From Promethearchaeota archaeon (GTDB lineage Archaea; Asgardarchaeota; Odinarchaeia; Odinarchaeales; JBHLKK01): a DNA stretch of 64,000 nt. The stretch covers positions 23,562-87,561 of the forward strand of contig JBHLPL010000001.1 in NCBI GenBank assembly GCA_048939465.1. The letters run 5' to 3'. The translations under genes were made by a program, and so were the position numbers. Positions within the stretch are counted from its first letter, which is position 1. Each line of letters starts with the position of its first letter. The notes beneath the pieces were generated by a model that saw only the letters and a program-made list of their open reading frames with translations, was not told where the DNA came from and made no database searches. Positions 1-64,000 of the stretch are shown here, piece by piece.

Positions 1-129
1 GAGATTGCCTCTCTCAGAGAAGTTAGACTGGTACGACTAATAAAGGCAATTTCGCCAGCTGGGGGGATTTAGATGTCAGGGATGACGAGGCAATCGCCGG
101 ACCGAGCATATATAAAATGAGTAATTGAG

Positions 130-1011
130 GTGGATCTGATGCCAGAATTCAAAACAATACAGGATTTGATTCAGCTAGCTGAGAACAAGAATACGTCGAT
201 GGGACAAATAGTCCTAGAATGGGAAGCTGAATCTGCAGAAAAACCCGTCGAGGAAATACGGACCAGAATGAGAAACTACTGGCAAGTAATGAAGCAGTCT
301 ATTGAACAAGGTCTCACTCAAAAAATAAGGTCTGTAACGGGTTTGACGGGCGGAGACGCAAAAAGAATGATGGACTCGAAGGCAAGGATTATTTGTGAAA
401 ACATGAAAGGGGCCATAGCTAGAGGTTTAGCTGTTGCAGAAGTCAATGCGGCAATGAAAAAGATCGTAGCTGCTCCTACAGCTGGCTCCAGTGGAATAAT
501 CCCGGCAACTCTTTCGGTGACAGCTGAAAAGCTAGGAGTATCTGAAAAGCAAGTTATCCAAGCCTTATTCACCGCCTCTGGTGTGGGGGTAGTCATTGCA
601 AATAATGCGACGATTTCTGGAGCTGAGGGAGGATGTCAAGCCGAATGCGGAGTAGCCTCGGCCATGGCCGCTGCCGCCGTCACAGAATTGGCTGGGGGAA
701 CTCCAAAGCAGGCTGGGCATGCAATCGCTATCGCTTTGACGAATACGCTGGGTTTGGTTTGCGATCCTGTGGCAGGACTGGTAGAAATCCCGTGCATTAT
801 GCGAAATGTCATTGGTGTTGTTAACGCTCTGATTTCCGCTGAGATGGCGTTGGCAGGAATAAGGAGTGTCATTCCAGTAGACGAGGTCATTCTTGCTCTG
901 GATGATGTAAGCAAACGTTTGCCGGAAGAACTGAAAGAAACCGCTTGTGGCGGTCTTGCTATAACCCCCACCGGGCTAAGAATAAAAGAGGAATTTCTGG
1001 GGAAAGAATAG
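130..1011 (+). CDS. sdaAA: L-serine dehydratase (Fe-S dependent), alpha chain
   Basis: 293 aa; Gly/Ala-rich with conserved Cys clusters (GGCQAECGVASAMAAA, CDPVAGLVEIPC) typical of SdaA alpha chain; beta chain not in window. Confidence 0.65.
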   Translation: MDLMPEFKTIQDLIQLAENKNTSMGQIVLEWEAESAEKPVEEIRTRMRNYWQVMKQSIEQGLTQKIRSVTGLTGGDAKRMMDSKARIICENMKGAIARGLAVAEVNAAMKKIVAAPTAGSSGIIPATLSVTAEKLGVSEKQVIQALFTASGVGVVIANNATISGAEGGCQAECGVASAMAAAAVTELAGGTPKQAGHAIAIALTNTLGLVCDPVAGLVEIPCIMRNVIGVVNALISAEMALAGIRSVIPVDEVILALDDVSKRLPEELKETACGGLAITPTGLRIKEEFLGKE

Positions 1012-1023
1012 CTGTGTGGTCAT

Positions 1024-1899
1024 TCAAATAACCTTCTCAAAAACTAAAAGGTTGTACTCATCGGAAGGTTCAAAACCCATTTCTCTCAATTTGCTCGGTA
1101 TGGGTTCAAAATTGCAAGCAAAAGCATGTATCTTCTCTAGCTTCCGTTTTAGGGCATAGTTAAGCAGAAACCCCATCATATCGCCAACTGATTCGGGGTC
1201 TCCACCAATATAGCATGTTTGTATGGCCTTTATGTTCCACGCTTGCTCAATTCTATCGTCGAGAAGAATCACACCTTTAATCTTACCTTCCTTCTCTGAG
1301 ATTATCACTCTCTTGTTTCTCGCGAACGTCTTTGTATCTTCTTCTTCCAATGAATACCAAACAAAGAGTATGGTGTAGAGCCCTGAAGACTTGTCGTAGA
1401 CTGCTGAGTTCTTCAAGAACTCGTTTATTTTTTCGACATCCTCCTTTTTACCCCATCGAGCATCCCCAACATCCTCGAAGTAGTATGGTTCGCACTCCAA
1501 ATGCACGAATTCTGTAATAGGTCTGAATCCCAACTTTCGGGCAAAACCCTGGGCTATCTTGTTAATAGATATTATGCAGGACCGGCCTATCTTGGCTCCT
1601 ACTTGTTTGGCGAAAGAAAAACATTCGCGGTTAAGCAAAGTGGCGATACCTTGTTCCCTGTATTGAGGATCCACCCTTAATCCTTGGAACCAAACTTCGC
1701 CGGGCTTAGTAAGCAAAACGTGACAAATCCCGACCGGCCTTTCGTTTATTAGTCCTACGAATAACCTTCCCCTATTATCCTGAATCCAAAGGTCCCATAC
1801 TTCGGAAATGTAGTCCCCCCATTCCCATGTGTTCTGACAGAATTCTAAAACAGTCTCCTTGTCCGAGTTCTTTGCTTTGCGAATCTTGACTTCCCGCAT
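1024..1899 (-). CDS. GNAT family N-acetyltransferase (two GNAT-like halves)
   Basis: 291 aa; acetyl-CoA-binding motif RVDPQYREQGIATLL (Q/R-x-x-G-x-A) in N-terminal half; second acetyltransferase-like half. Confidence 0.55.
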   Translation of the reverse strand: MREVKIRKAKNSDKETVLEFCQNTWEWGDYISEVWDLWIQDNRGRLFVGLINERPVGICHVLLTKPGEVWFQGLRVDPQYREQGIATLLNRECFSFAKQVGAKIGRSCIISINKIAQGFARKLGFRPITEFVHLECEPYYFEDVGDARWGKKEDVEKINEFLKNSAVYDKSSGLYTILFVWYSLEEEDTKTFARNKRVIISEKEGKIKGVILLDDRIEQAWNIKAIQTCYIGGDPESVGDMMGFLLNYALKRKLEKIHAFACNFEPIPSKLREMGFEPSDEYNLLVFEKVI

Positions 1900-1924
1900 T
1901 TTGATGCATACCTTATCAGATTTG

Positions 1925-3481
1925 CTAATAACTTAGCTCTGTGTGTCTTTGGAGATAGGGATGGGGATCCAAGCTAGACCAAGACAAGTCAATATCGCTA
2001 CGCTGAGACATCAACTCCTCAAGTAATCTCCCTGCTTTCTTTGTTTTCCACCAATAGTCACCGTAGTCATGCTCTAGCAATTGTTCGAGTTCAGCAACTC
2101 TTACTGACGCAATAACATAGCTTGGACTATAAAGGTTATAACTCGGCATAACATGATGTAATAGCCAATAGTCACCTGGCAGTCTGTGGAAGAACCTCGC
2201 AGTTAGTTCTTCATAACGCTCGGACGCTCCTTCTATGCTAAGATTATTCCGCCAATATTCAAGTTTCAAAATGCTGTTTGCTGCATAGAAGACCAGAAAC
2301 CAAAGATTCATGAAATGCCTTCTATTAATAATATCATTGGCTACTTCTTCATTGAATTTGAATACTTCGTTTAGAACGAGAGGATTTTCGACGATGTGTT
2401 CAAAGAGAATAGAAAATGTCTCATCAACTCCGATTGGCGTGAAATACCGGTTCCATATTGGTTTATCCGAACGTGCAGATACACCATGTATTGCATGTCC
2501 CATTTCGTGAAAAACGCTGCTTGTATCTTCAAAAGGATCACTTTGTCTAAAAAGAATACGAACATCATTTGGAATCTGAACGTAGAAGGTTACTGGACTT
2601 GGCGTTTTTCCTGGACGATCTGCATCGTCTACATTGACCCGAGATAGATCAAGACCCATTTCTTCAAAAACATCTTTAACAATTTCTATGGGATTTTTCA
2701 ATTTGGCAAAACGTCTTTTGAGGGGATGATAGACCCTACTCCTAAAAACATACATATCATCATAATAATCAAAGGGCTTTCCAAAGAGCTCCTCAGAGTA
2801 TCTCTCAGCACCTTTCATGAATGGTGATTTAGCTCGATCACCTAACATTTCAAGTAGTCTGTGAAGATCCTCGTATCGAACATCTTCCCACTCCAGATAT
2901 TTCTCAAGCGCGGTGGTATTGTACTTTGCATACGTTTGTCTGGAGATTTCAAAGAATTCCTCTATTAATGATTTGATTAAGGAAGCTTTCTGGATAAATT
3001 CATCAAAAACCGCCTTTCTTTTACTGGGCTCGGCTTCAGAATTGAATTGACGCCAATTTCCCCAGTTGACATTTTCTCCTCTGAATCTTTCCTTGCTGGA
3101 GATAACTCTATTGCGTTCTTCGTGTAATTTGTGTGTAACAGGAGTTTGCTCAGAGACAACAATGGACTCAACAAGTCCCTGCTTCAGCCTAAGATTTTCC
3201 GGTTGATGCCGTTGGAGGAACTCCCTTGATATTCGAATCATATCCTTGGCTGCTTTTTCCATCCTGTCCTTATTTACGTCCAAACCAGCGTATTGATTGT
3301 ACAACTCTTCGGCCTCTATGCTGTACAGCATTTCCCATTCTTTGTAGAATTTTGAAGGTTCCACGTTGATCCCCTCAATTGCCCTTCTGCTTTTTGAGAG
3401 ATAATCCTTACGATTATTTATGTTTTTCTTCCACAAGGAGACTCCATCCGCGGGGGTGGACGTGAATCGAGTTGTGTTCAA
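1925..3481 (-). CDS. pepF: M3 family oligoendopeptidase (PepF-like zinc metallopeptidase)
   Basis: 518 aa; zinc-binding HExxH motif HEMGHAIHG and overall M3B architecture. Confidence 0.7.
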   Translation of the reverse strand: MNTTRFTSTPADGVSLWKKNINNRKDYLSKSRRAIEGINVEPSKFYKEWEMLYSIEAEELYNQYAGLDVNKDRMEKAAKDMIRISREFLQRHQPENLRLKQGLVESIVVSEQTPVTHKLHEERNRVISSKERFRGENVNWGNWRQFNSEAEPSKRKAVFDEFIQKASLIKSLIEEFFEISRQTYAKYNTTALEKYLEWEDVRYEDLHRLLEMLGDRAKSPFMKGAERYSEELFGKPFDYYDDMYVFRSRVYHPLKRRFAKLKNPIEIVKDVFEEMGLDLSRVNVDDADRPGKTPSPVTFYVQIPNDVRILFRQSDPFEDTSSVFHEMGHAIHGVSARSDKPIWNRYFTPIGVDETFSILFEHIVENPLVLNEVFKFNEEVANDIINRRHFMNLWFLVFYAANSILKLEYWRNNLSIEGASERYEELTARFFHRLPGDYWLLHHVMPSYNLYSPSYVIASVRVAELEQLLEHDYGDYWWKTKKAGRLLEELMSQRSDIDLSWSSLDPHPYLQRHTELSY

Positions 3482-3742
3482 AACCCCTCTTGAGTGTTTA
3501 TGGCAAGGGTCTGTGACCCTGAAAGGAGAGTTGACATAGGTAACAGGCTCTTAGGCTATATGCTTAAAGAAGGGCTATCCCGCAGTCTGTGGCTGCTTGT
3601 GACGGGAATTTAACCGGCCCCAAACCTCCCCCAATGTTCGTTACTCTGAAAAGAGACTTGTTAGCGTTTCAAAGTCCGAGGGAGAAAACCCCTTGCGAAA
3701 GCTGGAGGTAGTTCACTCAGAGAAGAAGGATTTGTAAAACTT

Positions 3743-5008
3743 CTAGTAATTAGGCCTCGTTTCTTTTCTCAGATGTTTATTTGGTGGAACATCTTTCCAA
3801 ACCGTCAGATTGGGGTCAATTGTGCTGCTAGGACCGATCTTCAAACCAGGCATAATCATAACCCCTATCCCAGTTTTTACATCATCCCCCATAATCGCCC
3901 CCAGTTTACGACGTCCACTATCAACACGAATTCCCTTTAGAGTAACTGGGATGCTCCTTTCATCTAGACGAAGATTCGCAGTAATTGTACCTGCTCCAAA
4001 ATTGACGTTTTCTCCTATAATGCTATCTCCGGCATAAGAAAGATGTGCGATATGGCTCCCGTCCAGAATCACGCAATTCTTTATCTCACAGCCATTACCA
4101 ATTCGACATTCTTTTCCAATGTAGGTGTTTGGACGAATATAGCAATTAGGACCGATATCGGCCCCTTCATCTATTAGTGAAGGCCCTTCAATATAGGAGC
4201 CCGAACGGATAACAGCCCCTGTTTTCACCCCCACAGACCCAACTAGGACTGCTCCGGATTCAATCTTGCCTTCGACCTTCAATTCTTCTTTATTAAGAAG
4301 AATCTTGTTTGCCTCCAGTAGATCCCAAGGACGACCTATATCAATCCAAAAATCTGACAAAACGCAACCATAGACTGTTTTATTCTCCCTGATCATGATT
4401 TGAATGGAATCGGTTATTTCGTACTCATTCCTTCTTGATCGAGGAGTTTTCTTAATAGCATCGAAAATGTCCGTAGATAAAACCATAATGCCAGAACTTG
4501 CCAAGTTACCTGTCATTTCATCTGGCTTTGGCTTTTCGGCAATATCAGTTATTCTCTGTTCAGTGCCAAGTTTAACTACGCCATACAGTGAGGGATCCGA
4601 TACTTCTGCCAGTCCAATCGTGGCCTCGCATTCTTTCTTTTCGTGATGCTCAATAAGCCTCGGATAATTTCTTGAGTCAGTTAAAACATCACCGTTAGTA
4701 ACAATAAAGCTCTCCTGACCAACAAACTCTTCGGCCAGAGCTATAGCGTTTGCAGTACCCAGCACATCTCGTTGAACAGCATATTCAAGCTCTAACCCGA
4801 GATCATCACCGTCTCCGAATAACTCGATAATCTTCTCCTTGAAGTGCCCAACAATAAGCAAGGCCTTTCTTATCCCGGCTTGCTTAAATCCATTCAAGAT
4901 TATCTCCAAAAGCGGATGCCCCGCAACGGGAAGAATTTGCTTGGGACGTGTCAAAGTCAAAGGGTTAAGTCTTCTTCCTTCTCCAGCTGCGAGAACTACG
5001 CCTTTCAT
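3743..5008 (-). CDS. bifunctional sugar-1-phosphate nucleotidyltransferase/acetyltransferase (GlmU-like)
   Basis: N-terminal MKGVVLAAGEGRRLNPLTLTRPKQ nucleotidyltransferase signature; C-terminal left-handed beta-helix hexapeptide repeats (IGKECRIGNGCEIKNCVILDGSHIAHLSYAGDSIIGENVNFGAG). Confidence 0.7.
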   Translation of the reverse strand: MKGVVLAAGEGRRLNPLTLTRPKQILPVAGHPLLEIILNGFKQAGIRKALLIVGHFKEKIIELFGDGDDLGLELEYAVQRDVLGTANAIALAEEFVGQESFIVTNGDVLTDSRNYPRLIEHHEKKECEATIGLAEVSDPSLYGVVKLGTEQRITDIAEKPKPDEMTGNLASSGIMVLSTDIFDAIKKTPRSRRNEYEITDSIQIMIRENKTVYGCVLSDFWIDIGRPWDLLEANKILLNKEELKVEGKIESGAVLVGSVGVKTGAVIRSGSYIEGPSLIDEGADIGPNCYIRPNTYIGKECRIGNGCEIKNCVILDGSHIAHLSYAGDSIIGENVNFGAGTITANLRLDERSIPVTLKGIRVDSGRRKLGAIMGDDVKTGIGVMIMPGLKIGPSSTIDPNLTVWKDVPPNKHLRKETRPNY

Positions 5009-5089
5009 TTAATCACCAGATAAGAGGTAAGTCAATGAATTTAAATAAACAACGGTAGTTCTGGAATTATCCAACAAAAACTCAGGACT

Positions 5090-5755
5090 CTACCAAATCT
5101 CTTCGTCTTCTTTCTTATCATCGTATGTTTTGAAGTGCCTATCTCTGTCTGTTGTATCGAAGCTGGAACGATCCGCTGCGGTGTAGCGCCTGACACCTTC
5201 GGTTCTACGTTCAAGTTTCACGGCCTTTTCTATTGAATTGTGAACCATTTTTGTTGTCAGTGCATCAAATGCTTCTTCTACATGTTCCCCCGTCTTGGCA
5301 CTTGTTTCGATGTATTCACTTCCGATTTCGTTGGCAAACCATTCTGCATCTTCTTGTCTGACCTCTCTCAGGTGAGGCAGGTCCACCTTATTGCCAATTA
5401 AGACAACTGGAGCGTTGGGAGCTCCGTACTTGTATAGTTCCTCCAACCAACCCACTAGGTTTCTGAAGGTTACAATCCTCGTTAAATCAAAAACCAGCAA
5501 AGCTCCAGCGGTTCCTCCGTAGAATGCACTTCTAACCGCCTTAAACCTCTCTTGACCTGCTAGGTCCCATACAGACAGCTTTACCGTTCCTTCATCTGAA
5601 TTTACAGTCTTGGAGAATATGTCAACGCCTATGGTCATTTTGTAGTCTTTTTTGATAAATCCCTTGGTGAATTGAGAAATAAGGCTAGTCTTGCCGACAG
5701 CACCATCCCCCAGAAGCAATGTCTTGAATACGTAGATTGACTCTTTTTGGTTCAT
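5090..5755 (-). CDS. Rab-like Ras-superfamily small GTPase
   Basis: G1 GDGAVGKTSL; switch I Thr in YKMTIGVDIF; G3 WDLAGQERF; G4 GNKVDL; G5 ETSAKTG; charged C-terminal tail. Confidence 0.8.
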   Translation of the reverse strand: MNQKESIYVFKTLLLGDGAVGKTSLISQFTKGFIKKDYKMTIGVDIFSKTVNSDEGTVKLSVWDLAGQERFKAVRSAFYGGTAGALLVFDLTRIVTFRNLVGWLEELYKYGAPNAPVVLIGNKVDLPHLREVRQEDAEWFANEIGSEYIETSAKTGEHVEEAFDALTTKMVHNSIEKAVKLERRTEGVRRYTAADRSSFDTTDRDRHFKTYDDKKEDEEIW

Positions 5756-5830
5756 GTATCTTCACTCTCATGCCTACGACTACCCGCTTGTAGAGACCCT
5801 AAAGATATCTTATCTTTCATGTAAATAAAC

Positions 5831-6349
5831 TTAAGTCTTTTTCCTATATTCGAGCATCCTCCTAGTTATCGCCTTAAATGCTCCATTAACGTTCTTCCCT
5901 GTCTTGGCACTAGTTTCCGTGTATCCGTTACCAGTTGTCTTTGCATTCTGCCTCGCTTTTCGCGTAGATACCTTTCTCCGGTTTGTAAGATCTGTCTTGT
6001 TTCCTATGGTAACCACTGGCACTTTTCCTGCATACTCCTGCATTTCCTGCATCCATTCAGAAAGCGTCTCAAAAGTCGTTGGCCGAGTTACATCATAGAC
6101 AAGTAATGCTCCAGAGGCCCCCTCATAAAAGCCCTTTCTTATTATCTTAAAACGCTCTTGACCGGCAATGTCCCAGATTGTTAATTTGGTCTCGCAATCT
6201 CCTAGACGGATCTGTTTGGTGAAAAGATCCACACCTAGGGTCGGCTTATATTTGTGCCTAAAGCGATTTTCAACGTATTTCAGTGTCAACGTAGTTTTGC
6301 CAACAGAACCATCGCCGATTAGCAGCAGTTTTAAGTTGTACTTCTCCAT
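5831..6349 (-). CDS. Rab-like Ras-superfamily small GTPase (tandem paralog)
   Basis: G1 GDGSVGKTTL; YKPTLGVDLF; WDIAGQERF; GNKTDL; ETSAKTG. Confidence 0.8.
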   Translation of the reverse strand: MEKYNLKLLLIGDGSVGKTTLTLKYVENRFRHKYKPTLGVDLFTKQIRLGDCETKLTIWDIAGQERFKIIRKGFYEGASGALLVYDVTRPTTFETLSEWMQEMQEYAGKVPVVTIGNKTDLTNRRKVSTRKARQNAKTTGNGYTETSAKTGKNVNGAFKAITRRMLEYRKKT

Positions 6350-6478
6350 TTTTGAGGACCTCTCAATTTTTCCCTTCTTAAGTAATTCTTGGAAGCAGAT
6401 TACTTAAATATTTTGCAATTCTGACACTGATTATTTCCGATATGCTCAGAACCATTCCTAATGGCTTTTGTTTCATAA

Positions 6479-7204
6479 TTAAAGACTTCTGAGCTTCCTT
6501 ACAGCTTCTGTAACTGCTTTATCTGGCGTTGGGGCCCTCGAAGCATTATGTATCATTCTTTGATATGATTCAAACCGTTCTTCCGTAATACCGAATTTGC
6601 CGCAGATCTCGCTGACCAAGTCCCCTCGTTTTGTTGCTGAGCTTTTGTTTATAGCAAGCGTGATATCCAGAATTGTAGGAAGAAGCTTTGTTTCAGATTT
6701 GGGATCCCCAAAGCACGATTTCACGGCGTCATACAATTCTGGGCTGGTAACCGTTGCGGTGGTTAAAAAGGAGCTTCGCGTCTCTGTTAATGTCGGTATT
6801 ACCGTCAAAACCAGAGATTTGGAGGAATTACTTATTCTAATACCGCCACCTTCCTCCAATTTTCTAATAGTAATGTCGACTTTACTCTTAAGACAATCCA
6901 GGCTTTTTCTCACTACTTCATCCGAACTTATCTCATATTCCAGTCTTCTTTTCATTAGATTCACCCCAAGAGGCACTTTCGGCAACAGGTTCCTATTTGA
7001 TAGATACCTATTTAAGAGAATTCTCTTAACATAGCTAAAAACATACGGTGATATTAATGAAAAGAAGATTGGTTGTATTAGCGTTGATTGCGGCGTTATG
7101 TCTTTCGATGTACACCTTTGCATTCTCACAAGAAGGTTATGTAGATAATCAAAGACTCTTGGCGGCACCCGCGTTTGCACCAGAGATTTCAAGCTTTCCA
7201 TCAA
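6479..7204 (-). CDS. hypothetical protein (start uncertain; 5' end overlaps the PLD-like gene, internal Met near 6955 more plausible)
   Basis: longest ORF in the gap; no recognisable motif; the overlapping plus-strand ORF 6597..7034 looks compositionally like antisense noise. Confidence 0.3.
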   Translation of the reverse strand: MMESLKSLVQTRVPPRVFDYLHNLLVRMQRCTSKDITPQSTLIQPIFFSLISPYVFSYVKRILLNRYLSNRNLLPKVPLGVNLMKRRLEYEISSDEVVRKSLDCLKSKVDITIRKLEEGGGIRISNSSKSLVLTVIPTLTETRSSFLTTATVTSPELYDAVKSCFGDPKSETKLLPTILDITLAINKSSATKRGDLVSEICGKFGITEERFESYQRMIHNASRAPTPDKAVTEAVRKLRSL

Positions 7205-8397
7205 CTAAATTCACTGGAACAATGAATGTTACAGCTTACACATCGCCCGATTCAAGTTATGATCTGACCCTAGAATACCTACGGAGTGCCGAATTCGAGA
7301 TCGACATCGAGATTTATTCAATAAGTAACGGTTTCCTTGTAAAAGAACTAAATGATGCGCTGGCCAGAAACCATACTATGGAGATGAACGTCATAATCTC
7401 TGAGGGACACGCTTCGGGAGCCGAGACTCACTGGAGCCGAGCGACCATGTACAACCTGTCCCAAGCCAAAATAAGCATTCCAGCACCCAATCTCGATATT
7501 TTCGAATCAAATGGAACTGAATTCACCTTTACTCACGCCAAGTTCATAATCATAGATCGCGAAGTTGTTTTAGTTCAAAGCTGCAACTGGGCCAAGACCG
7601 GCGTTCCGCCTGATCCAAGCAGCGGCCATAGAGAATGGGGTGTTGCCATAAAGGACCAAGATGTAGTTGATTATTTCCTTGATGTGTTTACTAACGATAT
7701 GCTCATCGCAACACCGTATACACCTAACATAGCTCATCAAGACAATTTCGGTTCTTCAATTGATACTGGCCCGTATCCCCACCCATTCTCCTCTCAAACA
7801 TTCGTAGAATCCATGAGTATTCAGCCAGTTGTATCCCCTGATAATTCGAACGCCACTATCGGACAACTCCTAAGATCCGCTAATTCTACCCTGTACGTTC
7901 AACAAATGTATATCAAACGTTATTGGGACAGTGGAGATGACTACTTCCTTGAGGAATTAATAGCCGCAGCGGGAAGAGATGTAACTGTCAAGGTAATCAT
8001 AGATGGTGAAAGCAGTGGAATGACTGAAGTTGCCAACTATCTGATTGATAATGGCGTTGCAGTAGCTTTCGATAATGATACCTATTTCGATGAGCCGCTA
8101 TGGACCCACAATAAGGGCGTAATCGTGGATGGAAAAGTCGTTCTCGTCTCAAGTATCAATTGGTCCCATGAGTCAGTTAATGAAAACAGAGAGACTGGTG
8201 TATTAATATACAGTCAGAACATTGCTAGCTACTTCACTCAGGTCTTCCAATGGGACTGGGATGCTGCTGAATACCTCGGCGGTGGAAACGGCGGCGATGG
8301 TAACGGGTTGCAGATCCCAATTGAGTATTTGGCAATCGGTGGTGTAGTTGGAGTAATCATAATAGCAGTGCTGGCACTTCTTACCAAGAAGAAATGA
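7048..8397 (+). CDS. secreted, membrane-anchored phospholipase D-like protein with two HKD motifs
   Basis: N-terminal signal peptide (MKRRLVVLALIAALCLSMYTFAFS); HKD motifs FTHAKFIIIDREVVLVQSCNW and WTHNKGVIVDGKVVLVSSINW; many N-x-S/T sequons; C-terminal TM helix (IGGVVGVIIIAVLALL) plus KKK. Confidence 0.7.
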   Translation: MILMKRRLVVLALIAALCLSMYTFAFSQEGYVDNQRLLAAPAFAPEISSFPSTKFTGTMNVTAYTSPDSSYDLTLEYLRSAEFEIDIEIYSISNGFLVKELNDALARNHTMEMNVIISEGHASGAETHWSRATMYNLSQAKISIPAPNLDIFESNGTEFTFTHAKFIIIDREVVLVQSCNWAKTGVPPDPSSGHREWGVAIKDQDVVDYFLDVFTNDMLIATPYTPNIAHQDNFGSSIDTGPYPHPFSSQTFVESMSIQPVVSPDNSNATIGQLLRSANSTLYVQQMYIKRYWDSGDDYFLEELIAAAGRDVTVKVIIDGESSGMTEVANYLIDNGVAVAFDNDTYFDEPLWTHNKGVIVDGKVVLVSSINWSHESVNENRETGVLIYSQNIASYFTQVFQWDWDAAEYLGGGNGGDGNGLQIPIEYLAIGGVVGVIIIAVLALLTKKK

Positions 8398-8580
8398 AGA
8401 ACTCACTATAAGACCTTTCACCTTTTTCTATTCTCAACACTCCTGGATAAATCCATCACAATAAGGGGGGCCTTTTGCCGATAGAGTTAAAAGAATCTGC
8501 TCATCTGTCTTGTTGGGTAATTCACAGGCGTTTCAAATGACATATCTTTTTGGAGATATTGCTGTGTAGCGTGATTTCAG

Positions 8581-10164
8581 ATGAGAAAGATTATTGAAAT
8601 CAACGCCCTCAAGAAAGATTTTAAAAAGGTAGACTTACGTTTCGCTCTAGTCTATCCGAATCACTATCGTGCAGGGATGAGTAGCCTTGCTGTCCACCTT
8701 ATTTATGAATTGATAAACGATCGAGAAGACAGTTTGTGTGAACGTATTTTCATGTCTACTCGTCCGCTATCTGTTGAATCAAGACAACCATTGTCAAGGT
8801 TTGATGTCGTGGGTTTTTCTCTTCAATATGAGACTGACTATCTAAATGTCCTAAAGATTTTGAAAGCTTCTGACATACCGTTACGCTCAGCCGATCGAAC
8901 AAGAAGTAACCCTCTGGTAATCGCGGGAGGTCCTTGCGTATCTGAGAATCCAGAACCAATTGCTCATTTCGTTGATGTATTTGTGGTTGGAGAGCTTGAG
9001 CCGATTTTCAATGACCTAATGACAACACTTGTTCAAACTGAGCCTAAATCGAATTTGGAGGAACTTGCAGAAATCAAAGGAATATATGTTCCTTCTCTAA
9101 ATCCAGAATGTGTTGAACGAGTCTGGGCAAAGGACTTGGATTCAACCTACCATTCGATACGACAAATAATCCCTCAGGTTGAAAAAGATGATGAGTATTC
9201 CCCTGCGTTTGGCAAAGCTCTATTGGTGGAAGCATCGAGGGGATGCTGCCATCGGTGTCGTTTCTGTCTGATAGGCTACCAGTGCAACCCCTACCGGGAA
9301 CGCAACTTGAGTCAACTGGCGGCGATTATTGAAGACGGTATCAGAAGCACTGGCGTGAGAAAAATCGCATTAATAGGTCCTGCAATATCGGACTATACTC
9401 GGCTTGAAGATTTATGTTGGCAGATAGTAAACTCTGGATTGGAGCTATCAATTCCGTCTCTAAGGGCAGATCATGTCACCGAAAATATGATACAAGCCCT
9501 TGTTAACGGCGGCCAGAAAACAATTGCCCTTGCTCCTGAGGTAGCTTCTACTGCTCTTGCGGAAAGCATCAATAAGGGAATTACTAAAGATCATGTGCTC
9601 GATTCAGCTCAAACAGCACTAGCCAGCGGAATCAAGAATCTGAAACTCTACTTCATTATTGGCCTCCCGTCAGAAACCGACGACGATGCTCTCCAGATAG
9701 CGTATCTTTCAAAGGAAGTCGCAGATTTAGGATTCACCAAACATTCTGTACGACTTAGCGTAAATCCATTCATACCGAAGCCCCACACCCCCTTCCAATG
9801 GTTTGCGCAGCCACCATTGGATATCCTCAGAAAGAGACTAAGAATCGTCAAGACTCAACTCAAGCATGATTCGAGAATTGAGGTTGAAAACCTTGATCTT
9901 AAATGGGGGAGAATACAGACTGCCCTCTCACTTGGTGACCGCCGGCTCGGAAACGTTCTAGAATCTGCAGCCATGCTCAACGGCGGACTGGGTGATTGGA
10001 GACGCGCCTTTAGACTACATGGCCTGAGAATAGAAGATTACGTCAATAAGCCCAGATCAGTCGATGACAGACTACCATGGAATTTCATCAAAGTTGCGGA
10101 CTCTAATCTTCTTTTAAGGGAATATCGAAAGGCGCTCAATTATGTGGCCCGGTCTCCGAAATGA
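8581..10164 (+). CDS. B12-binding-domain radical SAM protein
   Basis: 527 aa; N-terminal B12-binding-like domain; radical SAM CxxxCxxC in ASRGCCHRCRFCLIGYQ. Confidence 0.7.
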   Translation: MRKIIEINALKKDFKKVDLRFALVYPNHYRAGMSSLAVHLIYELINDREDSLCERIFMSTRPLSVESRQPLSRFDVVGFSLQYETDYLNVLKILKASDIPLRSADRTRSNPLVIAGGPCVSENPEPIAHFVDVFVVGELEPIFNDLMTTLVQTEPKSNLEELAEIKGIYVPSLNPECVERVWAKDLDSTYHSIRQIIPQVEKDDEYSPAFGKALLVEASRGCCHRCRFCLIGYQCNPYRERNLSQLAAIIEDGIRSTGVRKIALIGPAISDYTRLEDLCWQIVNSGLELSIPSLRADHVTENMIQALVNGGQKTIALAPEVASTALAESINKGITKDHVLDSAQTALASGIKNLKLYFIIGLPSETDDDALQIAYLSKEVADLGFTKHSVRLSVNPFIPKPHTPFQWFAQPPLDILRKRLRIVKTQLKHDSRIEVENLDLKWGRIQTALSLGDRRLGNVLESAAMLNGGLGDWRRAFRLHGLRIEDYVNKPRSVDDRLPWNFIKVADSNLLLREYRKALNYVARSPK

Positions 10165-10253
10165 GAATTCTATCGTTGTCTGTTTTTCTATTTGGTCAGT
10201 GATTCCGATGCCTTTATTTATGGCCGTTTCGGTTAGTGACATAGGAAACCGAG

Positions 10254-10616
10254 GTGGGTGAGCGCATGGCTCTCAATCGGAGGGACATGAAAAAACACTT
10301 CCCTAAACTTGCGGAAGAGATCGAAAGCAGCAAGACCAGAAAGGTCGAAGTAGGAGGAGTCCGTTGGTCAGAAACAGATTACTATGAGGAACTTACTAAT
10401 CCTGATGTTATTAGCTTTTTGAGACGTTGTGATACCGAGAAACAAGGACAAGAGATAATAGACTACCTGGAGAATAGGGAAGAGATCACCCCCGAGTATG
10501 CTGACATCCTTCGACATCAATTGCAGACAAGAGGCGTTCGTTCCTTTGGCCCAAAAAAAACATGGGGCTACTTCGAGAAGGTGTACAGAAAGAAAGCAAA
10601 GCCTAAGAAGAAGTAG
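10254..10616 (+). CDS. hypothetical protein with Lys-rich C-terminus
   Basis: 120 aa ORF; basic tail KKAKPKKK; no recognised motif. Confidence 0.35.
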   Translation: MGERMALNRRDMKKHFPKLAEEIESSKTRKVEVGGVRWSETDYYEELTNPDVISFLRRCDTEKQGQEIIDYLENREEITPEYADILRHQLQTRGVRSFGPKKTWGYFEKVYRKKAKPKKK

Positions 10617-10724
10617 CGAGTTGAGAATCGCCGAAAAAGACCAGCAGGCAATGCCTAAAGTATCCTACATTACCTTTTTTTGGTTTGTTACTACATCTAA
10701 TATCAGGCCATTCAGATTTTCGAG

Positions 10725-11060
10725 GTGATATTAATGTGTGAATTCTCCGTTAAACTAGAAAAGAATGGAAATACTATGGTCATTGCAAAGGATATCGTAA
10801 GGGTGAGAATTTCTGATACAAAATGCGTTTTTCAGGACATCTTGAGGTCGAGCCAAGAGACTTCGCCGTATCTTATTGCGAAAGTTGATGTTCCTAACGA
10901 AGAGCTGATAGTTCGTGAGATTCCCATGCTCGGTCTATTGCTAAAGTTTGCTGATGAGTACGAGAAAGCTGAGTCAAGCGGAGAGCTGGCAAATCTAGAA
11001 AGAACGTGGACAAAAATCAAAAAATCGGGAGACGAATTGGTGAGCCAGCTGGCGAAGTAA
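10725..11060 (+). CDS. hypothetical protein
   Basis: 111 aa ORF, no recognised motif. Confidence 0.3.
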   Translation: MILMCEFSVKLEKNGNTMVIAKDIVRVRISDTKCVFQDILRSSQETSPYLIAKVDVPNEELIVREIPMLGLLLKFADEYEKAESSGELANLERTWTKIKKSGDELVSQLAK

Positions 11061-11616
11061 TCCTCTCCTTGAAGCTCAGGGATCGTTCATTCTCGTGCTT
11101 CTTCCTAAGAAATCCTTAGATTTGCTTTTTCTTGAGTAAAATCCATTTTCAATTTTCGATGAGCGAAGAGCAAAAAAAGACATGAGGAGAAGATTGGCTT
11201 TAAATCGGGCACTTGAACTCTGGCATTTTCTGGCCAGACTGATATTATATGATTCTTGAACCAAGATTTCAAAGGTTTTTGCTATCGATCAGAGCCTTAC
11301 AATCTTACGGGGTGAATATGATCCACTCAGCTTTTCTGTGGTTATTGAAGCTCATGATACTCAGAGTGGACAACTTCGGGAATCGTGATTCCATGAGAAG
11401 CAATGTGTATGGAGGTCATGTTTTACCCGCGGGCATTACTAATAGCGCGTTCGATGCAGACACTGCCCGTTAGTTCACCAACCTACTCCAAATTAGAATA
11501 GACGCAAATTGGATTTAAACCTTTCCATACGCTATGAATTATCTTCCGTATGACCAGGAGAACTTGTTGCTTACAATGTATCCTTCTGGGTAAAACATTT
11601 TAAGTCTTGGAAGTAA

Positions 11617-12585
11617 ATGCAGGATGGGAGGAAATCTGGAATGAAGTACTCTATTATAGTTCACGGCGGCGCCGGTACCGTTACACCGGAGAGATCGGAA
11701 GAAGCAAAAAAAGGCGTGCTTGCGGCCCTCCAGAAAGCATCCTCATTACTTGCAGAGGGTAGAGACGCTGTGACCGCAGTAGAAGAATCAGTAAAGATGA
11801 TGGAAGACAATCCAAACTTCAATGCCGGGAAAGGATCCACACTAACGATTGACGGCAGGGTTCAAATGGGAGCCTGTATAATGGATGGAAAAACGTTGGA
11901 TGTGGGTGCTGTCGCGCTGGTTTCAAATGTACGTTATCCTATCTCATTGGCCCGGATCGTCATGAGAGAAACCGATCACGTATTGATCACAGGCGACTTT
12001 GCTGAGCATTTAGCCAAGAAATTCGAGTTGGAAACTAGCGATCCTTTGACAAATAAGAGTGTAGAACGATGGAAACAACTACGCGAGAAGTTTATGAAAG
12101 GGGAACTCAGCTATCTGAAAAAGAATCCGAAGTTGATGAAGATGTTCCCGCGTCTGGTACAGCTTGGGACAGTGGGGGCGGTTGCGATAGATAACGATGG
12201 TAATCTGGCTGCAGCCACATCAACTGGCGGTATTCCCCTAAAATTACCCAATCGGATAGGGGACACCCCCCAAGTTGGGTGCGGAACTTACGCTGACAAC
12301 GCATCAGGAGCGGTTTCAGCCACAGGTGTGGGAGAAGTTATAGCCCGAGTATGTTTGGCAAAAACCGTATGCACCTTCATTGAAACTGGCGAATCCGCCC
12401 AAATGGCAGCCGGCAAGGCCATAGGGGTATTGACTTCGAGGCTAGGAGGGGAGACTGCAGGATGCATAGTCGTGGACAAGGACGGGCGCACCGGTATTTA
12501 TCATAATACCAAGAATCTTGTCTGGGCAAGATTGACACATAAAATGAAAAAGCCAGAAGTTGGGACTGAATATTCATCGGTGTGA
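11617..12585 (+). CDS. isoaspartyl peptidase / L-asparaginase (Ntn-hydrolase, plant-type asparaginase family)
   Basis: N-terminal IIVHGGAGT; autoproteolysis/nucleophile region GTVGAVAIDNDGNLAAATSTGG. Confidence 0.8.
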   Translation: MQDGRKSGMKYSIIVHGGAGTVTPERSEEAKKGVLAALQKASSLLAEGRDAVTAVEESVKMMEDNPNFNAGKGSTLTIDGRVQMGACIMDGKTLDVGAVALVSNVRYPISLARIVMRETDHVLITGDFAEHLAKKFELETSDPLTNKSVERWKQLREKFMKGELSYLKKNPKLMKMFPRLVQLGTVGAVAIDNDGNLAAATSTGGIPLKLPNRIGDTPQVGCGTYADNASGAVSATGVGEVIARVCLAKTVCTFIETGESAQMAAGKAIGVLTSRLGGETAGCIVVDKDGRTGIYHNTKNLVWARLTHKMKKPEVGTEYSSV

Positions 12586-14392
12586 GGGAGAATCTGTGCC
12601 ACGGATAGCAGTAATAAACATAGACAAATGCAAGCCCAAAGACTGCGGGAAACCATGTATGACCTTCTGCCCCGGAGTAAGGATGGGAGAGGAAACAGTG
12701 ACCTTCCCCGACCCTGCGAAACATCCAATAATATCCGAGAGTCTATGCACCGGATGTGGAATCTGTATAAAGAAATGTCCTTACGGCGCTATAAAAATAG
12801 TTAATACTCCAGAGCAATTGGAAGGCGAGGCCAGCCATAGGTACGGAGCTAATGCGTTTGTCTTATACAGACTGCCTGTTCCGAAAATCGGAAAGGTGAC
12901 CGGAATAGTAGGTCAAAATGGTGCGGGAAAGACTACTACCCTAAGAATACTGGCGGGAGAGATAAAACCGAATCTAGGGCACTATGATGATCCCCCCTCT
13001 TGGAATGAAATCGTCACTTTCTACAGGGGATCTGAACTCCAGCTCTATTTCGAAAGAATTGCAAATAATGAAATCAGAGTAAGCTATAAACCTCAGTATA
13101 TAACCGACCTGCCTCAAGTTACAAAAGGCGTAGTTGGTGACCTTCTGGAAAAAACCGACCAGCGAGAAGTTATGGAGGATCTGAAAAGACAGTTAGACTT
13201 GGAGAGCGTATGGGATCATGAGCTTCCAAAACTGTCTGGTGGTGAATTACAGCGGGTGGCGATAGCGGCAGCCTCCGCTAAGGATGCTGATGCATACCTA
13301 TTTGATGAACCAACAAGCTACCTTGATATATTCCAGAGAACCAAGATTGCCAAAGTCATACGCGCGCTTGCAGGAGAAAACAAGACTGTAATAGTAGTGG
13401 AGCACGATCTGGCTATTAACGACTATGTTAGTGACTACACTAGCGTAATCTTCGGAGAACCTGGTGTCTATGGCATAGTCTCCCATCCTTATGGAGTGCG
13501 AGAGGGGATAAATGCTTTCCTTAATGGATACCTAGTGGATGAAAACATTCGCTTCAGAGATCGGAGTATCACATTTCCTTTACATCCACCAACACCGAAA
13601 ACTGCACTTATAGAGACACCGTTAGTATTAGAATTTGGAGCCATGAAAAAGAAGCTGAATGGCTTTAAGCTTGCAATTGGCGGGGGAGTAATTCATCAAG
13701 GAGAAATCATCGGTGTTTTGGGACCAAACGGAATAGGAAAAACAACATTTGTAAAAATCCTTGCTGGGCTTCTCGAAATTGACAAAGGCGAACCTCCCAA
13801 AGTGGAACTAACTGTTTCCTACAAACCTCAGTATATAAGCGCAGAATATGACGGTACTGTTAGAGAGTATCTAAATGAAGCTTCGGGGAGAAAGATCTCC
13901 ACGAGTATCTACAAAACCGAGATAATCGGCCCACTTGGACTGAAAGAACTGCTTGATAGGCGAGTAGACAGTCTTAGCGGCGGAGAACTTCAAGCGGTTA
14001 CCATAGCTGGCTCACTGTCTAGAAAAACTGATCTCCTGCTCATAGACGAACCAAGCGCTTTTCTAGATGTGGAGCAAAGACTTGCTTCTGCAAAGACAAT
14101 AAAGCGAACAGTTGAGAGATATAAAAACGCCGCATTTGTTGTTGAGCATGACGTGGTTTACATCGATACCGTGGCTGATCACCTGATGGTTTTCGAGGGT
14201 GTGCCAAGCCTAGCAGGTCAAGTTGGTCCGCCGGTTAATATGCGTAGCGGCATGAACAAGTTTCTAAAGACAGTTGGCATTACCCTAAGAAGAGATGCGC
14301 GTACGGGGAGACCAAGGGTTAACAAGTCAGGTTCACGCCTCGACCAGGAGCAGAAGGCATCTGGAGAGTATTACTACGCACCGGCGAAGTAG
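12560..14392 (+). CDS. abcE1: ABCE1 / RNase L inhibitor (ribosome-recycling ABC ATPase)
   Basis: N-terminal Fe-S domain (CKPKDCGKPCMTFCP, CTGCGICIKKCP); two ABC domains (Walker A GQNGAGKTT and GPNGIGKTT, signature LSGGELQ twice); 5' end overlaps preceding gene by ~26 nt. Confidence 0.9.
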   Translation: MGLNIHRCEGESVPRIAVINIDKCKPKDCGKPCMTFCPGVRMGEETVTFPDPAKHPIISESLCTGCGICIKKCPYGAIKIVNTPEQLEGEASHRYGANAFVLYRLPVPKIGKVTGIVGQNGAGKTTTLRILAGEIKPNLGHYDDPPSWNEIVTFYRGSELQLYFERIANNEIRVSYKPQYITDLPQVTKGVVGDLLEKTDQREVMEDLKRQLDLESVWDHELPKLSGGELQRVAIAAASAKDADAYLFDEPTSYLDIFQRTKIAKVIRALAGENKTVIVVEHDLAINDYVSDYTSVIFGEPGVYGIVSHPYGVREGINAFLNGYLVDENIRFRDRSITFPLHPPTPKTALIETPLVLEFGAMKKKLNGFKLAIGGGVIHQGEIIGVLGPNGIGKTTFVKILAGLLEIDKGEPPKVELTVSYKPQYISAEYDGTVREYLNEASGRKISTSIYKTEIIGPLGLKELLDRRVDSLSGGELQAVTIAGSLSRKTDLLLIDEPSAFLDVEQRLASAKTIKRTVERYKNAAFVVEHDVVYIDTVADHLMVFEGVPSLAGQVGPPVNMRSGMNKFLKTVGITLRRDARTGRPRVNKSGSRLDQEQKASGEYYYAPAK

Positions 14393-14514
14393 TTTTGTTC
14401 TTGATTTTTTACGCCTTCAGAAAAGCTTTTATACTCTTGCATTAATCGAGTTTCTGCGAGTTAGAACTGGTTTTGTCATGCTCGCACTGATCATAAGAGG
14501 TCAAGAATAGAGGG

Positions 14515-16497
14515 TTGAGAAAGAACATGCCGAGAACTAAAGCCATTAAGTGGGTTGTTAAGGACCCCAAGAAAGACATGTATTGGCCGAGTGAAGAAAA
14601 CAAAAAGAAAGCGTGGGTCAACGACGAATCAATCTATGATGAGGCAAATAGAGACCCGGTCGCTTTTTGGGAAAAGCTGGCAAGAGAAGGGCTGGATTGG
14701 TACAAGGAATGGGACAAAGGGTATGAATGGAACCCGCCGTTCTATAAGTGGTTTGTGAATGGGAAAATCAATGCATGCTATAATGCTGTTGATCGACATG
14801 CAATGACGTGGAGGCGGAACAAAGCCGCAATAATCTGGGAACCAGAGCCAATTGGGGAAATGCCCCGAATACTCACTTATTATGACCTATATAGAGAAGT
14901 CAACAAGTTCGCCAACGTACTAAAGGATTTTGGCGTGAAGAAAGGAGATAGAGTGGGAATATATTTACCAATGATTCCAGAAGTTCAAATCGCCATGTTA
15001 GCGTGCGCTCGAATCGGAGCCGTTCACAGTGTGGTTTTCTCAGCGTTCAGCGGAGAATCTCTTAAGACAAGAATGATAGACGCTAAAGCCAAGGTTGTAA
15101 TTACGGCAGATGGCTACTATCGAAGAGGAAAGCTCATCGATCTCAAAAAGAGCGCAGATATTGGTGTAGAAGGAGCCGAAGTGAATAAGGTTGTTGTAGT
15201 AAAGAGAGCCGGAAATGATGCGAGAATGGTAGCAGGCAGAGACTTTTGGTGGCATGAACTGATGAAAAACGTGGAAGAGAAATATTGTGAACCCGAAGTG
15301 ATGGATAGTGAAGACTTGCTCTTTCTACTCTACACAAGCGGTACTACCGGACGTCCAAAAGGTGTCATGCACACTACGGGAGGCTATTTGACACAAGCAT
15401 ACTGGACATCTAAGTGGGATTTTGACCTTCATGATGAAGATGTATATTGGTGTACGGCAGATATCGGCTGGGTAACAGGCCACACTTATGCTTGCTACGG
15501 ACCGCTGCTGTGTGGTGCAACCATCCTGATCTTTGAAGGGTCGCCAGATTATCCACAATATGATCGATGGTGGGAGATAGTTGAAAAATACGGTGTGAAT
15601 AGCTTTTACACCGCTCCAACTGCAATAAGGATGTTCATGAAGCAGGGCAAAGAATGGCCTCTGAAACACGATTTAAGCAGTCTTCATGTTTTGGGCACGG
15701 TAGGTGAACCCATCAATCGAGAGGCGTGGATGTGGTACTTCGAGAATATCGGCGGCGGAAGATGCCCAATAATCGACACGTGGTGGCAGACTGAGACTGG
15801 AGGGAATCTGATTACTGCGCTACCTGGCGTCGGGCCGTTCATTCCGACAGTTGCGGGAAGGGGATTTCCGGGGACTGTCATGGAAGTGCTAGATGAAGAA
15901 GGAAAACCAGTAGGAATCGGCGAAGGTGGTTACCTGGTTCAGAAAAGTCCATTTGCCCCCGGAATGCTACGAGGGGTCTACGGCAACCCCCAAAGGTACA
16001 AGGATACCTACTGGAGTGAATATGGTGAGAAGATATACTATACAAGTGATGGTGCGCGATGGTACGATGAGAAGAATATACGTATCACGGGTAGGGTTGA
16101 CGACGTACTGAAAGTTGCCGGCCATAGAATGGCTACAGCAGAAGTTGAAAATGCGCTGACTGAACATGAAGCTGTTGCAGAGGCAGCAGTCGTCGGAGCG
16201 CCTCACGACATCAAAGGTGAAGTTCCAATTGCGTTCGTTTGCCTAAAGGGAGTTAAACCGTCTGATGAGTTACGAAAGCAATTGATGGACAAAGTACGGG
16301 AAATGATAGGACCAACTGCAAGACCTGAAAAGATTTACTTCACACCGGATTTGCCCAAAACAAGGAGTGGGAAAATCATGCGGAGAGTCCTGAAGAAACT
16401 TCTGATCAACGAATCGCTAGGAGATATAACAACTCTAAGCAATCCTGAGAGTGTAGAACTGCTCAAAAAAGAGGTAGGGTATTCAGGACCTAGCTAG
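14515..16497 (+). CDS. acs: acetyl-CoA synthetase (AMP-forming)
   Basis: 660 aa; AMP-binding motif YTSGTTGRPKGV; canonical Acs N-terminus; C-terminal Lys in PKTRSGKIMRR. Confidence 0.9.
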   Translation: MRKNMPRTKAIKWVVKDPKKDMYWPSEENKKKAWVNDESIYDEANRDPVAFWEKLAREGLDWYKEWDKGYEWNPPFYKWFVNGKINACYNAVDRHAMTWRRNKAAIIWEPEPIGEMPRILTYYDLYREVNKFANVLKDFGVKKGDRVGIYLPMIPEVQIAMLACARIGAVHSVVFSAFSGESLKTRMIDAKAKVVITADGYYRRGKLIDLKKSADIGVEGAEVNKVVVVKRAGNDARMVAGRDFWWHELMKNVEEKYCEPEVMDSEDLLFLLYTSGTTGRPKGVMHTTGGYLTQAYWTSKWDFDLHDEDVYWCTADIGWVTGHTYACYGPLLCGATILIFEGSPDYPQYDRWWEIVEKYGVNSFYTAPTAIRMFMKQGKEWPLKHDLSSLHVLGTVGEPINREAWMWYFENIGGGRCPIIDTWWQTETGGNLITALPGVGPFIPTVAGRGFPGTVMEVLDEEGKPVGIGEGGYLVQKSPFAPGMLRGVYGNPQRYKDTYWSEYGEKIYYTSDGARWYDEKNIRITGRVDDVLKVAGHRMATAEVENALTEHEAVAEAAVVGAPHDIKGEVPIAFVCLKGVKPSDELRKQLMDKVREMIGPTARPEKIYFTPDLPKTRSGKIMRRVLKKLLINESLGDITTLSNPESVELLKKEVGYSGPS

Positions 16498-16534
16498 ACA
16501 CACCATTTCTCCGTTCATTTATTCCAAATAAGGT

Positions 16535-16548
16535 CCTCTCTTTTTTCA
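16535..16548 (+). terminator. T-rich tract immediately downstream of acs (putative archaeal terminator)
   Basis: cctctcttttttc 38 nt after the acs stop; archaeal terminators are oligo-T runs. Confidence 0.3.
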
Positions 16549-16574
16549 TCGAAAAACCTCATTTTCTTGATCCA

Positions 16575-17837
16575 TTGCGTAAGATTTATAACTTATCTGT
16601 ATTTAGGAATTGGAAAAAGTCTTCATCCAATAATGGCCCGCAACTTCGGCCGCAAAGGCGGGGCAAGATAAGGTGTCTGCCGTTGAAAGCCCGAAAATCA
16701 TGGAATGATGCGGCACTTATACTTGAAGACGGGACTGCTTTTGTAGGGCAGGGATTTGGCTCCCAAAAAAAGGTAACAGGTGAGGTTGTTTTCAATACCG
16801 GGATGGTTGGGTATCCTGAGTCAATTACCGATCCGTCTTACTATGGACAAATCCTCACTTTGACATATCCCCTGATTGGAAATTATGGAGTACCTTCTTT
16901 TGGTGAAACGGAGCACGGAATACCCAGATTCTTCGAATCAGATTCTGTGAAGGTTAGAGGGCTTGTCGTCCACGAGCACTGTTATCTGCCGAGCCACTGG
17001 TCTTCCACTAGAACCTTAGATCAATGGTTGAAAAACGAGGGTGTGCCGGCCATCATGAATGTTGATACCCGCAAACTCACAAAAAGACTGCGTGAACACG
17101 GCGTAATGCTGGGTATTCTACAGGTGTGTAGCGAAGAAGAAAAAATCGATATATCTGGGCTTCGTGAAGAGGCAAGAAATATCGAAAATCCCAACAAGAG
17201 GAATCTTGCCGGAGAAGTTGCAACAGACAAACCAATTACTTATGATTGTCACGGTAAAGGAACAGTTCTAATTCTGGATTGTGGCGTAAAGTACAACATC
17301 CTGAGAAGTTTTTTGAAAAGAAATCTGAATGTTGTTCGGGTTCCTTATAATACCTCAATCTCAGAGATACTTGATTATCAACCGAATGGCGTTGTAATCA
17401 GCAATGGACCCGGCGACCCCAAGAGGATTCCGAGTATTACTCAGACTGTTACTGAAATAATTGGAGAAGCTCTTCCTCTTCTTGGAATCTGTCTTGGAAC
17501 TCAGATTCTGTCACTTGCCTGCGGTGGGGATACCTACAAACTGAAGTATGGCCACCGCTCTCAGAATCAGCCAAGTATGAACCTAGAAACTGGTCGCTGT
17601 TTTATTACAAGCCAAAATCACGGCTATGCTGTTGATCCGACTTCTTTGAAAGAGACAGATCTGGAAATCTGGTTTGTTAATGCAAATGATAAGACCATAG
17701 AAGGGATTAAACACAAAAGGGTCAATGCATTCGCAGTTCAGTTTCATCCTGAACATGCACCCGGACCTGTTGATACTGAATATATATTCTGGCAATTTAT
17801 CAAAGCCATGGGGGGTCAAAAGTCTGCCCAGATTTGA
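16575..17837 (+). CDS. carA: carbamoyl-phosphate synthase small (glutaminase) subunit
   Basis: ALILEDGTAFVGQGFG N-terminal CarA motif; GATase catalytic Cys in GICLGTQIL; His in FHPEH; true start probably downstream of 16575 (conserved core begins near aa 45). Confidence 0.85.
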   Translation: MRKIYNLSVFRNWKKSSSNNGPQLRPQRRGKIRCLPLKARKSWNDAALILEDGTAFVGQGFGSQKKVTGEVVFNTGMVGYPESITDPSYYGQILTLTYPLIGNYGVPSFGETEHGIPRFFESDSVKVRGLVVHEHCYLPSHWSSTRTLDQWLKNEGVPAIMNVDTRKLTKRLREHGVMLGILQVCSEEEKIDISGLREEARNIENPNKRNLAGEVATDKPITYDCHGKGTVLILDCGVKYNILRSFLKRNLNVVRVPYNTSISEILDYQPNGVVISNGPGDPKRIPSITQTVTEIIGEALPLLGICLGTQILSLACGGDTYKLKYGHRSQNQPSMNLETGRCFITSQNHGYAVDPTSLKETDLEIWFVNANDKTIEGIKHKRVNAFAVQFHPEHAPGPVDTEYIFWQFIKAMGGQKSAQI

Positions 17838-20800
17838 ATGGATACGTAAAACCCTAGTACTGGGAAGCGGGGCCATCCAAATAGGCCAGGCTGGAGAATT
17901 TGACTATTCTGGAAGCCAAGCGCTCAAAGCCCTTCGCGAAGAAGGAATAAAGTCCGTTCTAATAAACTCAAACATCGCTACAATTCAGACAGACCCCAGG
18001 TTGGCGGGGGATGTATATTTGCTGCCCGTAACTCCAGAATTCGTCGAGAAGGTAATTCAGAAGGAAAAGCCTGATAGTATTCTCCTCAGTTTTGGTGGTC
18101 AAACCGCTCTAAACTGCGGTGTCGAACTTGCAGCACAGGGTATCTTGGAGAAATACGATGTAAAGGTGTTGGGAACGCCGATTGAGGCTATTGAGAAAAC
18201 TGAAGATCGAGAATTGTTCAAAAAATCCATGCGGCAAGCCGGTGTTGACGTTCTAAGGAGCAAGATTGCGAAGACGGTCAAACATGCCGTTTCCATAGGC
18301 GATGAGCTTGATTATCCCGTAATCATTCGTGCGGCCTATACTCTGGGTGGCAGAGGATCAGGAGTAGCCAGGACCAAAAGCGAATTGAAGGAAATAGCCG
18401 CGCGAGGTCTGGCTCAGAGTATGATACACCAAATCTTGGTTGAAGAGTATGCCAAACATTGGAAAGAAATTGAATATGAGGTTGTTCGCGACCACGAAGA
18501 CAATTGTATTACCGTATGCAACATGGAGAATTTGGATCCTATGGGTGTACATACTGGGGAGTCCATTGTTGTTTCCCCCTCACAAACCTTGACTAACCGT
18601 GAGTATCATCTGCTGAGGGGTGCCTCGATAAGGGCTGTTCGATCAATAGGGGTAGTGGGGGAATGCAATATCCAATATGCCCTTCATCCCTATTCAGAAG
18701 CCTTTAGGGCAATAGAGATTAACGCCCGCTTATCACGTTCATCTGCGCTCGCATCTAAAGCAACTGGCTATCCTCTGGCATATGTCGCAGCTAAGCTAGC
18801 ACTTGGCCATACCCTTCCAGAGCTCGTAAACAATGTTACTCATGTTACCACAGCTTGCTTCGAACCCGCCTTGGACTACATAGTTGTGAAAATACCTAGA
18901 TGGGATCTCCAAAAGTTCAAAAGTGTTAGCAGACGGATTGGGACCCAGATGAAGAGCGTTGGCGAAGTTATGGGCATTGGAAGGTGCTTTGAAGAGGCTC
19001 TGCAAAAGGCAGTTCGAATGCTTAACATCGGAAGAATCGGGATCGTTGGGAACGGGGAAGAAAGCATCCCAAATGAAGAACTGGCTGAATTATTGAAGGA
19101 ACCAACTGACAAGAGATTGTTTGACATAGTTAGAGCCATGAAAGCCGGCATATCTGTTGACAGAATCTATGAGTTAACCGGCATTGACAAATGGTTTCTC
19201 TTCAAAATCCACAATATTATTCGTACTGAAAATGCACTGATGGAGATAGGCAAGCAAACCGTTATCGAAAGAACTGGTGATGATTATCTGAGTCACGTCG
19301 TAAGAGAAGCAAAGAGATTGGGCTTTTCTGATGATCAAATTGCCAGGTGTTTGGGAATCTCAGCCCCAGAAGCGCGTGAGTACAGGAGGAAAAGGGGCAT
19401 AGTTCCTGTAGTGAAGCAGATTGATACTCTAAGTGCAGAATGGCCTGCCCAAACGAACTATTTGTACGTAACCTATGGAGGAGAAGAAAACGATGTATCG
19501 TCTGATGTGAGATCTTTAAAGAAAGTAATAGTGTTGGGTTCAGGATCCTATAGGATCGGGAGTAGCGTCGAATTCGATTGGTGCGGTGTAAACATGGTAT
19601 GGGCCCTAAAAGAAGCAGGAATAGAAGAAGTCATAATGGTAAATTGTAATCCTGAAACTGTTTCAACCGATTTCGATATTGGCGACAAATTGTATTTTGA
19701 GGAACTGTCCGTCGAAAGAGTCCTAGATATTTGTGAGATGGAATATCCCTATGGAGTAGTTGTGTCTGTTGGAGGACAAATACCCAACAATCTGGCACTG
19801 GAGCTCGCAGGAGCTGGAGTCAGAATATTAGGAACATCGGCAGATGATATTGATCGTGCCGAAGATCGGTCGAAATTTAGCCAGCTTCTTGATGAGCTCA
19901 AGATCCCTCAGCCTCAATGGAGGGAGATAACTTCAATGGCGTCTGCAGAAACGTTTTCAAAGAGAGTGGGTTTTCCGGTACTCATACGCCCATCTTATGT
20001 GCTTTCTGGAGCAGCCATGAGGGTTGCTTATAATGAAAAGCAGCTTAGGGAGTTCCTAGGACTAGCGGAAAGAGTATCTAAAGAACATCCCGTAGTTTTA
20101 AGCAAGTTCATGCGAGACGCTAAGGAGGTTGAAGTTGACGGGGTCTCAGACGGTGAGTCCGTATTGATTGGGGCGATCATCGAGCACGTTGAACACGCAG
20201 GAACTCATAGCGGGGACGCTACTATGGTTATTCCGCCGCAAACATTAGCCAGCAAAATCTTGGAGAAAATAAGAGACCATACAAAGAATATAGCTACTGC
20301 CCTAAACATAAAGGGGCCTTTCAATATTCAGTTTCTCGTCAAGAATGGGTCTGTATACGTCATAGAATGCAATCTCAGAGCTTCCAGATCAATGCCCTTT
20401 GTTTCCAAAATTAGAGGCTTAAATCTAATGACCATGGCGGCTCCTGCAATACTGGGTCATAGGCTCACCAACATTCCTGAAGAGGTTTATTCAGAGTTTG
20501 CTGGAGTGAAGGTTCCCCGATTCTCTTTTATGAGACTAGAGGGAGCCGACCCCGTTCTGGGCGTTGAAATGATGTCTACAGGTGAAGTAGCATGTATCGG
20601 AAGAAACTTCGAGGAAGCTTTCATTAAAGCACTCCTGTCTGCGGAAATGAAGATTCCGCTTAGTAGGGGGAGAGTATTGATAACAGTTGGCGGGATTGAG
20701 CTGAAAAAGAGAATACTCCCTGTCGCCAAAATGTTCTCAGACCTCGGATACGAAATATTCGCAACCGAACATACAGCCGAACCTCTGGAAAAAGAAGGAA

Positions 20801-21105
20801 TTAAGACAAAGATTCTTTATAAGCTCATGGAAGATCGTGAACCTAACCTTCGCAACTTCATTATCAGGAGGAAACTCGATTTAATCATTAACATCCCTGC
20901 GACGACGACTCTCGAAAAGTATGTTCAGATGCTTGAGGATGAATACAATATGCGAAGAAATGCAGTTGAGTATAATATACCCCTTATAACCAGCTTAGAG
21001 CTTGCTAATGCTCTGGCAGCTGCTCTCAAGAGAATCAAGAAAGAGAAATTGACGATAATCTCTCTTAATGAGTACATTGATATGTTGACCCAAAAAAAAT
21101 GGTAG
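17725..21105 (+). CDS. carB: carbamoyl-phosphate synthase large subunit
   Basis: KTLVLGSGAIQIGQAGEFDYSG and second-half VIVLGSGSYRIGSSVEFDWCG ATP-grasp duplications; MGS-like C-terminus; ORF start overlaps carA by >100 nt and no ATG/GTG/TTG lies near the expected start (~17842). Confidence 0.88.
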   Translation: MHSQFSFILNMHPDLLILNIYSGNLSKPWGVKSLPRFEWIRKTLVLGSGAIQIGQAGEFDYSGSQALKALREEGIKSVLINSNIATIQTDPRLAGDVYLLPVTPEFVEKVIQKEKPDSILLSFGGQTALNCGVELAAQGILEKYDVKVLGTPIEAIEKTEDRELFKKSMRQAGVDVLRSKIAKTVKHAVSIGDELDYPVIIRAAYTLGGRGSGVARTKSELKEIAARGLAQSMIHQILVEEYAKHWKEIEYEVVRDHEDNCITVCNMENLDPMGVHTGESIVVSPSQTLTNREYHLLRGASIRAVRSIGVVGECNIQYALHPYSEAFRAIEINARLSRSSALASKATGYPLAYVAAKLALGHTLPELVNNVTHVTTACFEPALDYIVVKIPRWDLQKFKSVSRRIGTQMKSVGEVMGIGRCFEEALQKAVRMLNIGRIGIVGNGEESIPNEELAELLKEPTDKRLFDIVRAMKAGISVDRIYELTGIDKWFLFKIHNIIRTENALMEIGKQTVIERTGDDYLSHVVREAKRLGFSDDQIARCLGISAPEAREYRRKRGIVPVVKQIDTLSAEWPAQTNYLYVTYGGEENDVSSDVRSLKKVIVLGSGSYRIGSSVEFDWCGVNMVWALKEAGIEEVIMVNCNPETVSTDFDIGDKLYFEELSVERVLDICEMEYPYGVVVSVGGQIPNNLALELAGAGVRILGTSADDIDRAEDRSKFSQLLDELKIPQPQWREITSMASAETFSKRVGFPVLIRPSYVLSGAAMRVAYNEKQLREFLGLAERVSKEHPVVLSKFMRDAKEVEVDGVSDGESVLIGAIIEHVEHAGTHSGDATMVIPPQTLASKILEKIRDHTKNIATALNIKGPFNIQFLVKNGSVYVIECNLRASRSMPFVSKIRGLNLMTMAAPAILGHRLTNIPEEVYSEFAGVKVPRFSFMRLEGADPVLGVEMMSTGEVACIGRNFEEAFIKALLSAEMKIPLSRGRVLITVGGIELKKRILPVAKMFSDLGYEIFATEHTAEPLEKEGIKTKILYKLMEDREPNLRNFIIRRKLDLIINIPATTTLEKYVQMLEDEYNMRRNAVEYNIPLITSLELANALAAALKRIKKEKLTIISLNEYIDMLTQKKW

Positions 21106-21139
21106 GTTGATGATTGGAGCAATTTATCCCGTAGTCACC

Positions 21140-21646
21140 TTATAGGTGTTGAAAACCATCGAGTAACTCTCTGGATTGCTCCTTGAAATCCTCCAAATCT
21201 CTATCGACGATTTCGTGGGATTCCAGCTCTTTTGCCTTCTCTATCTCTTTTCCTATGGCTTCATTGAGCGTAGGAGCGGCCATGGGTGCTTCTTCTTTGG
21301 CAAATGCTTTGGCAAACACAAGCGATTTGAGCCTGCCATAAGCATACTTCCTAAACTCATCTTCCTTCCTCTTTGATAGCCAGGCCCGTCCCAGATACGC
21401 GACGGTGTTTGCCGCTCCCGATATCCCCTCAAATTTCTCAGCTTGTATCAAAGCAAGGCCGGATAATCCCTTATCTTCAATACCAATAAGCACTGGTCGT
21501 TCCGAGGTCCTCAATATGGCAATTGATGACGCGAAACCAAATAGATCTATGTACTCAATTTCGTAACCTACGCCTCTCCGGCGCAACATGCGTATAGCAT
21601 CTTCGAAGTTTTCGGGCTTTTCAGACATCTTCCTCTCAACTAGCAA
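21140..21646 (-). CDS. hypothetical protein (downstream of gelsolin-domain gene, same strand)
   Basis: 168 aa ORF, no recognised motif. Confidence 0.35.
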   Translation of the reverse strand: MLVERKMSEKPENFEDAIRMLRRRGVGYEIEYIDLFGFASSIAILRTSERPVLIGIEDKGLSGLALIQAEKFEGISGAANTVAYLGRAWLSKRKEDEFRKYAYGRLKSLVFAKAFAKEEAPMAAPTLNEAIGKEIEKAKELESHEIVDRDLEDFKEQSRELLDGFQHL

Positions 21647-21686
21647 TTCAAAATTCTGTTAATTGATACTCCAAATCTCGTTTGAA

Positions 21687-22541
21687 TTAGTTCGTGGGTA
21701 AGTTCTTGGCCACTTCGACGAATATCTTTTGAATTCTTATCTTCTTTTCCTCGCCGCCAAAAGTTGATTCGGGAGATATGATCAACTTTGAACCATCTAC
21801 CCTAAACTTGCATACTGTACCATCGGGCGCTTCCAGTTCATATTCTTCGCTTTCTTTTGCTGATCGACAATTCACATATAGCTCGGGGTATTCTTTCATC
21901 ACGCTTGTGATTAGGATACCTGTTTTGATACTGCCCAAAACGTCGCTTAAACTCTCCTTGGGGGCCGAAGGAGTCTCGCTCGCATTACTCACTTGGCTCA
22001 TTATCTCTTGGGGAGTTATTTTCAAGACCGCTGGTGTTGATGGTTCAGGCTGTACGTTCACATCAACTTCCGGGGAAGCTTGCGGTTCAGGAGGTTGAGG
22101 AGCAGGCTGAATTATTGTTTCAACTTCAGGCAAGCCCACAGGTTTGGCAGCAATAGCCTTATCTCCAAAAGAGACAAGGAATTTGCCAACAGGTGAAAAA
22201 TCCGACTGTACCAATCTCTTCAGTTTTTCGTATTTCTCCTTCATATCGGATTCTCCCAAGAGACTTTCCTCGATAACCTCTAGTGTCTTAATGCCTTTGC
22301 CTACAAGGATATTCTGAACCTCGTATCCGAATCGTTTGATAGAATTAGCAATCCGACTTGCTGCTCTTTTCCGGACAAAACTGATCTGCTGGCCGATCCA
22401 AAGCCAGACCACCTCATTCGGCTCATCAATTACAACTACCACATTTTCTCCCTTTAGACTTTCCTCGGAAAATGGTATCAGTACACTTTCTCCACTCTCA
22501 TCTAAGCTGAGCATCAGACTGTATCTTGATATCTTTGACAT
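21687..22541 (-). CDS. gelsolin-domain protein (gelsolin/villin fold N-terminal, Pro-rich linker, C-terminal extension)
   Basis: N-terminal ~90 aa VVVVIDEPNEVVWLWIGQQISFVRKRAASRIANSIKRFGY matches the gelsolin repeat pattern (hydrophobic strand-D-x-G-x-hydrophobic-W-x-G-x-x-S..E/K..A); followed by PQPPEPQ linker. Confidence 0.5.
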   Translation of the reverse strand: MSKISRYSLMLSLDESGESVLIPFSEESLKGENVVVVIDEPNEVVWLWIGQQISFVRKRAASRIANSIKRFGYEVQNILVGKGIKTLEVIEESLLGESDMKEKYEKLKRLVQSDFSPVGKFLVSFGDKAIAAKPVGLPEVETIIQPAPQPPEPQASPEVDVNVQPEPSTPAVLKITPQEIMSQVSNASETPSAPKESLSDVLGSIKTGILITSVMKEYPELYVNCRSAKESEEYELEAPDGTVCKFRVDGSKLIISPESTFGGEEKKIRIQKIFVEVAKNLPTN

Positions 22542-22632
22542 ATTAATTCACCAATCCATCCGCAAGGAAGCCCACAATTTCAGTCGTGATTTCTTGACTA
22601 ATTAACTTTTTCTACATTTTCGCTATAAAATG

Positions 22633-24399
22633 TTAAGATTGTTTTTTCTTTCTTAGCTTCATTTTATACATTTGTGTTATCTCCTCTTCGGTTGTAGCAT
22701 CTTCAGGGGCCTTATCTTGACGCCAATTGCCGGTAAACCTTGGAAATCTTATGGCAAGCCCGCTTCCTTTTGCTACTTTATCAAAACCGCATGTGTGAGT
22801 TGGACTCAATGTGATCTCAGCCCCTTTCACTTCTAACACTGAGTTGGGCACGAACCAAACATCTGCATCCTGCTGCGAATTAACTCGGGAATGTATATGA
22901 TCTATCTTGTATTTTCTTAACTTTGATGGTAATGCCTCGAGTTCCTCGTCACTGAATCCGCTTCCAACTCTTGCTACAGTCTTAAAAACATCGTTCTCCG
23001 GGTCGTAACATGCAAGCAGTAATGCTCCATAGGTTCCAGCCCTTCTTCCACGACCCATGAAAGCACCAACAACCACTAAATCAACAGTATCTGCCAGTTC
23101 ACTTATGGCTTCTCTTTTGAACTTTATCCAAAGCCAGCCTCTGGCACCCGCTTGATATATGGAATCGGGATTAATTGATTTTGCCATTAGACCTTCACAG
23201 CCTGCTTCAACAGCCTCATCAAAGAAATCTTCCAGATCTTTCGGAGATTCCACGGTCCTCTGGTTCGCGATTCTGATCCTCTTATTGCCTTTCACAATTC
23301 TTATTAGCTCCTCTCTTCTCCTGGGGTATGGCTCCTTAATTAAATCCTTTCCATTGATCAGAAGGCTATCAAAAAGGAATAAGCTTACGGGATACTCTTC
23401 CATAGCCCTTTTTACTTCGTATTTTCTTCTCCTATGCATGAGTTCTTGAAATGGTCTGAACTCATCCGTATCCAAATCAATTGCAACAACCTCACCCTCA
23501 ATGATTGCCTCCCTAGCCTTTATGTTACTACGGATTAAGGCGACTATATCGGGGTATTGTTGAGTAATATTCTCAAGTCTCCTTGAAAAAATCCTTATAA
23601 TATTCTCCTTCTTATGTATTTGAAGCCTTTCGCCGTCGTATTTGTATTCTGCTGCAAGCCTTCCTCCCAACTTCTCCAATATCCCCTCAGGATCTGTAAG
23701 TCTCTGAGCAGCCATCATACGGATTGGTTTACCTACCTCTATTGAGAACTTCTTTATGGCTTTGATTCCTTCCTTTGCCAATGCTTTTGCCACATATCCC
23801 AGGTCAGAACTCAGGTTATATGCTTCTTCGATTGGAGGACGATTCTCTTTGCCTCCGGCAAAGGCTTGAGCCAAAGTGTCTAGTATGGTCATATCGGCTA
23901 TTCCAAGTCTGAGCGTCCCTGTTACGGTCCTTGCCAAGAATTTTGCCTCAATGGGCCTGGCGCTAAGCAGCAATCCTGAGAAGAGTCTCTTCTTCAACCC
24001 GACAGAACCTGCCCCGCTCGCGGCAGCAATCTTATCTAGTCTATTATAGACCTCATCAATAGTCAAGGGTTTAGCAAGAAGAGATCTCTGTTTTTTCTCT
24101 CTCGTTTCATATTCGGCAGTTAACCCTATGTCACCCATTTTCAATAGGGTCTTTTCTATGTGGCTATTCCTAACTCCGACTGCGATTGATATGGCATCAA
24201 CGACCATTTTTTCGGCCATGCCTATTTCGGGCAGCCCCATCCAGTCTGGATGCAGTTTTCCTTGCGTAAGATAAATAACCTTGTCTATGATTTGTATGGG
24301 AGTCTTCTCAAACAAGTCCGTTAGCAAATCAATCATTTCTAGTCTTTTTGATGTGTCCTCAATCTTTGAGTAGTATTCACACAAAGTCTCATATCTCAT
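22633..24399 (-). CDS. lig: ATP-dependent DNA ligase
   Basis: 588 aa; adenylation motif I EYKYDGERLQIH (KxDG); archaeal/eukaryal Lig architecture. Confidence 0.9.
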   Translation of the reverse strand: MRYETLCEYYSKIEDTSKRLEMIDLLTDLFEKTPIQIIDKVIYLTQGKLHPDWMGLPEIGMAEKMVVDAISIAVGVRNSHIEKTLLKMGDIGLTAEYETREKKQRSLLAKPLTIDEVYNRLDKIAAASGAGSVGLKKRLFSGLLLSARPIEAKFLARTVTGTLRLGIADMTILDTLAQAFAGGKENRPPIEEAYNLSSDLGYVAKALAKEGIKAIKKFSIEVGKPIRMMAAQRLTDPEGILEKLGGRLAAEYKYDGERLQIHKKENIIRIFSRRLENITQQYPDIVALIRSNIKAREAIIEGEVVAIDLDTDEFRPFQELMHRRRKYEVKRAMEEYPVSLFLFDSLLINGKDLIKEPYPRRREELIRIVKGNKRIRIANQRTVESPKDLEDFFDEAVEAGCEGLMAKSINPDSIYQAGARGWLWIKFKREAISELADTVDLVVVGAFMGRGRRAGTYGALLLACYDPENDVFKTVARVGSGFSDEELEALPSKLRKYKIDHIHSRVNSQQDADVWFVPNSVLEVKGAEITLSPTHTCGFDKVAKGSGLAIRFPRFTGNWRQDKAPEDATTEEEITQMYKMKLRKKKQS

Positions 24400-24500
24400 A
24401 TTCAGTTCCCTACAACAGATTAATCATTAACTCCTTGTGAGTTTCTCTTTATTTTACTTTCCCCCGCCCTCCGGCATTTGACGTTAAAGATAAATACGGT

Positions 24501-25763
24501 TTGTTTGTAATAGATATGCGTGGTGATACTTTGGCCAATGAACCACCATCTTCACTTTCTGAATCGCAGAATTCTAGAATGCACGAACATGGCGAGGTCA
24601 AAATTGGTAAGGGCGAGATAGCCATAATTATGTGCGTGGCAGCGATATACGTTTATCTTCGTTTCTTCTATGCAGCGGATACCCTTTTTGGTTTCCCTAT
24701 GGATTACTTACTACTGCCTATAGGATTCACTATAGGTGTTTGGCTTGCACTTAGAATGAGTGATCTGGCTATCAAGGGACTGGCTGCAACAGCTATATAC
24801 TTCGGCCTAAGCCTATATGTAGTAGGAGTCCTATCCAGCATTGCATCTAACACACCGGAACTCGTAGTCGGGCTTTTGATGTCATGGAGGGGTTACACAC
24901 ACCCAGATCCGGTTCTAGGTTTGACTCTAACTGAGACTTCTATCTTGACGGTTCTTACAGCCTCTGGTTTCAACACCCTTCTTCTAAGCCTAATAATCCT
25001 TTTGGGCTCAAGGAAGAGTGGATATGTTAAAGTGCCTCGAGAACTAATTCTTAGCGAATCTGAGCTCATAAGGAGCACGTTTATTGCAATAATGATGATT
25101 TTTACGTTTGGTCTTATACTCCATGTTTTTCCGATAGGCGGGGGTGAAGGCGGAATCGGATATATCCCCCCCTTAGTTGCATTCTGCTTATTGCTGATAT
25201 ACCTTTTCTACGTCGTTCAGCTGTTGAGAAGAAAAGAACATGATTTGATGGTTTCGCCAGCAAGAACTGAATCTCCAAAACCTTCAGAAAACGAACGCCG
25301 TGAACGCACCGCCGGTATTTCTATGAAAATGGCGGTCGTTTTCATGATTGTGTCTTTTCTTGGGATTTTTGCTGCTGGAGAGGTGATCACAAGCACAGTG
25401 GAACTTACTATTGAACACTTCGAGCTTGAGGTTCCCGTTGTCGCTCTCATAGTGGGTGCCTGTGGTTCGATACCTGAGCATGGCATCGCACTGGTTGCTG
25501 CGAGGAGAGGGCAACTTAATGTAGCTCTGGGCAATATCATTGGCGGATTGGCGCAGATAGTGTTGATGGTCTTGGGTGTTGTGGGTATTGTTGTTCCGAT
25601 ACCACTCGACGCCTTTGTTTTGTTTCAACTGATAGTAACCGGCTGGGTCCTATACTATGTCAAACGTGCAATACTTGATGACGAACGTCTCGACTTCATG
25701 GAGGGATTCATAATCCTGATCTTCCAAATAATTGCGTTCTCACTACTACTGGGACTTCTATGA
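24501..25763 (+). CDS. Ca2+/cation antiporter (CaCA family, Na+/Ca2+ exchanger-like)
   Basis: two alpha-repeats with the CaCA signature (SSIASNTPELVVG and CGSIPEHGIALVAA); ~10 TM helices; start likely downstream of 24501. Confidence 0.6.
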   Translation: MFVIDMRGDTLANEPPSSLSESQNSRMHEHGEVKIGKGEIAIIMCVAAIYVYLRFFYAADTLFGFPMDYLLLPIGFTIGVWLALRMSDLAIKGLAATAIYFGLSLYVVGVLSSIASNTPELVVGLLMSWRGYTHPDPVLGLTLTETSILTVLTASGFNTLLLSLIILLGSRKSGYVKVPRELILSESELIRSTFIAIMMIFTFGLILHVFPIGGGEGGIGYIPPLVAFCLLLIYLFYVVQLLRRKEHDLMVSPARTESPKPSENERRERTAGISMKMAVVFMIVSFLGIFAAGEVITSTVELTIEHFELEVPVVALIVGACGSIPEHGIALVAARRGQLNVALGNIIGGLAQIVLMVLGVVGIVVPIPLDAFVLFQLIVTGWVLYYVKRAILDDERLDFMEGFIILIFQIIAFSLLLGLL

Positions 25764-25786
25764 TCCTAGATCGCTTAAAAAAACTC

Positions 25787-26503
25787 TCACTTCTTCATCA
25801 TGATTGCAATCGGCACGCTTGCCTCGCGCCATTTGGCATACTTCCCCTCGTATTCGATCTGAATCTCGTGCCGTCCATGATCCCCGAGTACAATCAATAG
25901 AGTTCCAGGTATGGCTTGCTTAAAGAGAGACAGAATCCAGTTATCCGTACGTGTAATTAATTTCTGGGCTATTTCTTCTGGTGGCTGAGTGCTGTATTTT
26001 TGATACATGGCCTCAAAATCCAGAAAGTGGAGCCAAATGAAGTCCACCCTGTTAATCACTTTTATCGCTTCAATATACGTTCTCATGTCATCCTCGGCTG
26101 CTTTTGCTTTGGTTTTTCCCATGAACATTACTAAATCCTCTGCCCTCCCGATCATGGTAACGTTTTTCCTGCTCTTAGCCAAGAAATCCAACAAATGGAA
26201 CTTCTTCTTTGAGGCACTTCCGTAGACTATCTCGTTTAAGACATTGAACGTATGAGGGTCTTCTGTATTTAATACCAGTATCGCCTCTGAGGTTTTTATC
26301 AAAAACTTGGGCTTATAATATGTACATTCGAAAAGTCCAAAGTTGTCGAAGATGGCCAATATTACATGGTCTGATCTGAATTCATCTATTCCCGTAATGG
26401 GTGGAGGGATTTTCTTTGGAGGTTGCAGTCCTAGCAAATGGGATAGAGTAGCGGGAATTTGTGTCATGTTCCCTTCAAACGTAGGTAATTCCTCTTTGGC
26501 CAT
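25787..26503 (-). CDS. alkaline-phosphatase-superfamily (metalloenzyme/phosphodiesterase-like) protein
   Basis: 238 aa; C-terminal LLIVLGDHGRHE resembles the conserved DHG metal-binding motif of the AP/type-I phosphodiesterase superfamily. Confidence 0.35.
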   Translation of the reverse strand: MAKEELPTFEGNMTQIPATLSHLLGLQPPKKIPPPITGIDEFRSDHVILAIFDNFGLFECTYYKPKFLIKTSEAILVLNTEDPHTFNVLNEIVYGSASKKKFHLLDFLAKSRKNVTMIGRAEDLVMFMGKTKAKAAEDDMRTYIEAIKVINRVDFIWLHFLDFEAMYQKYSTQPPEEIAQKLITRTDNWILSLFKQAIPGTLLIVLGDHGRHEIQIEYEGKYAKWREASVPIAIMMKK

Positions 26504-26595
26504 TGGACTTCATCTACCGATACCTGAACGATAAGTAAGTATTAGCTTTAAATAACTTCTTTCATATATTAAATTACACACTGCGAGGGACACAC

Positions 26596-26691
26596 ATGTC
26601 CAGGAGATGGAGAAGAATATTAGGTGGGCTCTTCTTTGTTATCCTCATGTTGGCTGGGCTTTTTACATACCTAGTACTCTACTTCTTGTAA
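26596..26691 (+). CDS. possible small single-TM protein (31 aa), absent from the ORF track
   Basis: MSRRWRRILGGLFFVILMLAGLFTYLVLYFL: positive N-terminus plus one hydrophobic helix; sits in an otherwise empty 200-nt gap. Confidence 0.2.
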   Translation: MSRRWRRILGGLFFVILMLAGLFTYLVLYFL

Positions 26692-26711
26692 TGATTAATT
26701 ATTAATCGTGC

Positions 26712-28097
26712 TTGCAGGATTTTGTTTGTAAAACCTGCGAACGAAAGCAGATAATTGAGGGATTGAAATTGCCGGGACTTGAAATTACTTTGCTTGGTGG
26801 TGCCCGTGAAGTTGGCCGATCTTGCATCTTGATATCTGGGGGGAGTTCACATTTGCTATTAGATGCAGGCATAAAACTGGGTGTAGATCCTCCAGAGAAA
26901 TACCCGCTAATTCCGCCTGAAACACCTGATGCCATAATAAACTCTCATGCGCATCTCGATCACACAGGTTTTGTGCCCGCTTTTGTGAAGAGGTATGATT
27001 GCCCGGTGTATGCTACACCGCCCACGCAAGATATATCTGAGCTGCTGTTTATGGACTCAATCAAAATCTCTAAGGAGGCTGATGAAGAACCACCTTATGA
27101 CGTAGAGGATGTTATGGCCGTAAGAAGACGCGCCATTGATTTGTATTATAACGTTCCTATTGAAATGCAGGATGCAAGAATCGTGCTGTACAGAGCCGGA
27201 CATATCTTAGGCTCAGCCATGATAAAGCTTGAACTTGCAGGGATCTCCATTCTCTACACTGGAGATTTCAGTATGAGAAATACGCGTACGCTTCAAATGG
27301 CGGATTTCAACGTAGGAAAAATCGATGTTCTTGTAATAGAATCCACCTATGGGTCACCCTCAGATAAGCATCCGAGCCATAAAAGAATTGGTCGTGAATT
27401 TGCCAATGCCGTAGACAGGACAACAAAACGCGGGGGAAAAGTAATCATTCCAGTTTTTGCCGTCGGACGAGCTCAGCAGGTAATGCTAATGCTGGAAGAT
27501 TATATGCGGAGCAACTATATCGATCAAGTGAATATCTTTGTTGATGGGCTTGTCAGAAGAGTAAATAGAGTCTATGAACTCTATTGGGAGTGGTTGAAAC
27601 CGGAGATTCAGAAAAGGATACGATATACTCATAGTAGTCCATTAGAATCTGAGATCTTTCATGTTGTGGGAGACCGCGATGAACCGATAGAATATGATGG
27701 ACCATGCATAATCATCACTACTTCAGGAATGGTTGAGGGAGGACCGGTCTTACATTACCTTAAGGAGTTAGGTAACGATCCCAGTAACTTGATATGCTTA
27801 ACTGGCTATCAGGCCCCAAAGACTCGTGGAAGAGCTCTTCTTGATGGTTCGAGAGAACTAACGGTTCACAATAACACAAAAATCGACATTTCTGCAGAGG
27901 TTTTAACCTTTGAATTTAGCGCTCATGCTGATCGGTCAAACATTCATAGGTTTGTCTCCATGCTTAACGGGGTGAGGCATGTTCTATGCGTCCACGGTGA
28001 AGAAGCGAAAACGATAGCGTTGGCAAATAGCATAAAGAAATTGAAAAAAGTAGATGCATACGCTCCAAAAATTGGAGAGACTATTGATTTAGTATGA
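26712..28097 (+). CDS. beta-CASP family metallo-beta-lactamase ribonuclease (aCPSF2/RNase J-like, no KH domains)
   Basis: MBL motif INSHAHLDHTG (HxHxDH); further His/Asp motifs (FSAHAD, VLCVHGE); ~460 aa. Confidence 0.8.
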   Translation: MQDFVCKTCERKQIIEGLKLPGLEITLLGGAREVGRSCILISGGSSHLLLDAGIKLGVDPPEKYPLIPPETPDAIINSHAHLDHTGFVPAFVKRYDCPVYATPPTQDISELLFMDSIKISKEADEEPPYDVEDVMAVRRRAIDLYYNVPIEMQDARIVLYRAGHILGSAMIKLELAGISILYTGDFSMRNTRTLQMADFNVGKIDVLVIESTYGSPSDKHPSHKRIGREFANAVDRTTKRGGKVIIPVFAVGRAQQVMLMLEDYMRSNYIDQVNIFVDGLVRRVNRVYELYWEWLKPEIQKRIRYTHSSPLESEIFHVVGDRDEPIEYDGPCIIITTSGMVEGGPVLHYLKELGNDPSNLICLTGYQAPKTRGRALLDGSRELTVHNNTKIDISAEVLTFEFSAHADRSNIHRFVSMLNGVRHVLCVHGEEAKTIALANSIKKLKKVDAYAPKIGETIDLV

Positions 28098-28358
28098 TTC
28101 TACCGGTTTTCTAACTGTTGCAATAGTCCTGTCTGAATGACCATTGCTTTTCATCTCATCTATGTTTAGCCACACTTCATTCTCCGGGATGTCCGGATTG
28201 GCAAGAGCACTAAAAGAAAACCGTCTCTTGTTAACGACGATCTCAATAGTATTGCCGACATTCACTCCTATGCTTCTGAGGATCTTTGCGTTCAAAACAG
28301 CTTCACCGGTCTTAACCTCTGTTTTCTGCATTAGTCTCATTCTCTTTTCCATATCCAA
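28089..28358 (-). CDS. small AbrB/MazE-like (swapped-hairpin) domain protein
   Basis: 89 aa; GEAVLNAKILRSIGVNVGNTIEIVV resembles the SpoVT/AbrB fold pattern. Confidence 0.3.
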   Translation of the reverse strand: MDMEKRMRLMQKTEVKTGEAVLNAKILRSIGVNVGNTIEIVVNKRRFSFSALANPDIPENEVWLNIDEMKSNGHSDRTIATVRKPVESY

Positions 28359-28400
28359 ACCTCAGTTAAGCAGTACTATAGGGAACCTCCAGGCTTAAAT

Positions 28401-30137
28401 CTATATGGTTTTTCCGAGCTCTTCAAACCCGATTCTTTCCTTGAAAAACTCGCCAAAAAGCTTGCCTAGATCTTCTATTTTGTTTCGCAACTGCTGCCAG
28501 CTATCTCGATTTCTTATCGTTACCGTATCATCCTCCAGAGTTTGATAGTCTACCGTTACTGCTACTGGAGTCCCGATTTCATCCGACCTGGCATATCTAC
28601 GTCCGATGCTTCCAGACACATCCAATTCTGCCCTAAATCCTTCTTCAAGTAACATGTTATAGATGTCTTGTGCGACTTCGGGGAGTTTGTCTCTTTCCAA
28701 TAGAGGAAATACTGCAATCTGTATTGGCGTAATGGCCGGAGGAAGCCTCAATATGATCCTCTTCTCTCTCTCAGAGTAAGCACATTCCAAAGCCGAATAT
28801 ACGAGTCTATCCGCCCCAAATGAGGGTTCTATGACGTGTGGAATGAATCTGGAACCAGATGCCTTCTCCGTTCTCTCATCAAAAGTTAAGAGTTCAGAAC
28901 CTACGCGGTTTTCTCCTATTAAATAAAAACCGTCCTCTCTTACAGATTTCTGGACAATCTCGGGATCACTTCCTTTCAGAGAAGAAAGAATCTCTCCTGT
29001 TGCGTTACCGAACTTCTCTCTTATCGCCTTTACGTGTGGCTTAATTATGGTTCTCTTTACAATCTTAGGCTGTTCGTATTGTTTGAAAGCACGAAGATCG
29101 GTTCCACTAAATTTCATATGTCTGCCTAGGTCCCAGTCAGTCCTGTAAGCGTGTCCCGCTACCTCTGACCAACCAAATCTCTCCAAAAGAACTTGATGGT
29201 CTATAGTCTGTTTGGAATAATGCGCTCTTTCCCATGGAAGTTGCTCCCTAAATCGCTGTTTCTCTGGAGGGACACCAAGACTTGAAACGAAAGACTTTGA
29301 TATAACTAGAAAATAAGCTATCCACTCACTGACAACTACTCCCCTTTTAACAGCTTCTCTTGCTGTAATGACTTCTGTATCGCCTTCCTTTTGCTGGGCA
29401 TCCGACGTCAGAATAGCCAGTTCCTCATTCTCTACATCAACTAACCTAGCACATGAAGCCAACTCGCTCGGATCAATGAAGACTTCAACTTCCATAATGG
29501 TGAACTCACGAAGGCGGATTACCCCCTTTCTGGGTGAAATTTCGTTTCTAAACGTACGACCAATCTGAGCAATACCTAGAGGCAGTTGTTCACGCTTTGC
29601 ACTAAATATGCGCTTGAAGTCTACGAACATTCCCTGAGCTGCTTCCGGTCTAGCGTAACCAACATTCCCTCCGTACGGGCCAATTGTCGTTCTAAACATC
29701 AGATTGAATAGTTCAACTTTGCCCAGAGATCCACCGCAATCCGGGCAGGTAATGTTATTCTCTTTTATCAAACTATCGAGTTCTTCTGTGGTAAGCCCTT
29801 CAACGATCTTACCTATAGCGTTCTCGACCAAATGATCTGCTCTATACTGTTTCTTGCAATCCAGGCAGCCAACCATTGGGTCCGTGAAGTGATCTGAATG
29901 TCCGCTTGCCTTGAAAACCACTTGAGGCATAATTATGGGAGAATCTATCTCCACAAACTCTTGTTTAGTTATAAACCACTCACGCCACTTATCTTCCACA
30001 TTCCTTTTGAGTATGGCTCCGATCGGTCCATATGTTACGAATCCACTCAATCCGCCATATATCTCGAAACTTGGCCAAAGTATACCGCGTCTTCTACAAA
30101 GCTCCATGACTTTCTCGTATTTATCCAACGTCTTCAC
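28401..30137 (-). CDS. glyS: glycine--tRNA ligase (archaeal/eukaryal-type class II)
   Basis: 578 aa; N-terminus KVMELCRRRGILWPSFEIYGGLSGFVTYGPIG and class II motifs typical of dimeric GlyRS. Confidence 0.9.
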   Translation of the reverse strand: MKTLDKYEKVMELCRRRGILWPSFEIYGGLSGFVTYGPIGAILKRNVEDKWREWFITKQEFVEIDSPIIMPQVVFKASGHSDHFTDPMVGCLDCKKQYRADHLVENAIGKIVEGLTTEELDSLIKENNITCPDCGGSLGKVELFNLMFRTTIGPYGGNVGYARPEAAQGMFVDFKRIFSAKREQLPLGIAQIGRTFRNEISPRKGVIRLREFTIMEVEVFIDPSELASCARLVDVENEELAILTSDAQQKEGDTEVITAREAVKRGVVVSEWIAYFLVISKSFVSSLGVPPEKQRFREQLPWERAHYSKQTIDHQVLLERFGWSEVAGHAYRTDWDLGRHMKFSGTDLRAFKQYEQPKIVKRTIIKPHVKAIREKFGNATGEILSSLKGSDPEIVQKSVREDGFYLIGENRVGSELLTFDERTEKASGSRFIPHVIEPSFGADRLVYSALECAYSEREKRIILRLPPAITPIQIAVFPLLERDKLPEVAQDIYNMLLEEGFRAELDVSGSIGRRYARSDEIGTPVAVTVDYQTLEDDTVTIRNRDSWQQLRNKIEDLGKLFGEFFKERIGFEELGKTI

Positions 30138-30388
30138 ATTCCTGGCCGTCTTTATCCTGCAAAGAAATTCAGCCAGCAGGGATGGCGACAGACTACACTG
30201 AGTTAAATATGATTCTGGATATTAAATTTTGGGTAAAGAGACAAGAATCGAACTCCGTTAGTTTTTTCGACGGAAAACCCCTCCGCGGAAGCACGTGGGC
30301 AGAATCATCCATTTTCTGTCTCATATTCTAAACGTTAGCTAAACCTTATTCATAGTAACAATTGAGACAAATCAAGAAAGATTTTTGA

Positions 30389-31555
30389 ATGTCCGGTAAT
30401 TTAAATATTAGAGCCACTGAGGTGTTATGGATGCAAGTCTCGGCACAAAGGTTAGAGAGCATCAGGAGAATAATGACCAGAGAAGGAATAGATGTCTTGT
30501 TTTCTACAAAAACAGAAAACATATTCTACCTAGCTGGATTTGCCCCCTCAATAGTACCCTCTCTCGCGATCATCGTACCCGTGGATAATGAGGCAACTCT
30601 AATAGCCCCCTCTAATGTGCTGGCCCTAGCAGATGAGCCCTCAAAAATCAAAAGCATAAGACCCTACTTTCTGCATCCGACAGAAGGTGAAAGTGAAAGA
30701 AAGAGACCGGGCTTTCTTGATACTATTAAAACTGTACTGGGTGAAAACGGTCTGGAAAAAGGAATCATCGGGTTAGAATATGACGATATCTCGCTTTCTG
30801 TTTTTAATAGATTGAAGGATACACTGCCCGATGCTGGTTTCAAAGACTCATCCCCTCTAATTTGGGAAATGAGAATGATCAAAGAAGAATCTGAGCTCGA
30901 AACGATGTCTAAGACTATAGAGGTCGCTGAAATCGGATTAAGGACTGCCATCGAGATCATACAACCGGGTATTACAGAACTTGAAGTTGCTCTGGAGCTC
31001 CGGAATACAATGATCAGAGCCGGTGCCTCAAGAGACTTGTGCCTAGGCAGCGTGACATCTGGTCCACGCGCAGGTTCTCCCCGTGCGGCCACAGAGTCTA
31101 GAAAGATCGAGAAAGATGAGTTTGTGGTTATTAATGTCTGCATAATGTTTGACAATTACTGTGGACATGTAGCACGCACGATTTTCACAGGTACACCCAG
31201 AAAGGAGTGTAGAACACTCTTCAACGCAGCAAAGAACGTACTAAACGTCGCTTTGAAAGAAGCCAGACCTGGAACTACTGCCGGCGATCTTACTGTCGCA
31301 GTCTGCAAGAGGATAAGTAAACTGGGGTATATTGACTATCACAATTATCCGATAGGCTATGGTGTTGGCTTGAATCCACGTGAACCTCCGATCCTCGAGA
31401 CTGGTGATAATACACTTCTTCGCCCGGGAATGGTCTTGCACGTATATTCTAATATTTACATTCCTGAAGTATGGGGAATCAAGATTGGAGGACAGATACT
31501 TGTTGCTGAAGGAGAGTCGAAGATTATGGAGAAACTGCCCTTGGAGATGATTTGA
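30389..31555 (+). CDS. M24 family metallopeptidase (Xaa-Pro aminopeptidase/prolidase-like)
   Basis: creatinase N-domain plus pita-bread C-domain; metal ligand motifs HYPIGYGVGLNPREPP and DNYCGHVARTIF. Confidence 0.8.
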   Translation: MSGNLNIRATEVLWMQVSAQRLESIRRIMTREGIDVLFSTKTENIFYLAGFAPSIVPSLAIIVPVDNEATLIAPSNVLALADEPSKIKSIRPYFLHPTEGESERKRPGFLDTIKTVLGENGLEKGIIGLEYDDISLSVFNRLKDTLPDAGFKDSSPLIWEMRMIKEESELETMSKTIEVAEIGLRTAIEIIQPGITELEVALELRNTMIRAGASRDLCLGSVTSGPRAGSPRAATESRKIEKDEFVVINVCIMFDNYCGHVARTIFTGTPRKECRTLFNAAKNVLNVALKEARPGTTAGDLTVAVCKRISKLGYIDYHNYPIGYGVGLNPREPPILETGDNTLLRPGMVLHVYSNIYIPEVWGIKIGGQILVAEGESKIMEKLPLEMI

Positions 31556-31564
31556 TTTGGAGGT

Positions 31565-32266
31565 TTGAGAGTGCTCAAGGCTGTTGCGACTGACATTGAC
31601 GGAACCATAACGTACGCTAACAAGCACCTAAGCTTCGAAGCAATAGATGAGATAAGACGACTCGAAGAAAACGGAATACCCGTTATCTTGGTAACCGGAC
31701 ATATGCTTTGTGTAGCCGGGGCTTTAAGCGAATATATCGGGACTTCTGGTCCGCTAGTATGCGAAAATGGCTCCATTGTGACTTCGAAGCGATGGAAAGC
31801 TCCGATGATTTTAGGATCCAGAAGGAAGACAGATGAAGCTCTTGCCGTCTTAAAAAGGGAATTAGGGAAGCAAGTAGAAGTGAAACCTCACATAGATTAC
31901 CGTGTAGTTGATATCTCTCTACAAAGAACTTTTGATGTAAACAAGGGAAATCTGATTCTGGAGAAATACAAGTTGGGGGTGTACCTCACTGACAGCGGCT
32001 ATGCAATACACATTACGGACAGTGATGTGAATAAGGCCAAGGGCTTGAGGAAAGCTGCTGAAATGATAGATATTGAGACTAGTGAAATCGCTGGCATTGG
32101 AGACGGCAAAAACGATATCCCCCTGCTTGAGGAAACCGGATACAGTATAGCTTTAAACAACGCTCCTGAAGAGCTAAAAAGGTTTGCGGACTACGTTACA
32201 AGAAATAGCTACGGAAAAGGATTTGCTGAAGCCGTAAACCATCTAAGGCAAAATCGCCTAATATGA
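31565..32266 (+). CDS. HAD-superfamily phosphatase (archaeal phosphoglycolate phosphatase/Cof-like)
   Basis: motif I ATDIDGTIT (DxDGT); motif IV GIGDGKNDIPLL; likely TTG start. Confidence 0.7.
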   Translation: MRVLKAVATDIDGTITYANKHLSFEAIDEIRRLEENGIPVILVTGHMLCVAGALSEYIGTSGPLVCENGSIVTSKRWKAPMILGSRRKTDEALAVLKRELGKQVEVKPHIDYRVVDISLQRTFDVNKGNLILEKYKLGVYLTDSGYAIHITDSDVNKAKGLRKAAEMIDIETSEIAGIGDGKNDIPLLEETGYSIALNNAPEELKRFADYVTRNSYGKGFAEAVNHLRQNRLI

Positions 32267-32336
32267 GCCAATATTGCGAACATAGGCAACAATACGCCAA
32301 CTCAAAAAAATGAGAATGAGAATCAATCATGAACTC

Positions 32337-32744
32337 TCAAATGATCTTATTAATCTCTCTTGCGGCCCTGTCAGCTGCAATATATGCTGTTTGTGGAGAG
32401 CCTTGGCTTGTAATATAGCACATAAATAGTGCTTTTTGTCCTACGGCCGCAACAACTAAGTGCCCCATACCTTTCATGTTGGTTGCAATGAACCTATCTT
32501 GAGTAGCATTGATTGTTGAATACTTTATGCCCTGAACTACAACACTGGGCGTTTTGTTTGTAAAAGCTGAAACAATATCGGGTCCTTGAACTGTCCAGTT
32601 TTGTGTTTGGTGGATTATTCCCCCATTCATGCCAACTAATGCTGTGGCTGTTATGTTTGGATCAGACTGCATCAGGTTACTAGATATAGACGCAACATCT
32701 GCCATTATTATACCTCCGAGACCTTTCAGCTGTTTCGTTCTCAA
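32337..32744 (-). CDS. profilin
   Basis: 135 aa; alignable block-by-block to eukaryotic profilin: ATALVGMNGGIIHQTQNW ~ AAAIVGHDGSVWAQSASF; VVVQGIKYSTINATQDRFIATNMKGMGHLVVAAVGQKALFMCY ~ [42 protein letters not shown]; C-terminal helix. Confidence 0.6.
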   Translation of the reverse strand: MRTKQLKGLGGIIMADVASISSNLMQSDPNITATALVGMNGGIIHQTQNWTVQGPDIVSAFTNKTPSVVVQGIKYSTINATQDRFIATNMKGMGHLVVAAVGQKALFMCYITSQGSPQTAYIAADRAAREINKII

Positions 32745-32777
32745 TTGAATATAATCTCTCTTTAGTCATTTAAGTTT

Positions 32778-33245
32778 TTGGCAAGTTGCAAAGGGGTAAA
32801 ATATTGTTTGGCCAACAGTCCTTCTGAGAAGTTCAATCTGCCGAATAACTTACAAAATGGAAAGACATGTTCCGTGAGACTTATAAGAAACCAGGAAACA
32901 GATTGCTCAACGAGGGCAGCTATCTTGCAGGAAAGTCAGGAGATTGAAAAACGAGAAGAAGAGAAAACAAGTCCAATATCGGTACTTTCTTTTATTCTCT
33001 TCTGCGCCGTTGTAGTCTATCTGCTTCAAGCTCAGTATATTGGATTATTCCCTTTCCGACCATTAGATTTTCCTGACCGAGGCACCATGTTGATCTCCCC
33101 ATCTGGTCTCTATCTGATATATTGGGTCGGCATGATGGGATTGCTTTTGGGGCTTTATAGGGAAACAAAGGATAAACTGCTTCTCGGAGTGGTATTCTTC
33201 TTTGCGTCTCTGATATTCCTTTTCATCCTAATCTCCACATTATGA
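32778..33245 (+). CDS. hypothetical small membrane protein (start uncertain)
   Basis: C-terminal half has 3 hydrophobic helices; N-terminal part may be untranslated. Confidence 0.3.
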   Translation: MASCKGVKYCLANSPSEKFNLPNNLQNGKTCSVRLIRNQETDCSTRAAILQESQEIEKREEEKTSPISVLSFILFCAVVVYLLQAQYIGLFPFRPLDFPDRGTMLISPSGLYLIYWVGMMGLLLGLYRETKDKLLLGVVFFFASLIFLFILISTL

Positions 33246-33316
33246 CAGCTGAAGCTGATAATAACGCAACCTTAAAACGTTAGGCCTTATTAGTAAAAAG
33301 ACGGGATGGATAAAAC

Positions 33317-34276
33317 ATGACTCTTGAAGAAATGATCCTCAAGAAAAGATTGAAATATATTCTGTTTGGAGGAAAAGGCGGTGTGGGGAAAACAACCGCT
33401 GCTGCTGCGTGCTCAGTATGGGCCGCTCAACAAGGAAGAGAGACACTCATAATAAGCACCGATCCTGCACATAGCTTATCGGACAGCCTAGCTCAGGATC
33501 TAAGTGGCGGAGACATCAAAGAAGTTCGAGGGGTACCTGATCTTTATGGATTGGAGGTGAATCCTCAAAAGGAGTTCTCAAAATATCAAAAAAGCCTTGA
33601 GTCGGCTTCTGATTCTTCTGAAATCGCAGGTATCCCGGGTTCTGAATTACTTGAGGATTTGGGAGGACTTACCCCACCAGGTGCAGATGAGGCCCTAGCA
33701 TTTGCAAAAGTGCTAGAATTCATCGAAAAAAGTGAGCACGACCTCATCATATTTGATACAGCACCCACGGGTCACACCCTGCGCCTACTGAGTCTGCCCG
33801 ACCTCCTGAATAGCTTCTTTGGCAAACTTCTCACTTTTAGGCTCAGGCTGTCCAGAGTCTGGGGAAGGATTAAGAGACTCTTTGGCCGAGGGGAGGAAGA
33901 GGAGGACAGGACTCTTGAGACTTTAGAAAGACTTAAAACCACCATTGATGCGGCTGGCAAAGAACTCAAGGACGAAACGAAGACAAACTTCGTCATAGTC
34001 ATGATTCCCGAACTCATGGCTATCTATGAGACTGAGAGGCTGCTTTCGGCATTGTACGAATACGAGATTCCTGCAAGTTTTATTCTTGTAAATATGGTCT
34101 ATCCAGATATACCAGATTGTTGGTTCTGTAAGTCCAGAAAATCGATGCAGGATAAACATCTGAAGGAGATTAGAGAACTTTACGACGAGTTTACGATCAT
34201 AGAGATTCCCTTGGCTGAAACAGAGATTCGAGGAATAGAAGGATTAGAAAGGATCGGCAAAATCCTTTTCATCTAA
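33317..34276 (+). CDS. Get3/ArsA-family ATPase (tail-anchored-protein targeting factor homolog)
   Basis: P-loop GGKGGVGKTT; A-loop/switch DTAPTGHTLRLL; conserved CxxC pair (DIPDCWFCKSR) characteristic of Get3 dimer zinc site; single ATPase domain (319 aa). Confidence 0.8.
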   Translation: MTLEEMILKKRLKYILFGGKGGVGKTTAAAACSVWAAQQGRETLIISTDPAHSLSDSLAQDLSGGDIKEVRGVPDLYGLEVNPQKEFSKYQKSLESASDSSEIAGIPGSELLEDLGGLTPPGADEALAFAKVLEFIEKSEHDLIIFDTAPTGHTLRLLSLPDLLNSFFGKLLTFRLRLSRVWGRIKRLFGRGEEEEDRTLETLERLKTTIDAAGKELKDETKTNFVIVMIPELMAIYETERLLSALYEYEIPASFILVNMVYPDIPDCWFCKSRKSMQDKHLKEIRELYDEFTIIEIPLAETEIRGIEGLERIGKILFI

Positions 34277-34301
34277 TTTACTCTTTGAAAGGGGATGTGA
34301 A

Positions 34302-34712
34302 TTGACTGTATACACTAAATCGTTTGAAGTCAAGACAAAGAACCGTATAGAATGGGTTGACATCACAGAAAGCATCAGAGATATTGTTAAGAGTTCAAAT
34401 ATTCTGAATGGGACTGTCGCTATCTTCACAAAACACACGACCACAGGGATCACGATTAATGAGCATGAAAGCGGCCTACTCCATGATTTACGCTCCAAAC
34501 TTTCCGAACTCATTCCACGAGGAGCTGGTTATCTCCATGACAGGGTCGATGACAATGCTGACTCTCATCTTAAGTGTTCGATACTGGGAAATTCGGCAAG
34601 TGTACCTTTGGTTGACGGGTCCCCCGCCCTAGGTACGTGGCAATCTGTCCTATTTGGAGAGTTTGATGGGCCAAGAACTCGAACTGTTTTGGTCGTTGTT
34701 TCTGGAGATTAA
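34302..34712 (+). CDS. YjbQ/UPF0047 family protein (secondary thiamine-phosphate synthase-like)
   Basis: 136 aa; WVDITESIRDIV, TKHTTTGITINEHESGLLHDL, HLKCSILGNSASVPLVDG match UPF0047. Confidence 0.7.
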   Translation: MTVYTKSFEVKTKNRIEWVDITESIRDIVKSSNILNGTVAIFTKHTTTGITINEHESGLLHDLRSKLSELIPRGAGYLHDRVDDNADSHLKCSILGNSASVPLVDGSPALGTWQSVLFGEFDGPRTRTVLVVVSGD

Positions 34713-34715
34713 GAA

Positions 34716-35951
34716 CTAAGACTTGATTCCATGTATCGGAAAAACATCATCTTTAATTCTCTTGACCATTTTCTTTGTGTAACCAAATATGGCTCTCCGC
34801 ATGCTGGGGCTCACTTTCATGGTCGGCGTATATTGGTCAAATATTGTTTCTGGAGCTTCCTCTCCTGTCAATTCTCTGTACTCTTCACGCCAGGTGGCAG
34901 GAGCTGCTTTTGGAATAGCTGTTTCAGAAACTACAGAAACTATAATCGTCCAGACTCTTGTGGTTGCATTAATACTATAGCCGCCGCCGCCCGTTGCCAA
35001 ATACCTACCCTTTGAATGTTTATGTGCCAGGAAATGCATTGTTGCAGCAATCTCTGCATAGGCTGTTGTGGTAAGCCCTAGGTGAGCAAGCCTATCCAAG
35101 AAGTGCGCATCAGCACCGCACTGATGTACGATTACTTCCGGTTTGAATGCATCAACAAGGGGCGGAACGATTTCTCTAAACGCGTAGAGATACTCCTTAT
35201 TTGAAGTGTAGGGTTGAAGGGGAACATTCACTGAATAACCCTTCGCGTCACTCTCTCCAATATCATCGACAAAGCCTGTGCCTGGAAAAATATAGCTTCC
35301 GCTTTCATGAAGTGATATTTTCAATACTTGTGGGTTCGAGTTGAATATTCTTTGAACACCATCAGCGTGATGCGCATCTATGTCTAGATATAGAACCCGC
35401 GATATGTTGAATTTCTCAATTAAATACTGAATTGCGATCGCCACGTCATTAAAAATACAGAATCCTGATGCCTGTTCTCTTGAAGCGTGATGGAACCCAC
35501 CACCTGGATTCCACGCGTAATCGACTTCCCCGTCCATGATTAGATCAGCTGCCTTAAGTGTTGCCCCCACAGCCATCTTCCCGGCTTCATACATCCCCTT
35601 GAAAGCAGGCGTATCTCCCGTATCTAGGTAGCCCGTTCCGGAGAGACTGCCTTTGCGAATTCTCTCTATATACCTCTTACTGTGGACAAGTTCTATCTCT
35701 TCGTCAGTTGCAATTCTTGGCTCGTATAAGAAGATTCTTGGCTCATATAGGAAGACATCCGATCTTTCGAATCCTCCAATCTCCCTAAAGAGCTTATAAT
35801 GAAGTGGTATTCTCACTTGGTTTAACGGATGTAGTTTTCCGAAATCGTATTTTACAAAATCATCGCTGTAAATGAACGCGGTCTTATCACGCATTGTCTT
35901 TTCTTCAATTTTGTCGCTGTCGATGAAGGCTTTATTATACATATTCTTCAC
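34716..35951 (-). CDS. histone deacetylase-family enzyme (HDAC/AcuC/acetylpolyamine amidohydrolase-like)
   Basis: GGGFHHA, charge-relay DIDAHHADG, zinc ligands; contains an in-frame 7-aa tandem repeat FLYEPRI-FLYEPRI. Confidence 0.85.
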   Translation of the reverse strand: MKNMYNKAFIDSDKIEEKTMRDKTAFIYSDDFVKYDFGKLHPLNQVRIPLHYKLFREIGGFERSDVFLYEPRIFLYEPRIATDEEIELVHSKRYIERIRKGSLSGTGYLDTGDTPAFKGMYEAGKMAVGATLKAADLIMDGEVDYAWNPGGGFHHASREQASGFCIFNDVAIAIQYLIEKFNISRVLYLDIDAHHADGVQRIFNSNPQVLKISLHESGSYIFPGTGFVDDIGESDAKGYSVNVPLQPYTSNKEYLYAFREIVPPLVDAFKPEVIVHQCGADAHFLDRLAHLGLTTTAYAEIAATMHFLAHKHSKGRYLATGGGGYSINATTRVWTIIVSVVSETAIPKAAPATWREEYRELTGEEAPETIFDQYTPTMKVSPSMRRAIFGYTKKMVKRIKDDVFPIHGIKS

Positions 35952-36078
35952 TTTTCCATGATGAACCGATTCTACTCTCCACTTGAATGGATATAAACCC
36001 GCTGATTTGAATCACAATGCTAAATTGACAGAAAAAACTTATCAACCTTTGTGTCGAAACATTTCTTGAGGTAATAAG

Positions 36079-36864
36079 ATGAAGTGTCCCCGATGCGATT
36101 ATGAGATTTCAGCAGATCAATTAACATGCCCGCAATGTGGTTTTAGAATGACGATTGAAAAACTTGAACGCGTAATTCCCTTGCTTAGACGCCCCGTTAG
36201 AACAACTGTAGAACCGTTATCTACCCTGCAGAGACTGAAAGGGACGTTCATTTCTCCAGCTTTGACCTTCTGGAACATTTCCAAAATCCCTGACAAAAAG
36301 GGATTCTTGTTCATTTTATTCTTCAATGCACTCCTTATTTCTCTCAATTACCCCATCTTATGGACGCACATAAATGTAATAGGATCTGAAACCTTCGTCG
36401 GAATTGTAAGTCTCCACATATGGGGGAGCTTTATTGGCTTGTTTCTATCTGGCCTTGGCATATTATTGCTCGCGTGGATTCTGATCGTTTTTGCATTCTG
36501 GACAATCTCCAGAGTGACTGGAGGAAAAGGATCATATCGAGCAACCTTTCTGGTCACAAGCTATGCCTTTGCCCCTCTTATAATCGCAAGGTTAATTTCT
36601 CTGGTTGTCTTGGCAGGTGGACTCCCAAGCGTTACCATTACCGAAGCCATGGCTCCTGGAGAATTGGGCACAGCACTGATACCTTTACTCAATTCTGTAG
36701 TCTGGACTTATTCCCTTGGTGTTGAGACTTTCTTTTGGCTTTGGTCTGCACTGCTTTCTTCATTGGCAATAAGAGAAACTCAGAATACGTCAACTCTCAA
36801 AGCGGTAGTAATGGCTTACGCTGTTATCATATGCTCTCTACTAATACTTTGGACAATTCATTGA
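36079..36864 (+). CDS. zinc-ribbon-containing polytopic membrane protein (possibly Yip1-like)
   Basis: N-terminal CPRCDYEISADQLTCPQCGF zinc ribbon followed by ~5 TM helices; family assignment tentative. Confidence 0.35.
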   Translation: MKCPRCDYEISADQLTCPQCGFRMTIEKLERVIPLLRRPVRTTVEPLSTLQRLKGTFISPALTFWNISKIPDKKGFLFILFFNALLISLNYPILWTHINVIGSETFVGIVSLHIWGSFIGLFLSGLGILLLAWILIVFAFWTISRVTGGKGSYRATFLVTSYAFAPLIIARLISLVVLAGGLPSVTITEAMAPGELGTALIPLLNSVVWTYSLGVETFFWLWSALLSSLAIRETQNTSTLKAVVMAYAVIICSLLILWTIH

Positions 36865-36931
36865 AGATAGGTCTGGGAACTGGCTTGGTCCATATTTGAA
36901 AGTCCTGTAATCTCTGAAGGGCTCAAGTAGG

Positions 36932-37954
36932 TCATCGGATCATCACTATGAGTTTGATGGGACTGGCCAGATTCTTATCATTAACAAAAATGAGATCTCC
37001 TTCTTTCACTCCGGTATCTTTCAATACGATGCTATCCGGGACAATCTTGCCCTCGATAATAATCTCAGGATTCTGAAGGCCATAGGTCATTATCAGCCTG
37101 TTTTTTAATTCTTGAATGGGTTCTTCCAGGTTCACGACATATTTGACGCCTACGGTGCGGTACTTAGGACTGCAAACAACACAGCTCGGATTACGGACAA
37201 GCCTAATCTTTGTAAAAGACTGGCTCAATCCATCGTAAAATAGATAGTTGTCAAGCAGATCCTTGCGTTCTAAAATAATCTTTAGCGTTTCTTGTGCTTG
37301 GATTCCTCCGACTACTGTAGTTGTTGTGGAAATCATTGGAAATTTCTCCTTCTCTTGCTCTTTCTCTTTTCGCGCCTCTCCAGGAAGAGTACAGGCCTTC
37401 TGTAATCTTTCTTTTGGTATCAATGGTTGGCATTCCAGGCAGGGCGTTTCAAAGGGGATGATTACCTGAACGTTCCCCCACCAGCCAAATAATCCTCCAT
37501 GAATTAGAGGCTTATTCAAGTGAACACACATGGAATTCAGCCATCTGCGTGCCTCAAAAGTATCTAAGCCTTCCACGATGACCGAACTTCTCTGGTAGAC
37601 TTCTTTATCTATCGACCGCATATCCTTCATATAGGTACTTACCTTGACTTCCGGATTGAGTTTCTCAAGGAATTCCTCAGCAGCCTCCACTTTCAATCTT
37701 CCAATATCTTCTTCTCTGAAAAGTATTTGTCGGTTCAAATTCGAAAGCTCAATTGTGTCGTTGTCTATAAGAATCAACTTTCCTATTCCCATCAACGCCA
37801 GATCAAGAGCAACTACCGAGCCTAAAGCCCCCACTCCTACGACCAAAACCGTTGAATTGCGAATCAATCCTTGGTCCCATTCTTCGAGAAGTTCCTGTCT
37901 ATGATAACGACCTTCTCCTTCTTTCAAGCCTGCCCCCTCCTGAGGTGTTTCCAA
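36932..37954 (-). CDS. ubiquitin-activating E1-like enzyme (ThiF/MoeB/UBA family) with C-terminal beta-grasp-like extension
   Basis: Rossmann nucleotide motif VLVVGVGALGSVVALDLALMGIGKLILIDNDTIELSNLNRQ; catalytic region; two CxxC zinc pairs (TPCLECQ, PSCVVCSP); ~90-aa C-terminal extra domain. Confidence 0.8.
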   Translation of the reverse strand: METPQEGAGLKEGEGRYHRQELLEEWDQGLIRNSTVLVVGVGALGSVVALDLALMGIGKLILIDNDTIELSNLNRQILFREEDIGRLKVEAAEEFLEKLNPEVKVSTYMKDMRSIDKEVYQRSSVIVEGLDTFEARRWLNSMCVHLNKPLIHGGLFGWWGNVQVIIPFETPCLECQPLIPKERLQKACTLPGEARKEKEQEKEKFPMISTTTTVVGGIQAQETLKIILERKDLLDNYLFYDGLSQSFTKIRLVRNPSCVVCSPKYRTVGVKYVVNLEEPIQELKNRLIMTYGLQNPEIIIEGKIVPDSIVLKDTGVKEGDLIFVNDKNLASPIKLIVMIR

Positions 37955-38364
37955 GTAGCATACCTTTTGATATACTCTTTTACTTTCTCCTTGAATTCTC
38001 TTGGCGACTCACGCATTTCCTTTGCAGCCACTCGATTCAGAGGGTCGTGAGGGTTGGGAAAGCTCAGGACGTTTCTTATGGCCTCGATTACGCCAACTAA
38101 ATTTATGCTTGGAGACCAATCTTTCCCCAGAATGCCCAGACATATTCTTCCCTCCCTGGTGATATTTGGATGCCAAATTGGAGTCAAGAACCGAGCTTTG
38201 GGAGGTTTAAATGGATAGCTTCTGTCTACTTCTAACTCGATTTGGAAGACCCCTCCATCGTAAACACTGGTACCTAGAATGAATCCACGCCATTTTGTGA
38301 GGTCTCCACTTAGCGGTTGAAATGAAGGTTCCTCCTCCTCTATGCTCTTAGCTTCAAGTGCCAA
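37924..38364 (-). CDS. ubiquitin-conjugating enzyme E2 (UBC fold, catalytic Cys present)
   Basis: FKPPKARFLTPIWHPNITREGRICLGILGKDWSPSINL: canonical HPN motif and active-site Cys; overlaps E1 by 31 nt. Confidence 0.8.
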   Translation of the reverse strand: MALEAKSIEEEEPSFQPLSGDLTKWRGFILGTSVYDGGVFQIELEVDRSYPFKPPKARFLTPIWHPNITREGRICLGILGKDWSPSINLVGVIEAIRNVLSFPNPHDPLNRVAAKEMRESPREFKEKVKEYIKRYATWKHLRRGQA

Positions 38365-38540
38365 GCGCTCTAAGAATGCCTCTCTGTCTAAAATCTTTCC
38401 ATACCTCCCTCTGAATATGTAAAATCACAAAGAAATAAGTATGTGAAAAATATTAAAACCTTATAGTTCAGGATCGATCCTCCTGAATGATACGGCCTTC
38501 TATCCTCCAGATGAAAGATCCTAAGCGAAATAGAAAGTAT

Positions 38541-38783
38541 TTAAGGATCTCCTCCTTCGGTTCTAGTAATAAGATACACCTTATCTCTTTCGACGCACCC
38601 TGCTTCTTTAAGTGTCGTACTATCCAGCTGTTCCATACCTTTGAATGCAAGGACAAAGGTTGCTTCTGGTATACGTCTCTGTCTGGCAATTATTCTCTTG
38701 AGTTCACCGAATGAAATATTAGGCGCCACATCAAGTGTGGTCTTCATTCCACCAATTGCAGAGACAATCTCTACCTCCATCAT
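38541..38783 (-). CDS. ubiquitin-like beta-grasp protein with C-terminal GG-DP (pro-ubiquitin)
   Basis: alignable to ubiquitin over its length (MEVEIVSAIGGMKTTLDVAPNISFGELKRIIARQRRIPEATFVLAFKGMEQLDSTTLKEAG..LITRTEGG) and ends ..TEGGDP. Confidence 0.65.
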   Translation of the reverse strand: MMEVEIVSAIGGMKTTLDVAPNISFGELKRIIARQRRIPEATFVLAFKGMEQLDSTTLKEAGCVERDKVYLITRTEGGDP

Positions 38784-38798
38784 AAATCACCCCAATTA

Positions 38799-39038
38799 CT
38801 ATTTTACCATAAGATGTCTAGTGGAGAGTTTTCTTTTGCAGAAGGGACATTGGCCCTTCGTCTTAACCCATTCCAGCAGTTCAATCTTGTGAGCTTGGCT
38901 TCCGCAGTATGGACAGTATATTGTCTTCTCGCCGGGTCTTATTGGCAGAAGGCAAACGATGCACCTTTCTGGCTCCCAAAGCCACTCTCCTAAGACTCTA
39001 ACTTGCTTTATTACGAATCTGTCAGCTGCCTTCGACAT
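38799..39038 (-). CDS. Cys-rich RING-like zinc-finger protein (candidate E3)
   Basis: CIVCLLPIRPGEKTIYCPYCGSQAHKIELLEWVKTKGQCPFCK: CxxC-x12-CxxC-x4-H-x15-CxxC; paralogous to N-terminus of the next gene. Confidence 0.5.
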   Translation of the reverse strand: MSKAADRFVIKQVRVLGEWLWEPERCIVCLLPIRPGEKTIYCPYCGSQAHKIELLEWVKTKGQCPFCKRKLSTRHLMVK

Positions 39039-39181
39039 TTAGTATCTCCAAAGAAGATTAATTAAGAACACTATTAAATACTTTTGCGAATGCCCCCACT
39101 CGGGGCAGTTCAGACTCTTTGCTCTGAATTGATCATCTCCTACAGCCTTGGAATTGCAGATTAGTCGAAAAACCAACAGAG

Positions 39182-39913
39182 CTAACCCCCCAAAACCTCT
39201 TCAAACATATCAAGCAAAACATAGCGAGTTGAGGGATCAATGGCAACAGTTCCATAAGTTGGCACACCCAATAGTCTTCCCACAAGTTCTGGGTCCAATG
39301 AGTGGGGAAGGTCTTGTTTGTTTGCAATTGCAACAACCTTTGCATCAGGAACACGTTCTTGGACGAGGCTCATGATTCTCTTCCTGGTCCTGGCTACACT
39401 CGTTACAGACGAGTCCGTAACAACGATGATAATATCTGAGCCCCTGATCATTACGTCCCAGAATCGACCAAATCGTTCTTGTCCAGCGAAATCCCACACG
39501 ATCACTTTTACTGGCGTTTCCACCCCTTCGAGATTTTTGATATTGACCATTAGGGTAGGAGTATGGTTTATGGGAACTTCTTCATCAAAAAGCAATTTCA
39601 GCAGTGTTGTCTTGCCTGCACCGCCAAATCCCAAAAAGGAGACCTTAATGATCCTCATTAGCTGGCTTACGGAAAGTCTCATCTTACAGAAGGGACATTT
39701 ACCTTTGGTCTTAACCCATTCAAGTATTTCTCTTCTGTGAGCAATACATCCACAGTTTGGGCAGTCTATTGTCTTATCGTTAGGTCCTATTGGCAGAAGG
39801 CATACTATGCAATTCTTCGCTCCCACTTTTTCCACCCAGTCTTCCGATCTGTGGATATTGCAGAGCGTCAAATCGATTAGGAAATCCTGTCTCTCTTCAC
39901 TGGGCCACCTCAA
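39182..39913 (-). CDS. RING-like zinc finger fused to small GTPase
   Basis: N-terminal CIVCLLPIGPNDKTIDCPNCGCIAHRREILEWVKTKGKCPFCK; GTPase G1 GFGGAGKTTL, G3 WDFAGQERF, G4 ANKQDL. Confidence 0.7.
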   Translation of the reverse strand: MRWPSEERQDFLIDLTLCNIHRSEDWVEKVGAKNCIVCLLPIGPNDKTIDCPNCGCIAHRREILEWVKTKGKCPFCKMRLSVSQLMRIIKVSFLGFGGAGKTTLLKLLFDEEVPINHTPTLMVNIKNLEGVETPVKVIVWDFAGQERFGRFWDVMIRGSDIIIVVTDSSVTSVARTRKRIMSLVQERVPDAKVVAIANKQDLPHSLDPELVGRLLGVPTYGTVAIDPSTRYVLLDMFEEVLGG

Positions 39914-40074
39914 ATCTTACAAGATTTTGTAGCCTAACTACATAATTGACACTTGTAGTATAAAAGATTTGTGATGCGCTATTAATTCACAGCAAAGAAG
40001 TGTGTAAAACACGGTAACCCGCGGTTTCTTTGTTTAGAGTGAGTTGAAGGTACGATTAAATCTCCTTTGAGTAA

Positions 40075-40623
40075 TTGAGTACTACGAATGTTTTTAAGTA
40101 TTCTACTACAAATATGTATTGCGTTTGTGAGGGACTGAATTTGAGCAGTTCAAAGCGGAAGCAATTTGAGATAAAGCTTGAAGTAATCAAAACTCCTAAG
40201 GGTGAAGTTCCCACGGTCAAAAGCTTAAGGCAGGTAGTTATGGGTCTAAATGAATTGAATAGTGATATCGTTAATGTGAGGTCTCAGATTATGGGGGAAA
40301 TAAAGGATTTAAAGCGTGATGTTACCGCAGTAAAGAAGTTGCTTGCCGAAGAGGCGGTTACTTTTGATGCCATCAATGAGAAGTTCACAGACCTTAACAA
40401 CAGCTTGGAGTCTCTATTAAAGCAAAAAACAGATGATAAAACCCTGAAGGCTGTTAAGGGGGTAGGGGCTACTCTAAACTCTCTTGAGACTCAGCTTTCT
40501 GAAATGGCGAAAAATGTGAAAGATGGACTTGCGGAACAGGCCAAAAATGTTGCTAATGCCGTAGGCAAACTCTACCTTTTCCTTGAAAAGGCAGAAGAAG
40601 GAAAGAAGAAAAAGACCTCCTAG
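40075..40623 (+). CDS. coiled-coil protein of unknown function (start uncertain)
   Basis: heptad-rich, K/E-rich sequence; no motif recognised. Confidence 0.35.
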   Translation: MSTTNVFKYSTTNMYCVCEGLNLSSSKRKQFEIKLEVIKTPKGEVPTVKSLRQVVMGLNELNSDIVNVRSQIMGEIKDLKRDVTAVKKLLAEEAVTFDAINEKFTDLNNSLESLLKQKTDDKTLKAVKGVGATLNSLETQLSEMAKNVKDGLAEQAKNVANAVGKLYLFLEKAEEGKKKKTS

Positions 40624-40633
40624 GCCTCTCTTA

Positions 40634-41689
40634 TTATGTGTAAAATCTATCTCTCTGTCTTTGTCTCTCTTCTAAGAAACTCACAAAGTCACTTAGGGTC
40701 GGATCATTCTCAAGTTCGTCGTGAATCAGTTCGGCTACGCTCAGAATTGATGCTGCAACATGTGCCTTGACTTGTTGTGTTTTCTTGTCGTCGGGCTTCA
40801 GGAAACTCATTATTCTTTTTTGAAACTGCTGTAGAGTCAGCAACCTATCAACCAAAAGACCGAATGATTTCATAATGTTCTCTCTTGTGGCTGAAGCATC
40901 CTCCTTTATTCCTACTGCTTCCATGGCACGAAGACATGGATATAATATCTCAGAGCCAAACCAATTTACCAGAAGGCCTCTTTTGTCTATGGTCTTGAGA
41001 AAAACCGATAGTGGAATCCCAAGTTCTTTTATTCTATTCTTCGCCAGCTGGGCCGCTTTTTCTAGCCCTACTTCATGTGTGGCCTTAAGAACCCCTACCA
41101 TGATTGAACTGACGGCAATGGAAAGAACCCTCCTGAGATTGTTGGCTTCCAACAGCTTGTTGATTAGCTCCTTTGCTTCATCCAGATTAATGTCTGATAT
41201 GACAAATGATTTTACGATTTCCAAAAGCTGACCTCTGACCTCTAAGCTTTTCCCGTAACCTGTTCCGTCCAGGGCAAGTAGAGTATAGGCAGTCTCAAGT
41301 ATTTCTTTATCAAACCATTGCACGACCAGGTATTCATTTGTAACCCTTCTCAAATCTGTGGCGGTCTTAACGTCTTTGAGTATATGTGCTAGCCGTTCAA
41401 TAAACGTTTCAAAAATCGCAACTATGTATTCTTGGACATTTGCGTCTATTCCGTATCTCTTCAACTCTTTTTTTATAATCTTTCTAAAGCCGGACTCGGT
41501 TATCTCTCCCTTCAAGTATTTAATGAACGGAGCAAAAAGATCTTTTTTGAGATTGTCCAAAGAGGGCGGCTTGAGTTCCCTGACTAGCCTCTCAGTCATT
41601 CCCCACACTATGAAATAGTAGAAGTCTCCCATTGCCTTATAGTATTCGCTAGCGAATTCCTCACCCAATTGCTGCTCACCTCTCATCAA
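40634..41689 (-). CDS. hypothetical all-alpha protein (operonic partner of HerA-like ATPase)
   Basis: 351 aa; overlaps upstream ATPase gene by 14 nt, suggesting co-translation. Confidence 0.4.
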   Translation of the reverse strand: MMRGEQQLGEEFASEYYKAMGDFYYFIVWGMTERLVRELKPPSLDNLKKDLFAPFIKYLKGEITESGFRKIIKKELKRYGIDANVQEYIVAIFETFIERLAHILKDVKTATDLRRVTNEYLVVQWFDKEILETAYTLLALDGTGYGKSLEVRGQLLEIVKSFVISDINLDEAKELINKLLEANNLRRVLSIAVSSIMVGVLKATHEVGLEKAAQLAKNRIKELGIPLSVFLKTIDKRGLLVNWFGSEILYPCLRAMEAVGIKEDASATRENIMKSFGLLVDRLLTLQQFQKRIMSFLKPDDKKTQQVKAHVAASILSVAELIHDELENDPTLSDFVSFLEERQRQRDRFYT

Positions 41690-44282
41690 TGAGGTTTATC
41701 AGAGTATTCAAGAGTTCGCAGAACTTCCTGGCGTCTTCTTCGCTAGATGATACACCGACAAGAGATGCGATAGCGATTCTGTTGTTCTTTGCCGAAGTAA
41801 TGGCAATTCTCAAGTTTCCCTTTCCAGCCAAAATTACAGGTATCTCCTCATCTGATGGCACACTATCGATTGTCCAATTCTTGGATTTCAGTAAATCATG
41901 GATCTCCTGCAGGACTACTTGAGGTTCCTTGGATACTTTCTTGTGACAAGTCTTGGAATATACCTTGATATCACTTGGGAACAAATGTTCGTGATATCTA
42001 TACCTCATAAGTCTATTTAGAAATCTTTTTAACATGTCATCTGGAACATCAAGGGTCTTCGGTGCTGGTATTTCATAAGATCCGGCCGCTGCCACTTTTT
42101 CTGAGTCTTCGGGGTTGGCCCCTTCTTCAATGACTTCTTCGTCAGGTATTGCATATTCAATAAGCTTTGGAGATGCTTCTCTTCCGGCATGCTGACTTGT
42201 TCTGGGTCGAATTCTCAAAACAAATCCCCGGTTCGTAGTTAGTCTGGTTGACTGATCCATTATTATGGGGGTTCCAACTGGAAGGCTTCTTATGAAACTC
42301 GACTTTGAAATTTCTTTGGGAATCTCTGCCGGGGATCTTTTCATGAGTGCCTTAATATCATCTGCATAAGTCAAGTTGTGAGCAATCAGAATATCTACTT
42401 GAGAGAGGATACGGGCGTCAGTTGCTGCTGGTTGTTGGGTACACAACAACAGCCCACATCCCGGTTTTCTGCCTTCTTTAGCGTAATCAATGAGGGGCTC
42501 AGAAGCAATTGTCTCTCCATCTGAAGGGACTACTTGCTGGGCTTCGTCTATTAGAAGCCAGGTTACTGGTATCTTTTCTTCTATATCCCCATATCCGAGA
42601 TGTTTTGCCTCAATCGTTCTGGAGATCTTCTTTCGCTCTCTTAGGATCTTCCGTGCAAGAATCCCAACTACCAACTCCCGGATACTGTCCCCCAGAAAGC
42701 TTACATCTACTATAGTAATCTGATTTGGAACAACTATTTCGTTGAATGCTGTCCCTTTCTTAGAGAATATCCCCCATTGTTTGGCGGATTCCAGTCTAGA
42801 AATAACGGCTCTTCGAGTATCAAGTCTGAATCCTCCTTCCTTGGAAAGGATTTCCGTATCATCTTGAACGCACTTTATCATATCGTCAATAGTGTAATCT
42901 TCTCCTTTACCATCAATACGCATTCGGTTTCCATAGGCATCCACCACGGAATAGCCGTCTCTAACCTTATTGACTACTCTTCCGGTCAGAAAACCTCTTG
43001 GACTGGACTGCTCCAGTTTAAAGAGATAACACCAATCATCTGCAGTAAGCTCACCAGGCTTTATCGAGAATGCATCATCTCTTGTTTGTTCTGGAATCTG
43101 ATGGAATAATCCTACAGGAACTAGGACCTGAACGTTTGAATATCCCTCTGGGTCTAGTTTCCATTCCCCAAGATTCTCTAGCTCGTCCTTCTCCCAGTTC
43201 GGATATTTCATGCTCCAAAATATGCCCATCGGATCAACTATCACAACAGCTATCCCGAGACCACATCTAGCTAGTTCTTCAGCAATGACTCCGAGTGTGT
43301 ATGATTTTCCGGATCCCCGATGGCCGCATATGAAAATAACGTGGGGTTTCACTGCGTCTACCAGTACCTTACGGCCGAAATACCCTTTACCGCCAGCAGG
43401 TTTTTCGCAGATCCTCCCAATATACAAAGTCCCACGACATCCAAATTTCTCTTGAAATTGCTTGGTCCTCCCAACAATAACTGACTCTCCGAGACAGTCA
43501 TCAAGGAGTCTCAGCTCCTCCTTCATTGCGGGGCTGTATTCAACAGGAAACGATTCCTCCTTGAGGACTCTCATCTCCCCCCTTACGTGGTTGATGAGCA
43601 TCTGCAGTTCTTCTATACTTCTCGGAGGTATGGTCAGCATGCTTTCTATATATTTCCGAAGCTTATCCTTCTTTGGATAGTGCCCAGAGGAATATCCTGA
43701 GAGTTCCCACAGCATAAGCTCGATAGTCTCTTCTTTCGTCAGCCCCTCAAAAGGCACTGCGTCAACTGAAGCGGTGTCCAGAAATTTTGAATCACCCAAC
43801 GCGAGGTACAAAAGGAGGGACGCATTTATCCTATCGTTTCCGTCGAATTCCTTCAGCATACTGATAGCATTCTCTAGGTATCTCGGTTCTTTTTTCACGT
43901 TATATGCCTGAAGAAGTATGCGAAATCGATGTACGTCTATCTTGTTGTTAGATAGTGCGTAATCATATACCTTCTTCTCAGCCTCGTCAATATTTATTTC
44001 TAAGGCTCCCGAGGCTCCTTTCAATGCTTGAATGGTTTCCCAGGTATTCTTCAAAGGATCATCCTGAAATGCCCATTCCCCGGATGGTAATTGTGAGGAG
44101 AGAATGTCTTCGACAATGATTGATGCTATTTCCAGAAAGACAAGGTCTTTTGTCATCTGATAGACTCGTACGCATGCATCGACGAGGAACGGTCTATCAA
44201 CAGCTCTTGCGGATTCGGCACTGAAACTTGTTATGTAGTCTAGGATATGTGGTAATATTTCACATAGAGGTCTTCCATGCAA
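41676..44282 (-). CDS. HerA/DUF87-like P-loop ATPase with large novel N-terminal domain
   Basis: Walker A HVIFICGHRGSGKSYTLGVIAEEL, then VVIVDPMGIFW (HerA-like DphGEY equivalent); Walker B LLIDEAQQVVP; N-terminal ~290 aa with repeat-like SGEWAF..WETIQAL segment. Confidence 0.55.
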   Translation of the reverse strand: MHGRPLCEILPHILDYITSFSAESARAVDRPFLVDACVRVYQMTKDLVFLEIASIIVEDILSSQLPSGEWAFQDDPLKNTWETIQALKGASGALEINIDEAEKKVYDYALSNNKIDVHRFRILLQAYNVKKEPRYLENAISMLKEFDGNDRINASLLLYLALGDSKFLDTASVDAVPFEGLTKEETIELMLWELSGYSSGHYPKKDKLRKYIESMLTIPPRSIEELQMLINHVRGEMRVLKEESFPVEYSPAMKEELRLLDDCLGESVIVGRTKQFQEKFGCRGTLYIGRICEKPAGGKGYFGRKVLVDAVKPHVIFICGHRGSGKSYTLGVIAEELARCGLGIAVVIVDPMGIFWSMKYPNWEKDELENLGEWKLDPEGYSNVQVLVPVGLFHQIPEQTRDDAFSIKPGELTADDWCYLFKLEQSSPRGFLTGRVVNKVRDGYSVVDAYGNRMRIDGKGEDYTIDDMIKCVQDDTEILSKEGGFRLDTRRAVISRLESAKQWGIFSKKGTAFNEIVVPNQITIVDVSFLGDSIRELVVGILARKILRERKKISRTIEAKHLGYGDIEEKIPVTWLLIDEAQQVVPSDGETIASEPLIDYAKEGRKPGCGLLLCTQQPAATDARILSQVDILIAHNLTYADDIKALMKRSPAEIPKEISKSSFIRSLPVGTPIIMDQSTRLTTNRGFVLRIRPRTSQHAGREASPKLIEYAIPDEEVIEEGANPEDSEKVAAAGSYEIPAPKTLDVPDDMLKRFLNRLMRYRYHEHLFPSDIKVYSKTCHKKVSKEPQVVLQEIHDLLKSKNWTIDSVPSDEEIPVILAGKGNLRIAITSAKNNRIAIASLVGVSSSEEDARKFCELLNTLINLIDER

Positions 44283-44324
44283 ATGGTTTCCCCCATTGGC
44301 AGATTCAGATGTTTTCAGAAGGAA

Positions 44325-44939
44325 TCATGACCTGCTTTCCTTTAGTTTCTTAATTTCTTTTTCCAGCTCTGAGACCTTCTTCTCCGGTGCTGGAAGAGCA
44401 ATACCTGTTTCAACAGTTATCTCCTGATCGATTTCGGTCAACGTTTTTTCAATTTCCTTATCACTAATCTCTTGCGAAACCGTGATTTCGAGTCCTGATT
44501 CAGCGATCTCTTTCGACACCTCAAATTGCTGTAGCTGACCTTCAACTTCTTTAATCAATTTGGCTATCTTTGGTACCTTCACAGCGTTCTTAAGTCCCCC
44601 AAGGACGTTACGGAGACTACCTAATATTTTGGACAAATCAGTAACAGATTCGCTTTGTCTGAGTTTTACAATTAGTCCCTCTATGGTCAATCTGTAGTTG
44701 TCAATGCCAACTGCCCACTTCTGAAATTGCAGGTAATGCTTTGCGTACGTCTTTGCAGCCTCATTATTGCCCTTGATACGTTGAGTTCGAGCTTTAGTAC
44801 GGCTCTTGTCGCCTTCTCTTTCCAGTTGCATCCTTTGTCTATCGAGTTTCCGTGTGAGCAAATCCAACTGAAAAATGGCCTTCTCAAGCCTTTTTCTCTT
44901 AGACCCCCCTAACCAGTCAAACAAACGGCCTAACGACAA
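44325..44939 (-). CDS. ESCRT-III (Snf7/CHMP family; Vps2/24/46-like)
   Basis: 204 aa; basic N-terminal helices (KRKRLEKAIFQLDLLTRKLDRQRMQLERE...KGNNEAAKTYAKHYLQ) and acidic C-terminal helices with E/I-rich tail; Snf7-like charge asymmetry. Confidence 0.6.
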   Translation of the reverse strand: MSLGRLFDWLGGSKRKRLEKAIFQLDLLTRKLDRQRMQLEREGDKSRTKARTQRIKGNNEAAKTYAKHYLQFQKWAVGIDNYRLTIEGLIVKLRQSESVTDLSKILGSLRNVLGGLKNAVKVPKIAKLIKEVEGQLQQFEVSKEIAESGLEITVSQEISDKEIEKTLTEIDQEITVETGIALPAPEKKVSELEKEIKKLKESRS

Positions 44940-45100
44940 CTATTACACCTCATTAGTCACTGAAAGGTTGTACAACACACACAATTAAAGCTTACGAAAT
45001 TACATCAAATACGGCTTTTCATCACCTAAGTTTTTTAGGTTTGTTCTTCTAATAGTTAACTAGCCTATCGCAATGTCTACAGAATCCTATTTTCCTGAGG

Positions 45101-46264
45101 TTGGGATTGATGTCTGATAAGCTGTTCAAATACGCCACCCAGATGGCGAAGGAAGCTGTGAAACTTGACAAGCAAGGCAAACAGAAGCTGGCTGTACAGA
45201 AATATATTCATGCGGCCGATATCTTGATGAGGTTTCTGAAATTAACCGAGAATCCCGCACTGAGAAAAGTATGTTATGAAAAGGCGGAGCAGTATGTGCA
45301 AAGAGCTAAAGAACTACAAGGTGTAACACCAGGTCTGCCGGCAGTATCAGAAAAAGCAGCGGGGAAAGCGCTGACCAAGGAAGATCAAGCCCTCCAAGAA
45401 GCAATCTCGGATACCATAATCACTGAGAAACCAAGTGTTGAATGGGAAGACGTAGCAAATCTAGAGACGGCAAAACAAGCCTTGAGAGAGGCTGTTATCT
45501 TACCGATGCTCAGACCAGATATTTTTACTGGTGCAAGGGAACCTTGGCGTGGATTATTGTTGATCGGACCACCCGGATGTGGAAAAACACTGCTCGCAAA
45601 AGCTGTGGCGAACGAATGCAACGCAACATTCTTCAGCGCTGACGCAGCCTCTTTGGTTTCAAAGTGGCTGGGAGAATCGGAAAAACTTGTAAGCACATTA
45701 TTTACCGTTGCACGAAGTAGCTCCCCTTCCGTTGTGTTCATCGACGAAGTGGATGCTTTGGCAACAGTTAGATCGGGTGATGAGGTTGGAGGTGAGCGGA
45801 GAATGAAGACGCAGCTATTAATAGAAATGGATGGGGTTCGAAAACGAAAGGGAGAGCAAGTAGTAGTTCTTGGCGCCACGAACAGGCCATGGGATCTTGA
45901 CCCGGGTTTTCGTAGAAGGTTCGAAAAAAGAATTTATGTGCCCCTTCCTGATAAGGAAGGCCGTCGCGAGATATTTAAGATTCACGTCAGAGGAATTGAA
46001 ATAGCTTCAGATGTTGATTTTGATGAACTAGCGACTCTTACTGAGGGATACTCCGGCTCAGATATTGCGCTGATATGTAGGGATGCTGCCATGATGCCAA
46101 TACGTGAACTGGATACCGCAGGCACGTTGACTAGGAAAGATATCAAAGTTCGATCGGTAGATCGTGAGGATTTTCTGAAGTCCATGAAAAAGGTTAGGCC
46201 AACTGTTTCACCAGACGAACTGGAGAAATACGAGGAATGGACCAAAGAATTCGCATCAGAATGA
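45101..46264 (+). CDS. vps4: Vps4-like AAA ATPase (N-terminal MIT domain)
   Basis: MIT-like three-helix N-terminus (LDKQGKQKLAVQKYIHAADILMRFLKL...AEQYVQRAKELQ); AAA Walker A GPPGCGKTLLAKAVA; Walker B VVFIDEVD; second region of homology. Confidence 0.85.
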   Translation: MGLMSDKLFKYATQMAKEAVKLDKQGKQKLAVQKYIHAADILMRFLKLTENPALRKVCYEKAEQYVQRAKELQGVTPGLPAVSEKAAGKALTKEDQALQEAISDTIITEKPSVEWEDVANLETAKQALREAVILPMLRPDIFTGAREPWRGLLLIGPPGCGKTLLAKAVANECNATFFSADAASLVSKWLGESEKLVSTLFTVARSSSPSVVFIDEVDALATVRSGDEVGGERRMKTQLLIEMDGVRKRKGEQVVVLGATNRPWDLDPGFRRRFEKRIYVPLPDKEGRREIFKIHVRGIEIASDVDFDELATLTEGYSGSDIALICRDAAMMPIRELDTAGTLTRKDIKVRSVDREDFLKSMKKVRPTVSPDELEKYEEWTKEFASE

Positions 46265-46278
46265 ACTGGTGATATATA

Positions 46279-47025
46279 TTGTCGGTAAGGGAAAAGCCAC
46301 GTAAAAAAGCTGGGAAGTCTCAAAAGGAAGAAACTGACAAGAAGGAGCGAATCAAAGAAGAGCTTGAGGAACTCAAGGAAGAAGTTGAAACAATGGTGGA
46401 GGCAGAAGAAGCTGAGACAATAGAAGAGGTTGAGAAAATCCAAGAGCCTAGCGCTAGGCAACTTCCGAAGGCGGTTGCTGAGGAAATCTCCTCTGAATTG
46501 GAGAAGATCTGTAACTTATATGAATGGGTTGCAAATCCTGAACAAGTCAGATGGATGTATTGGATGCCCTCCAATAAAGAGCATATTGATTCATGGAGAG
46601 ACGAATGGGCTGATTTCTTGTTTCAATGGGCCCGAGCAAAAATCCTTCATATAGTAACACTGGTCTTGCTTATGGGTGAACACCCATTTGATAAGTTATC
46701 TCCAAAGGTGGATTCGCTGAGAGTTATTATGAAAACCCTAGCTGAGAAGGATCTTGCTGAATTCTTGGATAATAAAGAAACCAGATTGCGAATATACTGG
46801 AGGACTCTTAATGAGTGGGCAGAAATAATCTATAACTGGGCACTCAATACCGGAAGAATGGATATAAGTGTTTTTGATGTTATTAATGACAGAGGGGAAA
46901 AGTGGGGCTTTCACACGCTGCCAGCGAAAGAAATTAGACTCATCTTCAGGATTATGGTAGAGCGTGGGTTGGCCCGTTGGATGGACGAGAAGAGAGGCCA
47001 TATTGAGATAAGAGTAGACTTTTGA
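46279..47025 (+). CDS. Vps25-like ESCRT-II subunit (tandem winged helix) with acidic N-terminal extension
   Basis: IYWRTLNEWAEIIYNWALNTGRMDISVFDVIND ~ human VPS25 IMWRRPEEWGKLIYQWVSRSGQNNSVFTLYEL; C-terminal HTLPAKEIRLIFRIMVERGLARWMDEKRGHIEI ~ HGLDEATLLRALQALQQEHKAEII..DGRGVKF. Confidence 0.6.
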   Translation: MSVREKPRKKAGKSQKEETDKKERIKEELEELKEEVETMVEAEEAETIEEVEKIQEPSARQLPKAVAEEISSELEKICNLYEWVANPEQVRWMYWMPSNKEHIDSWRDEWADFLFQWARAKILHIVTLVLLMGEHPFDKLSPKVDSLRVIMKTLAEKDLAEFLDNKETRLRIYWRTLNEWAEIIYNWALNTGRMDISVFDVINDRGEKWGFHTLPAKEIRLIFRIMVERGLARWMDEKRGHIEIRVDF

Positions 47026-47145
47026 CCTGTCTTTCGCGGTTATGCACCATCTAAGCGGATTATCTTGCGAAAATCTTAAATCTTTTTATGTGAATATTAT
47101 AACAGATCACGCGTAACTCCGATTCATGGATTAGATTAAGATGAA

Positions 47146-50100
47146 GTGGTCGTCATGCAAGCCAAAAGAAAAAATCTGCTAATATCTCTGGTCTTCACAC
47201 TATTTCTGATCTCAACGCTCTCATCAATTACAGTTCCACCCGTCACAGCTTCTCCAGATACTGCTGACTGGTGGAATTATAACTGGAATCAGAGGGTTCC
47301 AGTGATGATAAACACAACAGGTCACAACACATCCGACATACCGATAAAGATCGAAGGAATTAATTTCACTCAGCTTCTACTGGATCTGGGTGTCGGCTCT
47401 CCCCACGATAATAACTCGGTAAGAGTCGTGGAGTGGAACGTAGCATCGGAACTGAACACTGAATTACCGAGCTTATTTGCTCCTGCAGGCACGTATGACA
47501 GCTCCAGCAATGCTGTAGGTGATGTTTACTGGACAATGAATGGAACAACACTTGAAAACACAAACAGAACCTTCTATGTATACTTCGATACTACTGATGC
47601 TCCTGGTGGTCCCAAGAGCCCACCAAGCTACAGTGTGGATCCTCGTCTACCTGAAGGAATAGCCTATGTAAGAAACGCTAAGGACGATATATCTTATGAA
47701 TCGGCCCAACAACTTGCTGCGGAATATGGGCTCGCCCAAGCTGCACTGTTCAATGAAAGCGTGAAATCAGGAAGTCATTACAGGAGCGGATCGGGTTGGC
47801 AAAACAACAGTATAGATCTCGTACCTGATGACTACTCAATGATAATACTTGGGTCAGACTCCCTAGACGGTGGCGAAATACCTGGAAAACTCGATATAGA
47901 CTCCCAATTCAGATCAAACTTGGAAGCTTTCATTGCTGGCGGCGGGATACTTGTTATTCAACAGATAACGTCAAGCGATCCTGCCCAGCCACTGACTGGA
48001 ATTCAGTTCACAAGCTCTCACGGAGAAAGCTATAAGAAACCACTGCAACAGCACGAAATCACAACTAATCCAAACAATATTCGAACTGAAAATCTCAATT
48101 CGCTTTCAGATGGATTTGATAAAATTACGGACTCTACTCGCTACTCTTCGATAGCCAACGTGACAGATAACGGCGGAGGTCCAACAGGCCATCGAATCAG
48201 AATCATTCAGAGAGGAGCAGGCTATGTTATTGTAGAGGTACTGGGATGGACCTCAACTGGCGATATAGATAAGTGGAAACAGATCTTTGAAAACTATCTG
48301 AATTATCATATCAACCACACAAAGGATAGTCTGGCCATAACCGTTGGCAGCCAAGCAGAATATAGTCTGATTAACGATGTTACCGTAGTTGTAACAAATC
48401 ATGAAGGATTATTCGTTCCTGACGCAAATGTTACTATGGTCAACACGACAGCCCAGGCAAACAATCTTAGTGGCTACAACCAATGGGCATTAACAGATAG
48501 CAACGGCCAAGTTTTCTTCCCGGATGTACCAGATAACAACTATAATGTTACGGCAACTTACGTAACTAACATGGGAGATAGCACCGGAATTCTGAACGAT
48601 ACATTTTCAAACTTCAACATCAATTATACTCAAACCCTCAATCTTAAAGTAAACATTACAAGGCTATTAGTGAACATCACTGATGTAGATAATATGACCC
48701 AGTATGATCTGATACCTAACTGGGCAGAACATTATATCGTTGGCCTTTTCAACCAGTCCGATGGGAGTCCGATGGCCAACACAACGACAACAACCTTGTA
48801 CGAGTCTGGTGGTATTAACTGGCTTGTAGGAGAACTCTGGTGGCATAATTCATCGGACAATCATGTGATCAAAGTATTGTATGAGCATCCTGATTATTCG
48901 AATACACTGACTCTTAACGAGACTAGTAACATACAACTTGATGTTTCGACTTCCTTCAACGTCAACGTCAGTATGACAAGGCTGACTGTTTTTGCCCGTG
49001 GGTATCCGACCATCGATCCGCTTGTTAATGTGGTTCTTGAGTTGAGCAACGATACGCAAGCAATAGCTAATGTCACAGCAGACGATTCAGGAGCGGTAGT
49101 CTTCTACTGGAGGACTCAACCCTCGCAGAATTACTCTATACGCGCATTCTACTTCGATACACTGGTCTCATTCATCAAATTCCATGAAAGCTGGTCTGAT
49201 TGGAATGAAAGCGTTAGCCTACCACTTCCAAATGCTACCGAAAAGCTGATTGATATTCAGCTGGGTGCGGAGTATGAGACGGATCTTGTACTAACTGCTT
49301 TTACCCCCGACGTCACGTATGGGGATAACGTAACGGTCACCGTGTATTTCAATGTCACAAGTCCTTCGCCAAGACCCGTAACTGGAGCAACCGCCAGATG
49401 CTACCTCAGAGTGGGAACAACAGATATCTTTATGGAAACAATGACTGAGGCAGGTTCCGGATATTATACACTGACATTCAACACGACTCACTACGGTGGC
49501 ATAATAGGCGATGAAAACATAGAATATCGTATCTTAGTAATTGTTGAAAAATCAGGGTATACCTCTCCTACGCCGATATTCACCGACCTGACAATCAGGG
49601 GGCTCGCAACAACTTTGGATTGTTCAATCTCACCAGAAACCATTTACTGGGGCGACCTCATAACAGTAGACGTTACGTACGAGGATTTGGAGGACGCAAC
49701 AGTCTCATACATAATTGGAAGTTGGGATTCTGGCGTATTCAGTGATCTTGGAAATGGAAACTACCGCACCTCGATAGACACCTCTAAATCGTCCTTCTGG
49801 GGAGACTACATATTAAAAATAACTGCCGAAAAGCCGAATTATGAAATGAAGTACGCAGAAATAGCTCTTAGAATCAATCAGATACAGACTCTGATAAACG
49901 GATCTCGTATACTTGTCACATCACCCATCAGCGTGTATGCAATGGAAGACAGTTTAATACACTTCAACTACACAACAGCTGGCAATATCGGCATCAACTC
50001 GACAGTCCATCAGTACTACTGGGAGAGCATATCAAGCGGTAGTGGCTACGGAGACTTGTCTTATCTTGGGAACGGTATGTATGGGCTGGATTTTGATACT

Positions 50101-51102
50101 TCGAACAGATTTGTTGATGAATACACAATTGCTGTTATATTTGAGAAATCGAATTATGAGGCAAGAACTGCTACATTCAATCTGAAGGTACTCGGGAGAC
50201 CCGCAGATTTTGAAACCGTCAGTTCATCCGTTTCAGCTGCTCACGGTAATGAGGCAACATTCAGCTTCCACATTTCAGATGCTCTAACCGGTCTTCCTCT
50301 TGAAAATGTGTCCATAGTCCTAGACTGTAGCATAAATCCGGCATATTTGTCTTGGATTAATGGTAGTGGATGGTATAACCTAACCATACTCACTGCAAAT
50401 CTTTCGCCCGGTTCATACGATATCAAATTGGTCATTACTCAATCAAACTACACAACTGAAGTCGAAAACGTTCATATGACCGTTGAATATGAAAGAATCC
50501 TTGGGATGCCTTGGCCTTCATTTATTCTAATGATTTCATTCATAGCTGGTGCCGTTGCTGCTACTGGGGGCCTTTTCAGATTCTACACTTGGAAGAAAGT
50601 ACCGCCTCTTGTCAGGAACATCAATAAGAGCCTCAAACACATGCAGCAAGGAGAAGTTGTAAACATAAAAAAGACGTTTCCAGACACAAAGGATAGGGAC
50701 TATGTTCTCGGAGAATTCCTGAACGAAGAGCTGGAGATTCTGGGAATAAGATCTGCAGCCTATGGGGAAGAAGGTTCTCAACTGCTCTCCATAGTTTCGG
50801 CGGCGACTTCATCCGAAACCGAAACAACGGAGTCTGAAACGCAGGTTATCAGGGCAGCGGAATCTGAGACTTTGCCTGAACCGGAAGCAACACAACCTGA
50901 AATGAAGGAATCTGAAGCAATGCCAAAAGAACCAGTCGAAGAACTTGAGGTAACCAAGGAACCTGAAATAGAGAAACCGGAGAAGAAAAAGCCTTACTCG
51001 GCAAAAGCCGGACCTAAGAGGCTAAAGACCAAGAAAACAGAAAAGAGAGAATCGAAATCAAGGTCAGGGAAGTCAAAGGCAAAAAACAAGGTGCAGAAAT
51101 AA
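47146..51102 (+). CDS. large N-glycosylation-sequon-rich surface protein (type I membrane topology, long cytoplasmic tail)
   Basis: signal peptide (LLISLVFTLFLISTLSSITVPPVTASP); >60 N-x-S/T sequons; beta-rich repeats; single TM (ILMISFIAGAVAATGGLF) near aa 1115; ~200-aa acidic then Lys-rich tail. Confidence 0.6.
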   Translation: MVVMQAKRKNLLISLVFTLFLISTLSSITVPPVTASPDTADWWNYNWNQRVPVMINTTGHNTSDIPIKIEGINFTQLLLDLGVGSPHDNNSVRVVEWNVASELNTELPSLFAPAGTYDSSSNAVGDVYWTMNGTTLENTNRTFYVYFDTTDAPGGPKSPPSYSVDPRLPEGIAYVRNAKDDISYESAQQLAAEYGLAQAALFNESVKSGSHYRSGSGWQNNSIDLVPDDYSMIILGSDSLDGGEIPGKLDIDSQFRSNLEAFIAGGGILVIQQITSSDPAQPLTGIQFTSSHGESYKKPLQQHEITTNPNNIRTENLNSLSDGFDKITDSTRYSSIANVTDNGGGPTGHRIRIIQRGAGYVIVEVLGWTSTGDIDKWKQIFENYLNYHINHTKDSLAITVGSQAEYSLINDVTVVVTNHEGLFVPDANVTMVNTTAQANNLSGYNQWALTDSNGQVFFPDVPDNNYNVTATYVTNMGDSTGILNDTFSNFNINYTQTLNLKVNITRLLVNITDVDNMTQYDLIPNWAEHYIVGLFNQSDGSPMANTTTTTLYESGGINWLVGELWWHNSSDNHVIKVLYEHPDYSNTLTLNETSNIQLDVSTSFNVNVSMTRLTVFARGYPTIDPLVNVVLELSNDTQAIANVTADDSGAVVFYWRTQPSQNYSIRAFYFDTLVSFIKFHESWSDWNESVSLPLPNATEKLIDIQLGAEYETDLVLTAFTPDVTYGDNVTVTVYFNVTSPSPRPVTGATARCYLRVGTTDIFMETMTEAGSGYYTLTFNTTHYGGIIGDENIEYRILVIVEKSGYTSPTPIFTDLTIRGLATTLDCSISPETIYWGDLITVDVTYEDLEDATVSYIIGSWDSGVFSDLGNGNYRTSIDTSKSSFWGDYILKITAEKPNYEMKYAEIALRINQIQTLINGSRILVTSPISVYAMEDSLIHFNYTTAGNIGINSTVHQYYWESISSGSGYGDLSYLGNGMYGLDFDTSNRFVDEYTIAVIFEKSNYEARTATFNLKVLGRPADFETVSSSVSAAHGNEATFSFHISDALTGLPLENVSIVLDCSINPAYLSWINGSGWYNLTILTANLSPGSYDIKLVITQSNYTTEVENVHMTVEYERILGMPWPSFILMISFIAGAVAATGGLFRFYTWKKVPPLVRNINKSLKHMQQGEVVNIKKTFPDTKDRDYVLGEFLNEELEILGIRSAAYGEEGSQLLSIVSAATSSETETTESETQVIRAAESETLPEPEATQPEMKESEAMPKEPVEELEVTKEPEIEKPEKKKPYSAKAGPKRLKTKKTEKRESKSRSGKSKAKNKVQK

Positions 51103-51175
51103 GGGACGCCTAAGGTGCCCCCTGAATCAATTTAAACCTCGGAGCGAACCCCCTCATTCCTATTTTCCTGTTTAC

Positions 51176-51922
51176 TTATGAGTTTTTACTTGCCTTGCCT
51201 CCTAGCCCGGGAAAGTAGTACTTTTCTCCTCTTGAATAGCTAGGATCCATTCTGGTAACCTTGGCTTTTTTTAATGCCTCTAATGCTCTTTTGACTCTGG
51301 TCTCGTTCCACCCGGTTTTCACCATGATTTCCTCAGGAGTCGTCCAGCCTTTCTCGCTTGCAATGTTCAATATCTCATTCTGATCATTTCCCAGCTCCAC
51401 AGAAATGAATTGAACAACCTTCACGTCTGACTTCAACTTCATGATTCCTGGTATCATATCTTCTTCTTCCATTTTCCTTATGGCCTTCATAACATCCTCT
51501 ACTGATATCTTTCCCTTGATCATTCCTGTGTTGACCAATAAAACAGCTTCTGGAATTGTCATAATTCCACCTGTTTCTTGCCTTCTCATCAGGGCTCTCT
51601 GATAAAGAAGCAAACCCAGTTTCTCATGATCAACTTTAGTTCTGAAAAATCCCTTCCTCACCACATCCTCTTCTCTCACAATCTGGGTAATAATAGCGCT
51701 TTTGGGAATACCGAACTTCTTTCTAATCTTTTCAACTTCCGAGCGGAACTCGGGATTTATGTCGAGCAGGATTCCATACTTCTTGACTATCTCTACCAGC
51801 TTTTCCCTCGTACGCTTGGCCATTTCAAGCTCGCTTGCCATATTCTGAAGTCTCAACTCAACGCCTTTTTCTTCCAAGGCTCGTTTTGCTCTCATCTCCT
51901 TCTCAATTTCGTAAAGACCCAA
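51176..51922 (-). CDS. Vps22-like ESCRT-II subunit (EAP30 domain)
   Basis: tandem winged-helix EAP30-like pattern: GGIMTIPEAVLLVNTGM...ISVEDVMKAIRKMEE...ILNIASEKGWTTPEEIMVKTGWNETRVKRALEALKKAKVTRMDPSYSRGEKYYFP. Confidence 0.55.
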   Translation of the reverse strand: MGLYEIEKEMRAKRALEEKGVELRLQNMASELEMAKRTREKLVEIVKKYGILLDINPEFRSEVEKIRKKFGIPKSAIITQIVREEDVVRKGFFRTKVDHEKLGLLLYQRALMRRQETGGIMTIPEAVLLVNTGMIKGKISVEDVMKAIRKMEEEDMIPGIMKLKSDVKVVQFISVELGNDQNEILNIASEKGWTTPEEIMVKTGWNETRVKRALEALKKAKVTRMDPSYSRGEKYYFPGLGGKASKNS

Positions 51923-52729
51923 TCAAACGCCCCCCTCGGACACTTCCTTCAGCTTAGCTTCAAAGTCTTTAAGCCATCTATCCGCTTGGAACCCAAGCCT
52001 TTCGGCCTCCTCTTCACTGACAGTCTCGCTTGGTTTTCGAGACTTAAGCCTGTCGCGCCATTCTTCAATCTCCTTGATAACCCAGTACTTCGCATTGAAT
52101 CCAGGAAATCTCTTCATAATACTCAGAAGCTCGTCTAGTCGTGGAACAAGCATATCAACTCTTGCTACGTCCTTCAGTCTTGTAAGATCCATCACAGTAA
52201 TCAGATTCGTTGTGATGTCGAGCGTTTTAGAAGCGACTGTTGCAGGAGAAGCTGTCAAAATCTCTAGAAGAGCGCCTGTCTCACCCTCTGCAAGTTTTAG
52301 TTTATTGATCGCCAAAGGAAACTCCCTTACTATTCCTTCATCTTCCAAGAACTTGGCAACGTCGATATTCAGTTCTTCCAATCTGCCTTTAGCCTTGAAT
52401 GCGCCTGTCATTAGCGCTCGGACTTGACGCTTGTACATTGCTGGCTCTATTCTGGCTTCCTTGAAACTCTCGATTATGGATTCCAGTGTTGCGATGCATG
52501 CATAGAGTTCTGCCTGTTTGTCAAGAACGTATTTTCTCTGGGAAGGACTGAGCCTCTGAAGTGCTTCAGACTCCCCCCCTCGAACCGACTCGCTTAGTGT
52601 CGATTTGTATTCCGACGCAGTTGAGCTGTTTTCAAGGGGCTCTTTTGGGGCTTCTTCTTTTTTCTTTTCCTTTCTTTTCTTTTCTGCCTCGGATGTTTCA
52701 CGCTTTCTGGTTACTTCCATCCCGTTCAC
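51923..52729 (-). CDS. Vps28-like ESCRT-I subunit
   Basis: AELYACIATLESIIESFKEARIEPAMYKRQVRALMTGAFKA ~ human VPS28 [42 protein letters not shown]; C-terminal ITVMDLTRL ~ ITVMDKLRL four-helix-bundle region. Confidence 0.6.
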   Translation of the reverse strand: MNGMEVTRKRETSEAEKKRKEKKKEEAPKEPLENSSTASEYKSTLSESVRGGESEALQRLSPSQRKYVLDKQAELYACIATLESIIESFKEARIEPAMYKRQVRALMTGAFKAKGRLEELNIDVAKFLEDEGIVREFPLAINKLKLAEGETGALLEILTASPATVASKTLDITTNLITVMDLTRLKDVARVDMLVPRLDELLSIMKRFPGFNAKYWVIKEIEEWRDRLKSRKPSETVSEEEAERLGFQADRWLKDFEAKLKEVSEGGV

Positions 52730-52750
52730 CAGCGAGTGAGAAAAAGAATA

Positions 52751-53548
52751 TTACTTCTTCAGTTCCTCAAGCTTCTTGGTAACCAAATACAAGTCTTTCT
52801 TATAACGTTTATAGAGCTTACCATACTCTACGTCGCTGATTTCGCCCGATTCGTACTTCATCTCGAGGTTTTGCAGGAGGTCCTCAGTTGCGATCTTTTC
52901 ACCCTCAAGGTCCAATATCCTCTCTTCTTTTGGGTCGCCAAGTTTGGGGGCCTCATGTTGGCCTGAAAGCGAAATGCTTCGAGCGTCCATCGCTCCGCGT
53001 ATTCTGGCCAGTTCCTCGTCCTTTTTCTGCATAACATCTCTCAATCTTAACGTTTCTCTCTCAAGGTTCAGAACCTTTGATTGGAGTTGTCTAACGCCTT
53101 CCGAAACCGCGGCTGTAGGTTCCAGAGCAGTTGTGGCTGTTGCGGGGGCAGAAACATATATGGGTCTGGGCGGCTTACGTGCAAAGAGACCTTTCAGTGT
53201 ATTGACAACCTGATGGATGTGATATTCTGGACGCCATTCGGAGAGTATTTTCAGGCTAACTTCTCCGGATTGCCTATTGATCTGGGGGTGATCTGTCGGC
53301 GTAATCATTTTCACACTAGGCGCTGACCTTGGAAAGTCATCAGGTAATGCTATCTCAACTTCGAATCTCCTCTTCGCGTGTTGTCCTCTACCCGGTATGG
53401 AACCTCTCCAAAGCCTCAGGTTTCCTCTGACTGGAGTAAATTCCTGCGCTCGTCTGTACATGAGTTGGGCTTCTTTAGCAACAATCAATTCAGCATCTTC
53501 AGACAAGTGATTGCCTCCCTTTTGGGTTTTTTCAAGAATAATTATCAA
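52751..53548 (-). CDS. UEV-domain protein (Tsg101/Vps23-like ESCRT-I subunit; catalytically inactive E2 fold plus coiled-coil stalk)
   Basis: UBC-fold region FPRSAPSVKMITPTDHPQINRQSGEVSLKILSEWRP with HP(N) motif but the E2 catalytic Cys replaced by Ser (EVSLKIL vs RICLGIL in the true E2 at 37924..38364); C-terminal coiled coil. Confidence 0.55.
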   Translation of the reverse strand: MIIILEKTQKGGNHLSEDAELIVAKEAQLMYRRAQEFTPVRGNLRLWRGSIPGRGQHAKRRFEVEIALPDDFPRSAPSVKMITPTDHPQINRQSGEVSLKILSEWRPEYHIHQVVNTLKGLFARKPPRPIYVSAPATATTALEPTAAVSEGVRQLQSKVLNLERETLRLRDVMQKKDEELARIRGAMDARSISLSGQHEAPKLGDPKEERILDLEGEKIATEDLLQNLEMKYESGEISDVEYGKLYKRYKKDLYLVTKKLEELKK

Positions 53549-53602
53549 GAACAGACATAAAAACTCTTGCCATATTGTGCTTCTCAGAAGGAAAAGGAAT
53601 GA

Positions 53603-54946
53603 TTATTTCAGAAACTTCTTTTCAAACGAATTGACTACTTCTTCAAGGTTTGGTCTACCAATCTCTTGGAGTTCGTACCTGACCCTTACAGTCGGTTTGT
53701 CAATTCTGATAATCCTGGTTAAATCTATTGGCGTTCCTATTACAACAACATCACAGTCGGCCGCATTGATCGTGTCCTCAAGATCTTTTATTTGCTCTTC
53801 GCCGTAGCCTACAGCAGGCAGCACTTTACCTATGTGTGGGTATTTCTCAAAAATCCTTTTGATAGATCCAGTGGAATAAGGACGGGGGTCAATAACTTCT
53901 GCTTCAAGTTCTCGAGCCATGATCATGCCCGCGCCGTAAGCCATACCGCCGTGTGTTACGCTCGGACCGTCTTCGATGACCAAAACCCGCCTTCCTTTTA
54001 TCGACTGATCTTTATCTATGGACTTCTTCATAACCGCCCTAATTATCGTTGCCTTTGGATTCACGTGTTCTATATTATTCCTCACATATTCTACGTTTTT
54101 TTGGGCCGCAGTATCTACCTTATTGATTATTACCACGTCTGCCATCCTGAGATTTGCCTCGCCAGGATGATAAGTAATCTCATGGCCTGGTCTGTGAGGA
54201 TCTGTTATCACGATATGTAAGTCGGGTTTGATAAATGGCAAGTCATTATTGCCTCCATCCCAAATAATTACGTCTGCCTCTGCCTCTGCCTCTCTCAGAA
54301 TCCTTTCATAATCTACGCCGGAATAAACTACAATTCCTTGTTCTATGTGTGGGGCATAATCTTCCCTTTCCTCAATTGTGCAGTCATATTTATCCAGATC
54401 TTCGAAAGTCGCAAATCTCTGACTTATTTGGTTTATTAAGTCTCCATAAGGCATTGGGTGCCTTATGACAACAGTGCGATATCCCTTACTCCGCAATATC
54501 CTACTCACTCTCCGCGTTGTTGGTGATTTTCCGGCTCCGGTTCTGACTGCGCACACAGAAATAACCGGTTTTCTGGATGTCAGTGCTGTGCTTTTGAGAC
54601 CCATCAGTCTGAAATCTGGGCCACATGAAAGCACGATAGAAGCTTTATGCATTACTTCCACATGAGAAAGATCACTGTATGCCAGAACTACTTGGTCTAC
54701 ATCATGTTCTTTTATTAGATTTGGCAAATCCTCCTCGGGATATATAGGAATCCCATTGGGGTAATTCGGACCAGCTAACTTGGGATGATACAATCTGTTG
54801 GCAATATTGGGTATTTGAGACGCTGTAAATGCGATGACGCGATATCTTTTGTCGTTCCTGAAGTATACGTTGAAATTGTGGAAGTCCCTTCCCGCAGCAC
54901 CCATTATGACTACTTTTATCTGTTTCACCAACCTCACCAACTTCAA
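53603..54946 (-). CDS. P-loop NTPase of the COG2403 / cyclic 2,3-diphosphoglycerate-synthetase-like family
   Basis: 447 aa; Walker A VCAVRTGAGKSPTT; family assignment from recollection, not verified. Confidence 0.4.
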   Translation of the reverse strand: MKLVRLVKQIKVVIMGAAGRDFHNFNVYFRNDKRYRVIAFTASQIPNIANRLYHPKLAGPNYPNGIPIYPEEDLPNLIKEHDVDQVVLAYSDLSHVEVMHKASIVLSCGPDFRLMGLKSTALTSRKPVISVCAVRTGAGKSPTTRRVSRILRSKGYRTVVIRHPMPYGDLINQISQRFATFEDLDKYDCTIEEREDYAPHIEQGIVVYSGVDYERILREAEAEADVIIWDGGNNDLPFIKPDLHIVITDPHRPGHEITYHPGEANLRMADVVIINKVDTAAQKNVEYVRNNIEHVNPKATIIRAVMKKSIDKDQSIKGRRVLVIEDGPSVTHGGMAYGAGMIMARELEAEVIDPRPYSTGSIKRIFEKYPHIGKVLPAVGYGEEQIKDLEDTINAADCDVVVIGTPIDLTRIIRIDKPTVRVRYELQEIGRPNLEEVVNSFEKKFLK

Positions 54947-55266
54947 CCCTATTTGATAGGAGACGGTCTACCAAAGATTGGGGATGAAAATTGCCGAGTA
55001 TTTATGTCCTTCTTCTTTATATATTTTTGACACTTGAAATTCCGGGCATTTCTAATTCCGAAATAGGAGAATCAGATCCTTGATCGGTAATCAGTGTATA
55101 TGGATTCGATCTATCAAGATTCCAAAAAAAGGAAAATCTTCTTGACGCTCTTCCCTATCGGCGGGTAGAATTGGCGCAGTCTGCGCACCCAGAAAAGAAG
55201 CAAACTACTCCCCCCTTCAGGAAGGAGTCTCCTTGAGGTGGTTTAGATGGATTCTCCAATTAATGA

Positions 55267-55791
55267 CTACTCACTCTGGGTTTTCAACTTCGTAAAAAGT
55301 TGCTTTAACTCCATGTTTAGTGCTCTTCGGACATTTACTGGACTGATAGGTATTGCGGGTCTGGGCGGCTCAGCTGCTCCTTGTGCGGCCACAGGAGTAG
55401 CTCCGCCTGTAGCTGCGGGTGCAACTCCAGGAGCAGTAGCGGGGGTAGGTGACGGTGAAGCTGAGGCAGACGTAGAGGCTGGAGCCGTTGGCGATACTGC
55501 TGAAGGTCTTATTGCGGTCTCTGCAGGTTTCCCAGCGGCCCCTTGGGAAACGGTACTTGCAGTGACTGGAAGAGAGACTCGAGACTCAATCGAGTTAATC
55601 CTACTCTCTATTACGCCTATTTTGATTTCGAGGTTCTTGGACAGACTATTCAGGTTTTGCTCCAGCATATCAATGGCGTTTATAACGATTTCCATAACTC
55701 TGCTTAGTATCGTACTAATTTCCTGGATACGCTTTGGTTGTGACAGCGTTTCATCAATAAGCCTTACGAAGTCTTCTCCCATATCGAACAC
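55267..55791 (-). CDS. coiled-coil protein with Ala/Pro/Thr-rich low-complexity segment
   Basis: N-terminal heptad pattern (LEQNLNSLSKNLEIKIGVIESRINSIESRV); APAST-rich middle; competing plus-strand ORF 55247..55810 covers the same biased DNA. Confidence 0.35.
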   Translation of the reverse strand: MFDMGEDFVRLIDETLSQPKRIQEISTILSRVMEIVINAIDMLEQNLNSLSKNLEIKIGVIESRINSIESRVSLPVTASTVSQGAAGKPAETAIRPSAVSPTAPASTSASASPSPTPATAPGVAPAATGGATPVAAQGAAEPPRPAIPISPVNVRRALNMELKQLFTKLKTQSE

Positions 55792-55806
55792 CGTCTATGA
55801 TTATCA

Positions 55807-56649
55807 CTAAACTTTGCGGTTTATAATCTTTTCTTTTGTATGACTAATAATCATCGCTGTCTTTTTCCCTTCTTCTTTCCTCCTGTCCGAGGCAACCTCG
55901 TGGTTAGTGTTTTGGGTCTCTTTTGCTTCCATCTTCTCCCCCGAGATCTCTTCCTTTCTTTTCTCCTTGGTTATGAATGAACCCCAATCTATTCTGAGCA
56001 TCAGATAGACCAATAGAATCGTTCCCAAAATTCCTATCACGGTACCTGCTGTGCCCCCGCCTCCAAATAATGCTTCAACCAGCGGCCGGAAAAACCTCCC
56101 TCCGTAAGCCAAGATTGCGCATAGAACTATCTTCCCCAAAATGGCTGCGACAACCGCTTTGACAATGCTATACTTCATTACGCCTACAGGGATAAGAAGC
56201 ATATCATCAGGTAAAGGCGTAGCTGCGAACAAGAATATTGCTGCAAATCCATACTTCTCAATTAACTTCTTCATGGATTCTATTCTCTTACCGTATTTTT
56301 CTTCGATTAGCTCCCTTCCTCCCCGCCCTATCGCATAGGCGCTCAATTCTCCAATAGCTGCGCCAAATCCGCAGACTAATGCAAGTATCAGCGGCTCAAT
56401 AAACTCCTGGGTTCCCAGAAGGATTACAGCCAGAGCGTAGGGAACGGGTAGGAAAACTGTGAAGTTGCCAAAGGTGGATATTAGGAAGGCCCCGAAATAG
56501 ACAGACAGTGGACTTCCCACAGCAAAGTTGAACATCCCAATCGTTAAGCTGTCAAAGAAATTGGCAATAGCTTCTATTGAAAACAGAACCACCAATGCTA
56601 TTCCGGTGATTACAAAAGCTATTATGAAAATAATGTCTCGACGTTCCAT
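55807..56649 (-). CDS. DedA/TVP38 family membrane protein
   Basis: DedA core: AYAIGRGGRELIEEKYGKRIESMKKLIEKYGFAAIFLFAATPLPDDMLLIPVGVMKYS (G-R-x-x-G ... re-entrant P-containing helices); ~6 TM. Confidence 0.55.
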   Translation of the reverse strand: MERRDIIFIIAFVITGIALVVLFSIEAIANFFDSLTIGMFNFAVGSPLSVYFGAFLISTFGNFTVFLPVPYALAVILLGTQEFIEPLILALVCGFGAAIGELSAYAIGRGGRELIEEKYGKRIESMKKLIEKYGFAAIFLFAATPLPDDMLLIPVGVMKYSIVKAVVAAILGKIVLCAILAYGGRFFRPLVEALFGGGGTAGTVIGILGTILLVYLMLRIDWGSFITKEKRKEEISGEKMEAKETQNTNHEVASDRRKEEGKKTAMIISHTKEKIINRKV

Positions 56650-56719
56650 GCTTCATCCGCTCGGTCTGCATCGCGATATGTATAACGTGATGTATAGTAA
56701 TATAAGCCAATAAGCATAT

Positions 56720-57685
56720 ATGACTATTTCCACTCCGAATTCTCCGTTAACCTTGATGGAGGATATACTGCTGGCAGAGCTTAAGGCCCTTGTAGAAATA
56801 ATTCGGTTGCCCAATTGCCTCATGGGTAGCTTGACCACGTCGATTTCCGTATTGACAGTAGACAGCATCCTAGACCTGACAGCCGGAGTAAGCCTGTCCG
56901 CTGTTAGCCTCATCTGGTTGCTTGTTATTGCCTATATTACTTACGTCTTTGCAGCGGCTGCAGGGAACGTTGTAAATGACGTATTCGATATCGAAGTAGA
57001 CAGGATAAATCGGCCAAATCGGGTGCTTCCAAGAAGAGCACTAACTGTGCGTCAAGCTAAGATATACACAATTCTGCTTTGGCTGGCCTGTTCATTCTGC
57101 GCCTTCTTAACAAGCATCCCGGCTGGAATTATTGCTACAACCTTTTCACTAGTTGGTTTCGGTTATGCATCAAGGGCCAAACTGCTAGGAATATGGGGGA
57201 ACTTCACCGTTTCGTTTTCTTTTGCCTTTGGTTTGATTTACGGCTCTCTAATAACTTATTATGCCGCTTTGGGCACGCTGGGTCTCCCCCTCCTAATATG
57301 GCTTTACTTCTTCACGGCGTTCTTTATCCTTCAGGGCAGAGAAGTGATTAAGGGGATGGAGGATGTTGAGGGTGACCGAGTGAGGGGTGTGAAAACCGTA
57401 GCTTTGGTTTACGGCTTTAGGAGGGCATCTATCGTGGCTGCTCTTTTCAATATCATAAGCATGATTTGCTTCACAGCCGCGTGGTTTCTGAGTTGGTCCG
57501 GCTGGTCGTCCTTACCAAATATCTGGTACACCGTTTTTCTATTACCCGGCGATGGTATTGTGCTGGCTTCTACAATCTTGATCTTAATGAAATCATCTTC
57601 ATCTTCAGCTCAGAATAGAGCCAGTTTCTATTCCAAAATAGGAAGTCTCCTAGGTCTGTTGGCATTCTTGGTAGGAGCACTATAA
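56720..57685 (+). CDS. UbiA-family prenyltransferase (DGGGP-synthase-like)
   Basis: Asp-rich motif NDVFDIEVDRINRPNRVLP (NDxxDxxxD); 8-9 TM helices; second Asp-rich region EDVEGDRVRGVKT. Confidence 0.8.
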   Translation: MTISTPNSPLTLMEDILLAELKALVEIIRLPNCLMGSLTTSISVLTVDSILDLTAGVSLSAVSLIWLLVIAYITYVFAAAAGNVVNDVFDIEVDRINRPNRVLPRRALTVRQAKIYTILLWLACSFCAFLTSIPAGIIATTFSLVGFGYASRAKLLGIWGNFTVSFSFAFGLIYGSLITYYAALGTLGLPLLIWLYFFTAFFILQGREVIKGMEDVEGDRVRGVKTVALVYGFRRASIVAALFNIISMICFTAAWFLSWSGWSSLPNIWYTVFLLPGDGIVLASTILILMKSSSSSAQNRASFYSKIGSLLGLLAFLVGAL

Positions 57686-57902
57686 ACGGTTTTCTGAGAG
57701 TCTGCGCATCTCGAATTGCGTAGTTCTCAACATAAAGCTGATTTCATTAAAGATTCAACATTAAAACCTACTGCGTCTCGTAATGTTTTTATACTATTAT
57801 GACAATAATTTATGTAGCTAAACTACAAAATTGGGAACCTCTCGATGATGTGTCTGCTGAGTGACCTAGAAACTCTACACTAATCATTGTGAGGGATATG
57901 CA

Positions 57903-58760
57903 ATGATTCATTCGGTTTATGTAATCCGAAGGACAGGAGAATGCCTATTCTCCAGAGTATATGATAAGAACGGAATCGACGAAGCCCTAATATCCGGCTT
58001 CTTAAGCGCTCTACAATCTTTCATAAATGAAATCAGTGGAGATTATGTAAGGACTCTGAAAACTGGAAATGTGAAATTTGTCTATAATTTACTGGATGAT
58101 CTGATATTCGTATTCTGCGTCGATCTAGAAGAAGATGAGGAAAAACTGAGAAAGAAGATAAATCTCACTCAGAGTGTCTTCGTAAGGAGATTTGGCAGCA
58201 TAATAGAAGGCTGGAATGGTCAAACCAGCATCTTCGAATCCTTCAATGTAACAGTAGATGACATTGTTACAGATCTCGTAAAGGTATCCGTAATTGGATT
58301 TGGGGGTGTCGGTAAGACGACTCTCCTCAAGCTTATTCTAAGGGAAGAAGTTCCCGTACAACACATTCCAACAATAGCGGTTGATATCAAAGATCTTAAC
58401 GGTGTAAAATCCCCGGCAAAGGTGGTCATGTGGGATTTTGCTGGACAACAGCGTTTTGAATCCCTTTGGGATGTGATGATTAAAGGCTCAGACGTTATTC
58501 TAATTGTTACGGATTCTTCCATGTTAAATATAGTAAAGACCAAGAAAAAAATCATCTCCCTCATTAAAGAGCATAATCCCGGCGCGAGAGTTATTGCTAT
58601 TGCAAACAAACAAGACCTTCCGAATTCGATAAAGCCAAGAGCAATTAGTGACCTTCTAGGCGTACCGGTTTATGGAATTGTCGGCATAGACCCTTCAAAT
58701 CGAGGGCAATTGCTTGAGATAATAGGCGATACTGTTAATAGCTGGCTAGAATATTCATAA
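57903..58760 (+). CDS. roadblock/longin-like domain fused to small GTPase
   Basis: N-terminal ~100 aa MIHSVYVIRRTGECLFSRVY...ISGFLSALQSFINEISGDY (roadblock/LC7-longin-like); GTPase G1 GFGGVGKTTL, G3 WDFAGQQRF, G4 ANKQDL; ~60% identical to GTPase core of 39182..39913. Confidence 0.7.
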   Translation: MIHSVYVIRRTGECLFSRVYDKNGIDEALISGFLSALQSFINEISGDYVRTLKTGNVKFVYNLLDDLIFVFCVDLEEDEEKLRKKINLTQSVFVRRFGSIIEGWNGQTSIFESFNVTVDDIVTDLVKVSVIGFGGVGKTTLLKLILREEVPVQHIPTIAVDIKDLNGVKSPAKVVMWDFAGQQRFESLWDVMIKGSDVILIVTDSSMLNIVKTKKKIISLIKEHNPGARVIAIANKQDLPNSIKPRAISDLLGVPVYGIVGIDPSNRGQLLEIIGDTVNSWLEYS

Positions 58761-58806
58761 ACTATCCACTAGGCCGTTTGTTCATTCGCCGCTGGAGTAG
58801 GGCTTA

Positions 58807-59559
58807 ATGTTTCTTGTGGGGGCCGTAGGAGACATTCATGGACCGAAGTATCTATACCTGTTTAAGAATGGACTAAGCTCACTAAAAGGAAATGTCTTAG
58901 ACGATATTAATTGTCTATTTTTTGCCGGCGATATCATATCAAAAGGCCATACTGAAGATCTCCAAGCGGTAATAAGGACCATCGATGACTTTGAAGTTAG
59001 ATGTCCTTTGATCTCCTGCTTCGGTAACGAGGAGTATGAAGAAACGCATAACATAATACGAGAGAAATTCGGCAGTAGGGTTACATTCCTGGATGATGAG
59101 TCTTTTGTCTTGAACCTGAAAGACGATAGGACACTAGGGATTGTGGGATCTAAAGGGAGTCTAGATCGACCCACATGGTGGCAAAGTAGGAATATTCCAA
59201 ACATCCTTCAGATATATTCTCAGAGAATCAGTGTAATAGGTGGTCTCCTTCAGAAATTGAAGACTGATTTCAAGATCTTACTCCTACATTATGCTCCGAC
59301 TTTCAAAACATTAGGTGGCGAAGGAAGAACTTTTTACCAGCAATTAGGAAGCAAAAAGCTTGAGACTATAATCAGCAGAAGCAAACCGGACGTAGTTATC
59401 CATGCCCATGCCCACAATGGACGCAGATTTGCCCTTTTGGGTGAGATTCCTATATACAACGTTTCTCTTCCTCTTACCCGGACAATCACAGTCATAAAAC
59501 TACCGGGATTTGCTATCTCCGATTCCTCGGAAGATAATAAGGAAGAATATACATCATGA
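58807..59559 (+). CDS. calcineurin-like metallophosphoesterase
   Basis: motifs GDIHG, FFAGDIISKGH, GNEEYE, HAHAHN. Confidence 0.6.
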   Translation: MFLVGAVGDIHGPKYLYLFKNGLSSLKGNVLDDINCLFFAGDIISKGHTEDLQAVIRTIDDFEVRCPLISCFGNEEYEETHNIIREKFGSRVTFLDDESFVLNLKDDRTLGIVGSKGSLDRPTWWQSRNIPNILQIYSQRISVIGGLLQKLKTDFKILLLHYAPTFKTLGGEGRTFYQQLGSKKLETIISRSKPDVVIHAHAHNGRRFALLGEIPIYNVSLPLTRTITVIKLPGFAISDSSEDNKEEYTS

Positions 59560-59838
59560 ATACTTCAGTGTTATTTATGTTTATATGACTTAAAAAACAT
59601 CTAACTCCTTGTTGTGCAAAACGACTTTATCCCTTTCACCGTCGCTTAGTCCGGCGAGACACGATTCTGATAAGCTAATCTGATTGCTGTTGCCGATTGG
59701 ATAAGGTCTTGTAGATCGCTTCAATCTGATGAAAATGTGAGGGTCAAATCCTTTAATCTGAAAATGCTGCCCTTGAGAGCGACCAGAATAGCCCGACTCC
59801 TCGTGAGGTCAAACAACCCGTTTGCTTGAGGGAGTTTC

Positions 59839-61644
59839 ATGAAGACTGTGAGAATCTGCAATTTTTGTGGAAGCAGAGAAGCAACTCATTATTGTGAGGA
59901 GTGTGGAGCCTCATTCTGCAGCAGGTGCGCAAGAAAGAAGAAGATCCAAATTAGCATATGTGTAAATTGCGGTGCATCTGTTGACAAACTCAGAAAACAG
60001 AGTAGTATTACGGCCTGCAATGACTGTAATCCGTCAAGCACAAAATCTGCGATAAAATACATAACCCTATGCCCTGATTGCTCTTCAAAGACGGTAGTAC
60101 GCATCAAGAAAAAAAACCATGATTTGTTGATCAAACTCAAAAGTGCAGTTTCAAGTCTTATATCCGGCTACTATATCCTAAAACAATTTTTGGCTGAAGT
60201 GAATACCGTACGGCGCAGGATAGTAGCAATGAGGTATTATGGATTTAGACAGTATCCTGAACTCGAAAAGACATTGATTGCTGTCTATTCTGAAGTTCAT
60301 ACGTTGGGTCAGAACTTTGTCAATACAGTATTCAAAACATTACAGGGAGTAGATTCTGAATTGCTTGTGGTTCTAAGGAAGAGACCATGGGACTCCAAAG
60401 ATTTTCCCTCGGTAGAATCTCTGACAGAACAACTTAGAAAAGATGGACAGATGACTCAGAAAGACTTGATGAACAGACTAACTGATTTAAGACAGCTATT
60501 TATCGACCTTCTTCCTCTAATTGGGTCTCTGGAGTACTTCAGACAAGTGTACGATAGCATAGGGGAGCATTTAATCCTTGATAAGTATGAGAGAATCATC
60601 TGTGCGTTTAGCAAGGTGTCTCTGTCATCGAACTCATCCAAGCGGAGCAAGAATAACGGAACCTTGGTTCTTACAAACCGCAGAATAGTTCTTCATCAAC
60701 AAGCAAAGGGAAAAGGGGCTTTCAATGTAATTGGGGCAAGATTGACTGATTTAAACTCCTATCATGTCGATGAAACAGATGGAAGAATAACTCTGGAAAC
60801 AACGAATGGTAGAACGGAGTTCCTTGTTTCACAGAATGCTGCGAGTTTATTCAAGAGATCTCTAGAGGTAACCGACCGATACGACGGGAATTTAGTAGAT
60901 TTGGATCGCTTAAATCGTCTCATTAATATCCAGTGGGTTTCTTCGGAGTTATATCGTCTGAATAAGAAACTGCAGCTAGAGGTTCTCAATGTGCTGGGGG
61001 AGAAACCCAGACTTCTCGATTCAGCAGTTGTTGCTACATCTGTCTTTAGAGAGTACTCAAATGACACTCCTGAGCCACCGCAGGAGGGGCCAAATGTCTC
61101 GTTTGGGATCAAGAAAGACGATCCCAAAGAGGCCATGAATTCGGAATCTTATAAGGGAACCAAGCCGGCAGGCGTTATTCGTCGCATTGTGAATTTATTT
61201 AAGAATAATAGAAATCGTGAATTATCCGATCTAGTTCTGGAAATTGGCAGAAAGAACAGAACCAATACGGGCGGGATGGTTCCTTTAGCTGAAGTGTACC
61301 TATCGATAAAAGAACTCAGACCTAATCGGAACATCGATGTTGAGGAAGTTGAAAAAGCAATTGAAACACTTAAAGAAAAAGGACTTATAGTTGATTTTAG
61401 GGAACATAACTCTGGAATAAAAGTTGTTGAGTTCTTTCCATTAGAGTTCAGTAGTGATAAGAATACTGTTATAGATTTGGCAGCAGAAAGAGGTCACCTG
61501 ACGCTTGAGGATGTCATACGCAATACGGGATGGTTAGGGGTCAGAGCTGCAAGAGCACTTAAAGGGTTAGAGAAAATTGGGATAGCCAAGCTTGACCCTA
61601 CATATTCTAGGGGAAAGCGTTGGTATTTCCCATACCTGAAATGA
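59839..61644 (+). CDS. Vps36-like ESCRT-II subunit (N-terminal zinc ribbons, GLUE/PH-like domain, C-terminal EAP30-like winged helices)
   Basis: CNFCGSREATHYCEECGASFCSRCA / CVNCGAS / CNDCNPS / CPDCSSK zinc-ribbon pairs; GRAM/GLUE-like GTLVLTNRRIVLHQQAKGKGAFNVIG...ITLETTNGRTEFLV; C-terminus TLEDVIRNTGWLGVRAARALKGLEKIGIAKLDPTYSRGKRWYFP paralogous to 51176..51922 C-terminus. Confidence 0.55.
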   Translation: MKTVRICNFCGSREATHYCEECGASFCSRCARKKKIQISICVNCGASVDKLRKQSSITACNDCNPSSTKSAIKYITLCPDCSSKTVVRIKKKNHDLLIKLKSAVSSLISGYYILKQFLAEVNTVRRRIVAMRYYGFRQYPELEKTLIAVYSEVHTLGQNFVNTVFKTLQGVDSELLVVLRKRPWDSKDFPSVESLTEQLRKDGQMTQKDLMNRLTDLRQLFIDLLPLIGSLEYFRQVYDSIGEHLILDKYERIICAFSKVSLSSNSSKRSKNNGTLVLTNRRIVLHQQAKGKGAFNVIGARLTDLNSYHVDETDGRITLETTNGRTEFLVSQNAASLFKRSLEVTDRYDGNLVDLDRLNRLINIQWVSSELYRLNKKLQLEVLNVLGEKPRLLDSAVVATSVFREYSNDTPEPPQEGPNVSFGIKKDDPKEAMNSESYKGTKPAGVIRRIVNLFKNNRNRELSDLVLEIGRKNRTNTGGMVPLAEVYLSIKELRPNRNIDVEEVEKAIETLKEKGLIVDFREHNSGIKVVEFFPLEFSSDKNTVIDLAAERGHLTLEDVIRNTGWLGVRAARALKGLEKIGIAKLDPTYSRGKRWYFPYLK

Positions 61645-61689
61645 TGTTGAAGAAATCTCTTGAGAAAGCCCATCAGCCTGGCTTTTGGT

Positions 61690-62238
61690 TCATCGCCTTC
61701 CCTCGCGGGAACGGCGGTAAGATCCCCTACTGTAGGGTCTTCGTCTTGGTCTAAATCGGTCCTGTTCATATTGTTTTTCGGAGAGATTGTTCTCTGTGTT
61801 TACATCGCCAAACTCGGCATCCTCAAATGACTCAATCGTACCATATCTACCGATATTTAATCGCAAGGATCCCTTGAATACTGTACAGTATCCGTTGTTG
61901 ATTTTGTATATCTGATCTATTTCCACCTTGTCAATGTCCTGATTCCAAAGAGTTAAGTACACGCTACCAGTCTCGTCACCCACCAGAGCTTCGGTGACTC
62001 TTAGTTGTTCACCTGTCTTTCTTGAGAATACCTCTCTTGCCTCATTCTTAGAGGCTACCTTAACTTTTACGTTTACACCTCTAGAGTTCGGATTTAGCTC
62101 TTCTACGACTACAAATTCCTCAGATTCGCTCATTTTAGTTACATCTCTATTCATATACTTTGTTCGTTTAACAAGGATAGCAAAACAAGTCCCTAGAGCA
62201 AGTTTTACATCCTTAAGCGGTATCGGGTTAGATTCCAA
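61690..62238 (-). CDS. OB-fold single-strand nucleic-acid-binding protein (SSB/RPA-like) with Arg-rich tail
   Basis: VNVKVKVASKNEAREVFSRKTGEQLRVTEALVGDETGSVYLTLWNQ...YKINNGYCTVFKGSLRLNIG OB-fold pattern; C-terminal RRRPYSRGSYRRSREGRR. Confidence 0.5.
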   Translation of the reverse strand: MESNPIPLKDVKLALGTCFAILVKRTKYMNRDVTKMSESEEFVVVEELNPNSRGVNVKVKVASKNEAREVFSRKTGEQLRVTEALVGDETGSVYLTLWNQDIDKVEIDQIYKINNGYCTVFKGSLRLNIGRYGTIESFEDAEFGDVNTENNLSEKQYEQDRFRPRRRPYSRGSYRRSREGRR

Positions 62239-62279
62239 GATATTTAAACCTTACTATATGGAAGAAATAGCTTTCTCGA

Positions 62280-62927
62280 TTACTCTTTTTCTTTTTCCTC
62301 TTCTGGTATGTCTTCTTTAAGCCCTTTCTTAATATCTTCAAGTTCCTTCCGTATTTTGTCCTTCTTCTTTTCAGCGACAGCCTTCTCTTTTTCGGTGGGA
62401 ATCTCAGGTAACTCTTCTTCTATGGCCACTTCCTCTTGAAGTTTTGCTAACTCCCTCTCTACGTCAATGTCTTCGCCTTCATCCAAAGCTGTGGCACTTA
62501 ACATCTCACTGGTTTTCTCTATCTCATCAACCAGTTGTTCAGTTTTTAGCATAACTTCAGTAGCTTTCTCACTTGACATAAGTCTTCTTGCTTCTTCAAG
62601 TTGTTCAAGACCAACTTCAAGGGCACGTCCCATGTCGGCAGTATCTCTAGCAGTCTCGATCATATCAATAACATCTTCTAGGCTGCCTACCTGTCTATGA
62701 TAACGATTCATCCATGTGGTATATCTTTTCCATTTTCGAAGATGTGTCCTTGCCCCATCTGTGTTTCCTTGCCTTACAAGCTCTCTTGCTCTCTGCTTGC
62801 TTTCTCCTGCCTTTCTTTCAAATCCACGAACTCTGAGTGTCATCTTGTTGATTGTTGCACGCATTTCTGTAACTGCTTCGTCTCTGCTTTCCTTTTTCTT
62901 GGGGAATAGCTTCCTCAGAAAACCCAA
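62280..62927 (-). CDS. ESCRT-III (Snf7/CHMP family; Vps20/32/60-like)
   Basis: 215 aa; N-terminal MGFLRKLFPKKK basic start, basic helices (ARELVRQGNTDGARTHLRKWKRY), acidic C-terminal half ending in EEL..EKEKE; Snf7 organisation. Confidence 0.6.
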   Translation of the reverse strand: MGFLRKLFPKKKESRDEAVTEMRATINKMTLRVRGFERKAGESKQRARELVRQGNTDGARTHLRKWKRYTTWMNRYHRQVGSLEDVIDMIETARDTADMGRALEVGLEQLEEARRLMSSEKATEVMLKTEQLVDEIEKTSEMLSATALDEGEDIDVERELAKLQEEVAIEEELPEIPTEKEKAVAEKKKDKIRKELEDIKKGLKEDIPEEEKEKE

Positions 62928-63636
62928 ACAACTTCACCTCATCAATACTAGAATTGACATTTTGAGCTTATTATACTTTACTTTTTAGTTCTCCTATTTC
63001 TAAACCTTATGCTCTGTCGAAAGGAGCACTGAGTCTCCTCATTCTTTCTTATCGTCTTTGCCTATTTCCCTTATTAGCGGCTTTTCCTCCTTCAGTCCGA
63101 GAATTCTGAACTTGGGGTATTGCTTTTCCAATTGTTCTCTCAGTCTTTCTTTATTTACGTTTCCGTGCGTTTCAACATTAACAATCGGTCTGTCGCCTTC
63201 GTATGTTACTTGAATCGGATAACCGCCTGCACCGCCAAAATCGTCGTTCAGAAATCTCTTTTCTAAGGCCTCAGATAATCCGAAATCTTCATCAAATGGA
63301 TCAGAAATGGTTCCCTTTTTTTTCTTTTTGCCTAAAGGGTTCCCCCCCTGCTGAAAAATATACCCAATTATCTTATGATTTACGGAAAAATAAAAAACTA
63401 ATGGTTTCCGATAAGGTTTATCGTTTGAGGGTTAGGTATGGTTTCCTAGAAATGCTTTTCATCAGGGAATTCGCATACTTCCCGCATGTGGGTGGTTTTG
63501 CTGTCACTGAAGGGAAAATCGAGGAAGCACGGGAGAGGAGATTGAGAAGGCTTGGGAAATAAGTTCACGAGGGCTGTCAAGAGGGATTGTTATACGTCTA
63601 TGATCGACTCAATGAGTTGAAGGACCAGGAGGAATT

Positions 63637-64000
63637 ATGTTGGTTGGCAAAAAATACTCATCGCTCAAAAAGAAAATCGTAGAAATAGAAAAAAAGCTCC
63701 TTGAAAAGGGTTTTGTTGTTGGCCCTGCAGGAAATGTAAGTGCTAGGACTCCCGAAGAGGACAAGATCCTCATAACTCCAAGTGGAGTAACTCATGATAG
63801 GATTAAGACTGAGGATATCCTGATCGTAGATTTTAAAGGTGATATCTTAGATGGTGAGCTTGCCCCCTCGAGTGAAATAGAAATGCACTTGTCTATATAC
63901 CGAACGCAAGAAGATGCTGGTGCAGTAATCCACTCTCACCCACCCTTTTCCACAGCTTTGGCAGTCGTTGGGGAAACTATTCCTCCTCTTACGGATGAAT
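63637..64000 (+). CDS. class II aldolase/adducin-family protein (partial, runs off window end)
   Basis: GFVVGPAGNVSAR...ILITPSGV...EIEMHLSIYRTQEDAGAVIHSHPPFSTALA matches class II aldolase N-domain (fuculose-P aldolase/MTRu-1-P dehydratase-like). Confidence 0.6.
   Translation, partial: MLVGKKYSSLKKKIVEIEKKLLEKGFVVGPAGNVSARTPEEDKILITPSGVTHDRIKTEDILIVDFKGDILDGELAPSSEIEMHLSIYRTQEDAGAVIHSHPPFSTALAVVGETIPPLTDE

Follow-up and report, generated by a model that had tools for sequence, protein, structure and literature searches.

The ubiquitin and ESCRT genes of Asgard archaea show recurrent arrangements, in which Vps25 is co-directional with Vps4, and Vps22 with Vps23 and Vps28, and a single ubiquitin-ESCRT cluster has been described in Ca. 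Odinarchaeum (PMC9192718, PMC10936438). The DNA analysed here, referred to as the window, is a stretch of 64,000 nucleotides that forms part of a 96,683-bp GenBank contig from a metagenome-assembled genome (MAG) named 'Promethearchaeota archaeon', an uncultured Asgard archaeon of the kingdom Promethearchaeati. Its arrangement agrees with the published patterns, Vps25 and Vps4 being co-directional, as are Vps22, Vps28 and Vps23, and resembles that of Ca. Odinarchaeum, where the complete ubiquitin-ESCRT set likewise lies in one cluster. A contiguous supercluster of 17.5 kb (36.0-53.6 kb) holds 13 of the 20 genes counted as eukaryote-like, and a second, small ESCRT group is found at 57.9-62.9 kb. 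The first-pass annotation had described these genes as dispersed rather than sitting in an island; this is true only of a Rab pair, a gelsolin candidate, profilin and Get3, whereas the eukaryote-like genes as a whole are adjacent more often than expected in a permutation test (p=0.044).

The supercluster opens with a membrane protein combining a Zn ribbon and a Yip1 domain (36079-36864, + strand), which flanks the ubiquitin cassette and is conserved in the assembly L003. Neither this protein nor the other EAP30 protein of the window, the 601-residue one at 59839-61644 described below, was listed in the first-pass annotation. The E1, E2, ubiquitin and RING genes proposed there were each matched by a family profile, and all share the minus strand. 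The E1-like ThiF/MoeB adenylyltransferase (36932-37954; PF00899, 228 bits) is followed by an E2 ubiquitin-conjugating enzyme with an HPN...C active site (37924-38364; PF00179, UQ_con, 130 bits), by an 80-residue ubiquitin-like protein (38541-38783; PF00240, 29 bits, gathering cut-off 25.4), named 'ubiquitin-like domain-containing protein' by NCBI, and by a 79-residue RING finger protein that is a candidate E3 (38799-39038; PF13639, 29.5 bits, cut-off 27.3). The ubiquitin-like protein ends in ...GGDP, and no deubiquitinase gene for trimming this end was found within the window. Adjoining the cassette is a fusion of a RING domain to an Arf-like GTPase (39182-39913, - strand). The fusion has a RING duplicated locally from the small RING gene: the two genes share a 156-nt direct repeat of 75% identity, and their RING modules are 67% identical at the amino acid level.

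The ESCRT part of the supercluster includes divergently oriented genes for an ESCRT-III protein of the Snf7 family (44325-44939, -; PF03357, 52 bits) and Vps4 (45101-46264, +), the latter with MIT, AAA and Vps4_C domains and scoring 309 bits to yeast Vps4. ESCRT-II is represented by Vps25 (46279-47025, +; PF05871) and a Vps22-like EAP30 protein (51176-51922, -; PF04157, 60.5 bits), and ESCRT-I by Vps28 (51923-52729, -; PF03997, 62 bits, aligned over the whole model length) and a UEV/Vps23-like protein with a C-terminal coiled coil (52751-53548, -; UQ_con 62 bits, UEV 29.4 bits). The UEV protein has an E2 fold and reads HPQ...GEVSL; the catalytic Cys is kept in the E2 and missing from the UEV. 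ESCRT-I, -II and -III and Vps4, as called in the first-pass annotation, are thus borne out by profile matches and, together with the domains of the ubiquitin cassette, all score above or near curated cut-offs. Four genes outside the ubiquitin and ESCRT families interrupt the supercluster. These encode a coiled-coil protein of conserved position (40075-40623, +), a 351-residue helical protein (40634-41689, -) overlapping the end of a gene for an 868-residue HerA/FtsK-superfamily ATPase with extra N- and C-terminal domains (41676-44282, -), which follows Snf7 directly on the same strand, and a type-I membrane protein of 1318 residues embedded among the ESCRT genes (47146-51102, +), which carries 41 N-glycosylation sequons, has a charged cytoplasmic tail and is conserved in L003 and L004.

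The second ESCRT group includes a Snf7-family ESCRT-III paralogue (62280-62927, -; PF03357, 71.7 bits) and a 601-residue protein (59839-61644, +) composed of three Zn ribbons, a helical region, a GLUE-like PH domain and Vps22-like tandem winged helices, and the order of these two genes is kept in L016. The domain build of this ESCRT-II-type protein resembles that of eukaryotic Vps36, although its PH/GLUE similarity is marginal (E 0.018) and its AF2 model is of low confidence. Among 1.84 billion representative proteins the full-length architecture was found in this lineage only, and we found no description of a lineage-specific Vps36-like ESCRT-II protein; the remaining content of the window is established Asgard biology, a known eukaryote-like gene set. 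The same group contains a GTPase fusion (57903-58760, +) which shares 59% identity with the RING-GTPase in its Arf-like G domain. Fusions to RING-like and roadblock domains had been proposed, and the RING fusion stands, but the supposed roadblock domain is instead longin-like (N-terminal PF19036, 27.2 bits, cut-off 26.1).

Outside these groups, two neighbouring Rab-like GTPases, 47% identical to each other, were confirmed by the Pfam Ras model: one of 221 residues that lacks a C-terminal Cys prenylation motif (5090-5755, -; 170.7 bits), annotated by NCBI as 'Rab family GTPase', and one of 172 residues (5831-6349, -; 184.4 bits), for which Thorarchaeota Rab (7ezb) ranks best in the PDB, followed by Rab21, 25, 7, 11 and 1. 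Profilin (32337-32744, -; PF00235, 29 bits, cut-off 25) and a single-domain Get3/TRC40/ArsA-family ATPase (33317-34276, +; PF02374, 292 bits; TIGR00345, 289 bits, cut-off 135) were likewise recovered as annotated; Get3/ArsA homologues also occur outside Asgard archaea and are not specific. The gelsolin-domain protein of the first-pass annotation (21687-22541, -), which consists of an N-terminal region of ~100 residues, a Pro-rich linker and a C-terminal beta/alpha domain, is a weak assignment. It bears a gelsolin-like motif and its two best PDB sequence matches are Asgard gelsolins (E 0.06-0.6), but no Pfam match was obtained even at E<=10, and its AF2 model (pLDDT 45) gave no Foldseek match.

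Family searches agree with the archaeal character attributed to the informational genes, namely ABCE1/RLI, an archaeal-eukaryotic informational marker (12560-14392, +; NCBI start 12 codons downstream), an ATP-dependent DNA ligase (22633-24399, -), an aCPSF-like beta-CASP RNase without the N-terminal KH region (26712-28097, +) and a glycyl-tRNA synthetase of the dimeric archaeal/eukaryotic type (28401-30137, -; TIGR00389, 634 bits). A gene described as DGGGPS-like (56720-57685, +) does encode a UbiA prenyltransferase whose best matches are DGGGP-synthase models, but it scores below their equivalog cut-offs.

The Asgard origin proposed for the locus is supported by exact matches in GenBank, where ABCE1 and ten other proteins of the window are found on a single 'Promethearchaeota archaeon' MAG contig, ABCE1 under the name 'ribosome biogenesis/translation initiation ATPase RLI [Promethearchaeota archaeon]'. 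Of the 120 best ABCE1 matches, the closest named ones are Asgard throughout, an Odinarchaeia sequence being nearest (64% identity), compared with 55-58% for other Asgard classes and Bathyarchaeia. In a neighbour-joining tree of this single marker, built from top matches only and lacking Heimdall, Loki and Thor sequences, the window falls in a group of bootstrap 100 together with the named Odinarchaeia sequence and three that are unnamed. The PDB contains few Asgard structures; among them, the best match of Vps25 is Odin Vps25 (7pb9, E 7.5e-41) and that of profilin is 5zza (44% identity, E 6e-30), well ahead of chains 7pbh (E 6e-13) and 6yrr (E 6e-6); we take 5zza to be the Odin profilin and 7pbh and 6yrr to be Heimdall profilins. 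The three proteins ABCE1, profilin and Vps25 agree on Odinarchaeia as the closest named lineage. Vps4 is 93% identical in two related MAGs, one of which is deposited as 'Candidatus Hodarchaeota archaeon', and the label of this close relative, DZ1B.307, would place the organism in Hodarchaeales/Heimdallarchaeia. We consider this unlikely, since no Heimdall or Hod sequence occurs among the 120 best ABCE1 matches, profilin and Vps25 share the Odin affinity, and ESCRT genes are reported to be absent from the Hodarchaeia in the data set of Makarova et al. 2024.

Taken together, it is very probable that the window is native Asgard chromosome with Odinarchaeia as its nearest named relatives, whose eukaryote-like genes are resident archaeal genes, passed on vertically and arranged in prokaryotic operon-like runs around the ubiquitin-ESCRT supercluster. 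Native status and vertical inheritance, as the first-pass annotation had suggested, are supported by uniform composition, by conserved gene order and by distance from eukaryotic orthologues. GC is flat along the window (0.41-0.47), and eukaryote-like and housekeeping genes do not differ in GC (p=0.45), GC3 (p=0.39) or codon use (p=0.21). At a coding density of 91.5%, co-directional genes abut, overlap or leave short gaps. Gene order is shared with two related MAGs at 71-93% amino acid identity, eukaryote-like and other genes diverging similarly, and is also found in independent read-archive assemblies. The tight clustering of the supercluster and the patchy distribution of ESCRT components over Asgard genomes (PMC10936438) could also indicate an island that is mobile or has been exchanged laterally between Asgard lineages rather than inherited strictly vertically. 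Such an origin appears even less likely than the Hodarchaeales placement, as the window contains no tRNA gene, Rfam match, integrase or long flanking repeat, its composition is uniform, and the Odin affinity of Vps25 and profilin is consistent with that of ABCE1. Recent acquisition from a eukaryote, although such domains are elsewhere characteristic of eukaryotes, is scarcely credible: the matching composition and codon use, prokaryotic gene runs and neighbour-like divergence across MAGs all argue against it, and the proteins are nearer to Asgard than to eukaryotic homologues and only distantly like the eukaryotic orthologues, with Vps25 reaching E 6e-7 to the human protein, the E2 scoring only about 90-98 bits to eukaryotic E2s, and a Thorarchaeota protein as the best match of the Rab. 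A chimera of archaeal housekeeping DNA with foreign DNA rich in eukaryote-like genes, conceivable for metagenome-assembled sequence, is just as implausible given the flat GC and the recurrence in independent assemblies of junctions between genes of the two kinds (Acs-CarA-CarB-unknown ORF-gelsolin candidate-DNA ligase in L001, HDAC-Yip1-E1 in L003 and P-loop protein-UEV in L004), the DNA ligase being found as an identical protein with the same neighbours on independent Logan contigs.

Based on the eukaryotic pathway and on published biochemistry of Odin and Heimdall proteins, we infer how these resident genes may act together. The ubiquitin precursor would be trimmed, activated by E1 and passed through E2 to membrane cargo via the small RING protein or the RING-GTPase. 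ESCRT-I, formed by the UEV/Vps23-like protein and Vps28, would read the ubiquitin, and ESCRT-II, formed by Vps22 and Vps25, would nucleate the two Snf7-family ESCRT-III proteins, with the 601-residue protein possibly serving as its Vps36-like membrane- and ubiquitin-binding subunit; Vps4 would then recycle ESCRT-III. The Rab-like and Arf-like GTPases may serve as switches of membrane identity, and actin, encoded elsewhere in the genome, would be the target of profilin and perhaps also of the gelsolin-like protein.

The longest non-overlapping open reading frames of the window were taken as the gene set, and about 60 predicted proteins were scanned against Pfam and NCBIfam. The window has a coding density of 91.5% and a flat GC content of 0.41–0.47, and its genes form co-directional runs with short gaps or overlaps. 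The informational genes, which the first-pass annotation had read as archaeal, match archaeal types, namely ABCE1/RLI, a dimeric-type GlyRS (634 bits), an ATP-dependent DNA ligase and an aCPSF-like beta-CASP RNase, and an archaeal DUF2095 protein is also encoded. The DGGGPS-like reading stood in part, the UbiA prenyltransferase being closest to DGGGP-synthase models but scoring under their cut-offs. Ordinary metabolic genes code for CarAB, an acetyl-CoA synthetase, an asparaginase, a radical-SAM protein and peptidases. The tRNA and Rfam scans of the window came back empty, and neither ribosomal proteins nor rRNA genes were found in it by the Pfam and Rfam scans. Two pairs of long ORFs without a family match overlap on opposite strands, 6479–7204 (−) with 6597–7034 (+) and 55247–55810 (+) with 55267–55791 (−); in the second pair the minus-strand ORF is favoured over the plus-strand one by a weak tblastn match in L004 (JBHLKK010000054.1), a locus of isolate DZ1B.307. 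Most of the eukaryote-like genes, 20 in our count, already bear matching names in GenBank. Identical GenBank entries (MFX14855xx, locus tags ACFFBS_*) exist for ten proteins of the window and for its ABCE1, all on a single 96,683-bp contig of a MAG labelled ‘Promethearchaeota archaeon’.

Promethearchaeati, the kingdom name used for the Asgard archaea in the literature, includes the Promethearchaeota to which the assembly is assigned, and the proposed Asgard origin of the locus was examined by the phylogeny of an informational marker. The closest named ABCE1 belongs to Odinarchaeia, at 64% identity, followed at 55–58% by sequences of Frey-, Jord-, Borr-, Atabey-, Baldr- and Asgardarchaeia and of Bathyarchaeia. 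In a neighbour-joining tree of this single marker, for which sampling was limited (26 sequences, 572 columns and 200 bootstraps), the window clusters with its two close relatives, the Odinarchaeia sequence and three unnamed ones with a bootstrap of 100, in agreement with that origin. The profilin, recognised as such from the start, scores above the PF00235 cut-off and matches PDB entry 5zza, which we take to be the Odin profilin, with an E-value of 6e-30 and 44% identity, compared to 6e-13 or worse for the other Asgard profilin chains, presumably those of Heimdall and Loki. The nearest solved relative of Vps25 is 7pb9 (38% identity, E 7.5e-41, with human Vps25 at E 6e-7), the crystallised Vps25 of Odin (PMC9192718). 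Scanning a genome collection with Vps4 retrieved two true relatives, the species-representative MAGs H2M.176, labelled ‘Promethearchaeota’, and DZ1B.307, labelled ‘Candidatus Hodarchaeota’, both at 93% identity; 11 further loci, all of them bacterial AAA ATPases with 36–41% identity, are not relatives. The ‘Hodarchaeota’ label of DZ1B.307 looks doubtful because ABCE1, profilin and Vps25 point to Odinarchaeia; no ESCRT genes were recorded for Hodarchaeia in the data set of Makarova et al. 2024 (PMC10936438). Placement at class level near Odinarchaeia is tentative, since it draws on one marker tree and on thin Asgard sampling in the PDB. The window adds a lineage, apparently sister to the described Odinarchaeia, that has the entire ubiquitin-ESCRT pathway in one conserved cluster.

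A full ubiquitin cassette had been proposed, and all four components, E1, E2, a di-glycine ubiquitin and a RING E3, are encoded together at 36932–39038 on the minus strand. The order of transcription is RING-GTPase, small RING, ubiquitin, E2, E1. Both the ubiquitin (38541–38783, −) and the small RING protein score above their Pfam cut-offs, the E2 retains the HPN...C active site, and the E2 and E1 genes overlap. The ubiquitin-like protein ends in ...TEGGDP, so C-terminal trimming would be needed, and no deubiquitinase gene, of the JAMM/Rpn11 type or other, was detected in the 64-kb window. A membrane protein with a Zn ribbon and a Yip1 domain is encoded immediately next to the cassette (36079–36864, +), a position that is kept in the related locus L003; eukaryotic Yip1 proteins are Rab-interacting.

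A repeat scan revealed that the RING module has been duplicated locally, with 156 nt at 75% DNA identity between 38808–38963 and 39656–39811, which belong to the genes at 38799–39038 (−) and 39182–39913 (−), respectively. One of the two RING copies forms a fusion with an Arf-like GTPase and lies immediately upstream of the RING-ubiquitin-E2-E1 run. The G domains of this RING-GTPase and of a longin-GTPase (57903–58760, +) are 59% identical but their N-terminal modules differ, and comparison of the two sequences suggests that an Arf-like GTPase was duplicated and combined with different domains by shuffling. GTPases fused to RING-like and roadblock domains had been expected in the window; the RING-GTPase and a second fusion are indeed present, but the ‘roadblock’ domain scores as longin. 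The eukaryotic TRIM23/ARD1 also combines an Arf domain with a RING E3 module and has B-box and coiled-coil domains in addition; its likeness to the RING-GTPase is one of architecture and not of demonstrated descent. Longin- and roadblock-GTPase fusions (longin-Arf/Rag-like), which the longin-GTPase of the window resembles, are documented in Asgard genomes, and the RING-GTPase fusion has no mention in this Asgard GTPase literature (Tran et al. 2024, PMC10933270; PMC11914678). Since the RING-GTPase is encoded beside the ubiquitin cassette, ubiquitin ligation may be coupled to a GTP switch. The E1/E2/RING operon of Caldiarchaeum subterraneum, which we take to include an Rpn11-like deubiquitinase and to have no ESCRT-I or -II genes nearby, differs from the window, where the former was not found and the latter are close by. 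Both arrangements are archaeal and compact, and in both a small RING E3 accompanies ubiquitin, E1 and E2 (Nunoura 2011; Hennell James 2017, as referred to in PMC9192718).

The ESCRT set, with its Snf7 gene about 4.4 kb from the ubiquitin cassette, occupies 44325–53548 and comprises separate UEV/Vps23-like and Vps28 genes, Vps22, Vps25, ESCRT-III and Vps4. Pfam domain scans identified Vps28, matched over the full length of its model, Vps22 (EAP30), Vps25, two Snf7-family proteins and a complete Vps4 (MIT, AAA and Vps4_C), and the ESCRT-I, -II and -III components and Vps4 claimed earlier are thus all present. The UEV protein (52751–53548) carries HPQ...GEVSL in place of the HPN...C of the E2 and so lacks a catalytic cysteine, as in Vps23/Tsg101; no match to Vps23_core (the steadiness box) was found in it, but a weak CdvA-like coiled coil instead. 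The Vps22 and Vps28 genes abut, with 0 nt between them. Snf7 (44325–44939, −) heads a co-directional run (40634–44939, −) with an 868-aa HerA/FtsK-superfamily ATPase, after a 42-nt gap, and a 351-aa helical protein, with a 14-nt overlap, and this run is kept in L003. An inserted defence system of a recognisable kind was considered for the HerA-like module of the cluster and set aside, since the PADLOC scan gave no more than generic HerA similarity. Between Vps25 and Vps22, and co-directional with Vps4-Vps25, lies the gene for a 1318-aa predicted type-I membrane protein (47146–51102, +) that has 41 N-glycosylation sequons, 3.1 per 100 aa compared to 0.40 elsewhere in the window (about eightfold), and a charged cytoplasmic tail of about 170 aa. 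The gene is conserved in both L003 and L004, and its product may function at the cell surface or be a cargo of the ESCRT system.

The eukaryotic ubiquitin-dependent ESCRT (multivesicular body) pathway shares protein families and domain logic with the window, where they are known from the genes: a UEV lacking the cysteine, Vps28, a tandem-winged-helix ESCRT-II, Snf7 and an MIT-bearing Vps4. Unlike in the eukaryotic pathway, the genes of the window run operon-like, and their sequence similarity to eukaryotic orthologues is low. No ESCRT-0, Vps37, Mvb12 or Bro1/Alix was detected in the window.

Two adjacent Rab-like GTPases are 47% identical to one another. The best solved relative of the second is a Thorarchaeota Rab, followed by the eukaryotic Rab21, Rab25, Rab7, Rab11 and Rab1, and the best 60 PDB matches listed for it are all Rabs, in keeping with the Rab-like assignment. 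Inspection of both sequences found no C-terminal prenylation Cys motif, and Asgard Rab-like proteins usually lack this cysteine. The Get3 assignment was upheld, the ATPase being by sequence a clear member of the GET3/ArsA/TRC40 family (TIGR00345, 289 bits against a cut-off of 135); the Get3/ArsA ATPase family is not restricted to Asgard archaea but is widespread in archaea. For the proposed gelsolin-domain protein (284 aa; 21687–22541, −) the evidence is divided. No Pfam match was obtained even at E≤10, a scan that was also empty for most other unassigned ORFs. The top two PDB sequence matches are the Asgard gelsolins 7whf and 7c2f, at marginal E-values of 0.06–0.6 with single sequence and profile, and the stretch aligned with them, VVVIDEPNEVVWLWIGQQISFVRKRAASRIANSI, is similar to the strand-helix signature of gelsolin. 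The protein has only six clusters of close homologues, and the AF2 model is poor (pLDDT 45) because only 5 close homologues were available; Foldseek with this low-confidence model gave no fold match. The protein is, on its PDB matches and motif, a plausible candidate gelsolin.

In order to characterize the origin of the eukaryote-like genes, their composition was compared with that of the housekeeping genes, as the first-pass annotation had favoured vertical inheritance. The two groups are alike in GC content (0.437, n=20, vs 0.442, n=26; p=0.45), in GC3 (p=0.39) and in pooled synonymous-codon usage (permutation p=0.21). The block HDAC-Yip1-E1-E2-Ub-RING-RING/GTPase-coiled coil-unknown-HerA-like-Snf7-Vps4-Vps25-1318 aa protein-Vps22-Vps28-UEV-P-loop protein is found again in both related MAGs, with identities of 71–93% for the eukaryote-like genes and 77–87% for the others. 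No mobile-element signature was detected in the window by tRNA and repeat scans, the latter finding only the duplication of the RING module. Uniform composition, conserved gene order and the lack of such a signature are all consistent with vertical inheritance. A recent transfer from a eukaryote is very unlikely, as composition and codon use are the same, gene order is conserved in two MAGs and the similarity of the window proteins to eukaryotic orthologues is modest. It is likewise very unlikely that the window is an assembly chimera, since independent read-archive assemblies reproduce its gene neighbourhoods, both Acs-CarAB-unknown ORF-gelsolin candidate-DNA ligase and Metallophos-601 aa protein-Ssb-Snf7.

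The description of the eukaryote-like genes as dispersed and not in one island needs amending: 13 of the 20 fall within a 17.5-kb stretch (36.0–53.6 kb) interrupted by only four other genes, and adjacency among eukaryote-like genes is modestly above chance (p=0.044), while the remainder do lie outside it, three of them at 57.9–62.9 kb. This clustering matches published Asgard patterns, in which Ca. Odinarchaeum has a complete ubiquitin-ESCRT set in one cluster, Vps25 is associated with Vps4 and ESCRT-III, and Vps22 is co-directional with Vps23 and Vps28 (PMC9192718; PMC10936438). In Ca. Odinarchaeum yellowstonii LCB_4 the same full set, E1, E2, ubiquitin, RING, separate UEV/Vps23-like and Vps28, Vps22, Vps25, ESCRT-III and Vps4, is found in one cluster where Vps25 adjoins Vps4 as it does here (Zaremba-Niedzwiedzka 2017; Hatano et al. 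2022, PMC9192718), the comparison covering gene content and the adjacency of Vps25 and Vps4. Unlike that of LCB_4, the cluster of the window is interrupted by the HerA-like ATPase module and the predicted 1318-aa glycoprotein, and the window has as extras the RING-GTPase and a second EAP30 paralogue with Zn ribbons and a PH-like domain; identity between the ABCE1 of the window and its nearest Odinarchaeia-labelled counterpart, not necessarily that of LCB_4, is no more than 64%. Native ubiquitin, ESCRT, small-GTPase and actin-regulator genes are already established in Asgard archaea, and the window confirms them; with its complete and co-evolved set of proteins it also lends itself well to reconstitution experiments.

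The second EAP30 paralogue is a 601-aa protein (59839–61644, +) annotated in GenBank as hypothetical. Residues 7–81 contain six CxxC pairs, forming three Zn ribbons, and are followed by a helical region. Residues ∼245–347 match the Vps36 GLUE domain (PF11605) with 22 bits, below the cut-off of 24.1, and a bacterial PH domain also weakly, and the C-terminus is an EAP30 tandem winged helix that shares 37% identity with the Vps22 encoded in the window. When the PH region was searched as a profile, the best match among solved sequences was the yeast Vps36 GLUE domain (2cay_A, E 0.018); the seven matches included three further Vps36 entries, the rest being bacterial PH or GRAM domains. The AF2 model shows six strands and a helix for the PH region, a PH-like pattern, with low confidence (pLDDT 48) because only 3 close homologues were available. 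Foldseek with this model, informative for the winged-helix part only, placed the ESCRT-II subunits Vps22 and Vps36 of human and yeast at the top (E 8e-7 to 3e-5). The winged-helix core was considered as a Vps36 orthologue, but by sequence it is nearer to Vps22/Snf8 (E 5.5e-6) than to Vps36 (E 3.4e-3), and it is about equally far (37–43% identity) from many Asgard Vps22-like proteins. Eukaryotic Vps36 consists of a GLUE/PH domain, a helical domain and two winged helices, to which the yeast protein adds NZF zinc fingers. The 601-aa protein, with its candidate PH region, helical region and tandem winged helices, appears to follow this order, and it too carries zinc fingers. It differs from Vps36 in that its Zn ribbons are N-terminal and not inserted in the PH domain, its winged helices are nearer to Vps22 and its N-terminal part belongs to an Asgard-specific family.

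When 1.84 billion representative proteins were searched exhaustively with HMMER, the 601-aa protein was matched over its full length in its own cluster alone; every other match covers one of its two parts, the N-terminal 390 positions or the winged helices at the C-terminus. The N-terminal 390 residues belong to the Asgard-specific Znr_PH_CC_SB (Zn-ribbon-PH-coiled-coil) family; Znr_PH_CC_SB and cog.002441 are both described as Asgard protein families (Makarova et al. 2024, PMC10936438). A domain scan of 39 members of this family detected bPH_3 in 22, B-box Zn fingers in 14, Vps23_core in 7 and GRAM in 6, whereas EAP30 was found in three, all from the window's lineage. Where Znr_PH_CC_SB proteins have a steadiness box (Vps23_core), the 601-aa protein ends in an EAP30 tandem winged helix instead. 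The fusion is confined to the window's lineage, and a convergent origin is therefore likelier than an ancestral one; we interpret the 601-aa protein as a fusion specific to this lineage in which the Vps36 architecture is reproduced, probably through convergence.

Asgard genomes have been described as encoding a single Vps22/36-like gene, with Vps36 arising in eukaryogenesis, and Odin Vps22 as a monomer that may have an ‘as-yet undiscovered’ partner (Hatano et al. 2022, PMC9192718). The 601-aa fusion offers a sensible lead towards such a partner. A bolder proposal, to which we give rather little credence, is that the 601-aa protein acts as a functional counterpart of Vps36 and third ESCRT-II subunit, in which a GLUE-like PH/zinc-finger module for membrane and ubiquitin binding would be mounted on a Vps22-type core. 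If this were true, the Odin-related lineage of the window would have a eukaryote-like ESCRT-II of Vps22, Vps36 and Vps25, the separate Asgard Znr_PH_CC_SB proteins would, by the ‘Rosetta-stone’ logic of the fusion, work with ESCRT-II, and the Vps36 design would either be older than eukaryotes or have arisen twice. The 601-aa fusion bears on whether a Vps36-like function preceded eukaryotes and on the identity of the partner of Odin-type Vps22.

Follow-up and report, generated by a model that had tools for sequence, protein, structure and literature searches.

The window, by which we mean the whole 64,000-nucleotide stretch of DNA analysed here, belongs to an Asgard archaeon whose closest named relatives are the Odinarchaeia. 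It carries two adjacent genes for Ras-superfamily GTPases, RabB and RabA, which are read in that order on the minus strand with a spacer of 75 bp between them and a GlmU-type gene downstream (table 1). A first-pass annotation of this DNA had described a tandem, co-directional pair with complete G1–G5 motifs, a Rab/Ras-type switch II and NKxD and SAK motifs. Both open reading frames were recovered with identical ends, the strand can now be added, and every one of these motifs was located in both proteins. The window also encodes ubiquitin E1/E2, ESCRT-I/II/III and Vps4.

Table 1. Features of the RabB–RabA locus, with positions counted along the window.
Feature	Position	Strand	Description
GlmU-type gene	3743..5008	-	bifunctional sugar-1-phosphate nucleotidylyltransferase/acetyltransferase (archaeal); downstream neighbour, always after RabA
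Promoter-like box TATTTAAA	5034..5057	-	TATA-like, conserved, before GlmU; from alignment; GGTGAT ribosome-binding site also conserved
Oligo-T tract GTTTTTG	5075..5081	-	9 nt past RabA stop codon; archaeal terminator-like
RabA	5090..5755	-	221 aa, ATG; Rab-like (Asgard RasL) small GTPase with C-terminal extension
RabA C-terminal extension	5093..5245	-	aa 171-221; alignment and AF2 model
RabA G5 SAK	5294..5302	-	aa 152-154; motif scan
RabA G4 NKVD	5381..5392	-	aa 122-125, guanine specificity; motif scan
RabA switch II (G3) WDLAGQE	5549..5569	-	aa 63-69, catalytic Gln68; motif scan
RabA P-loop (G1) GDGAVGKT	5687..5710	-	aa 16-23; motif scan
Conserved box TTTATTTACATGAAA	5815..5829	-	directly 3' of RabB stop codon; no variation among window, L001 and L005
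RabB	5831..6349	-	172 aa, ATG; core-only Rab-like (Asgard RasL) small GTPase, pI 10
RabB switch II (G3) WDIAGQE	6155..6175	-	aa 59-65; motif scan
RabB P-loop (G1) GDGSVGKT	6293..6316	-	aa 12-19; motif scan
Promoter-like box ATTGCAAAATATTTAAGTAAT	6399..6419	-	TATA-like; ~55-60 nt 5' of RabB start codon
158-aa gene	6479..6955	-	fold without assignment; upstream neighbour, only in window lineage and Odinarchaeia

Both proteins cover the full Pfam Ras model (PF00071; RabA E 2.4e-50, 170.7 bits; RabB E 1.5e-54, 184.4 bits) and match the NCBIfam small_GTP domain (92.5 and 102.3 bits, respectively). They are intact Ras-superfamily GTPases, with a signal well above chance level, and their orthologues already bear the NCBI label 'Rab family GTPase'. 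Switch I reads YKMTIGVDIF in RabA (aa 38–47) and YKPTLGVDLF in RabB (aa 34–43), and the RabB G4 and G5 motifs are NKTD (aa 117–120) and SAK (aa 147–149). In switch II of RabA, W63, D64, G67 and Q68 are invariant across 64 Asgard homologues. The Mg-GTP residues of the RabA G domain (P-loop Lys/Thr, switch I Thr, DxxGQ, NKxD and SAK) are all found in RabB too; judged from sequence and the structural model, the pair holds every residue for Mg-GTP binding and GDP/GTP switching. The AF2 model of RabA has a pLDDT of 80 overall and mostly >90 in the G domain, and the best 50 structural matches retrieved with it by Foldseek were all Rab/Ypt. The best 60 PDB sequence matches of the pair were all Rab/Ypt or Thor-Rab, headed by Rab11A for RabA (E 5e-43) and by the Thorarchaeota Rab 7EZB for RabB (E 1e-40). 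Comparison with a close relative gave dN/dS values of 0.046 for RabA and 0.10 for RabB, and of 0.14 for the RabA tail versus 0.019 for its G domain; these values point to purifying selection on both genes and are only rough, since dS is saturated (>1).

The two proteins end differently. RabA continues past its G domain into a tail of 51 residues with 12 K+R and 13 D+E, the long charged tail of the first-pass annotation. In the AF2 model the alpha5 helix is prolonged to about residue 189 and is followed by a segment predicted to be disordered (pLDDT <50 at residues 189–219). At aa 189–192 lies a conserved RRYT, with [KR]YYT as the Odinarchaeia (Odin) counterpart, and Y191 and T192 are invariant in an alignment of 14 sequences. 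Nine of these 14 RabA sequences terminate in EEIW (as in the window), REPW.F[DE] or KEEWVF. This terminal Trp motif is absent from four of the ten Odin orthologues, including that of LCB_4, with Phe in one further, and so cannot be essential to the family. It recalls HbYX, CAP-Gly EEY/F, AIM/LIR and DPW motifs, which we take to be resemblances only; none of these readings fits well. An amphipathic-helix membrane anchor was considered as well, on a moderate helical hydrophobic moment of 0.55–0.66 at aa 168–184, and set aside as unconvincing, the mean hydrophobicity of this segment being negative and its charge high. Members of the RabA orthogroup have 58–82 residues after SAK, compared with 18–33 in more than 100 other Asgard Rab-like proteins, and the tail was found only in the window lineage and the Odinarchaeia. 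RabB stops about 20 residues past SAK, in the typical core-only Asgard form, and its end is polybasic (...YRKKT), with [YF]RKKT or [ST]RKK common to its relatives and Odin orthologues.

The absence of a CaaX or CC signal, remarked on at first pass, turns out to be more thorough than that. RabA contains no cysteine at all and therefore no prenylation site, and no tail cysteine was present in any of 13 RabA orthologues; the single cysteine of RabB, C52, is internal, with none close to the C-terminus. Going by these sequences, prenylation is impossible for either protein. The UbiA-family gene of the window (56720..57685) was discarded as a candidate protein prenyltransferase, as it belongs to the lipid/aromatic prenyltransferases and would find no Cys to modify.

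Each gene has its own Odinarchaeia orthologue, in the same order RabB–RabA–GlmU, and this order holds in all eight loci where it was visible (L001–L003 and L005, and the Odin loci L004 and L007–L009). Orthologues of both are found in Odinarchaeum yellowstonii LCB_4, whose genome (CP091871) is closed; the LCB_4 gene in the RabB position encodes 171 aa and shares 51% identity with RabB. At 1.4 Mb, the Odinarchaeum genome that keeps the pair is a streamlined one. The GlmU-type gene scores 483.7 bits with NCBIfam TIGR03992 Arch_glmU, whose cut-off is 292, and is 55% identical to the gene 3' of RabA in Odin. Upstream, the 158-aa gene always stands head-to-head with a PLD-like gene (7048..8397); examined as a possible GTPase regulator, it gave no sign of being one and does not have a roadblock fold.

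Intergenic footprints were read from alignments, sigma-70 promoter and terminator scanners being inapplicable to archaea. The ATTGCAAAATATTTAAGTAAT box, a putative promoter, stands out as a block of near-identity where the window, L001 and L005 have otherwise diverged in their intergenic DNA, and Odin LCB_4 has a near-identical aaatatttgagtaat about 45 nt 5' of its RabB start codon. The box TTTATTTACATGAAA could be an internal RabA promoter or a piece of a read-through spacer. In Odin the RabB–RabA spacer measures only 16 nt and includes an AGGTGA ribosome-binding site, which makes co-transcription of the two genes likely there, while the conserved TATA-like box between them in the window lineage means that separate transcription may occur in that lineage. 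After RabA, the window, L001 and L006 all keep a tract of T5–T7, which would act as a terminator; GlmU, preceded by TATTTAAA, probably has a promoter of its own. Between GlmU and an M3 peptidase gene, a window-specific stretch of about 290 bp yielded no repeat, Rfam match or folding signal.

Phylogenetic placement against MglA, as suggested at first pass, puts the pair on the Rab/Ras/Rho/Ran side. In a distance (NJ) tree with bootstrap, a split with 93% support separates the Asgard Rab-like and eukaryotic Rab, Ras, Rho and Ran proteins from Arf, MglA and the other GTPases of the window. G-domain identities of the pair run from 42% to Rab11A/Rab7A through 33–34% to HRas and 30–34% to Ran down to 21–24% to MglA and 18–21% to Arf1. 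The tree refutes the idea that RabA and RabB are ordinary prokaryotic GTPases of the MglA, Rup or Era type, engaged in polarity or associated with ribosomes, and leaves it a probability close to nil. Sub-threshold NCBIfam matches to Era, Obg and LepA do exist, as they do for any P-loop GTPase, but DxxGQ and NKxD are present, there is no switch I Arg finger, no MglB/roadblock gene is adjacent, and the best PDB and fold matches are all Rabs. The nearest neighbours of the pair in searches and trees are all Asgard, the closest homologues all coming from Asgard MAGs; together with the ESCRT and ubiquitin genes of the window, this bears out the first-pass view of Asgard-type GTPases. That such proteins are 'rare elsewhere in prokaryotes' is only roughly correct, with the exceptions of bacterial Rup group 1, which is close to Rab/Ran/Ras/Rho (Wuichet and Sogaard-Andersen 2014, PMC4316618), and of two Chloroflexota MAG contigs among the homologue matches (45–47% identity). 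The term 'Rab-like' stands as a description of similarity; a specific sister relation to eukaryotic Rabs is not supported. RabA could be imagined as a true orthologue of one eukaryotic Rab, for example Rab11, with a tail homologous to the hypervariable domain: its best PDB matches are Rab11A/B, Rab25, Rab2, Rab4 and Rab14, it has RabF-like motifs, and the tail is about as long as a Rab hypervariable region. Against this, grouping with eukaryotic Rabs received 20% bootstrap, the deep nodes collapsed in a larger tree, the tail is cysteine-free, and no Asgard sequence was recovered as specific sister of Rabs by Vargova et al. (10.1101/2024.02.28.582541). Moreover, the tail is confined to a single narrow orthogroup that sits within Asgard proteins having none, so that a late, lineage-specific gain is its simplest explanation. 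We regard such orthology as very unlikely, and the accurate label for the pair is Asgard 'RasL', the group of Klinger et al. 2016 in the usage that Vargova et al. follow.

Adjacency, shared orientation and membership of one family would also be expected of a recent, lineage-specific and redundant tandem duplicate produced by the Asgard GTPase expansion, and Asgard archaea often have Rab-like genes in tandem pairs, with a conserved pair in at least five Heimdallarchaeia loci. However, RabA and RabB are only 45–47% identical, less than RabA is to Hel/Loki proteins of 174–182 aa (52–58%), and each has a separate syntenic Odinarchaeia orthologue. RabA groups in one clade with the Odin long-tail proteins (100% bootstrap). 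RabB does so with the Odin 171-aa proteins (76%), but in a larger tree these are adjacent basal branches instead of a clade, so that synteny and the common RKK(T) end are the main grounds for RabB orthology. The neighbouring Rab-like pairs of Heimdallarchaeia and Thorarchaeota fell into separate clades and were rejected as orthologues of RabB–RabA. The two genes have also evolved at unequal rates: RabA orthologues are 87–92% identical in close relatives and 63–70% in Odinarchaeia (G domain 70–73%), versus 50–51% to Odin for RabB. Window ABCE1 is 64% identical to Odinarchaeia, more than to any other named group, which makes the RabA G domain at least equally conserved. Together with the differing conserved C-termini, these data effectively refute a recent duplication, which is highly improbable. 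Less easily dismissed, though still unlikely, is a functional unit with the GlmU, secreted PLD-like, radical-SAM (rSAM) and DUF2095 genes in which the switches would control the making or export of cell-envelope or glycan precursors, or the remodelling of membrane lipids. The genes for DUF2095, rSAM, the PLD-like protein, the 158-aa protein, RabB, RabA and GlmU are clustered in both the window lineage and Odinarchaeia, the seven-gene cluster has outlasted an internal rearrangement and is flanked by different genes in the two lineages, and RabA and GlmU are co-directional in all cases, with gaps of 41–83 bp. The two lineages are related, however, and inherited synteny is enough to account for this pattern. 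The oligo-T tract after RabA and the separate TATA-like GlmU box are both conserved in the window lineage, and GlmU is a housekeeping enzyme. About 20 Heimdallarchaeia loci have linked GlmU, rSAM and DUF2095 genes with no adjoining GTPase, the nearest Rab-like gene lying some 5 kb off, past unrelated DNA-repair genes.

We hold it quite likely that RabB and RabA are distinct, anciently paired Asgard RasL paralogues, that is, unprenylated GDP/GTP switches of which RabA would dock through its tail and which probably serve one pathway. Sequence comparison places the origin of the RabB–RabA adjacency before the split of the window lineage from Odinarchaeia. This old adjacency, the promoter-like box before RabB and the 16-nt Odin spacer suggest that the two genes are probably co-expressed in one pathway, although the two lineages, being related, may simply have inherited the same gene order, with no selection to keep the genes linked. 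Since neither protein has a switch I Arg, each probably relies on a separate GAP for hydrolysis and a separate GEF for exchange, encoded elsewhere than beside the pair. The polybasic end of RabB could bind weakly, by electrostatic attraction, to anionic membranes or partners. In RabA, the [KR]YYT and terminal acidic-Trp motifs would most likely serve as short linear motifs through which the G domain is docked on a protein partner, by analogy with non-prenylated Rab-like proteins (IFT27, RABL2) within protein complexes. RabB and RabA may form a two-switch module or cascade. What the pair does beyond acting as a GTP/GDP switch we infer, and switch behaviour, GAP dependence, tail docking and co-transcription are what sequence and predicted structure suggest.

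Asgard Ras/Rab-like GTPases are central to the debate on the beginnings of eukaryotic membrane trafficking. The tail of RabA is an undescribed variant of modest interest, the pair being otherwise of an already described kind; while nothing new in kind, the two proteins offer a concrete and tractable case for the targeting of anchor-free switches. The conserved tail motif could serve as bait for the partner, and RabB, the fixed neighbour, could be examined as a possible second switch of the module. A bolder idea, to which we give a rather low probability, is that the RabA tail is an archaeal solution to Rab targeting, a flexible, hypervariable-domain-like tether that attaches the switch, by way of its [KR]YYT and acidic-Trp motifs, to a particular membrane-bound or cytoskeletal partner, and that RabB–RabA is an ancient two-GTPase module or cascade. 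If true, tail-mediated targeting of Rab-like switches would predate or parallel eukaryogenesis, against the origin in proto-eukaryotes that has been suggested in print.

Among known systems, Asgard RasL proteins such as Thor-Rab (7EZB) share with the pair a single G domain, G1–G5, RabF-like motifs and the lack of a C-terminal Cys. RabB also has their typical truncated C-terminus, whereas RabA departs from them by its conserved extension. Asgard Rabs have been said to 'lack the C-terminal extension', with speculation that it originated during eukaryogenesis (Tran et al. 2024, PMC10933270), and RabA is a mild counter-example to this generalization. For Thor-Rab, which has no tail, the same authors observed no targeting to membranes. 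Arg37 in switch I of Thor-Rab, discussed as a possible self-stabilizer of hydrolysis (PMC10933270), is absent from both proteins; the residue before the switch I Thr is Met in RabA and Pro in RabB.

Eukaryotic Rabs (Rab11, Rab7, Rab1) resemble the pair in fold, G motifs, RabF1–F5-like motifs and 37–42% G-domain identity, and RabA in having a flexible tail of hypervariable-domain length past alpha5. The RabF1–RabF5 motifs of Pereira-Leal and Seabra 2000 are reportedly IGVDF, KLQIW, RFRSIT, YYRGA and LVYDIT; at these positions RabA has IGVDIF, KLSVW, RFKAVR, FYGGT and LVFDLT and RabB has LGVDLF, KLTIW, RFKIIR, FYEGA and LVYDVT, which are related but not identical. Unlike the pair, eukaryotic Rabs carry CC, CxC or CaaX cysteines for geranylgeranylation. 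A scan of about 40 larger window ORFs gave no match to REP/GDI, RabGGTase, TBC or DENN/Vps9/TRAPP, and REP, GDI and RabGGTase were not found in Asgard archaea by Tran et al. (PMC10933270).

Arf proteins differ by an N-terminal amphipathic helix, missing from the pair, and by WDVGGQ in place of WDLAGQE/WDIAGQE; RabA scores 42.7 bits with Pfam Arf, much less than its 170.7 bits with Pfam Ras. IFT27/RABL4, RABL2 and RABL5/IFT22 have Rab-like G domains without a lipid anchor and work via protein contacts inside complexes. Their likeness to RabA and RabB is a functional analogy only, with no evidence of orthology, and we know of no IFT-type partners in archaea. MglA and Rup are, like the pair, prokaryotic single-domain Ras-superfamily switches, but MglA has an intrinsic switch I Arg finger, a divergent G3 where the pair has standard DxxGQ, and a roadblock partner, MglB. 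Rag/Gtr proteins dimerize via a C-terminal roadblock, whereas RabB lacks any further domain and RabA ends in a tail of predicted disorder; Pfam Gtr1_RagA matches are weak (RabA 26.5 bits, just over the 22-bit cut-off; RabB 18.3). What Rag/Gtr proteins, including the Rag-like operon pair reported from MK-D1 (PMC10933270), have in common with RabB and RabA is an arrangement of adjacent paralogous GTPase genes, possibly acting together.

RabB and RabA are intact open reading frames, transcribed in the order RabB, RabA with a 75 bp spacer, which bears out the co-directional tandem pair drawn, with the same limits, in the first-pass annotation. Both match the full Pfam Ras model (RabB 184.4 bits, RabA 170.7 bits; cut-off 21.6), with Roc, Arf and further GTPase families scoring far lower, while NCBIfam assigns only the generic small_GTP domain. 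All of the G1-G5 motifs claimed for the pair were located in each protein, namely the G1 P-loop (GDGAVGKT in RabA, GDGSVGKT in RabB), switch I (YKMTIGVDIF, YKPTLGVDLF), G3 switch II (WDLAGQE, WDIAGQE), G4 (NKVD, NKTD) and G5 (SAK in both), and the five Rab-family motifs are present in recognizable form. Both proteins possess every residue of a GTP/GDP switch, including the switch II catalytic glutamine. RabA has no cysteine and RabB a single internal one (C52), and both lack a prenylation site. The charged tail without CaaX or CC that had been noted for RabA is likewise real: its final 51 residues contain 12 K+R and 13 D+E.

Coordinates of the GTPase pair, its neighbours and other features of the window
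Feature	Coordinates	Strand	Remarks
Window-specific DNA	3400..3742		between GlmU-type and M3-family peptidase genes
GlmU-type enzyme	3743..5008	-	TIGR03992, 484 bits
RabA	5755..5090	-	221 aa, intact ORF
RabB	6349..5831	-	172 aa, intact ORF
Conserved block: 158-aa protein, PLD-like, radical-SAM, DUF2095	6479..10616		window lineage and Odinarchaeia (12188..16003 in Odinarchaeia locus L004)
PLD-like protein	7048..8397	+	two PLDc_2 domains
ABCE1/RLI	12560..14392		
Yip1-domain membrane protein	36079..36864	+	57 bits
Ubiquitin-ESCRT cluster	36932..61644		
Ubiquitin E1 (ThiF)	36932..37954	-	
E2 (UQ_con)	37924..38364	-	
RING-GTPase fusion	39182..39913	-	243 aa; N-terminal RING finger, Arf/Rag-like GTPase domain
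HerA-like ATPase	41676..44282	-	
ESCRT-III Snf7	44325..44939	-	
Vps4	45101..46264	+	MIT domain
ESCRT-II Vps25-like	46279..47025	+	
1318-aa ORF	47146..51102	+	adjoins ESCRT genes
ESCRT-I Vps28	51923..52729	-	
VTT/DedA-type membrane protein	55807..56649	-	precedes longin-GTPase fusion
UbiA-family prenyltransferase	56720..57685	+	precedes longin-GTPase fusion
Longin-GTPase fusion	57903..58760	+	285 aa; Fuz_longin_1 (Mon1/HPS1 type), Arf/Rag-like GTPase
Vps36/EAP30-like	59839..61644	+	601 aa

For each protein the best 60 PDB sequence matches were all Rab/Ypt, together with the Thorarchaeota Rab 7EZB (Thor-Rab), the top match being 7EZB for RabB (E 1e-40) and Rab11A for RabA (E 5e-43). RabA was modelled with AlphaFold2 from a 64-sequence alignment (mean pLDDT 80, mostly >90 in the G domain), and the top 50 Foldseek matches of the model are all Rab/Ypt structures. 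A neighbour-joining tree was computed from 172 columns with 200 bootstraps. It included human HRAS, RHOA, RAN, ARF1 and RAB7A and Myxococcus MglA, each confirmed by a full-length, near-maximal match to named PDB entries, with RAB11A, RAB21 and Thor-Rab taken from PDB alignments, and RAB1A, RAB5A, RAC1 and RAP1A, whose sequences may be approximate. Arf1, MglA and the other two GTPase domains encoded in the window lie across a split, supported at 93%, from the Asgard Rab-like proteins and eukaryotic Rab/Ras/Rho/Ran. Over the G domain RabA shares 42% identity with Rab11A, 34% with HRas and with Ran, and 21% with MglA and with Arf1, and RabB shares 42% with Rab7A and 24% with MglA. Placement in an MglA/Era-like clade, which would have spoken against the original reading, was not seen, and the split together with 21-24% identity to MglA rules out that the two are ordinary MglA/Era-like GTPases. 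A sister relation to eukaryotic Rabs received 20% bootstrap, and deep nodes collapse in a larger tree with more sequences. This agrees with the finding that Asgard RasL proteins lie inside the Rab/Ras/Rho/Ran clade, none specifically sister to Rabs (Vargova et al., 10.1101/2024.02.28.582541). Because of the low support, the dissolving nodes and this concordance, RabA and RabB are most accurately named Asgard RasL or Rab-like, 'Rab' denoting similarity, not orthology.

Since Asgard Rab-like GTPases are already well described, with a structure, orthologues are annotated by NCBI as 'Rab family GTPase' and tandem pairs arise independently in Heimdallarchaeia, RabA and RabB are correctly identified new members of a described group. 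We found no description of the conserved tail without cysteines that members of the RabA orthogroup share, or of a RabB-RabA pair conserved between the window lineage and Odinarchaeia. Several Heimdallarchaeia and unclassified Asgard species (loci L030, L038, L041, L044, L047, L051 and L053) carry a different co-directional pair, with members of ~190-205 aa each, ~170 bp apart; five of these loci were included in the tree, where the two members form separate clades that are not related to RabA or RabB. Contigs assigned by binning to Anaerolineaceae or Chloroflexia (loci L013 and L014) also carry Rab-like GTPases with 45-47% identity to RabA, and a 176-aa database protein (P0036) with 55% identity bears the label 'Candidatus Deferrimicrobium'; relatives in bacterial Rup group 1, transfers and mis-binned Asgard contigs are the alternative explanations.

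ABCE1 is 100% identical to the NCBI protein of a 'Promethearchaeota archaeon' MAG and 86-87% identical within its own lineage. Its best match beyond that lineage is in Odinarchaeia (64%, 892 bits; Freyr-, Jord-, Baldr- and other Asgard and Bathyarchaeia 55-63%), which points to an Odin-related Asgard host, and Odinarchaeia is the nearest named group for ABCE1, GlmU, radical-SAM, DUF2095 and the RabA orthogroup. Close relatives are labelled 'Promethearchaeota archaeon' or, for locus L006 (JBHLKK010000095.1) and protein P0094, 'Candidatus Hodarchaeota archaeon'; the latter label may be wrong. The ubiquitin, ESCRT, longin and Yip1 genes belong to the Asgard eukaryotic-signature set, and the densely packed ubiquitin-ESCRT cluster is a known one. 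Four Ras-superfamily GTPases are present in the 64-kb window. One, the RING-GTPase fusion, lies ~820 bp from the E2/E1 genes and could be a GTPase-gated E3 ligase, its zf-RING_2 score (25.5 bits) being slightly under the Pfam cut-off of 27.3. The sole Pfam match of the 1318-aa ORF is a borderline CarboxypepD_reg (32.7 bits; cut-off 32.3). Eukaryotic Yip1-family proteins bind Rabs, but the domain is also common across prokaryotes, and the Yip1-domain gene is ~30 kb away from RabB-RabA.

The RabB-RabA pair is old. Recent duplication is contradicted by the 45-47% identity between the two proteins and by their separate Odin orthologues, and RabA is nearer to 174-182-aa Hel- and Lokiarchaeia proteins (52-58%) than to RabB. 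RabA forms a clade with long-tailed Odinarchaeia proteins (100% bootstrap) and RabB with 171-aa Odin proteins (76%). In the larger tree the latter clade was not recovered, RabB and the Odin proteins being neighbouring basal branches, so RabB orthology rests mainly on position and a common C-terminal motif. The co-directional order RabB, RabA, GlmU-type is found in the window, its close relatives, Odinarchaeum yellowstonii LCB_4 (closed genome) and three other Odin assemblies. Between the window lineage and Odinarchaeia the RabA G domain (70-73% identity) is no less conserved than ABCE1 (64%), with RabB at 50-51%. Approximate dN/dS values against a close relative, with synonymous sites saturated, were 0.019 (RabA G domain), 0.14 (RabA tail) and 0.10 (RabB).

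Seven genes (DUF2095, B12-type radical-SAM, PLD-like, the 158-aa protein, RabB, RabA and GlmU-type) stay together in the window lineage and Odinarchaeia while their flanks differ, with one block relocated in Odinarchaeia to the opposite side of GlmU. The 158-aa protein, which has no recognized fold and is no recognizable GTPase regulator, stands head-to-head with the PLD-like gene; the PLD-like product is apparently secreted or membrane-anchored (by eye, a signal sequence at the N-terminus and a membrane anchor at the C-terminus), and its gene is followed by the radical-SAM gene (TIGR03960-like, sub-cut-off) and DUF2095. This persistence is not, in our view, evidence of a functional unit that includes the GTPases: the two lineages are related, and inherited synteny is therefore a sufficient explanation. 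Moreover, ~20 Heimdallarchaeia loci link GlmU, radical-SAM and DUF2095 with no adjoining GTPase, the nearest Rab-like gene lying ~5 kb off, beyond endonuclease V, TrmB-like and HhH-GPD glycosylase genes. The window lineage also conserves a T5-T7 tract after the RabA stop, as well as a TATTTAAA box and ribosome-binding site that are GlmU's own.

We infer all promoter and terminator assignments from sequence. A ATTGCAAAATATTTAAGTAAT box ~55-60 nt 5' of the RabB start forms a clear footprint amid diverged intergenic DNA, and a near-identical copy lies ~45 nt 5' of RabB in Odin LCB_4. Because the Odin RabB-RabA spacer is 16 nt and carries an AGGTGA ribosome-binding site, the two genes are likely co-transcribed there; a conserved TTTATTTACATGAAA box within the 75-nt spacer of the window lineage would leave room for a second promoter. 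Between GlmU and the M3-family peptidase gene, ~290 bp of DNA is specific to the window (the spacer is 89 bp in the relative L001). This stretch contains nothing repeated in the window or in the loci, matches nothing in Rfam and gives no sign of folding (z -1.35, -0.34). For the peptidase ORF the true start is probably close to 3361 instead of the TTG listed at 3481.

The two proteins differ at their C-termini. In the RabA orthogroup (13 members, none with a tail cysteine) 58-82 residues follow SAK, against 18-33 in ordinary Asgard Rab-like proteins among the best 120 database relatives of RabA. When 1.84 billion cluster representatives were scanned exhaustively with HMMER, the orthogroup was represented by a single Odin protein, and no further protein aligned to the distal tail; among GTDB species representatives the orthogroup is limited to three species of Odin and a pair of relatives of the window organism, beyond which the best match has 48% identity. 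A [KR]YYT motif ~20 residues past the G domain is kept throughout (Y191 and T192 invariant). The extreme end carries an acidic tryptophan motif, EEIW in the window and REPWxF[DE] or KEEWVF in Odin, missing in four of ten Odin orthologues (LCB_4 type) and with Phe in one more. In the AlphaFold model helix alpha5 runs to about residue 189, and residues 189-219 (pLDDT <50) are predicted to be disordered. A short conserved polybasic patch, [YF]RKKT or [ST]RKK, forms the end of RabB and of its orthologues.

Targeting would occur through protein contacts or weak electrostatics with no lipid anchor, the flexible tail and short motifs of RabA serving as a docking device and RabB using its polybasic end. 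The retained adjacency of the two genes suggests a single pathway containing both switches. In place of the switch I arginine that is discussed for MglA and Thor-Rab (Tran et al., PMC10933270), RabA has Met and RabB has Pro, and efficient hydrolysis and exchange would for this reason probably require separate GAP and GEF proteins. No GAP or GEF genes lie beside RabB-RabA, and non-adjacent regulators are consistent with the remark that Asgard GTPase genes are generally outside operons with roadblock, longin and TRAPPC3 genes (Tran et al., PMC10933270).

With Thor-Rab solved and the cultured Asgard MK-D1 surveyed, Asgard Rabs were said to be devoid of the extension at the C-terminus, which was speculated to date from eukaryogenesis (Tran et al. 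2024, PMC10933270). RabB conforms to this picture, whereas RabA, which has such an extension, is a mild exception. Since the extension occurs in a single narrow orthogroup that sits among tail-less proteins, the simplest reading is that it was gained in this lineage and is not ancestral to the eukaryotic Rab hypervariable domain, which the RabA tail resembles in length but from which it differs in lacking prenylation cysteines.

Follow-up and report, generated by a model that had tools for sequence, protein, structure and literature searches.

Gene A, a minus-strand gene in the 64,000-nucleotide stretch of Asgard archaeal DNA analyzed here (hereafter the window), encodes a protein whose N-terminal part is, in the predicted model, a single gelsolin-fold domain and whose layout, as modeled, is the already described 1DGelX/GelX architecture. 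We consider it reasonably likely that this protein is an Asgard GelX-type, calcium-independent actin regulator, that its tail acts as a second binding site, and that gene B, located just downstream, is a passenger. The A–B gene pair is not a conserved system.

Genes A and B are real genes. Both open reading frames proposed by the sequence-only reading of this DNA, 21687..22541 (284 aa) and 21140..21646 (168 aa), are present on the minus strand, and the motif that it quoted, VVVVIDEPNEVVWLWIGQQIS, corresponds to residues 34–54 of gene A. Compared with relatives at 74–77% identity, both genes are under purifying selection, with dN/dS values of 0.14 for gene A and 0.08–0.10 for gene B (0.08–0.09 for the neighboring ligase gene). 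The close homologs of gene A are 74–85% identical to it, and the homologs of both genes come from organisms named Hodarchaeota or Promethearchaeota, that is, Asgard archaea. The start codon of gene A at position 22541 is preceded, 6 nt upstream, by a conserved GGTGA, and the homologs keep the same frame. A TATA-like TTTTATAG directly behind the ligase gene is the probable promoter of gene A; compared with two related loci (L003 and L007), the window has a 41-nt insertion between this element and the gene A start codon. For gene B, all four homologs start at the ATG at position 21628 and a conserved Shine-Dalgarno-like GAGAGGAAG lies just upstream, so that this ATG is most likely the start and the protein most likely has 162 aa instead of the 168 aa first proposed. 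The sequence AGTTGAGAG(G/A)AAGATG around this start is conserved in three lineages, with no change in the length of the A–B spacer. It follows from this start that the spacer measures 58 nt, not the 40 nt given earlier. By inspection, the spacer contains neither an oligo-T run nor a TATA element, and a T8 run located 3′ of gene B is likely the archaeal terminator of an A–B transcript. A scan for stem-loop terminators found none, as expected where archaeal termination uses oligo-T. Since the spacer lacks terminator and TATA signals and keeps its length, and since the T8 run follows gene B, the two genes are probably co-transcribed; the previously claimed co-transcription thus stands as a probable arrangement of two same-strand genes. 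The features of the locus are collected in Table 1.

Table 1. Positions of genes, domains and putative signals at the gene A locus (numbering of the window).
Feature	Position	Strand	Basis
Gene A, GelX-type single-gelsolin-domain protein, 284 aa	21687..22541	-	Open reading frame, homologs, dN/dS, wider family
Gene B, lineage-specific protein, 162 aa	21140..21628	-	Four close homologs, start codon, alignment, dN/dS
N-terminal gelsolin-fold domain of gene A (predicted), about residues 7–125	22167..22523	-	D39...W48-x-G50 'DWG' pattern, conserved basic long helix
Disordered acidic linker of gene A (predicted), about residues 126–202	21936..22166	-	pLDDT below 35, variable length, charge
C-terminal alpha-beta4-alpha domain 'X' of gene A, about residues 203–281, KA1-like predicted fold	21699..21935	-	Predicted model, alignment
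Shine-Dalgarno-like GGTGA, 5′ of the gene A start codon	22548..22552	-	Sequence; invariant in L003 and L007
TATA-like TTTTATAG, directly 3′ of the ligase stop codon	22623..22630	-	AACATTTTATA invariant in the window, L003 and L007
Shine-Dalgarno-like GAGAGGAAG, directly 5′ of the gene B ATG	21629..21637	-	Sequence, conservation
T8 run, 41 nt 3′ of the gene B stop codon	21092..21099	-	Sequence
ATP-dependent DNA ligase, immediately 5′ of gene A	22633..24399	-	Pfam DNA_ligase_A_N/M/C
Profilin, about 10 kb from gene A	32337..32744	-	Pfam PF00235, E=1.3e-6

Curated profiles did not identify the gelsolin domain. Pfam, NCBIfam and PHROGs gave no usable match for the gene A protein, Pfam Gelsolin (PF00626) giving none at E values up to 10, and the same Pfam model matched only 3 of 64 family members, weakly (best E=0.0012). 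A gelsolin HMM had been suggested as a check on the domain, and the standard Pfam model thus misses it; this result shows only that curated HMMs overlook the gene A family. When the single gene A sequence was searched against the PDB, the best matches were also weak (Heimdall 2DGel, E=0.064; Thor ProGel, E=0.59). An exhaustive profile search for relatives yielded 107 representatives after clustering at 50%, and a profile of 64 family sequences recovered, as its four best PDB matches, ProGel (1.9e-4), villin (8.8e-4), Loki 2DGel (5.8e-3) and Heimdall 2DGel (0.021). An AF2 model based on a five-sequence alignment had a pLDDT of 45 and was unusable for the N-terminal domain; with the alignment rebuilt after the profile search (34 sequences), pLDDT reached 83–92 over residues 10–125. 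In the resulting model a mixed beta sheet lies between two helices, one long and one short, as in the gelsolin fold, and in a Foldseek search against the PDB the best 26 matches of the predicted domain all belonged to the gelsolin family, at 14–22% identity to the solved gelsolin domains. The DWG motif (Asp, Trp, Gly) has been reported to separate gelsolin from cofilin (bioRxiv 768580). In the gene A family, position 39 is Asp in 92% of the sequences, W48 is conserved in 86% and G50 in 100%, and at the sequence level the pattern aligns with D...LWrG of ProGel. Predicted model, family profile and Foldseek search agree, and on this basis the N-terminal part of gene A is modeled as one gelsolin-fold domain; the single gelsolin-like repeat read from the DNA is thereby upheld, including by the AlphaFold model that was to refute it if no gelsolin/cofilin-like fold appeared.

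The most conserved surface of the family is the long helix (R/K58, R59, R63, A65, K69 and G72). The type-II calcium site, formed by an acidic residue before strand B and a glutamate at the start of the helix, is absent from gene A: in an alignment with Heimdall 2DGel the helix-start glutamate lies opposite Arg57 of gene A, and positions 58 and 59 are basic in 94–95% of the family. Because Arg57 takes the place of the helix-start glutamate and is followed by these basic residues, the gene A protein is probably calcium-independent, as are ProGel and 1DGelX. Since ProGel lacks the type-II site too, the site is not needed for membership among gelsolin domains. A calcium-regulated gelsolin was ruled out by the basic residue in place of the helix-start glutamate.

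Behind this domain lies a linker of about 75 aa with 17% proline and a pI of about 4.1, in agreement with the Pro-rich linker noted before. Its length varies between 26 and 147 aa across the family, and the segment LKITPQE (residues 173–179) is invariant among close homologs only. The motif [IV]I[KRQ]P was discarded as a conserved feature of the linker, because several lineages have it but a large clade does not. Recruitment of profilin by polyproline is not supported either, since the gene A linker contains no proline run longer than PP. The C-terminal domain, estimated at about 150 aa in the sequence-only reading, has a folded part of about 80 aa. Its conserved residues are K206, G208, E237 (96% of the sequences), D240–G241, K267 and I270, and its pLDDT in the gene A model is 64–74. 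A profile of this X domain found nothing significant in the PDB or Pfam; the matches to ribosomal uL6 (E=0.15) and Robl_LC7 (a single match, 0.054) were taken as chance. In the search with the predicted fold, the highest-ranking matches are KA1 and KA1-like domains (TUT1, 7.3; SAD-B, 7.1; Chk1, 6.6; Snf1, 6.4; Kcc4, 5.8; MARK1/3, about 5.3), with other two-layer alpha/beta folds scoring just below them for this moderate-confidence prediction. Since this list is led by KA1 and the best 60 fold matches include no gelsolin, the resemblance belongs to the tail. The likeness of the tail to the KA1 domains of MARK, SAD and Chk1 and to the KA1-like domains of TUT1 and METTL16 is one of predicted fold only, of moderate confidence, and we treat it as a lead: unlike these domains, the X tail shows no sequence similarity to KA1, is not attached to a kinase or RNA enzyme, lacks the N-terminal beta strand and is net acidic.

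To describe the family, we sorted 151 gathered sequences with local HMMs of the N-terminal domain and of the tail. The two domains occurred together in 68 sequences, whereas 71 had the N-terminal domain only, many of these being full-length proteins with coiled-coil-like C-terminal regions and others short or fragmentary. Nine sequences, mostly fragments, matched the tail only, and the four homologs of gene B matched neither domain. A division of the gene A family into two subfamilies, one X-tailed and one with coiled-coil-like tails, is a lead emerging from these counts. The named members belong to Odinarchaeia, Helarchaeota, Hodarchaeota, Freyarchaeota, 'Asgardarchaeia' and Lokiarchaeota and are all annotated as hypothetical. 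Every named relative and all 80 genome loci of the family are Asgard (Promethearchaeota); the finer taxon labels given by submitters are unreliable, Thor and Hod labels occurring within one 90% cluster.

The 1DGelX protein has been described as a gelsolin-homology (GH) domain followed by a long linker and an X domain (PMC7444086), and B35_GelX of L. ossiferum has the same layout (bioRxiv 10.1101/2025.11.30.690169). Thor 1DGelX binds rabbit actin with a Kd of 7.7 uM and needs no calcium to sever filaments, and B35_GelX co-precipitates with Lokiactin at a log2 fold change of 2.28 (PMC7444086; bioRxiv 10.1101/2025.11.30.690169). According to the AF2 model and the local HMMs, the single gelsolin domain of gene A is likewise followed by a C-terminal X that is not a gelsolin domain, and the gene A family shares the restriction of 1DGelX/GelX to Asgard archaea; the architecture of gene A appears identical to that of Thor KXH72031.1 (1DGelX) and UYP44381.1 (B35_GelX). 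Neither accession was present in the cluster look-ups of 30 family members. By analogy, it is plausible that gene A is orthologous to these proteins, and plausible, on the strength of the shared architecture only, that their biochemistry applies to it. The core of the family is 22–36% identical to ProGel, compatible with the published value of 35% for Thor 1DGelX. By contrast, the X of 1DGelX/GelX was predicted in the published work to be coiled coil or disordered, whereas that of gene A models as a folded alpha-beta4-alpha domain; Thor 1DGelX might belong to the sister subfamily with coiled-coil tails. Most members of the gene A family are smaller than B35_GelX, which has 40 kDa.

Other known gelsolin-fold proteins differ more. 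Thorarchaeota ProGel (PDB 7C2F), a single-domain Asgard gelsolin/cofilin prototype, consists of the domain alone (94 aa), whereas gene A, about 17% identical to it, carries in addition the linker and the tail. Asgard 2DGel and eukaryotic gelsolin, villin, adseverin and fragmin have two to six repeats and are calcium-regulated, whereas gene A has one repeat, appears to carry Arg57 at the position of the type-II calcium glutamate, and has no Pfam Gelsolin match. The gelsolin-like domain of Sec23/Sec24 (COPII) sits in proteins of about 700 aa that also contain trunk, zinc-finger and helical domains; gene A has none of these.

The minus-strand order in the window is DNA ligase, gene A and gene B, and this block is convergent with carA–carB. 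The profilin that had been reported in the window is borne out both by its Pfam match and by its similarity (E=1.4e-40) to an Odin profilin that adjoins a gene A homolog. Other genes of the window code for a Ras-like GTPase, an E2 enzyme, a ThiF-type E1, a RING-Arf-like GTPase, Vps4 and a Yip1-domain protein. We then compared gene neighborhoods using one genome per GTDB species and a 10-sequence alignment, which gave 80 Asgard loci, nearly all with full-length matches. A ligase gene adjoins the family member in 75 of the 80 species genomes. In 73 of them it is the next gene downstream, on the same strand (median gap, 97 nt), and in two, which belong to the window's lineage, it lies immediately upstream; three of the five loci without an adjacent ligase stop at contig edges. 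These numbers are dominated by one clade, which accounts for 78 of the 80 loci (median ligase identity, 72%) and in which aminotransferase and LRR protein genes are syntenic as well (62/80 and 57/80). In this large clade the two genes are separated by an oligo-T terminator behind the gene A homolog and an AT-rich promoter ahead of the ligase, and in Helarchaeota the adjacent ligase is convergent with the gene A homolog; a single ligase–gene A operon was thus ruled out in both. Two Odinarchaeia lineages have a profilin gene directly beside the gene A homolog: one locus (L090) reads profilin, gene A homolog, convergent HhH-GPD glycosylase, oxidoreductase and ligase, and the other (L094) ligase, oxidoreductase, gene A homolog and convergent profilin. 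In the loci from Freya and 'Asgardarchaeia', a distance of about 4 kb around the homolog contained no ligase. At three loci, paralogs with coiled-coil tails have an Ogg glycosylase gene two or three genes away. The conserved neighbors of gene A are therefore DNA ligase and, in Odinarchaeia, profilin, and we regard the ligase linkage as a lead. Neither the ligase adjacency nor that of the Odin profilins had been noticed in the sequence-only reading.

The arrangement of the pair in the window could mean that the gene A protein has a dedicated cofactor in gene B, as the sequence-only reading had proposed. The two genes share a strand, a spacer of conserved length without terminator or TATA element, a conserved ribosome-binding site and a T8 run behind gene B; the pair is kept in 5/5 loci of the window's lineage, and purifying selection on gene B is strong. 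The distribution of gene B argues against this explanation and makes it, in our judgment, very unlikely. Only four homologs were detected, all of them close (at least 73% identity), and an HMM of gene B, run against 94 loci, found it in five, each of which belongs to the window's lineage (L003, L007, L008, L010 and L011); it was not found in the other 89 fetched loci, including those of every more distant member of the gene A family, so that A and B do not co-occur across the family as a two-gene module would. A gene of 148 aa located 3′ of the 'Asgardarchaeia' gene A homolog is unrelated to gene B. Because the entire 10-kb block is collinear in the five loci, the linkage of A and B within them adds no information. 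The gene B protein consists of a basic part (residues 1–112, pI 9.2) and an acidic, helical tail (residues 113–162, pI 4.5), and it matched no family or structure in Pfam, NCBIfam, PHROG or the PDB; NUP62 (E=2), retrieved with the gene B profile from the PDB, was considered coiled-coil noise. Judged by this distribution, gene B is best described as a young, lineage-specific passenger and not as a general component of the gene A system. A different proposal concerns the tail of gene A, which might be a true KA1-type membrane-targeting module that anchors actin remodeling to acidic phospholipids. KA1 domains do bind acidic phospholipids, and this binding depends on basic clusters (PMC4686854). 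The X domains, by contrast, have a median net charge of −1 and are positive in only 11 of 56 cases; the only commonly basic positions are K206, position 225 and K267, and no basic cluster of the KA1 type was found among the 56. Considering also that none of the 56 tails matched Pfam KA1 (PF02149) at E values up to 10, that the pLDDT of the tail is modest and that other alpha/beta folds score nearly as well, we regard a membrane-targeting KA1 module as unlikely.

The ligase linkage raises a further alternative, namely that the gene A family is a DNA replication/repair accessory factor whose gelsolin-fold and KA1-like modules work with the replicative ligase. Besides the adjacency in the large clade, in the window's lineage and in Helarchaeota, this explanation can draw on the Odin loci, where the ligase is one or two genes away and in one case a glycosylase lies between, on the Ogg genes near the coiled-coil-tailed paralogs, on the strongly basic long helix, and on the fold matches to the KA1-like domains of TUT1 and METTL16, which were solved with U6 snRNA. 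However, since 78 of the 80 loci come from one clade in which unrelated genes are syntenic too, much of the count reflects inherited synteny. The terminator and promoter that separate the two genes in that clade, the varying orientation of the ligase among lineages and the lack of a nearby ligase in the Freya and 'Asgardarchaeia' loci also speak against it, as does the net acidic charge of the whole gene A protein and of its tail. Moreover, we know of no nucleic-acid-binding gelsolin domain. Taken together, these points make a replication/repair factor quite unlikely. A broader version, to which we give the same low probability, holds that the X tail is a folded KA1-like module and the family an ancient adaptor joining the actin system to the membrane or to replication/repair, the latter being suggested as the second system by the persistent ligase linkage and by the base-excision glycosylases in some lineages. 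If an adaptor to replication/repair were true, it would mean that a link between an actin regulator and genome maintenance existed in archaea before eukaryotes.

We thus favor a GelX-type actin regulator, for which the following mechanism may be envisaged. The ProGel-like gelsolin/cofilin-fold domain would bind actin through the conserved basic helix (residues 55–71), probably in a calcium-independent manner, and the flexible, acidic, proline-rich linker of variable length would tether it to the alpha/beta KA1-like tail. The tail would then provide a second binding site, either for the filament side or for a partner protein or surface, and thereby the avidity that a lone gelsolin domain needs for severing or capping. 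Gene B would be transcribed from the promoter of gene A. What the analysis itself demonstrates is the open reading frames, their purifying selection, the membership in the family, the gelsolin fold as predicted, the arrangement of domains and the gene neighborhoods; actin binding, independence from calcium, the part played by the tail and co-transcription are inferred from these. An actin role for gene A is in keeping with an Asgard genome that carries a profilin gene and with the Asgard origin of every named relative, and it is supported by the profilin gene that adjoins the gene A homolog in two Odin lineages. As a counterpoint, the most widely conserved neighbor is a DNA ligase gene and not a cytoskeletal one.

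In the literature that we searched, we did not find a description of X as a domain that is conserved among several Asgard classes and for which a folded alpha/beta module of KA1-like shape is predicted, nor of the split between X-tailed and coiled-coil-like-tailed subfamilies, nor of the persistent linkage to DNA ligase and, in Odinarchaeia, to profilin. These three leads leave the basic picture unchanged. No known organisms are more closely related to eukaryotes than the Asgard archaea, whose gelsolins and profilins provide the main evidence for a regulated actin cytoskeleton before eukaryotes; gene A adds a Hodarchaeota-labeled lineage to GelX, the least understood class of gelsolins.

The gelsolin-X gene adjoins an ATP-dependent DNA ligase gene in 75 of the 80 Asgard species genomes for which gene neighbourhoods were counted, and in 73 of the 80 the ligase lies downstream in tandem, with a median gap of 97 nt. 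In the window's lineage the ligase also lies in tandem, upstream of the gelsolin-X gene; at the Helarchaeota locus the two genes are adjacent and convergent, and at two Odinarchaeia loci (L090 and L094) they stand one or two genes apart. This linkage rests on the window together with loci L012-L089, L092, L090 and L094. In the large clade, an oligo-T run and a promoter separate the gelsolin-X gene from the ligase. When we compared the leader of gene A, the gelsolin-X gene of the window, with those of its sister lineages L003 and L007, we found a 41-nt insertion in the window between the TATA-like element AACATTTTATA and the ribosome-binding site, so that the predicted 5′ leader of gene A is longer than theirs.

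The linker of the encoded protein contains short conserved motifs. In gene A it carries LKITPQE (residues 173-179), which shows no variation among close relatives and is similar to the WH2-type motifs LKKT and LKDV, whereas the large clade (for example L071, L055 and L056) conserves a different motif, [AG]SEY[DE]xxEP[LM]PSIK, outside which its linker is variable and rich in Pro and Lys.

A sister subfamily (proteins P0122, P0138 and P0128; loci L005, L006 and L009) has the same N-terminal domain, with a coiled-coil-like tail in place of the alpha/beta tail. Its genes occupy a conserved context of their own, with an Ogg-type DNA glycosylase and a PfkB kinase encoded a few genes away, and the two "1DGelX" proteins per Loki genome in published counts may correspond to the alpha/beta-tail and coiled-coil-tail subfamilies. 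Other architectures were also observed: the Hodarchaeota protein P0035/P0149 (525 aa) contains the N-domain type of gene A twice, and in P0088 and P0096 the tail domain is N-terminal and followed by about 150 more residues. Since P0168 and P0170 share one 90%-identity cluster, yet the MAGs that encode them bear the labels "Thorarchaeota" and "Hodarchaeota", the submitter phylum labels of these recent MAGs are unreliable.

Coordinates of features in the window and at the Odinarchaeia loci
Feature	Position	Strand	Remark
DNA ligase	window 22633..24399	-	
TATA-like element AACATTTTATA	within window 22553..22632		directly after ligase stop; conserved in L003 and L007
Gene A linker	window 21936..22166		
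Profilin, L090	3587-3955	+	upstream of family member in tandem, 45-nt gap; matches PDB 5zza_P at E=1.1e-28
Profilin, L094	4816-5181	-	convergent with family member; precomputed Pfam annotation Profilin
Profilin/ArsA-Get3/YjbQ, window	32337..34712		
Profilin/ArsA-Get3/YjbQ, Odin locus	L090:1615-3955		
carA/carB overlap	window 17725..17837		113 nt
Further eukaryote-signature genes	window 5831..6349, 36079..38364, 39182..39913, 45101..46264		

Elsewhere, the window encodes a Ras-family GTPase, a Yip1-domain protein, a RING finger fused to an Arf/Ras-like GTPase, a Vps4 with MIT, AAA and Vps4_C domains, and a ThiF-type E1 whose gene overlaps that of an E2 (UQ_con). Taken at its longest, the carB ORF reaches back into the end of carA and opens with an atypical N-terminal extension; the real carB start probably lies downstream.

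In two Odinarchaeia lineages, L090 and L094, a profilin gene lies directly beside the family member. Genes for profilin, an ArsA/Get3-type ATPase and YjbQ (UPF0047) are neighbours in the window as well as at the Odin locus L090, where the gelsolin-X and ligase genes belong to the same cluster; in the window these two lie about 10 kb from it. This arrangement points to an ancient neighbourhood of genes that has since been partly dispersed.

Follow-up and report, generated by a model that had tools for sequence, protein, structure and literature searches.

Background

Profilins, small proteins by which the assembly of actin is controlled, have been reported in most Asgard genomes, and the Hodarchaeota, which are placed within the Asgard kingdom Promethearchaeati, are the group often placed nearest to eukaryotes. 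The structure of an Odinarchaeota profilin in complex with rabbit actin (5ZZA) was reportedly described by Akil and Robinson in 2018, and profilins from Loki (profilin-1 and profilin-2; 5YED, 5YEE, 5ZZB), Heimdall LC3 (6YRR) and Thor (7PBH) have been solved as well. Human profilin carries a polyproline platform made of aromatic residues on its terminal helices (W3, Y6, W31, H133 and Y139). To our knowledge, neither nucleotide-exchange activity nor delivery of actin to formins has been established for Asgard profilins.

The published assays concern other Asgard profilins than the one described here, and most of them used rabbit actin. As summarised in PMC8410842, actin polymerisation is inhibited by the profilins of Odin, Loki and Heimdall LC2, which respond to PIP2 but do not bind the polyproline of VASP. 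Heimdall LC3 and Thor profilins bind polyproline weakly, and about 5% of Asgard profilins have an extended N-terminus that modulates their binding of PIP2 and polyproline (PMC8410842). In L. ossiferum, Lokiactin and an Odin-like profilin are recovered together by co-immunoprecipitation (bioRxiv 10.1101/2025.11.30.690169), and actin filaments have been seen in cultured Hodarchaeales by cryo-tomography and immunofluorescence (bioRxiv 10.1101/2025.02.26.640444).

Here we describe a profilin gene in a 64-kb stretch of DNA, the whole of which we call the window. Our reading, to which we give a probability of about 0.88, is that the gene encodes an Odin-like Asgard profilin with its own BRE/TATA promoter and a start at ATG 32705 led by a Shine-Dalgarno sequence, and that the protein would bind actin, would be relieved by phosphoinositides (PIP) and would take no part in recruitment through polyproline.

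Family membership and fold

The initial annotation had placed a 135-residue ORF at 32337-32744 on the minus strand and had aligned it over its length with eukaryotic profilin. The ORF has the extent claimed, and the two segments IKYSTI and KGMGHLVVAAVGQKALF are both found in its translation. When searched with the Pfam profilin model (PF00235), which had been suggested as a check, the protein scores 29.4 bits against a gathering cut-off of 25 (E = 9.5e-7), with the match spanning residues 6-117 of the protein and positions 6-121 of the 127 in the profile. This was the sole Pfam family reported, even at E <= 10; an NCBIfam scan of the profilin returned no match. In a sequence search of the PDB, the best solved relative was chain P of 5ZZA (E = 4.4e-30, 45% identity over 107 residues), followed by Thor 7PBH (5.6e-13), Loki 5ZZB (1.8e-12), Loki 5YED and 5YEE (about 3e-12) and Heimdall LC3 6YRR (6e-6), while eukaryotic profilins reached an E-value of about 1 at best.

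A word-indexed homology search gave 7 close relatives; the wider family was taken instead from HMMER, run exhaustively over 1.84 billion representatives, where 73 relatives reached E <= 1e-3, with 44% identity for the best of them. From 35 aligned single-domain relatives, 23 of which match PF00235, we built a family profile. Searched against the PDB, this profile found five Asgard profilins only (E about 1e-16 to 1e-36), and when aligned by hhalign with human and Acanthamoeba profilins it gave a probability of 79% and an E-value of 1.6e-5 over 114 columns at 15% identity. The proposed full-length alignment with eukaryotic profilin is therefore right as to family, although at 15% identity that similarity is weak; it is strong to the Asgard profilins. 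Judged by these comparisons, the ORF encodes a profilin-family protein. The identification as profilin is correct, and it concerns a family that has been structurally and biochemically characterised and whose orthologues are already annotated.

A 1,558-residue protein with 15 matched stretches (P0029) was considered as a poly-profilin and rejected: it comes from the bacterium Algoriphagus, where it is named 'beta strand repeat-containing protein', and its match is most likely a spurious similarity to repeated beta strands. In an 850-residue protein (P0049), four stretches match the beta-sheet part of profilin.

The AlphaFold2 model, computed on the family alignment (pLDDT 89.2, pTM 0.80), contains the N-terminal helix (residues 2-14), the central beta-sheet and the C-terminal helix (104-121) that had been described beforehand, together with a short helix at 41-50; its seven strands lie at 18-25, 30-33, 54-57, 60-67, 71-76, 81-88 and 92-99. 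In a Foldseek comparison with the PDB, the top structure was 5zza_P, labelled as the OdinProfilin/rabbit actin complex, with a TM-score of 0.92 and an rmsd of 0.9 Å. Loki profilins followed at TM 0.87-0.88, Thor gave 0.75 and Heimdall LC3 0.69; the Acanthamoeba, yeast and S. pombe profilins (1ACF, 1YPR, 3D9Y) gave 0.80, and many plant profilins were also found. The assignment was to be given up if the predicted fold disagreed with the profilin alpha/beta sandwich, and that sandwich is what the model predicts. We have high confidence in a predicted profilin fold that is nearly superposable on OdinProfilin.

A short profilin of the Odin type

The window protein belongs to the short Odin type, without the Loki-loop and without a real N-terminal extension. 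It has 122 residues where Odinarchaeota profilin (5ZZA) has 119-121, both proteins do without the loop and the extension, and the motifs GxKYS and ATN..G.GH are common to both. The two differ in class (Odinarchaeia as opposed to a Hodarchaeota-like class) and in 55% of their residues. The Loki profilins share the fold and, at E-values of about 1e-12, the family, but they are about 135 residues long and have a Loki-loop; where two relatives (P0025 and P0042) have an insertion of 8-10 residues, the window protein has a gap. The profilins of Heimdall LC3, which is the most distant solved Asgard profilin from the window protein, and of Thor are likewise alike in fold and family. They have N-terminal extensions of their own of 20-24 residues, whereas the apparent extension of the window protein is non-coding: no translated extension precedes helix 1, since the leader evolves as non-coding sequence and a Shine-Dalgarno motif precedes the internal ATG (see below).

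With eukaryotic profilins (human PFN1, Acanthamoeba profilin I and yeast Pfy1) the window protein shares the alpha/beta sandwich, the PF00235 family and the G-x-K-x-S-x-I motif of strand beta4, in which human G-Q-K-C-S-V-I corresponds to G59-I-K61-Y-S63-T-I65, so that K69, S71 and I73 pair with K61, S63 and I65, approximately, given the divergence of the alignments. The best-conserved columns of the family (Q58-S63, R71-N76 and G79-H82) fall in strands beta4-beta6, which we take to be the actin-binding face, as in the bovine profilin-actin complex.

Identity to the eukaryotic proteins is about 12-19%, and the aromatic residues with which they bind polyproline are replaced in the window protein. 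Using the human profilin-1 sequence as verified against 4X1L, hhalign and MAFFT pair W3, Y6, W31 and H133 with V4, I7, H32 and E117; these pairings are approximate, as the sequences are very divergent and the methods disagree locally. The window protein ends short of the equivalent of Y139. We also considered the invariant W37 as the counterpart of human W31, an assignment that neither hhalign nor MAFFT backs. Taken together, the alignments are suggestive of the absence of the eukaryotic aromatic platform, in which case recruitment through polyproline in the style of formins or VASP would not be expected, or would be very weak. The missing residues are consistent with the failure of Odin and Loki profilins to bind polyproline.

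Actin and the likely function

Within the 64 kb of the window, neither tblastn with an actin from Hodarchaeota as query nor Pfam scans, which took in nearly every long ORF, turned up an actin gene, and no gelsolin was found there. A scan covering one genome per prokaryotic species did identify actins in Hodarchaeota MAGs: at least nine of their contigs (including L040, with the ORF at 2956-4110, L060, L061, L074-L077 and L079) encode an actin that shares 60-64% identity with that of rabbit. Because the window itself holds no actin, the regulated actin cytoskeleton that had been proposed from the profilin has to be drawn from related genomes and from published work.

Actins 91-100% identical to rabbit actin were also found on contigs of 0.7-2.9 kb assigned to ordinary bacteria and one haloarchaeon (L009-L019, L025, L029, L038, L042, L044, L066, L072, L082, L085 and L088). 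These are most likely eukaryotic contamination of the assemblies. Actins found on longer contigs, from Myxococcales, Polyangiaceae and cyanobacteria, share 66-88% identity with rabbit actin and may have been genuinely transferred.

By analogy with the Odin and Loki profilins, the function of the window protein is most likely to bind monomeric lokiactin and so restrain its polymerisation. It would occupy the barbed-end face of the monomer, with contacts presumably made by strands beta4-beta6 (VQGIKYSTI, RFIATN and GMGH) and by the first part of the C-terminal helix, and binding would be expected to suppress spontaneous nucleation and slow the elongation of filaments. This block would probably be relieved at membranes by phosphoinositide binding, K61, the equivalent of human K69, being kept; on the same analogy, phosphoinositide relief is possibly a feature of this protein.

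One alternative accepts the profilin fold and ancestry and supposes that the protein does not regulate actin in this organism, serving perhaps mainly as a phosphoinositide or membrane binder or acting on some other partner. It draws on the absence of the polyproline platform and of a linked actin gene in the window, on the fact that profilin neighbourhoods are not conserved across lineages, and on the origin of all the biochemistry in other Asgard profilins, assayed mostly with rabbit actin. Set against this are the position of the most conserved family columns in beta4 to beta6, the alignment of the K-x-S-x-I motif of beta4 with human K69/S71/I73, the co-purification of an Odin-like profilin with Lokiactin in vivo and the presence of actin in Hodarchaeota. 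We consider this alternative unlikely.

The surrounding genes

Eukaryotic signature genes are dense in the window: besides profilin, it carries genes for Ras/Rab-like and Arf-like GTPases, Get3/ArsA, Yip1, a ubiquitin-RING-E2-E1 operon, and ESCRT-I, ESCRT-II and ESCRT-III components with Vps4. This eukaryote-like arrangement around the profilin gene is kept among Hodarchaeota relatives. In other Asgard lineages, the neighbours of profilin are unrelated housekeeping genes, and for that reason we take the proximity in the window to reflect a gene order specific to this lineage, not a functional module. An operon link between profilin and actin or ESCRT genes was considered and rejected or given little weight.

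A broader proposal would place profilin in a functional membrane and trafficking island of about 40 kb (Get3/ArsA, Yip1, the ubiquitin operon, RING-Arf, ESCRT and Vps4), with a polyproline-independent profilin retained by the lineage nearest to eukaryotes. The synteny among Hodarchaeota relatives speaks for it, and in another Asgard an Arf GTPase is recovered together with Lokiactin (bioRxiv 10.1101/2025.11.30.690169); the unrelated neighbours in other lineages and the putative promoter and terminator of the profilin gene itself speak against it. If the proposal were true, control of actin monomers would be co-regulated with membrane remodelling driven by ubiquitin and ESCRT, and polyproline-guided delivery of actin would have arisen after the split from the lineage proposed as closest to eukaryotes. 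We regard it as improbable and keep to lineage-specific gene order.

The ubiquitin and ESCRT genes form a near-complete set, at 36932-39038 (minus), 44325-47025, 51176-53548 (minus) and 59839-62927. They comprise an E1 (ThiF), an E2, ubiquitin and a small RING protein, two Snf7 proteins, Vps4 (MIT, AAA and Vps4_C domains), Vps25 of ESCRT-II, an EAP30 protein (Vps22/36), Vps28 and a UEV/E2-like candidate for Vps23. A further protein, 601 residues long, combines a B-box zinc finger, a Vps36 GLUE-like region and EAP30. Clustering of ubiquitin and ESCRT genes has already been described in Asgard archaea (PMC9192718).

Next to the ubiquitin operon, at 39182-39913 (minus), lies a gene for a RING finger (residues 34-77) fused to an Arf/Arl-like GTPase (83-217), which is kept in all the Hodarchaeota relatives. 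The best PDB matches of the GTPase part are Arl2, Arl3 and Arf1 (about 1e-13 to 1e-15). The architecture is reminiscent of eukaryotic TRIM23/ARD1; in the literature searched we found no description of the fusion. A second fusion, at 57903-58760 (plus), joins a longin domain (Fuz_longin_1) to an Arf-like GTPase, and two adjacent genes at 5090-5755 and 5831-6349 (both minus) encode Ras/Rab-family GTPases that score 171 and 184 bits against PF00071. Between the ubiquitin operon and the ESCRT genes, at 40075-44282, are an 868-residue HerA/DUF87 ATPase, a 351-residue protein of no known family and a 182-residue coiled-coil protein with faint matches to EzrA and DUF7260; the three occur in identical order in the Hodarchaeota relatives. 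Within the ESCRT cluster, the 1,318-residue ORF at 47146-51102 (plus) has a single weak CarboxypepD_reg domain as its sole Pfam match.

Nearer to profilin, a small hydrophobic ORF lies on the opposite strand directly upstream of the profilin start (32778-33245, plus). It is 155 residues long from a TTG and 106 residues in the calls for relatives, it belongs to no Pfam family, and its position is kept in three loci (L002, L005 and L006). At 35713-35755 (minus), a 21-nt tandem duplication in a gene of the histone-deacetylase family repeats the heptapeptide FLYEPRI; the protein has 408 residues in relatives. Between the genes for an M24 peptidase and GlyRS, relatives have a 114-residue gene where the window has about 120 nt, an indel of about 490 nt (window 30247-30366 compared with L001 12691-13301). 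Rfam and tRNA scans of the window found nothing, and its tandem repeats have no bearing on the profilin gene.

Where translation begins

The maximal ORF extends on the minus strand from a TTG at 32744 to a TGA at 32339-32337 (32337-32744). The length of 135 given in the initial annotation is correct as the number of codons in this ORF; it probably does not hold for the product, the coding part of which has 122 residues. This CDS occupies 32337-32705 (minus; 122 codons plus TGA, MADVASISS...REINKII) and corresponds to a protein of about 13.0 kDa with a pI of 8.9. The remaining 13 codons, from the TTG to the ATG (32706-32744, minus), form an in-frame leader with a non-coding pattern across orthologues.

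The gene, together with its flanking sequence, was aligned with its counterparts in five orthologous loci whose proteins are 84-93% identical, giving six loci in total. The ATG at 32705, a Shine-Dalgarno-like GGAGGT 6 nt upstream of it (32712-32717, minus) and a 40-nt upstream block (GCCAAAAA-[C/T]TTAAATG ... GATTATA) are nearly invariant, and the GGAGGT is identical in all six. Synonymous sites of the profilin CDS differ by about 40% among the same loci, while the upstream block is nearly unchanged. The block includes a putative core promoter at 32767-32782 (minus), near-invariant in the six loci, which consists of a BRE-like GCCAAAAA and a TATA-like CTTAAATG, the latter reading TTTAAATG in relatives; a second TATA-like element, GATTATAT, lies at 32756-32749 (minus). 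If these are BRE/TATA elements, known archaeal promoter geometry would place the start of transcription near 32744, as for the element at 32767-32782, or near 32727. A run of seven Ts at 32304-32310 (minus), 27 nt past the stop codon, is kept in all six loci (alignment columns 571-577) and is a plausible oligo-T terminator. The neighbours of the gene are a HAD hydrolase gene, convergent with it, and an ORF for a small membrane protein, divergent from it; the gene looks monocistronic, and tblastn found no second profilin copy in the 64-kb window. The profilin would thus be transcribed alone from its conserved BRE/TATA promoter and translated from ATG 32705 with the help of the Shine-Dalgarno sequence.

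Shine-Dalgarno-like motifs 3-10 nt before start codons are common across the genes of the window, and the protein lengths predicted from them equal those annotated in relatives for the M24 peptidase (374 residues), the HAD protein (231) and E1 (331). For profilin, 122 residues are called in five of the seven close homologues. An alternative is that the 135-residue product is made from TTG 32744 and begins with a short regulatory extension in the manner of Heimdall LC3 and Thor. The frame is indeed open from the TTG, an ATG stands at this position in L007, two homologues (P0004 and P0007) are annotated with an extension of 13-14 residues, and regulatory extensions do occur in a small share of Asgard profilins. 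Against this, the TTG is a TTA in L001, the leader codons show a pN of 0.14-0.28 that exceeds their pS of 0.05-0.10 in comparisons of the window with orthologues, and their variable columns are distributed 5/5/3 over the three codon positions, with no third-position bias. The invariant GGAGGT lies just ahead of the ATG, the predicted TATA would put the start of transcription at or inside the leader, and in the 122-residue form the first residue to align is residue 6 with Pfam and residue 14 with Odin profilin. In L007, the spacer of the leader region also contains a 3-nt indel. The longer product is, in our judgement, very unlikely. As the leader evolves like non-coding sequence, a Shine-Dalgarno motif precedes the ATG and such motifs are used throughout the window, we place the CDS at 32705-32337; translation most likely starts at ATG 32705 to give 122 residues, and codons 32744-32706 are probably a 5' untranslated leader without any N-terminal extension of the protein.

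Relatives and their annotation

The closest proteins, 84-94% identical, are named 'profilin family protein' (for example MFX0067720.1; P0001, P0004) and come from MAGs labelled 'Candidatus Hodarchaeota archaeon' and 'Promethearchaeota archaeon'. Over about 20 kb (window 23194-42595, from DNA ligase to the HerA-like DUF87 gene), the gene order matches that of these relatives at 78-80% nucleotide identity. The orthologues have the gene order, promoter and Shine-Dalgarno sequence of the window; they differ in that some entries carry an N-terminal extension of 13-14 residues, which is probably spurious. An exact look-up of the 135-residue sequence in a collection of 15 billion proteins found it absent. 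The window is thus a different species-level genome of a known lineage, related to the MAGs at roughly the genus or family level. The next-nearest relatives, at 34-44% identity, are from Jordarchaeaceae, Freyarchaeota, Asgardarchaeia and Borrarchaeum. The earlier statement that archaeal profilins are essentially confined to Asgard lineages agrees with the named relatives, which comprise these four groups together with Hodarchaeota and Promethearchaeota.

In the JGI/IMG data, several members of the clusters of P0008 and P0010 are labelled 'predicted regulator of Ras-like GTPase activity (Roadblock/LC7/MglB family)'. Proteins of that family are abundant in Asgard genomes, and like profilins they are small alpha-beta-alpha proteins of distantly similar topology. 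If the labels were right, the window protein would be a small-GTPase regulator instead of a profilin; Roadblock and MglB structures do appear in the fold search at a probability of 1.00, and the window contains five small GTPase genes. The Robl_LC7 model (PF03259), however, does not match the protein at E <= 10, and it matches none of the 35 relatives. On superposition, Roadblock and MglB structures give TM-scores of 0.62-0.70 and rmsd values of 4.7-6.5 Å, as opposed to 0.80-0.92 and 0.9-2.3 Å for profilins, and the window protein has 45% identity to a protein whose crystal structure is that of a profilin bound to actin. We consider it highly improbable that this is a Roadblock-type protein. 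Since the HMM and fold tests indicate profilins, the Roadblock labels on Asgard profilin homologues are likely a systematic misannotation.

The profilin gene is real and under strong purifying selection. Over the 122-codon body, dN/dS between the window and each of the five orthologues is 0.055-0.14, the variable columns are distributed 27/8/59 over the three codon positions, and the reading frame is unbroken in all six loci. Several spurious ORFs of at least 110 residues overlap real genes in this window of 43% GC, so ORF length is no proof of a gene; it is homology and conservation that establish this one. Although chance ORFs of like length are thus present in the window, the chance that this is one of them, or a decaying pseudogene, is negligible in view of the low dN/dS, the intact frame, the conserved expression signals and the strong homology.

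Conclusions

With profilins reported in most Asgard genomes and the orthologues of this one already annotated, the present locus leaves current understanding unchanged. Its value for annotation is that the start codon is fixed and the 'Roadblock' mislabels are corrected. The window is confirmed as Asgard and close to Hodarchaeota, from a genome that has kept a profilin of the compact Odin type, lacking the polyproline platform, and this profilin is a candidate for biochemistry with a cognate Hodarchaeales actin. Profilin belongs to the eukaryotic signature proteins that connect Asgard archaea with the emergence of the actin cytoskeleton of eukaryotes.
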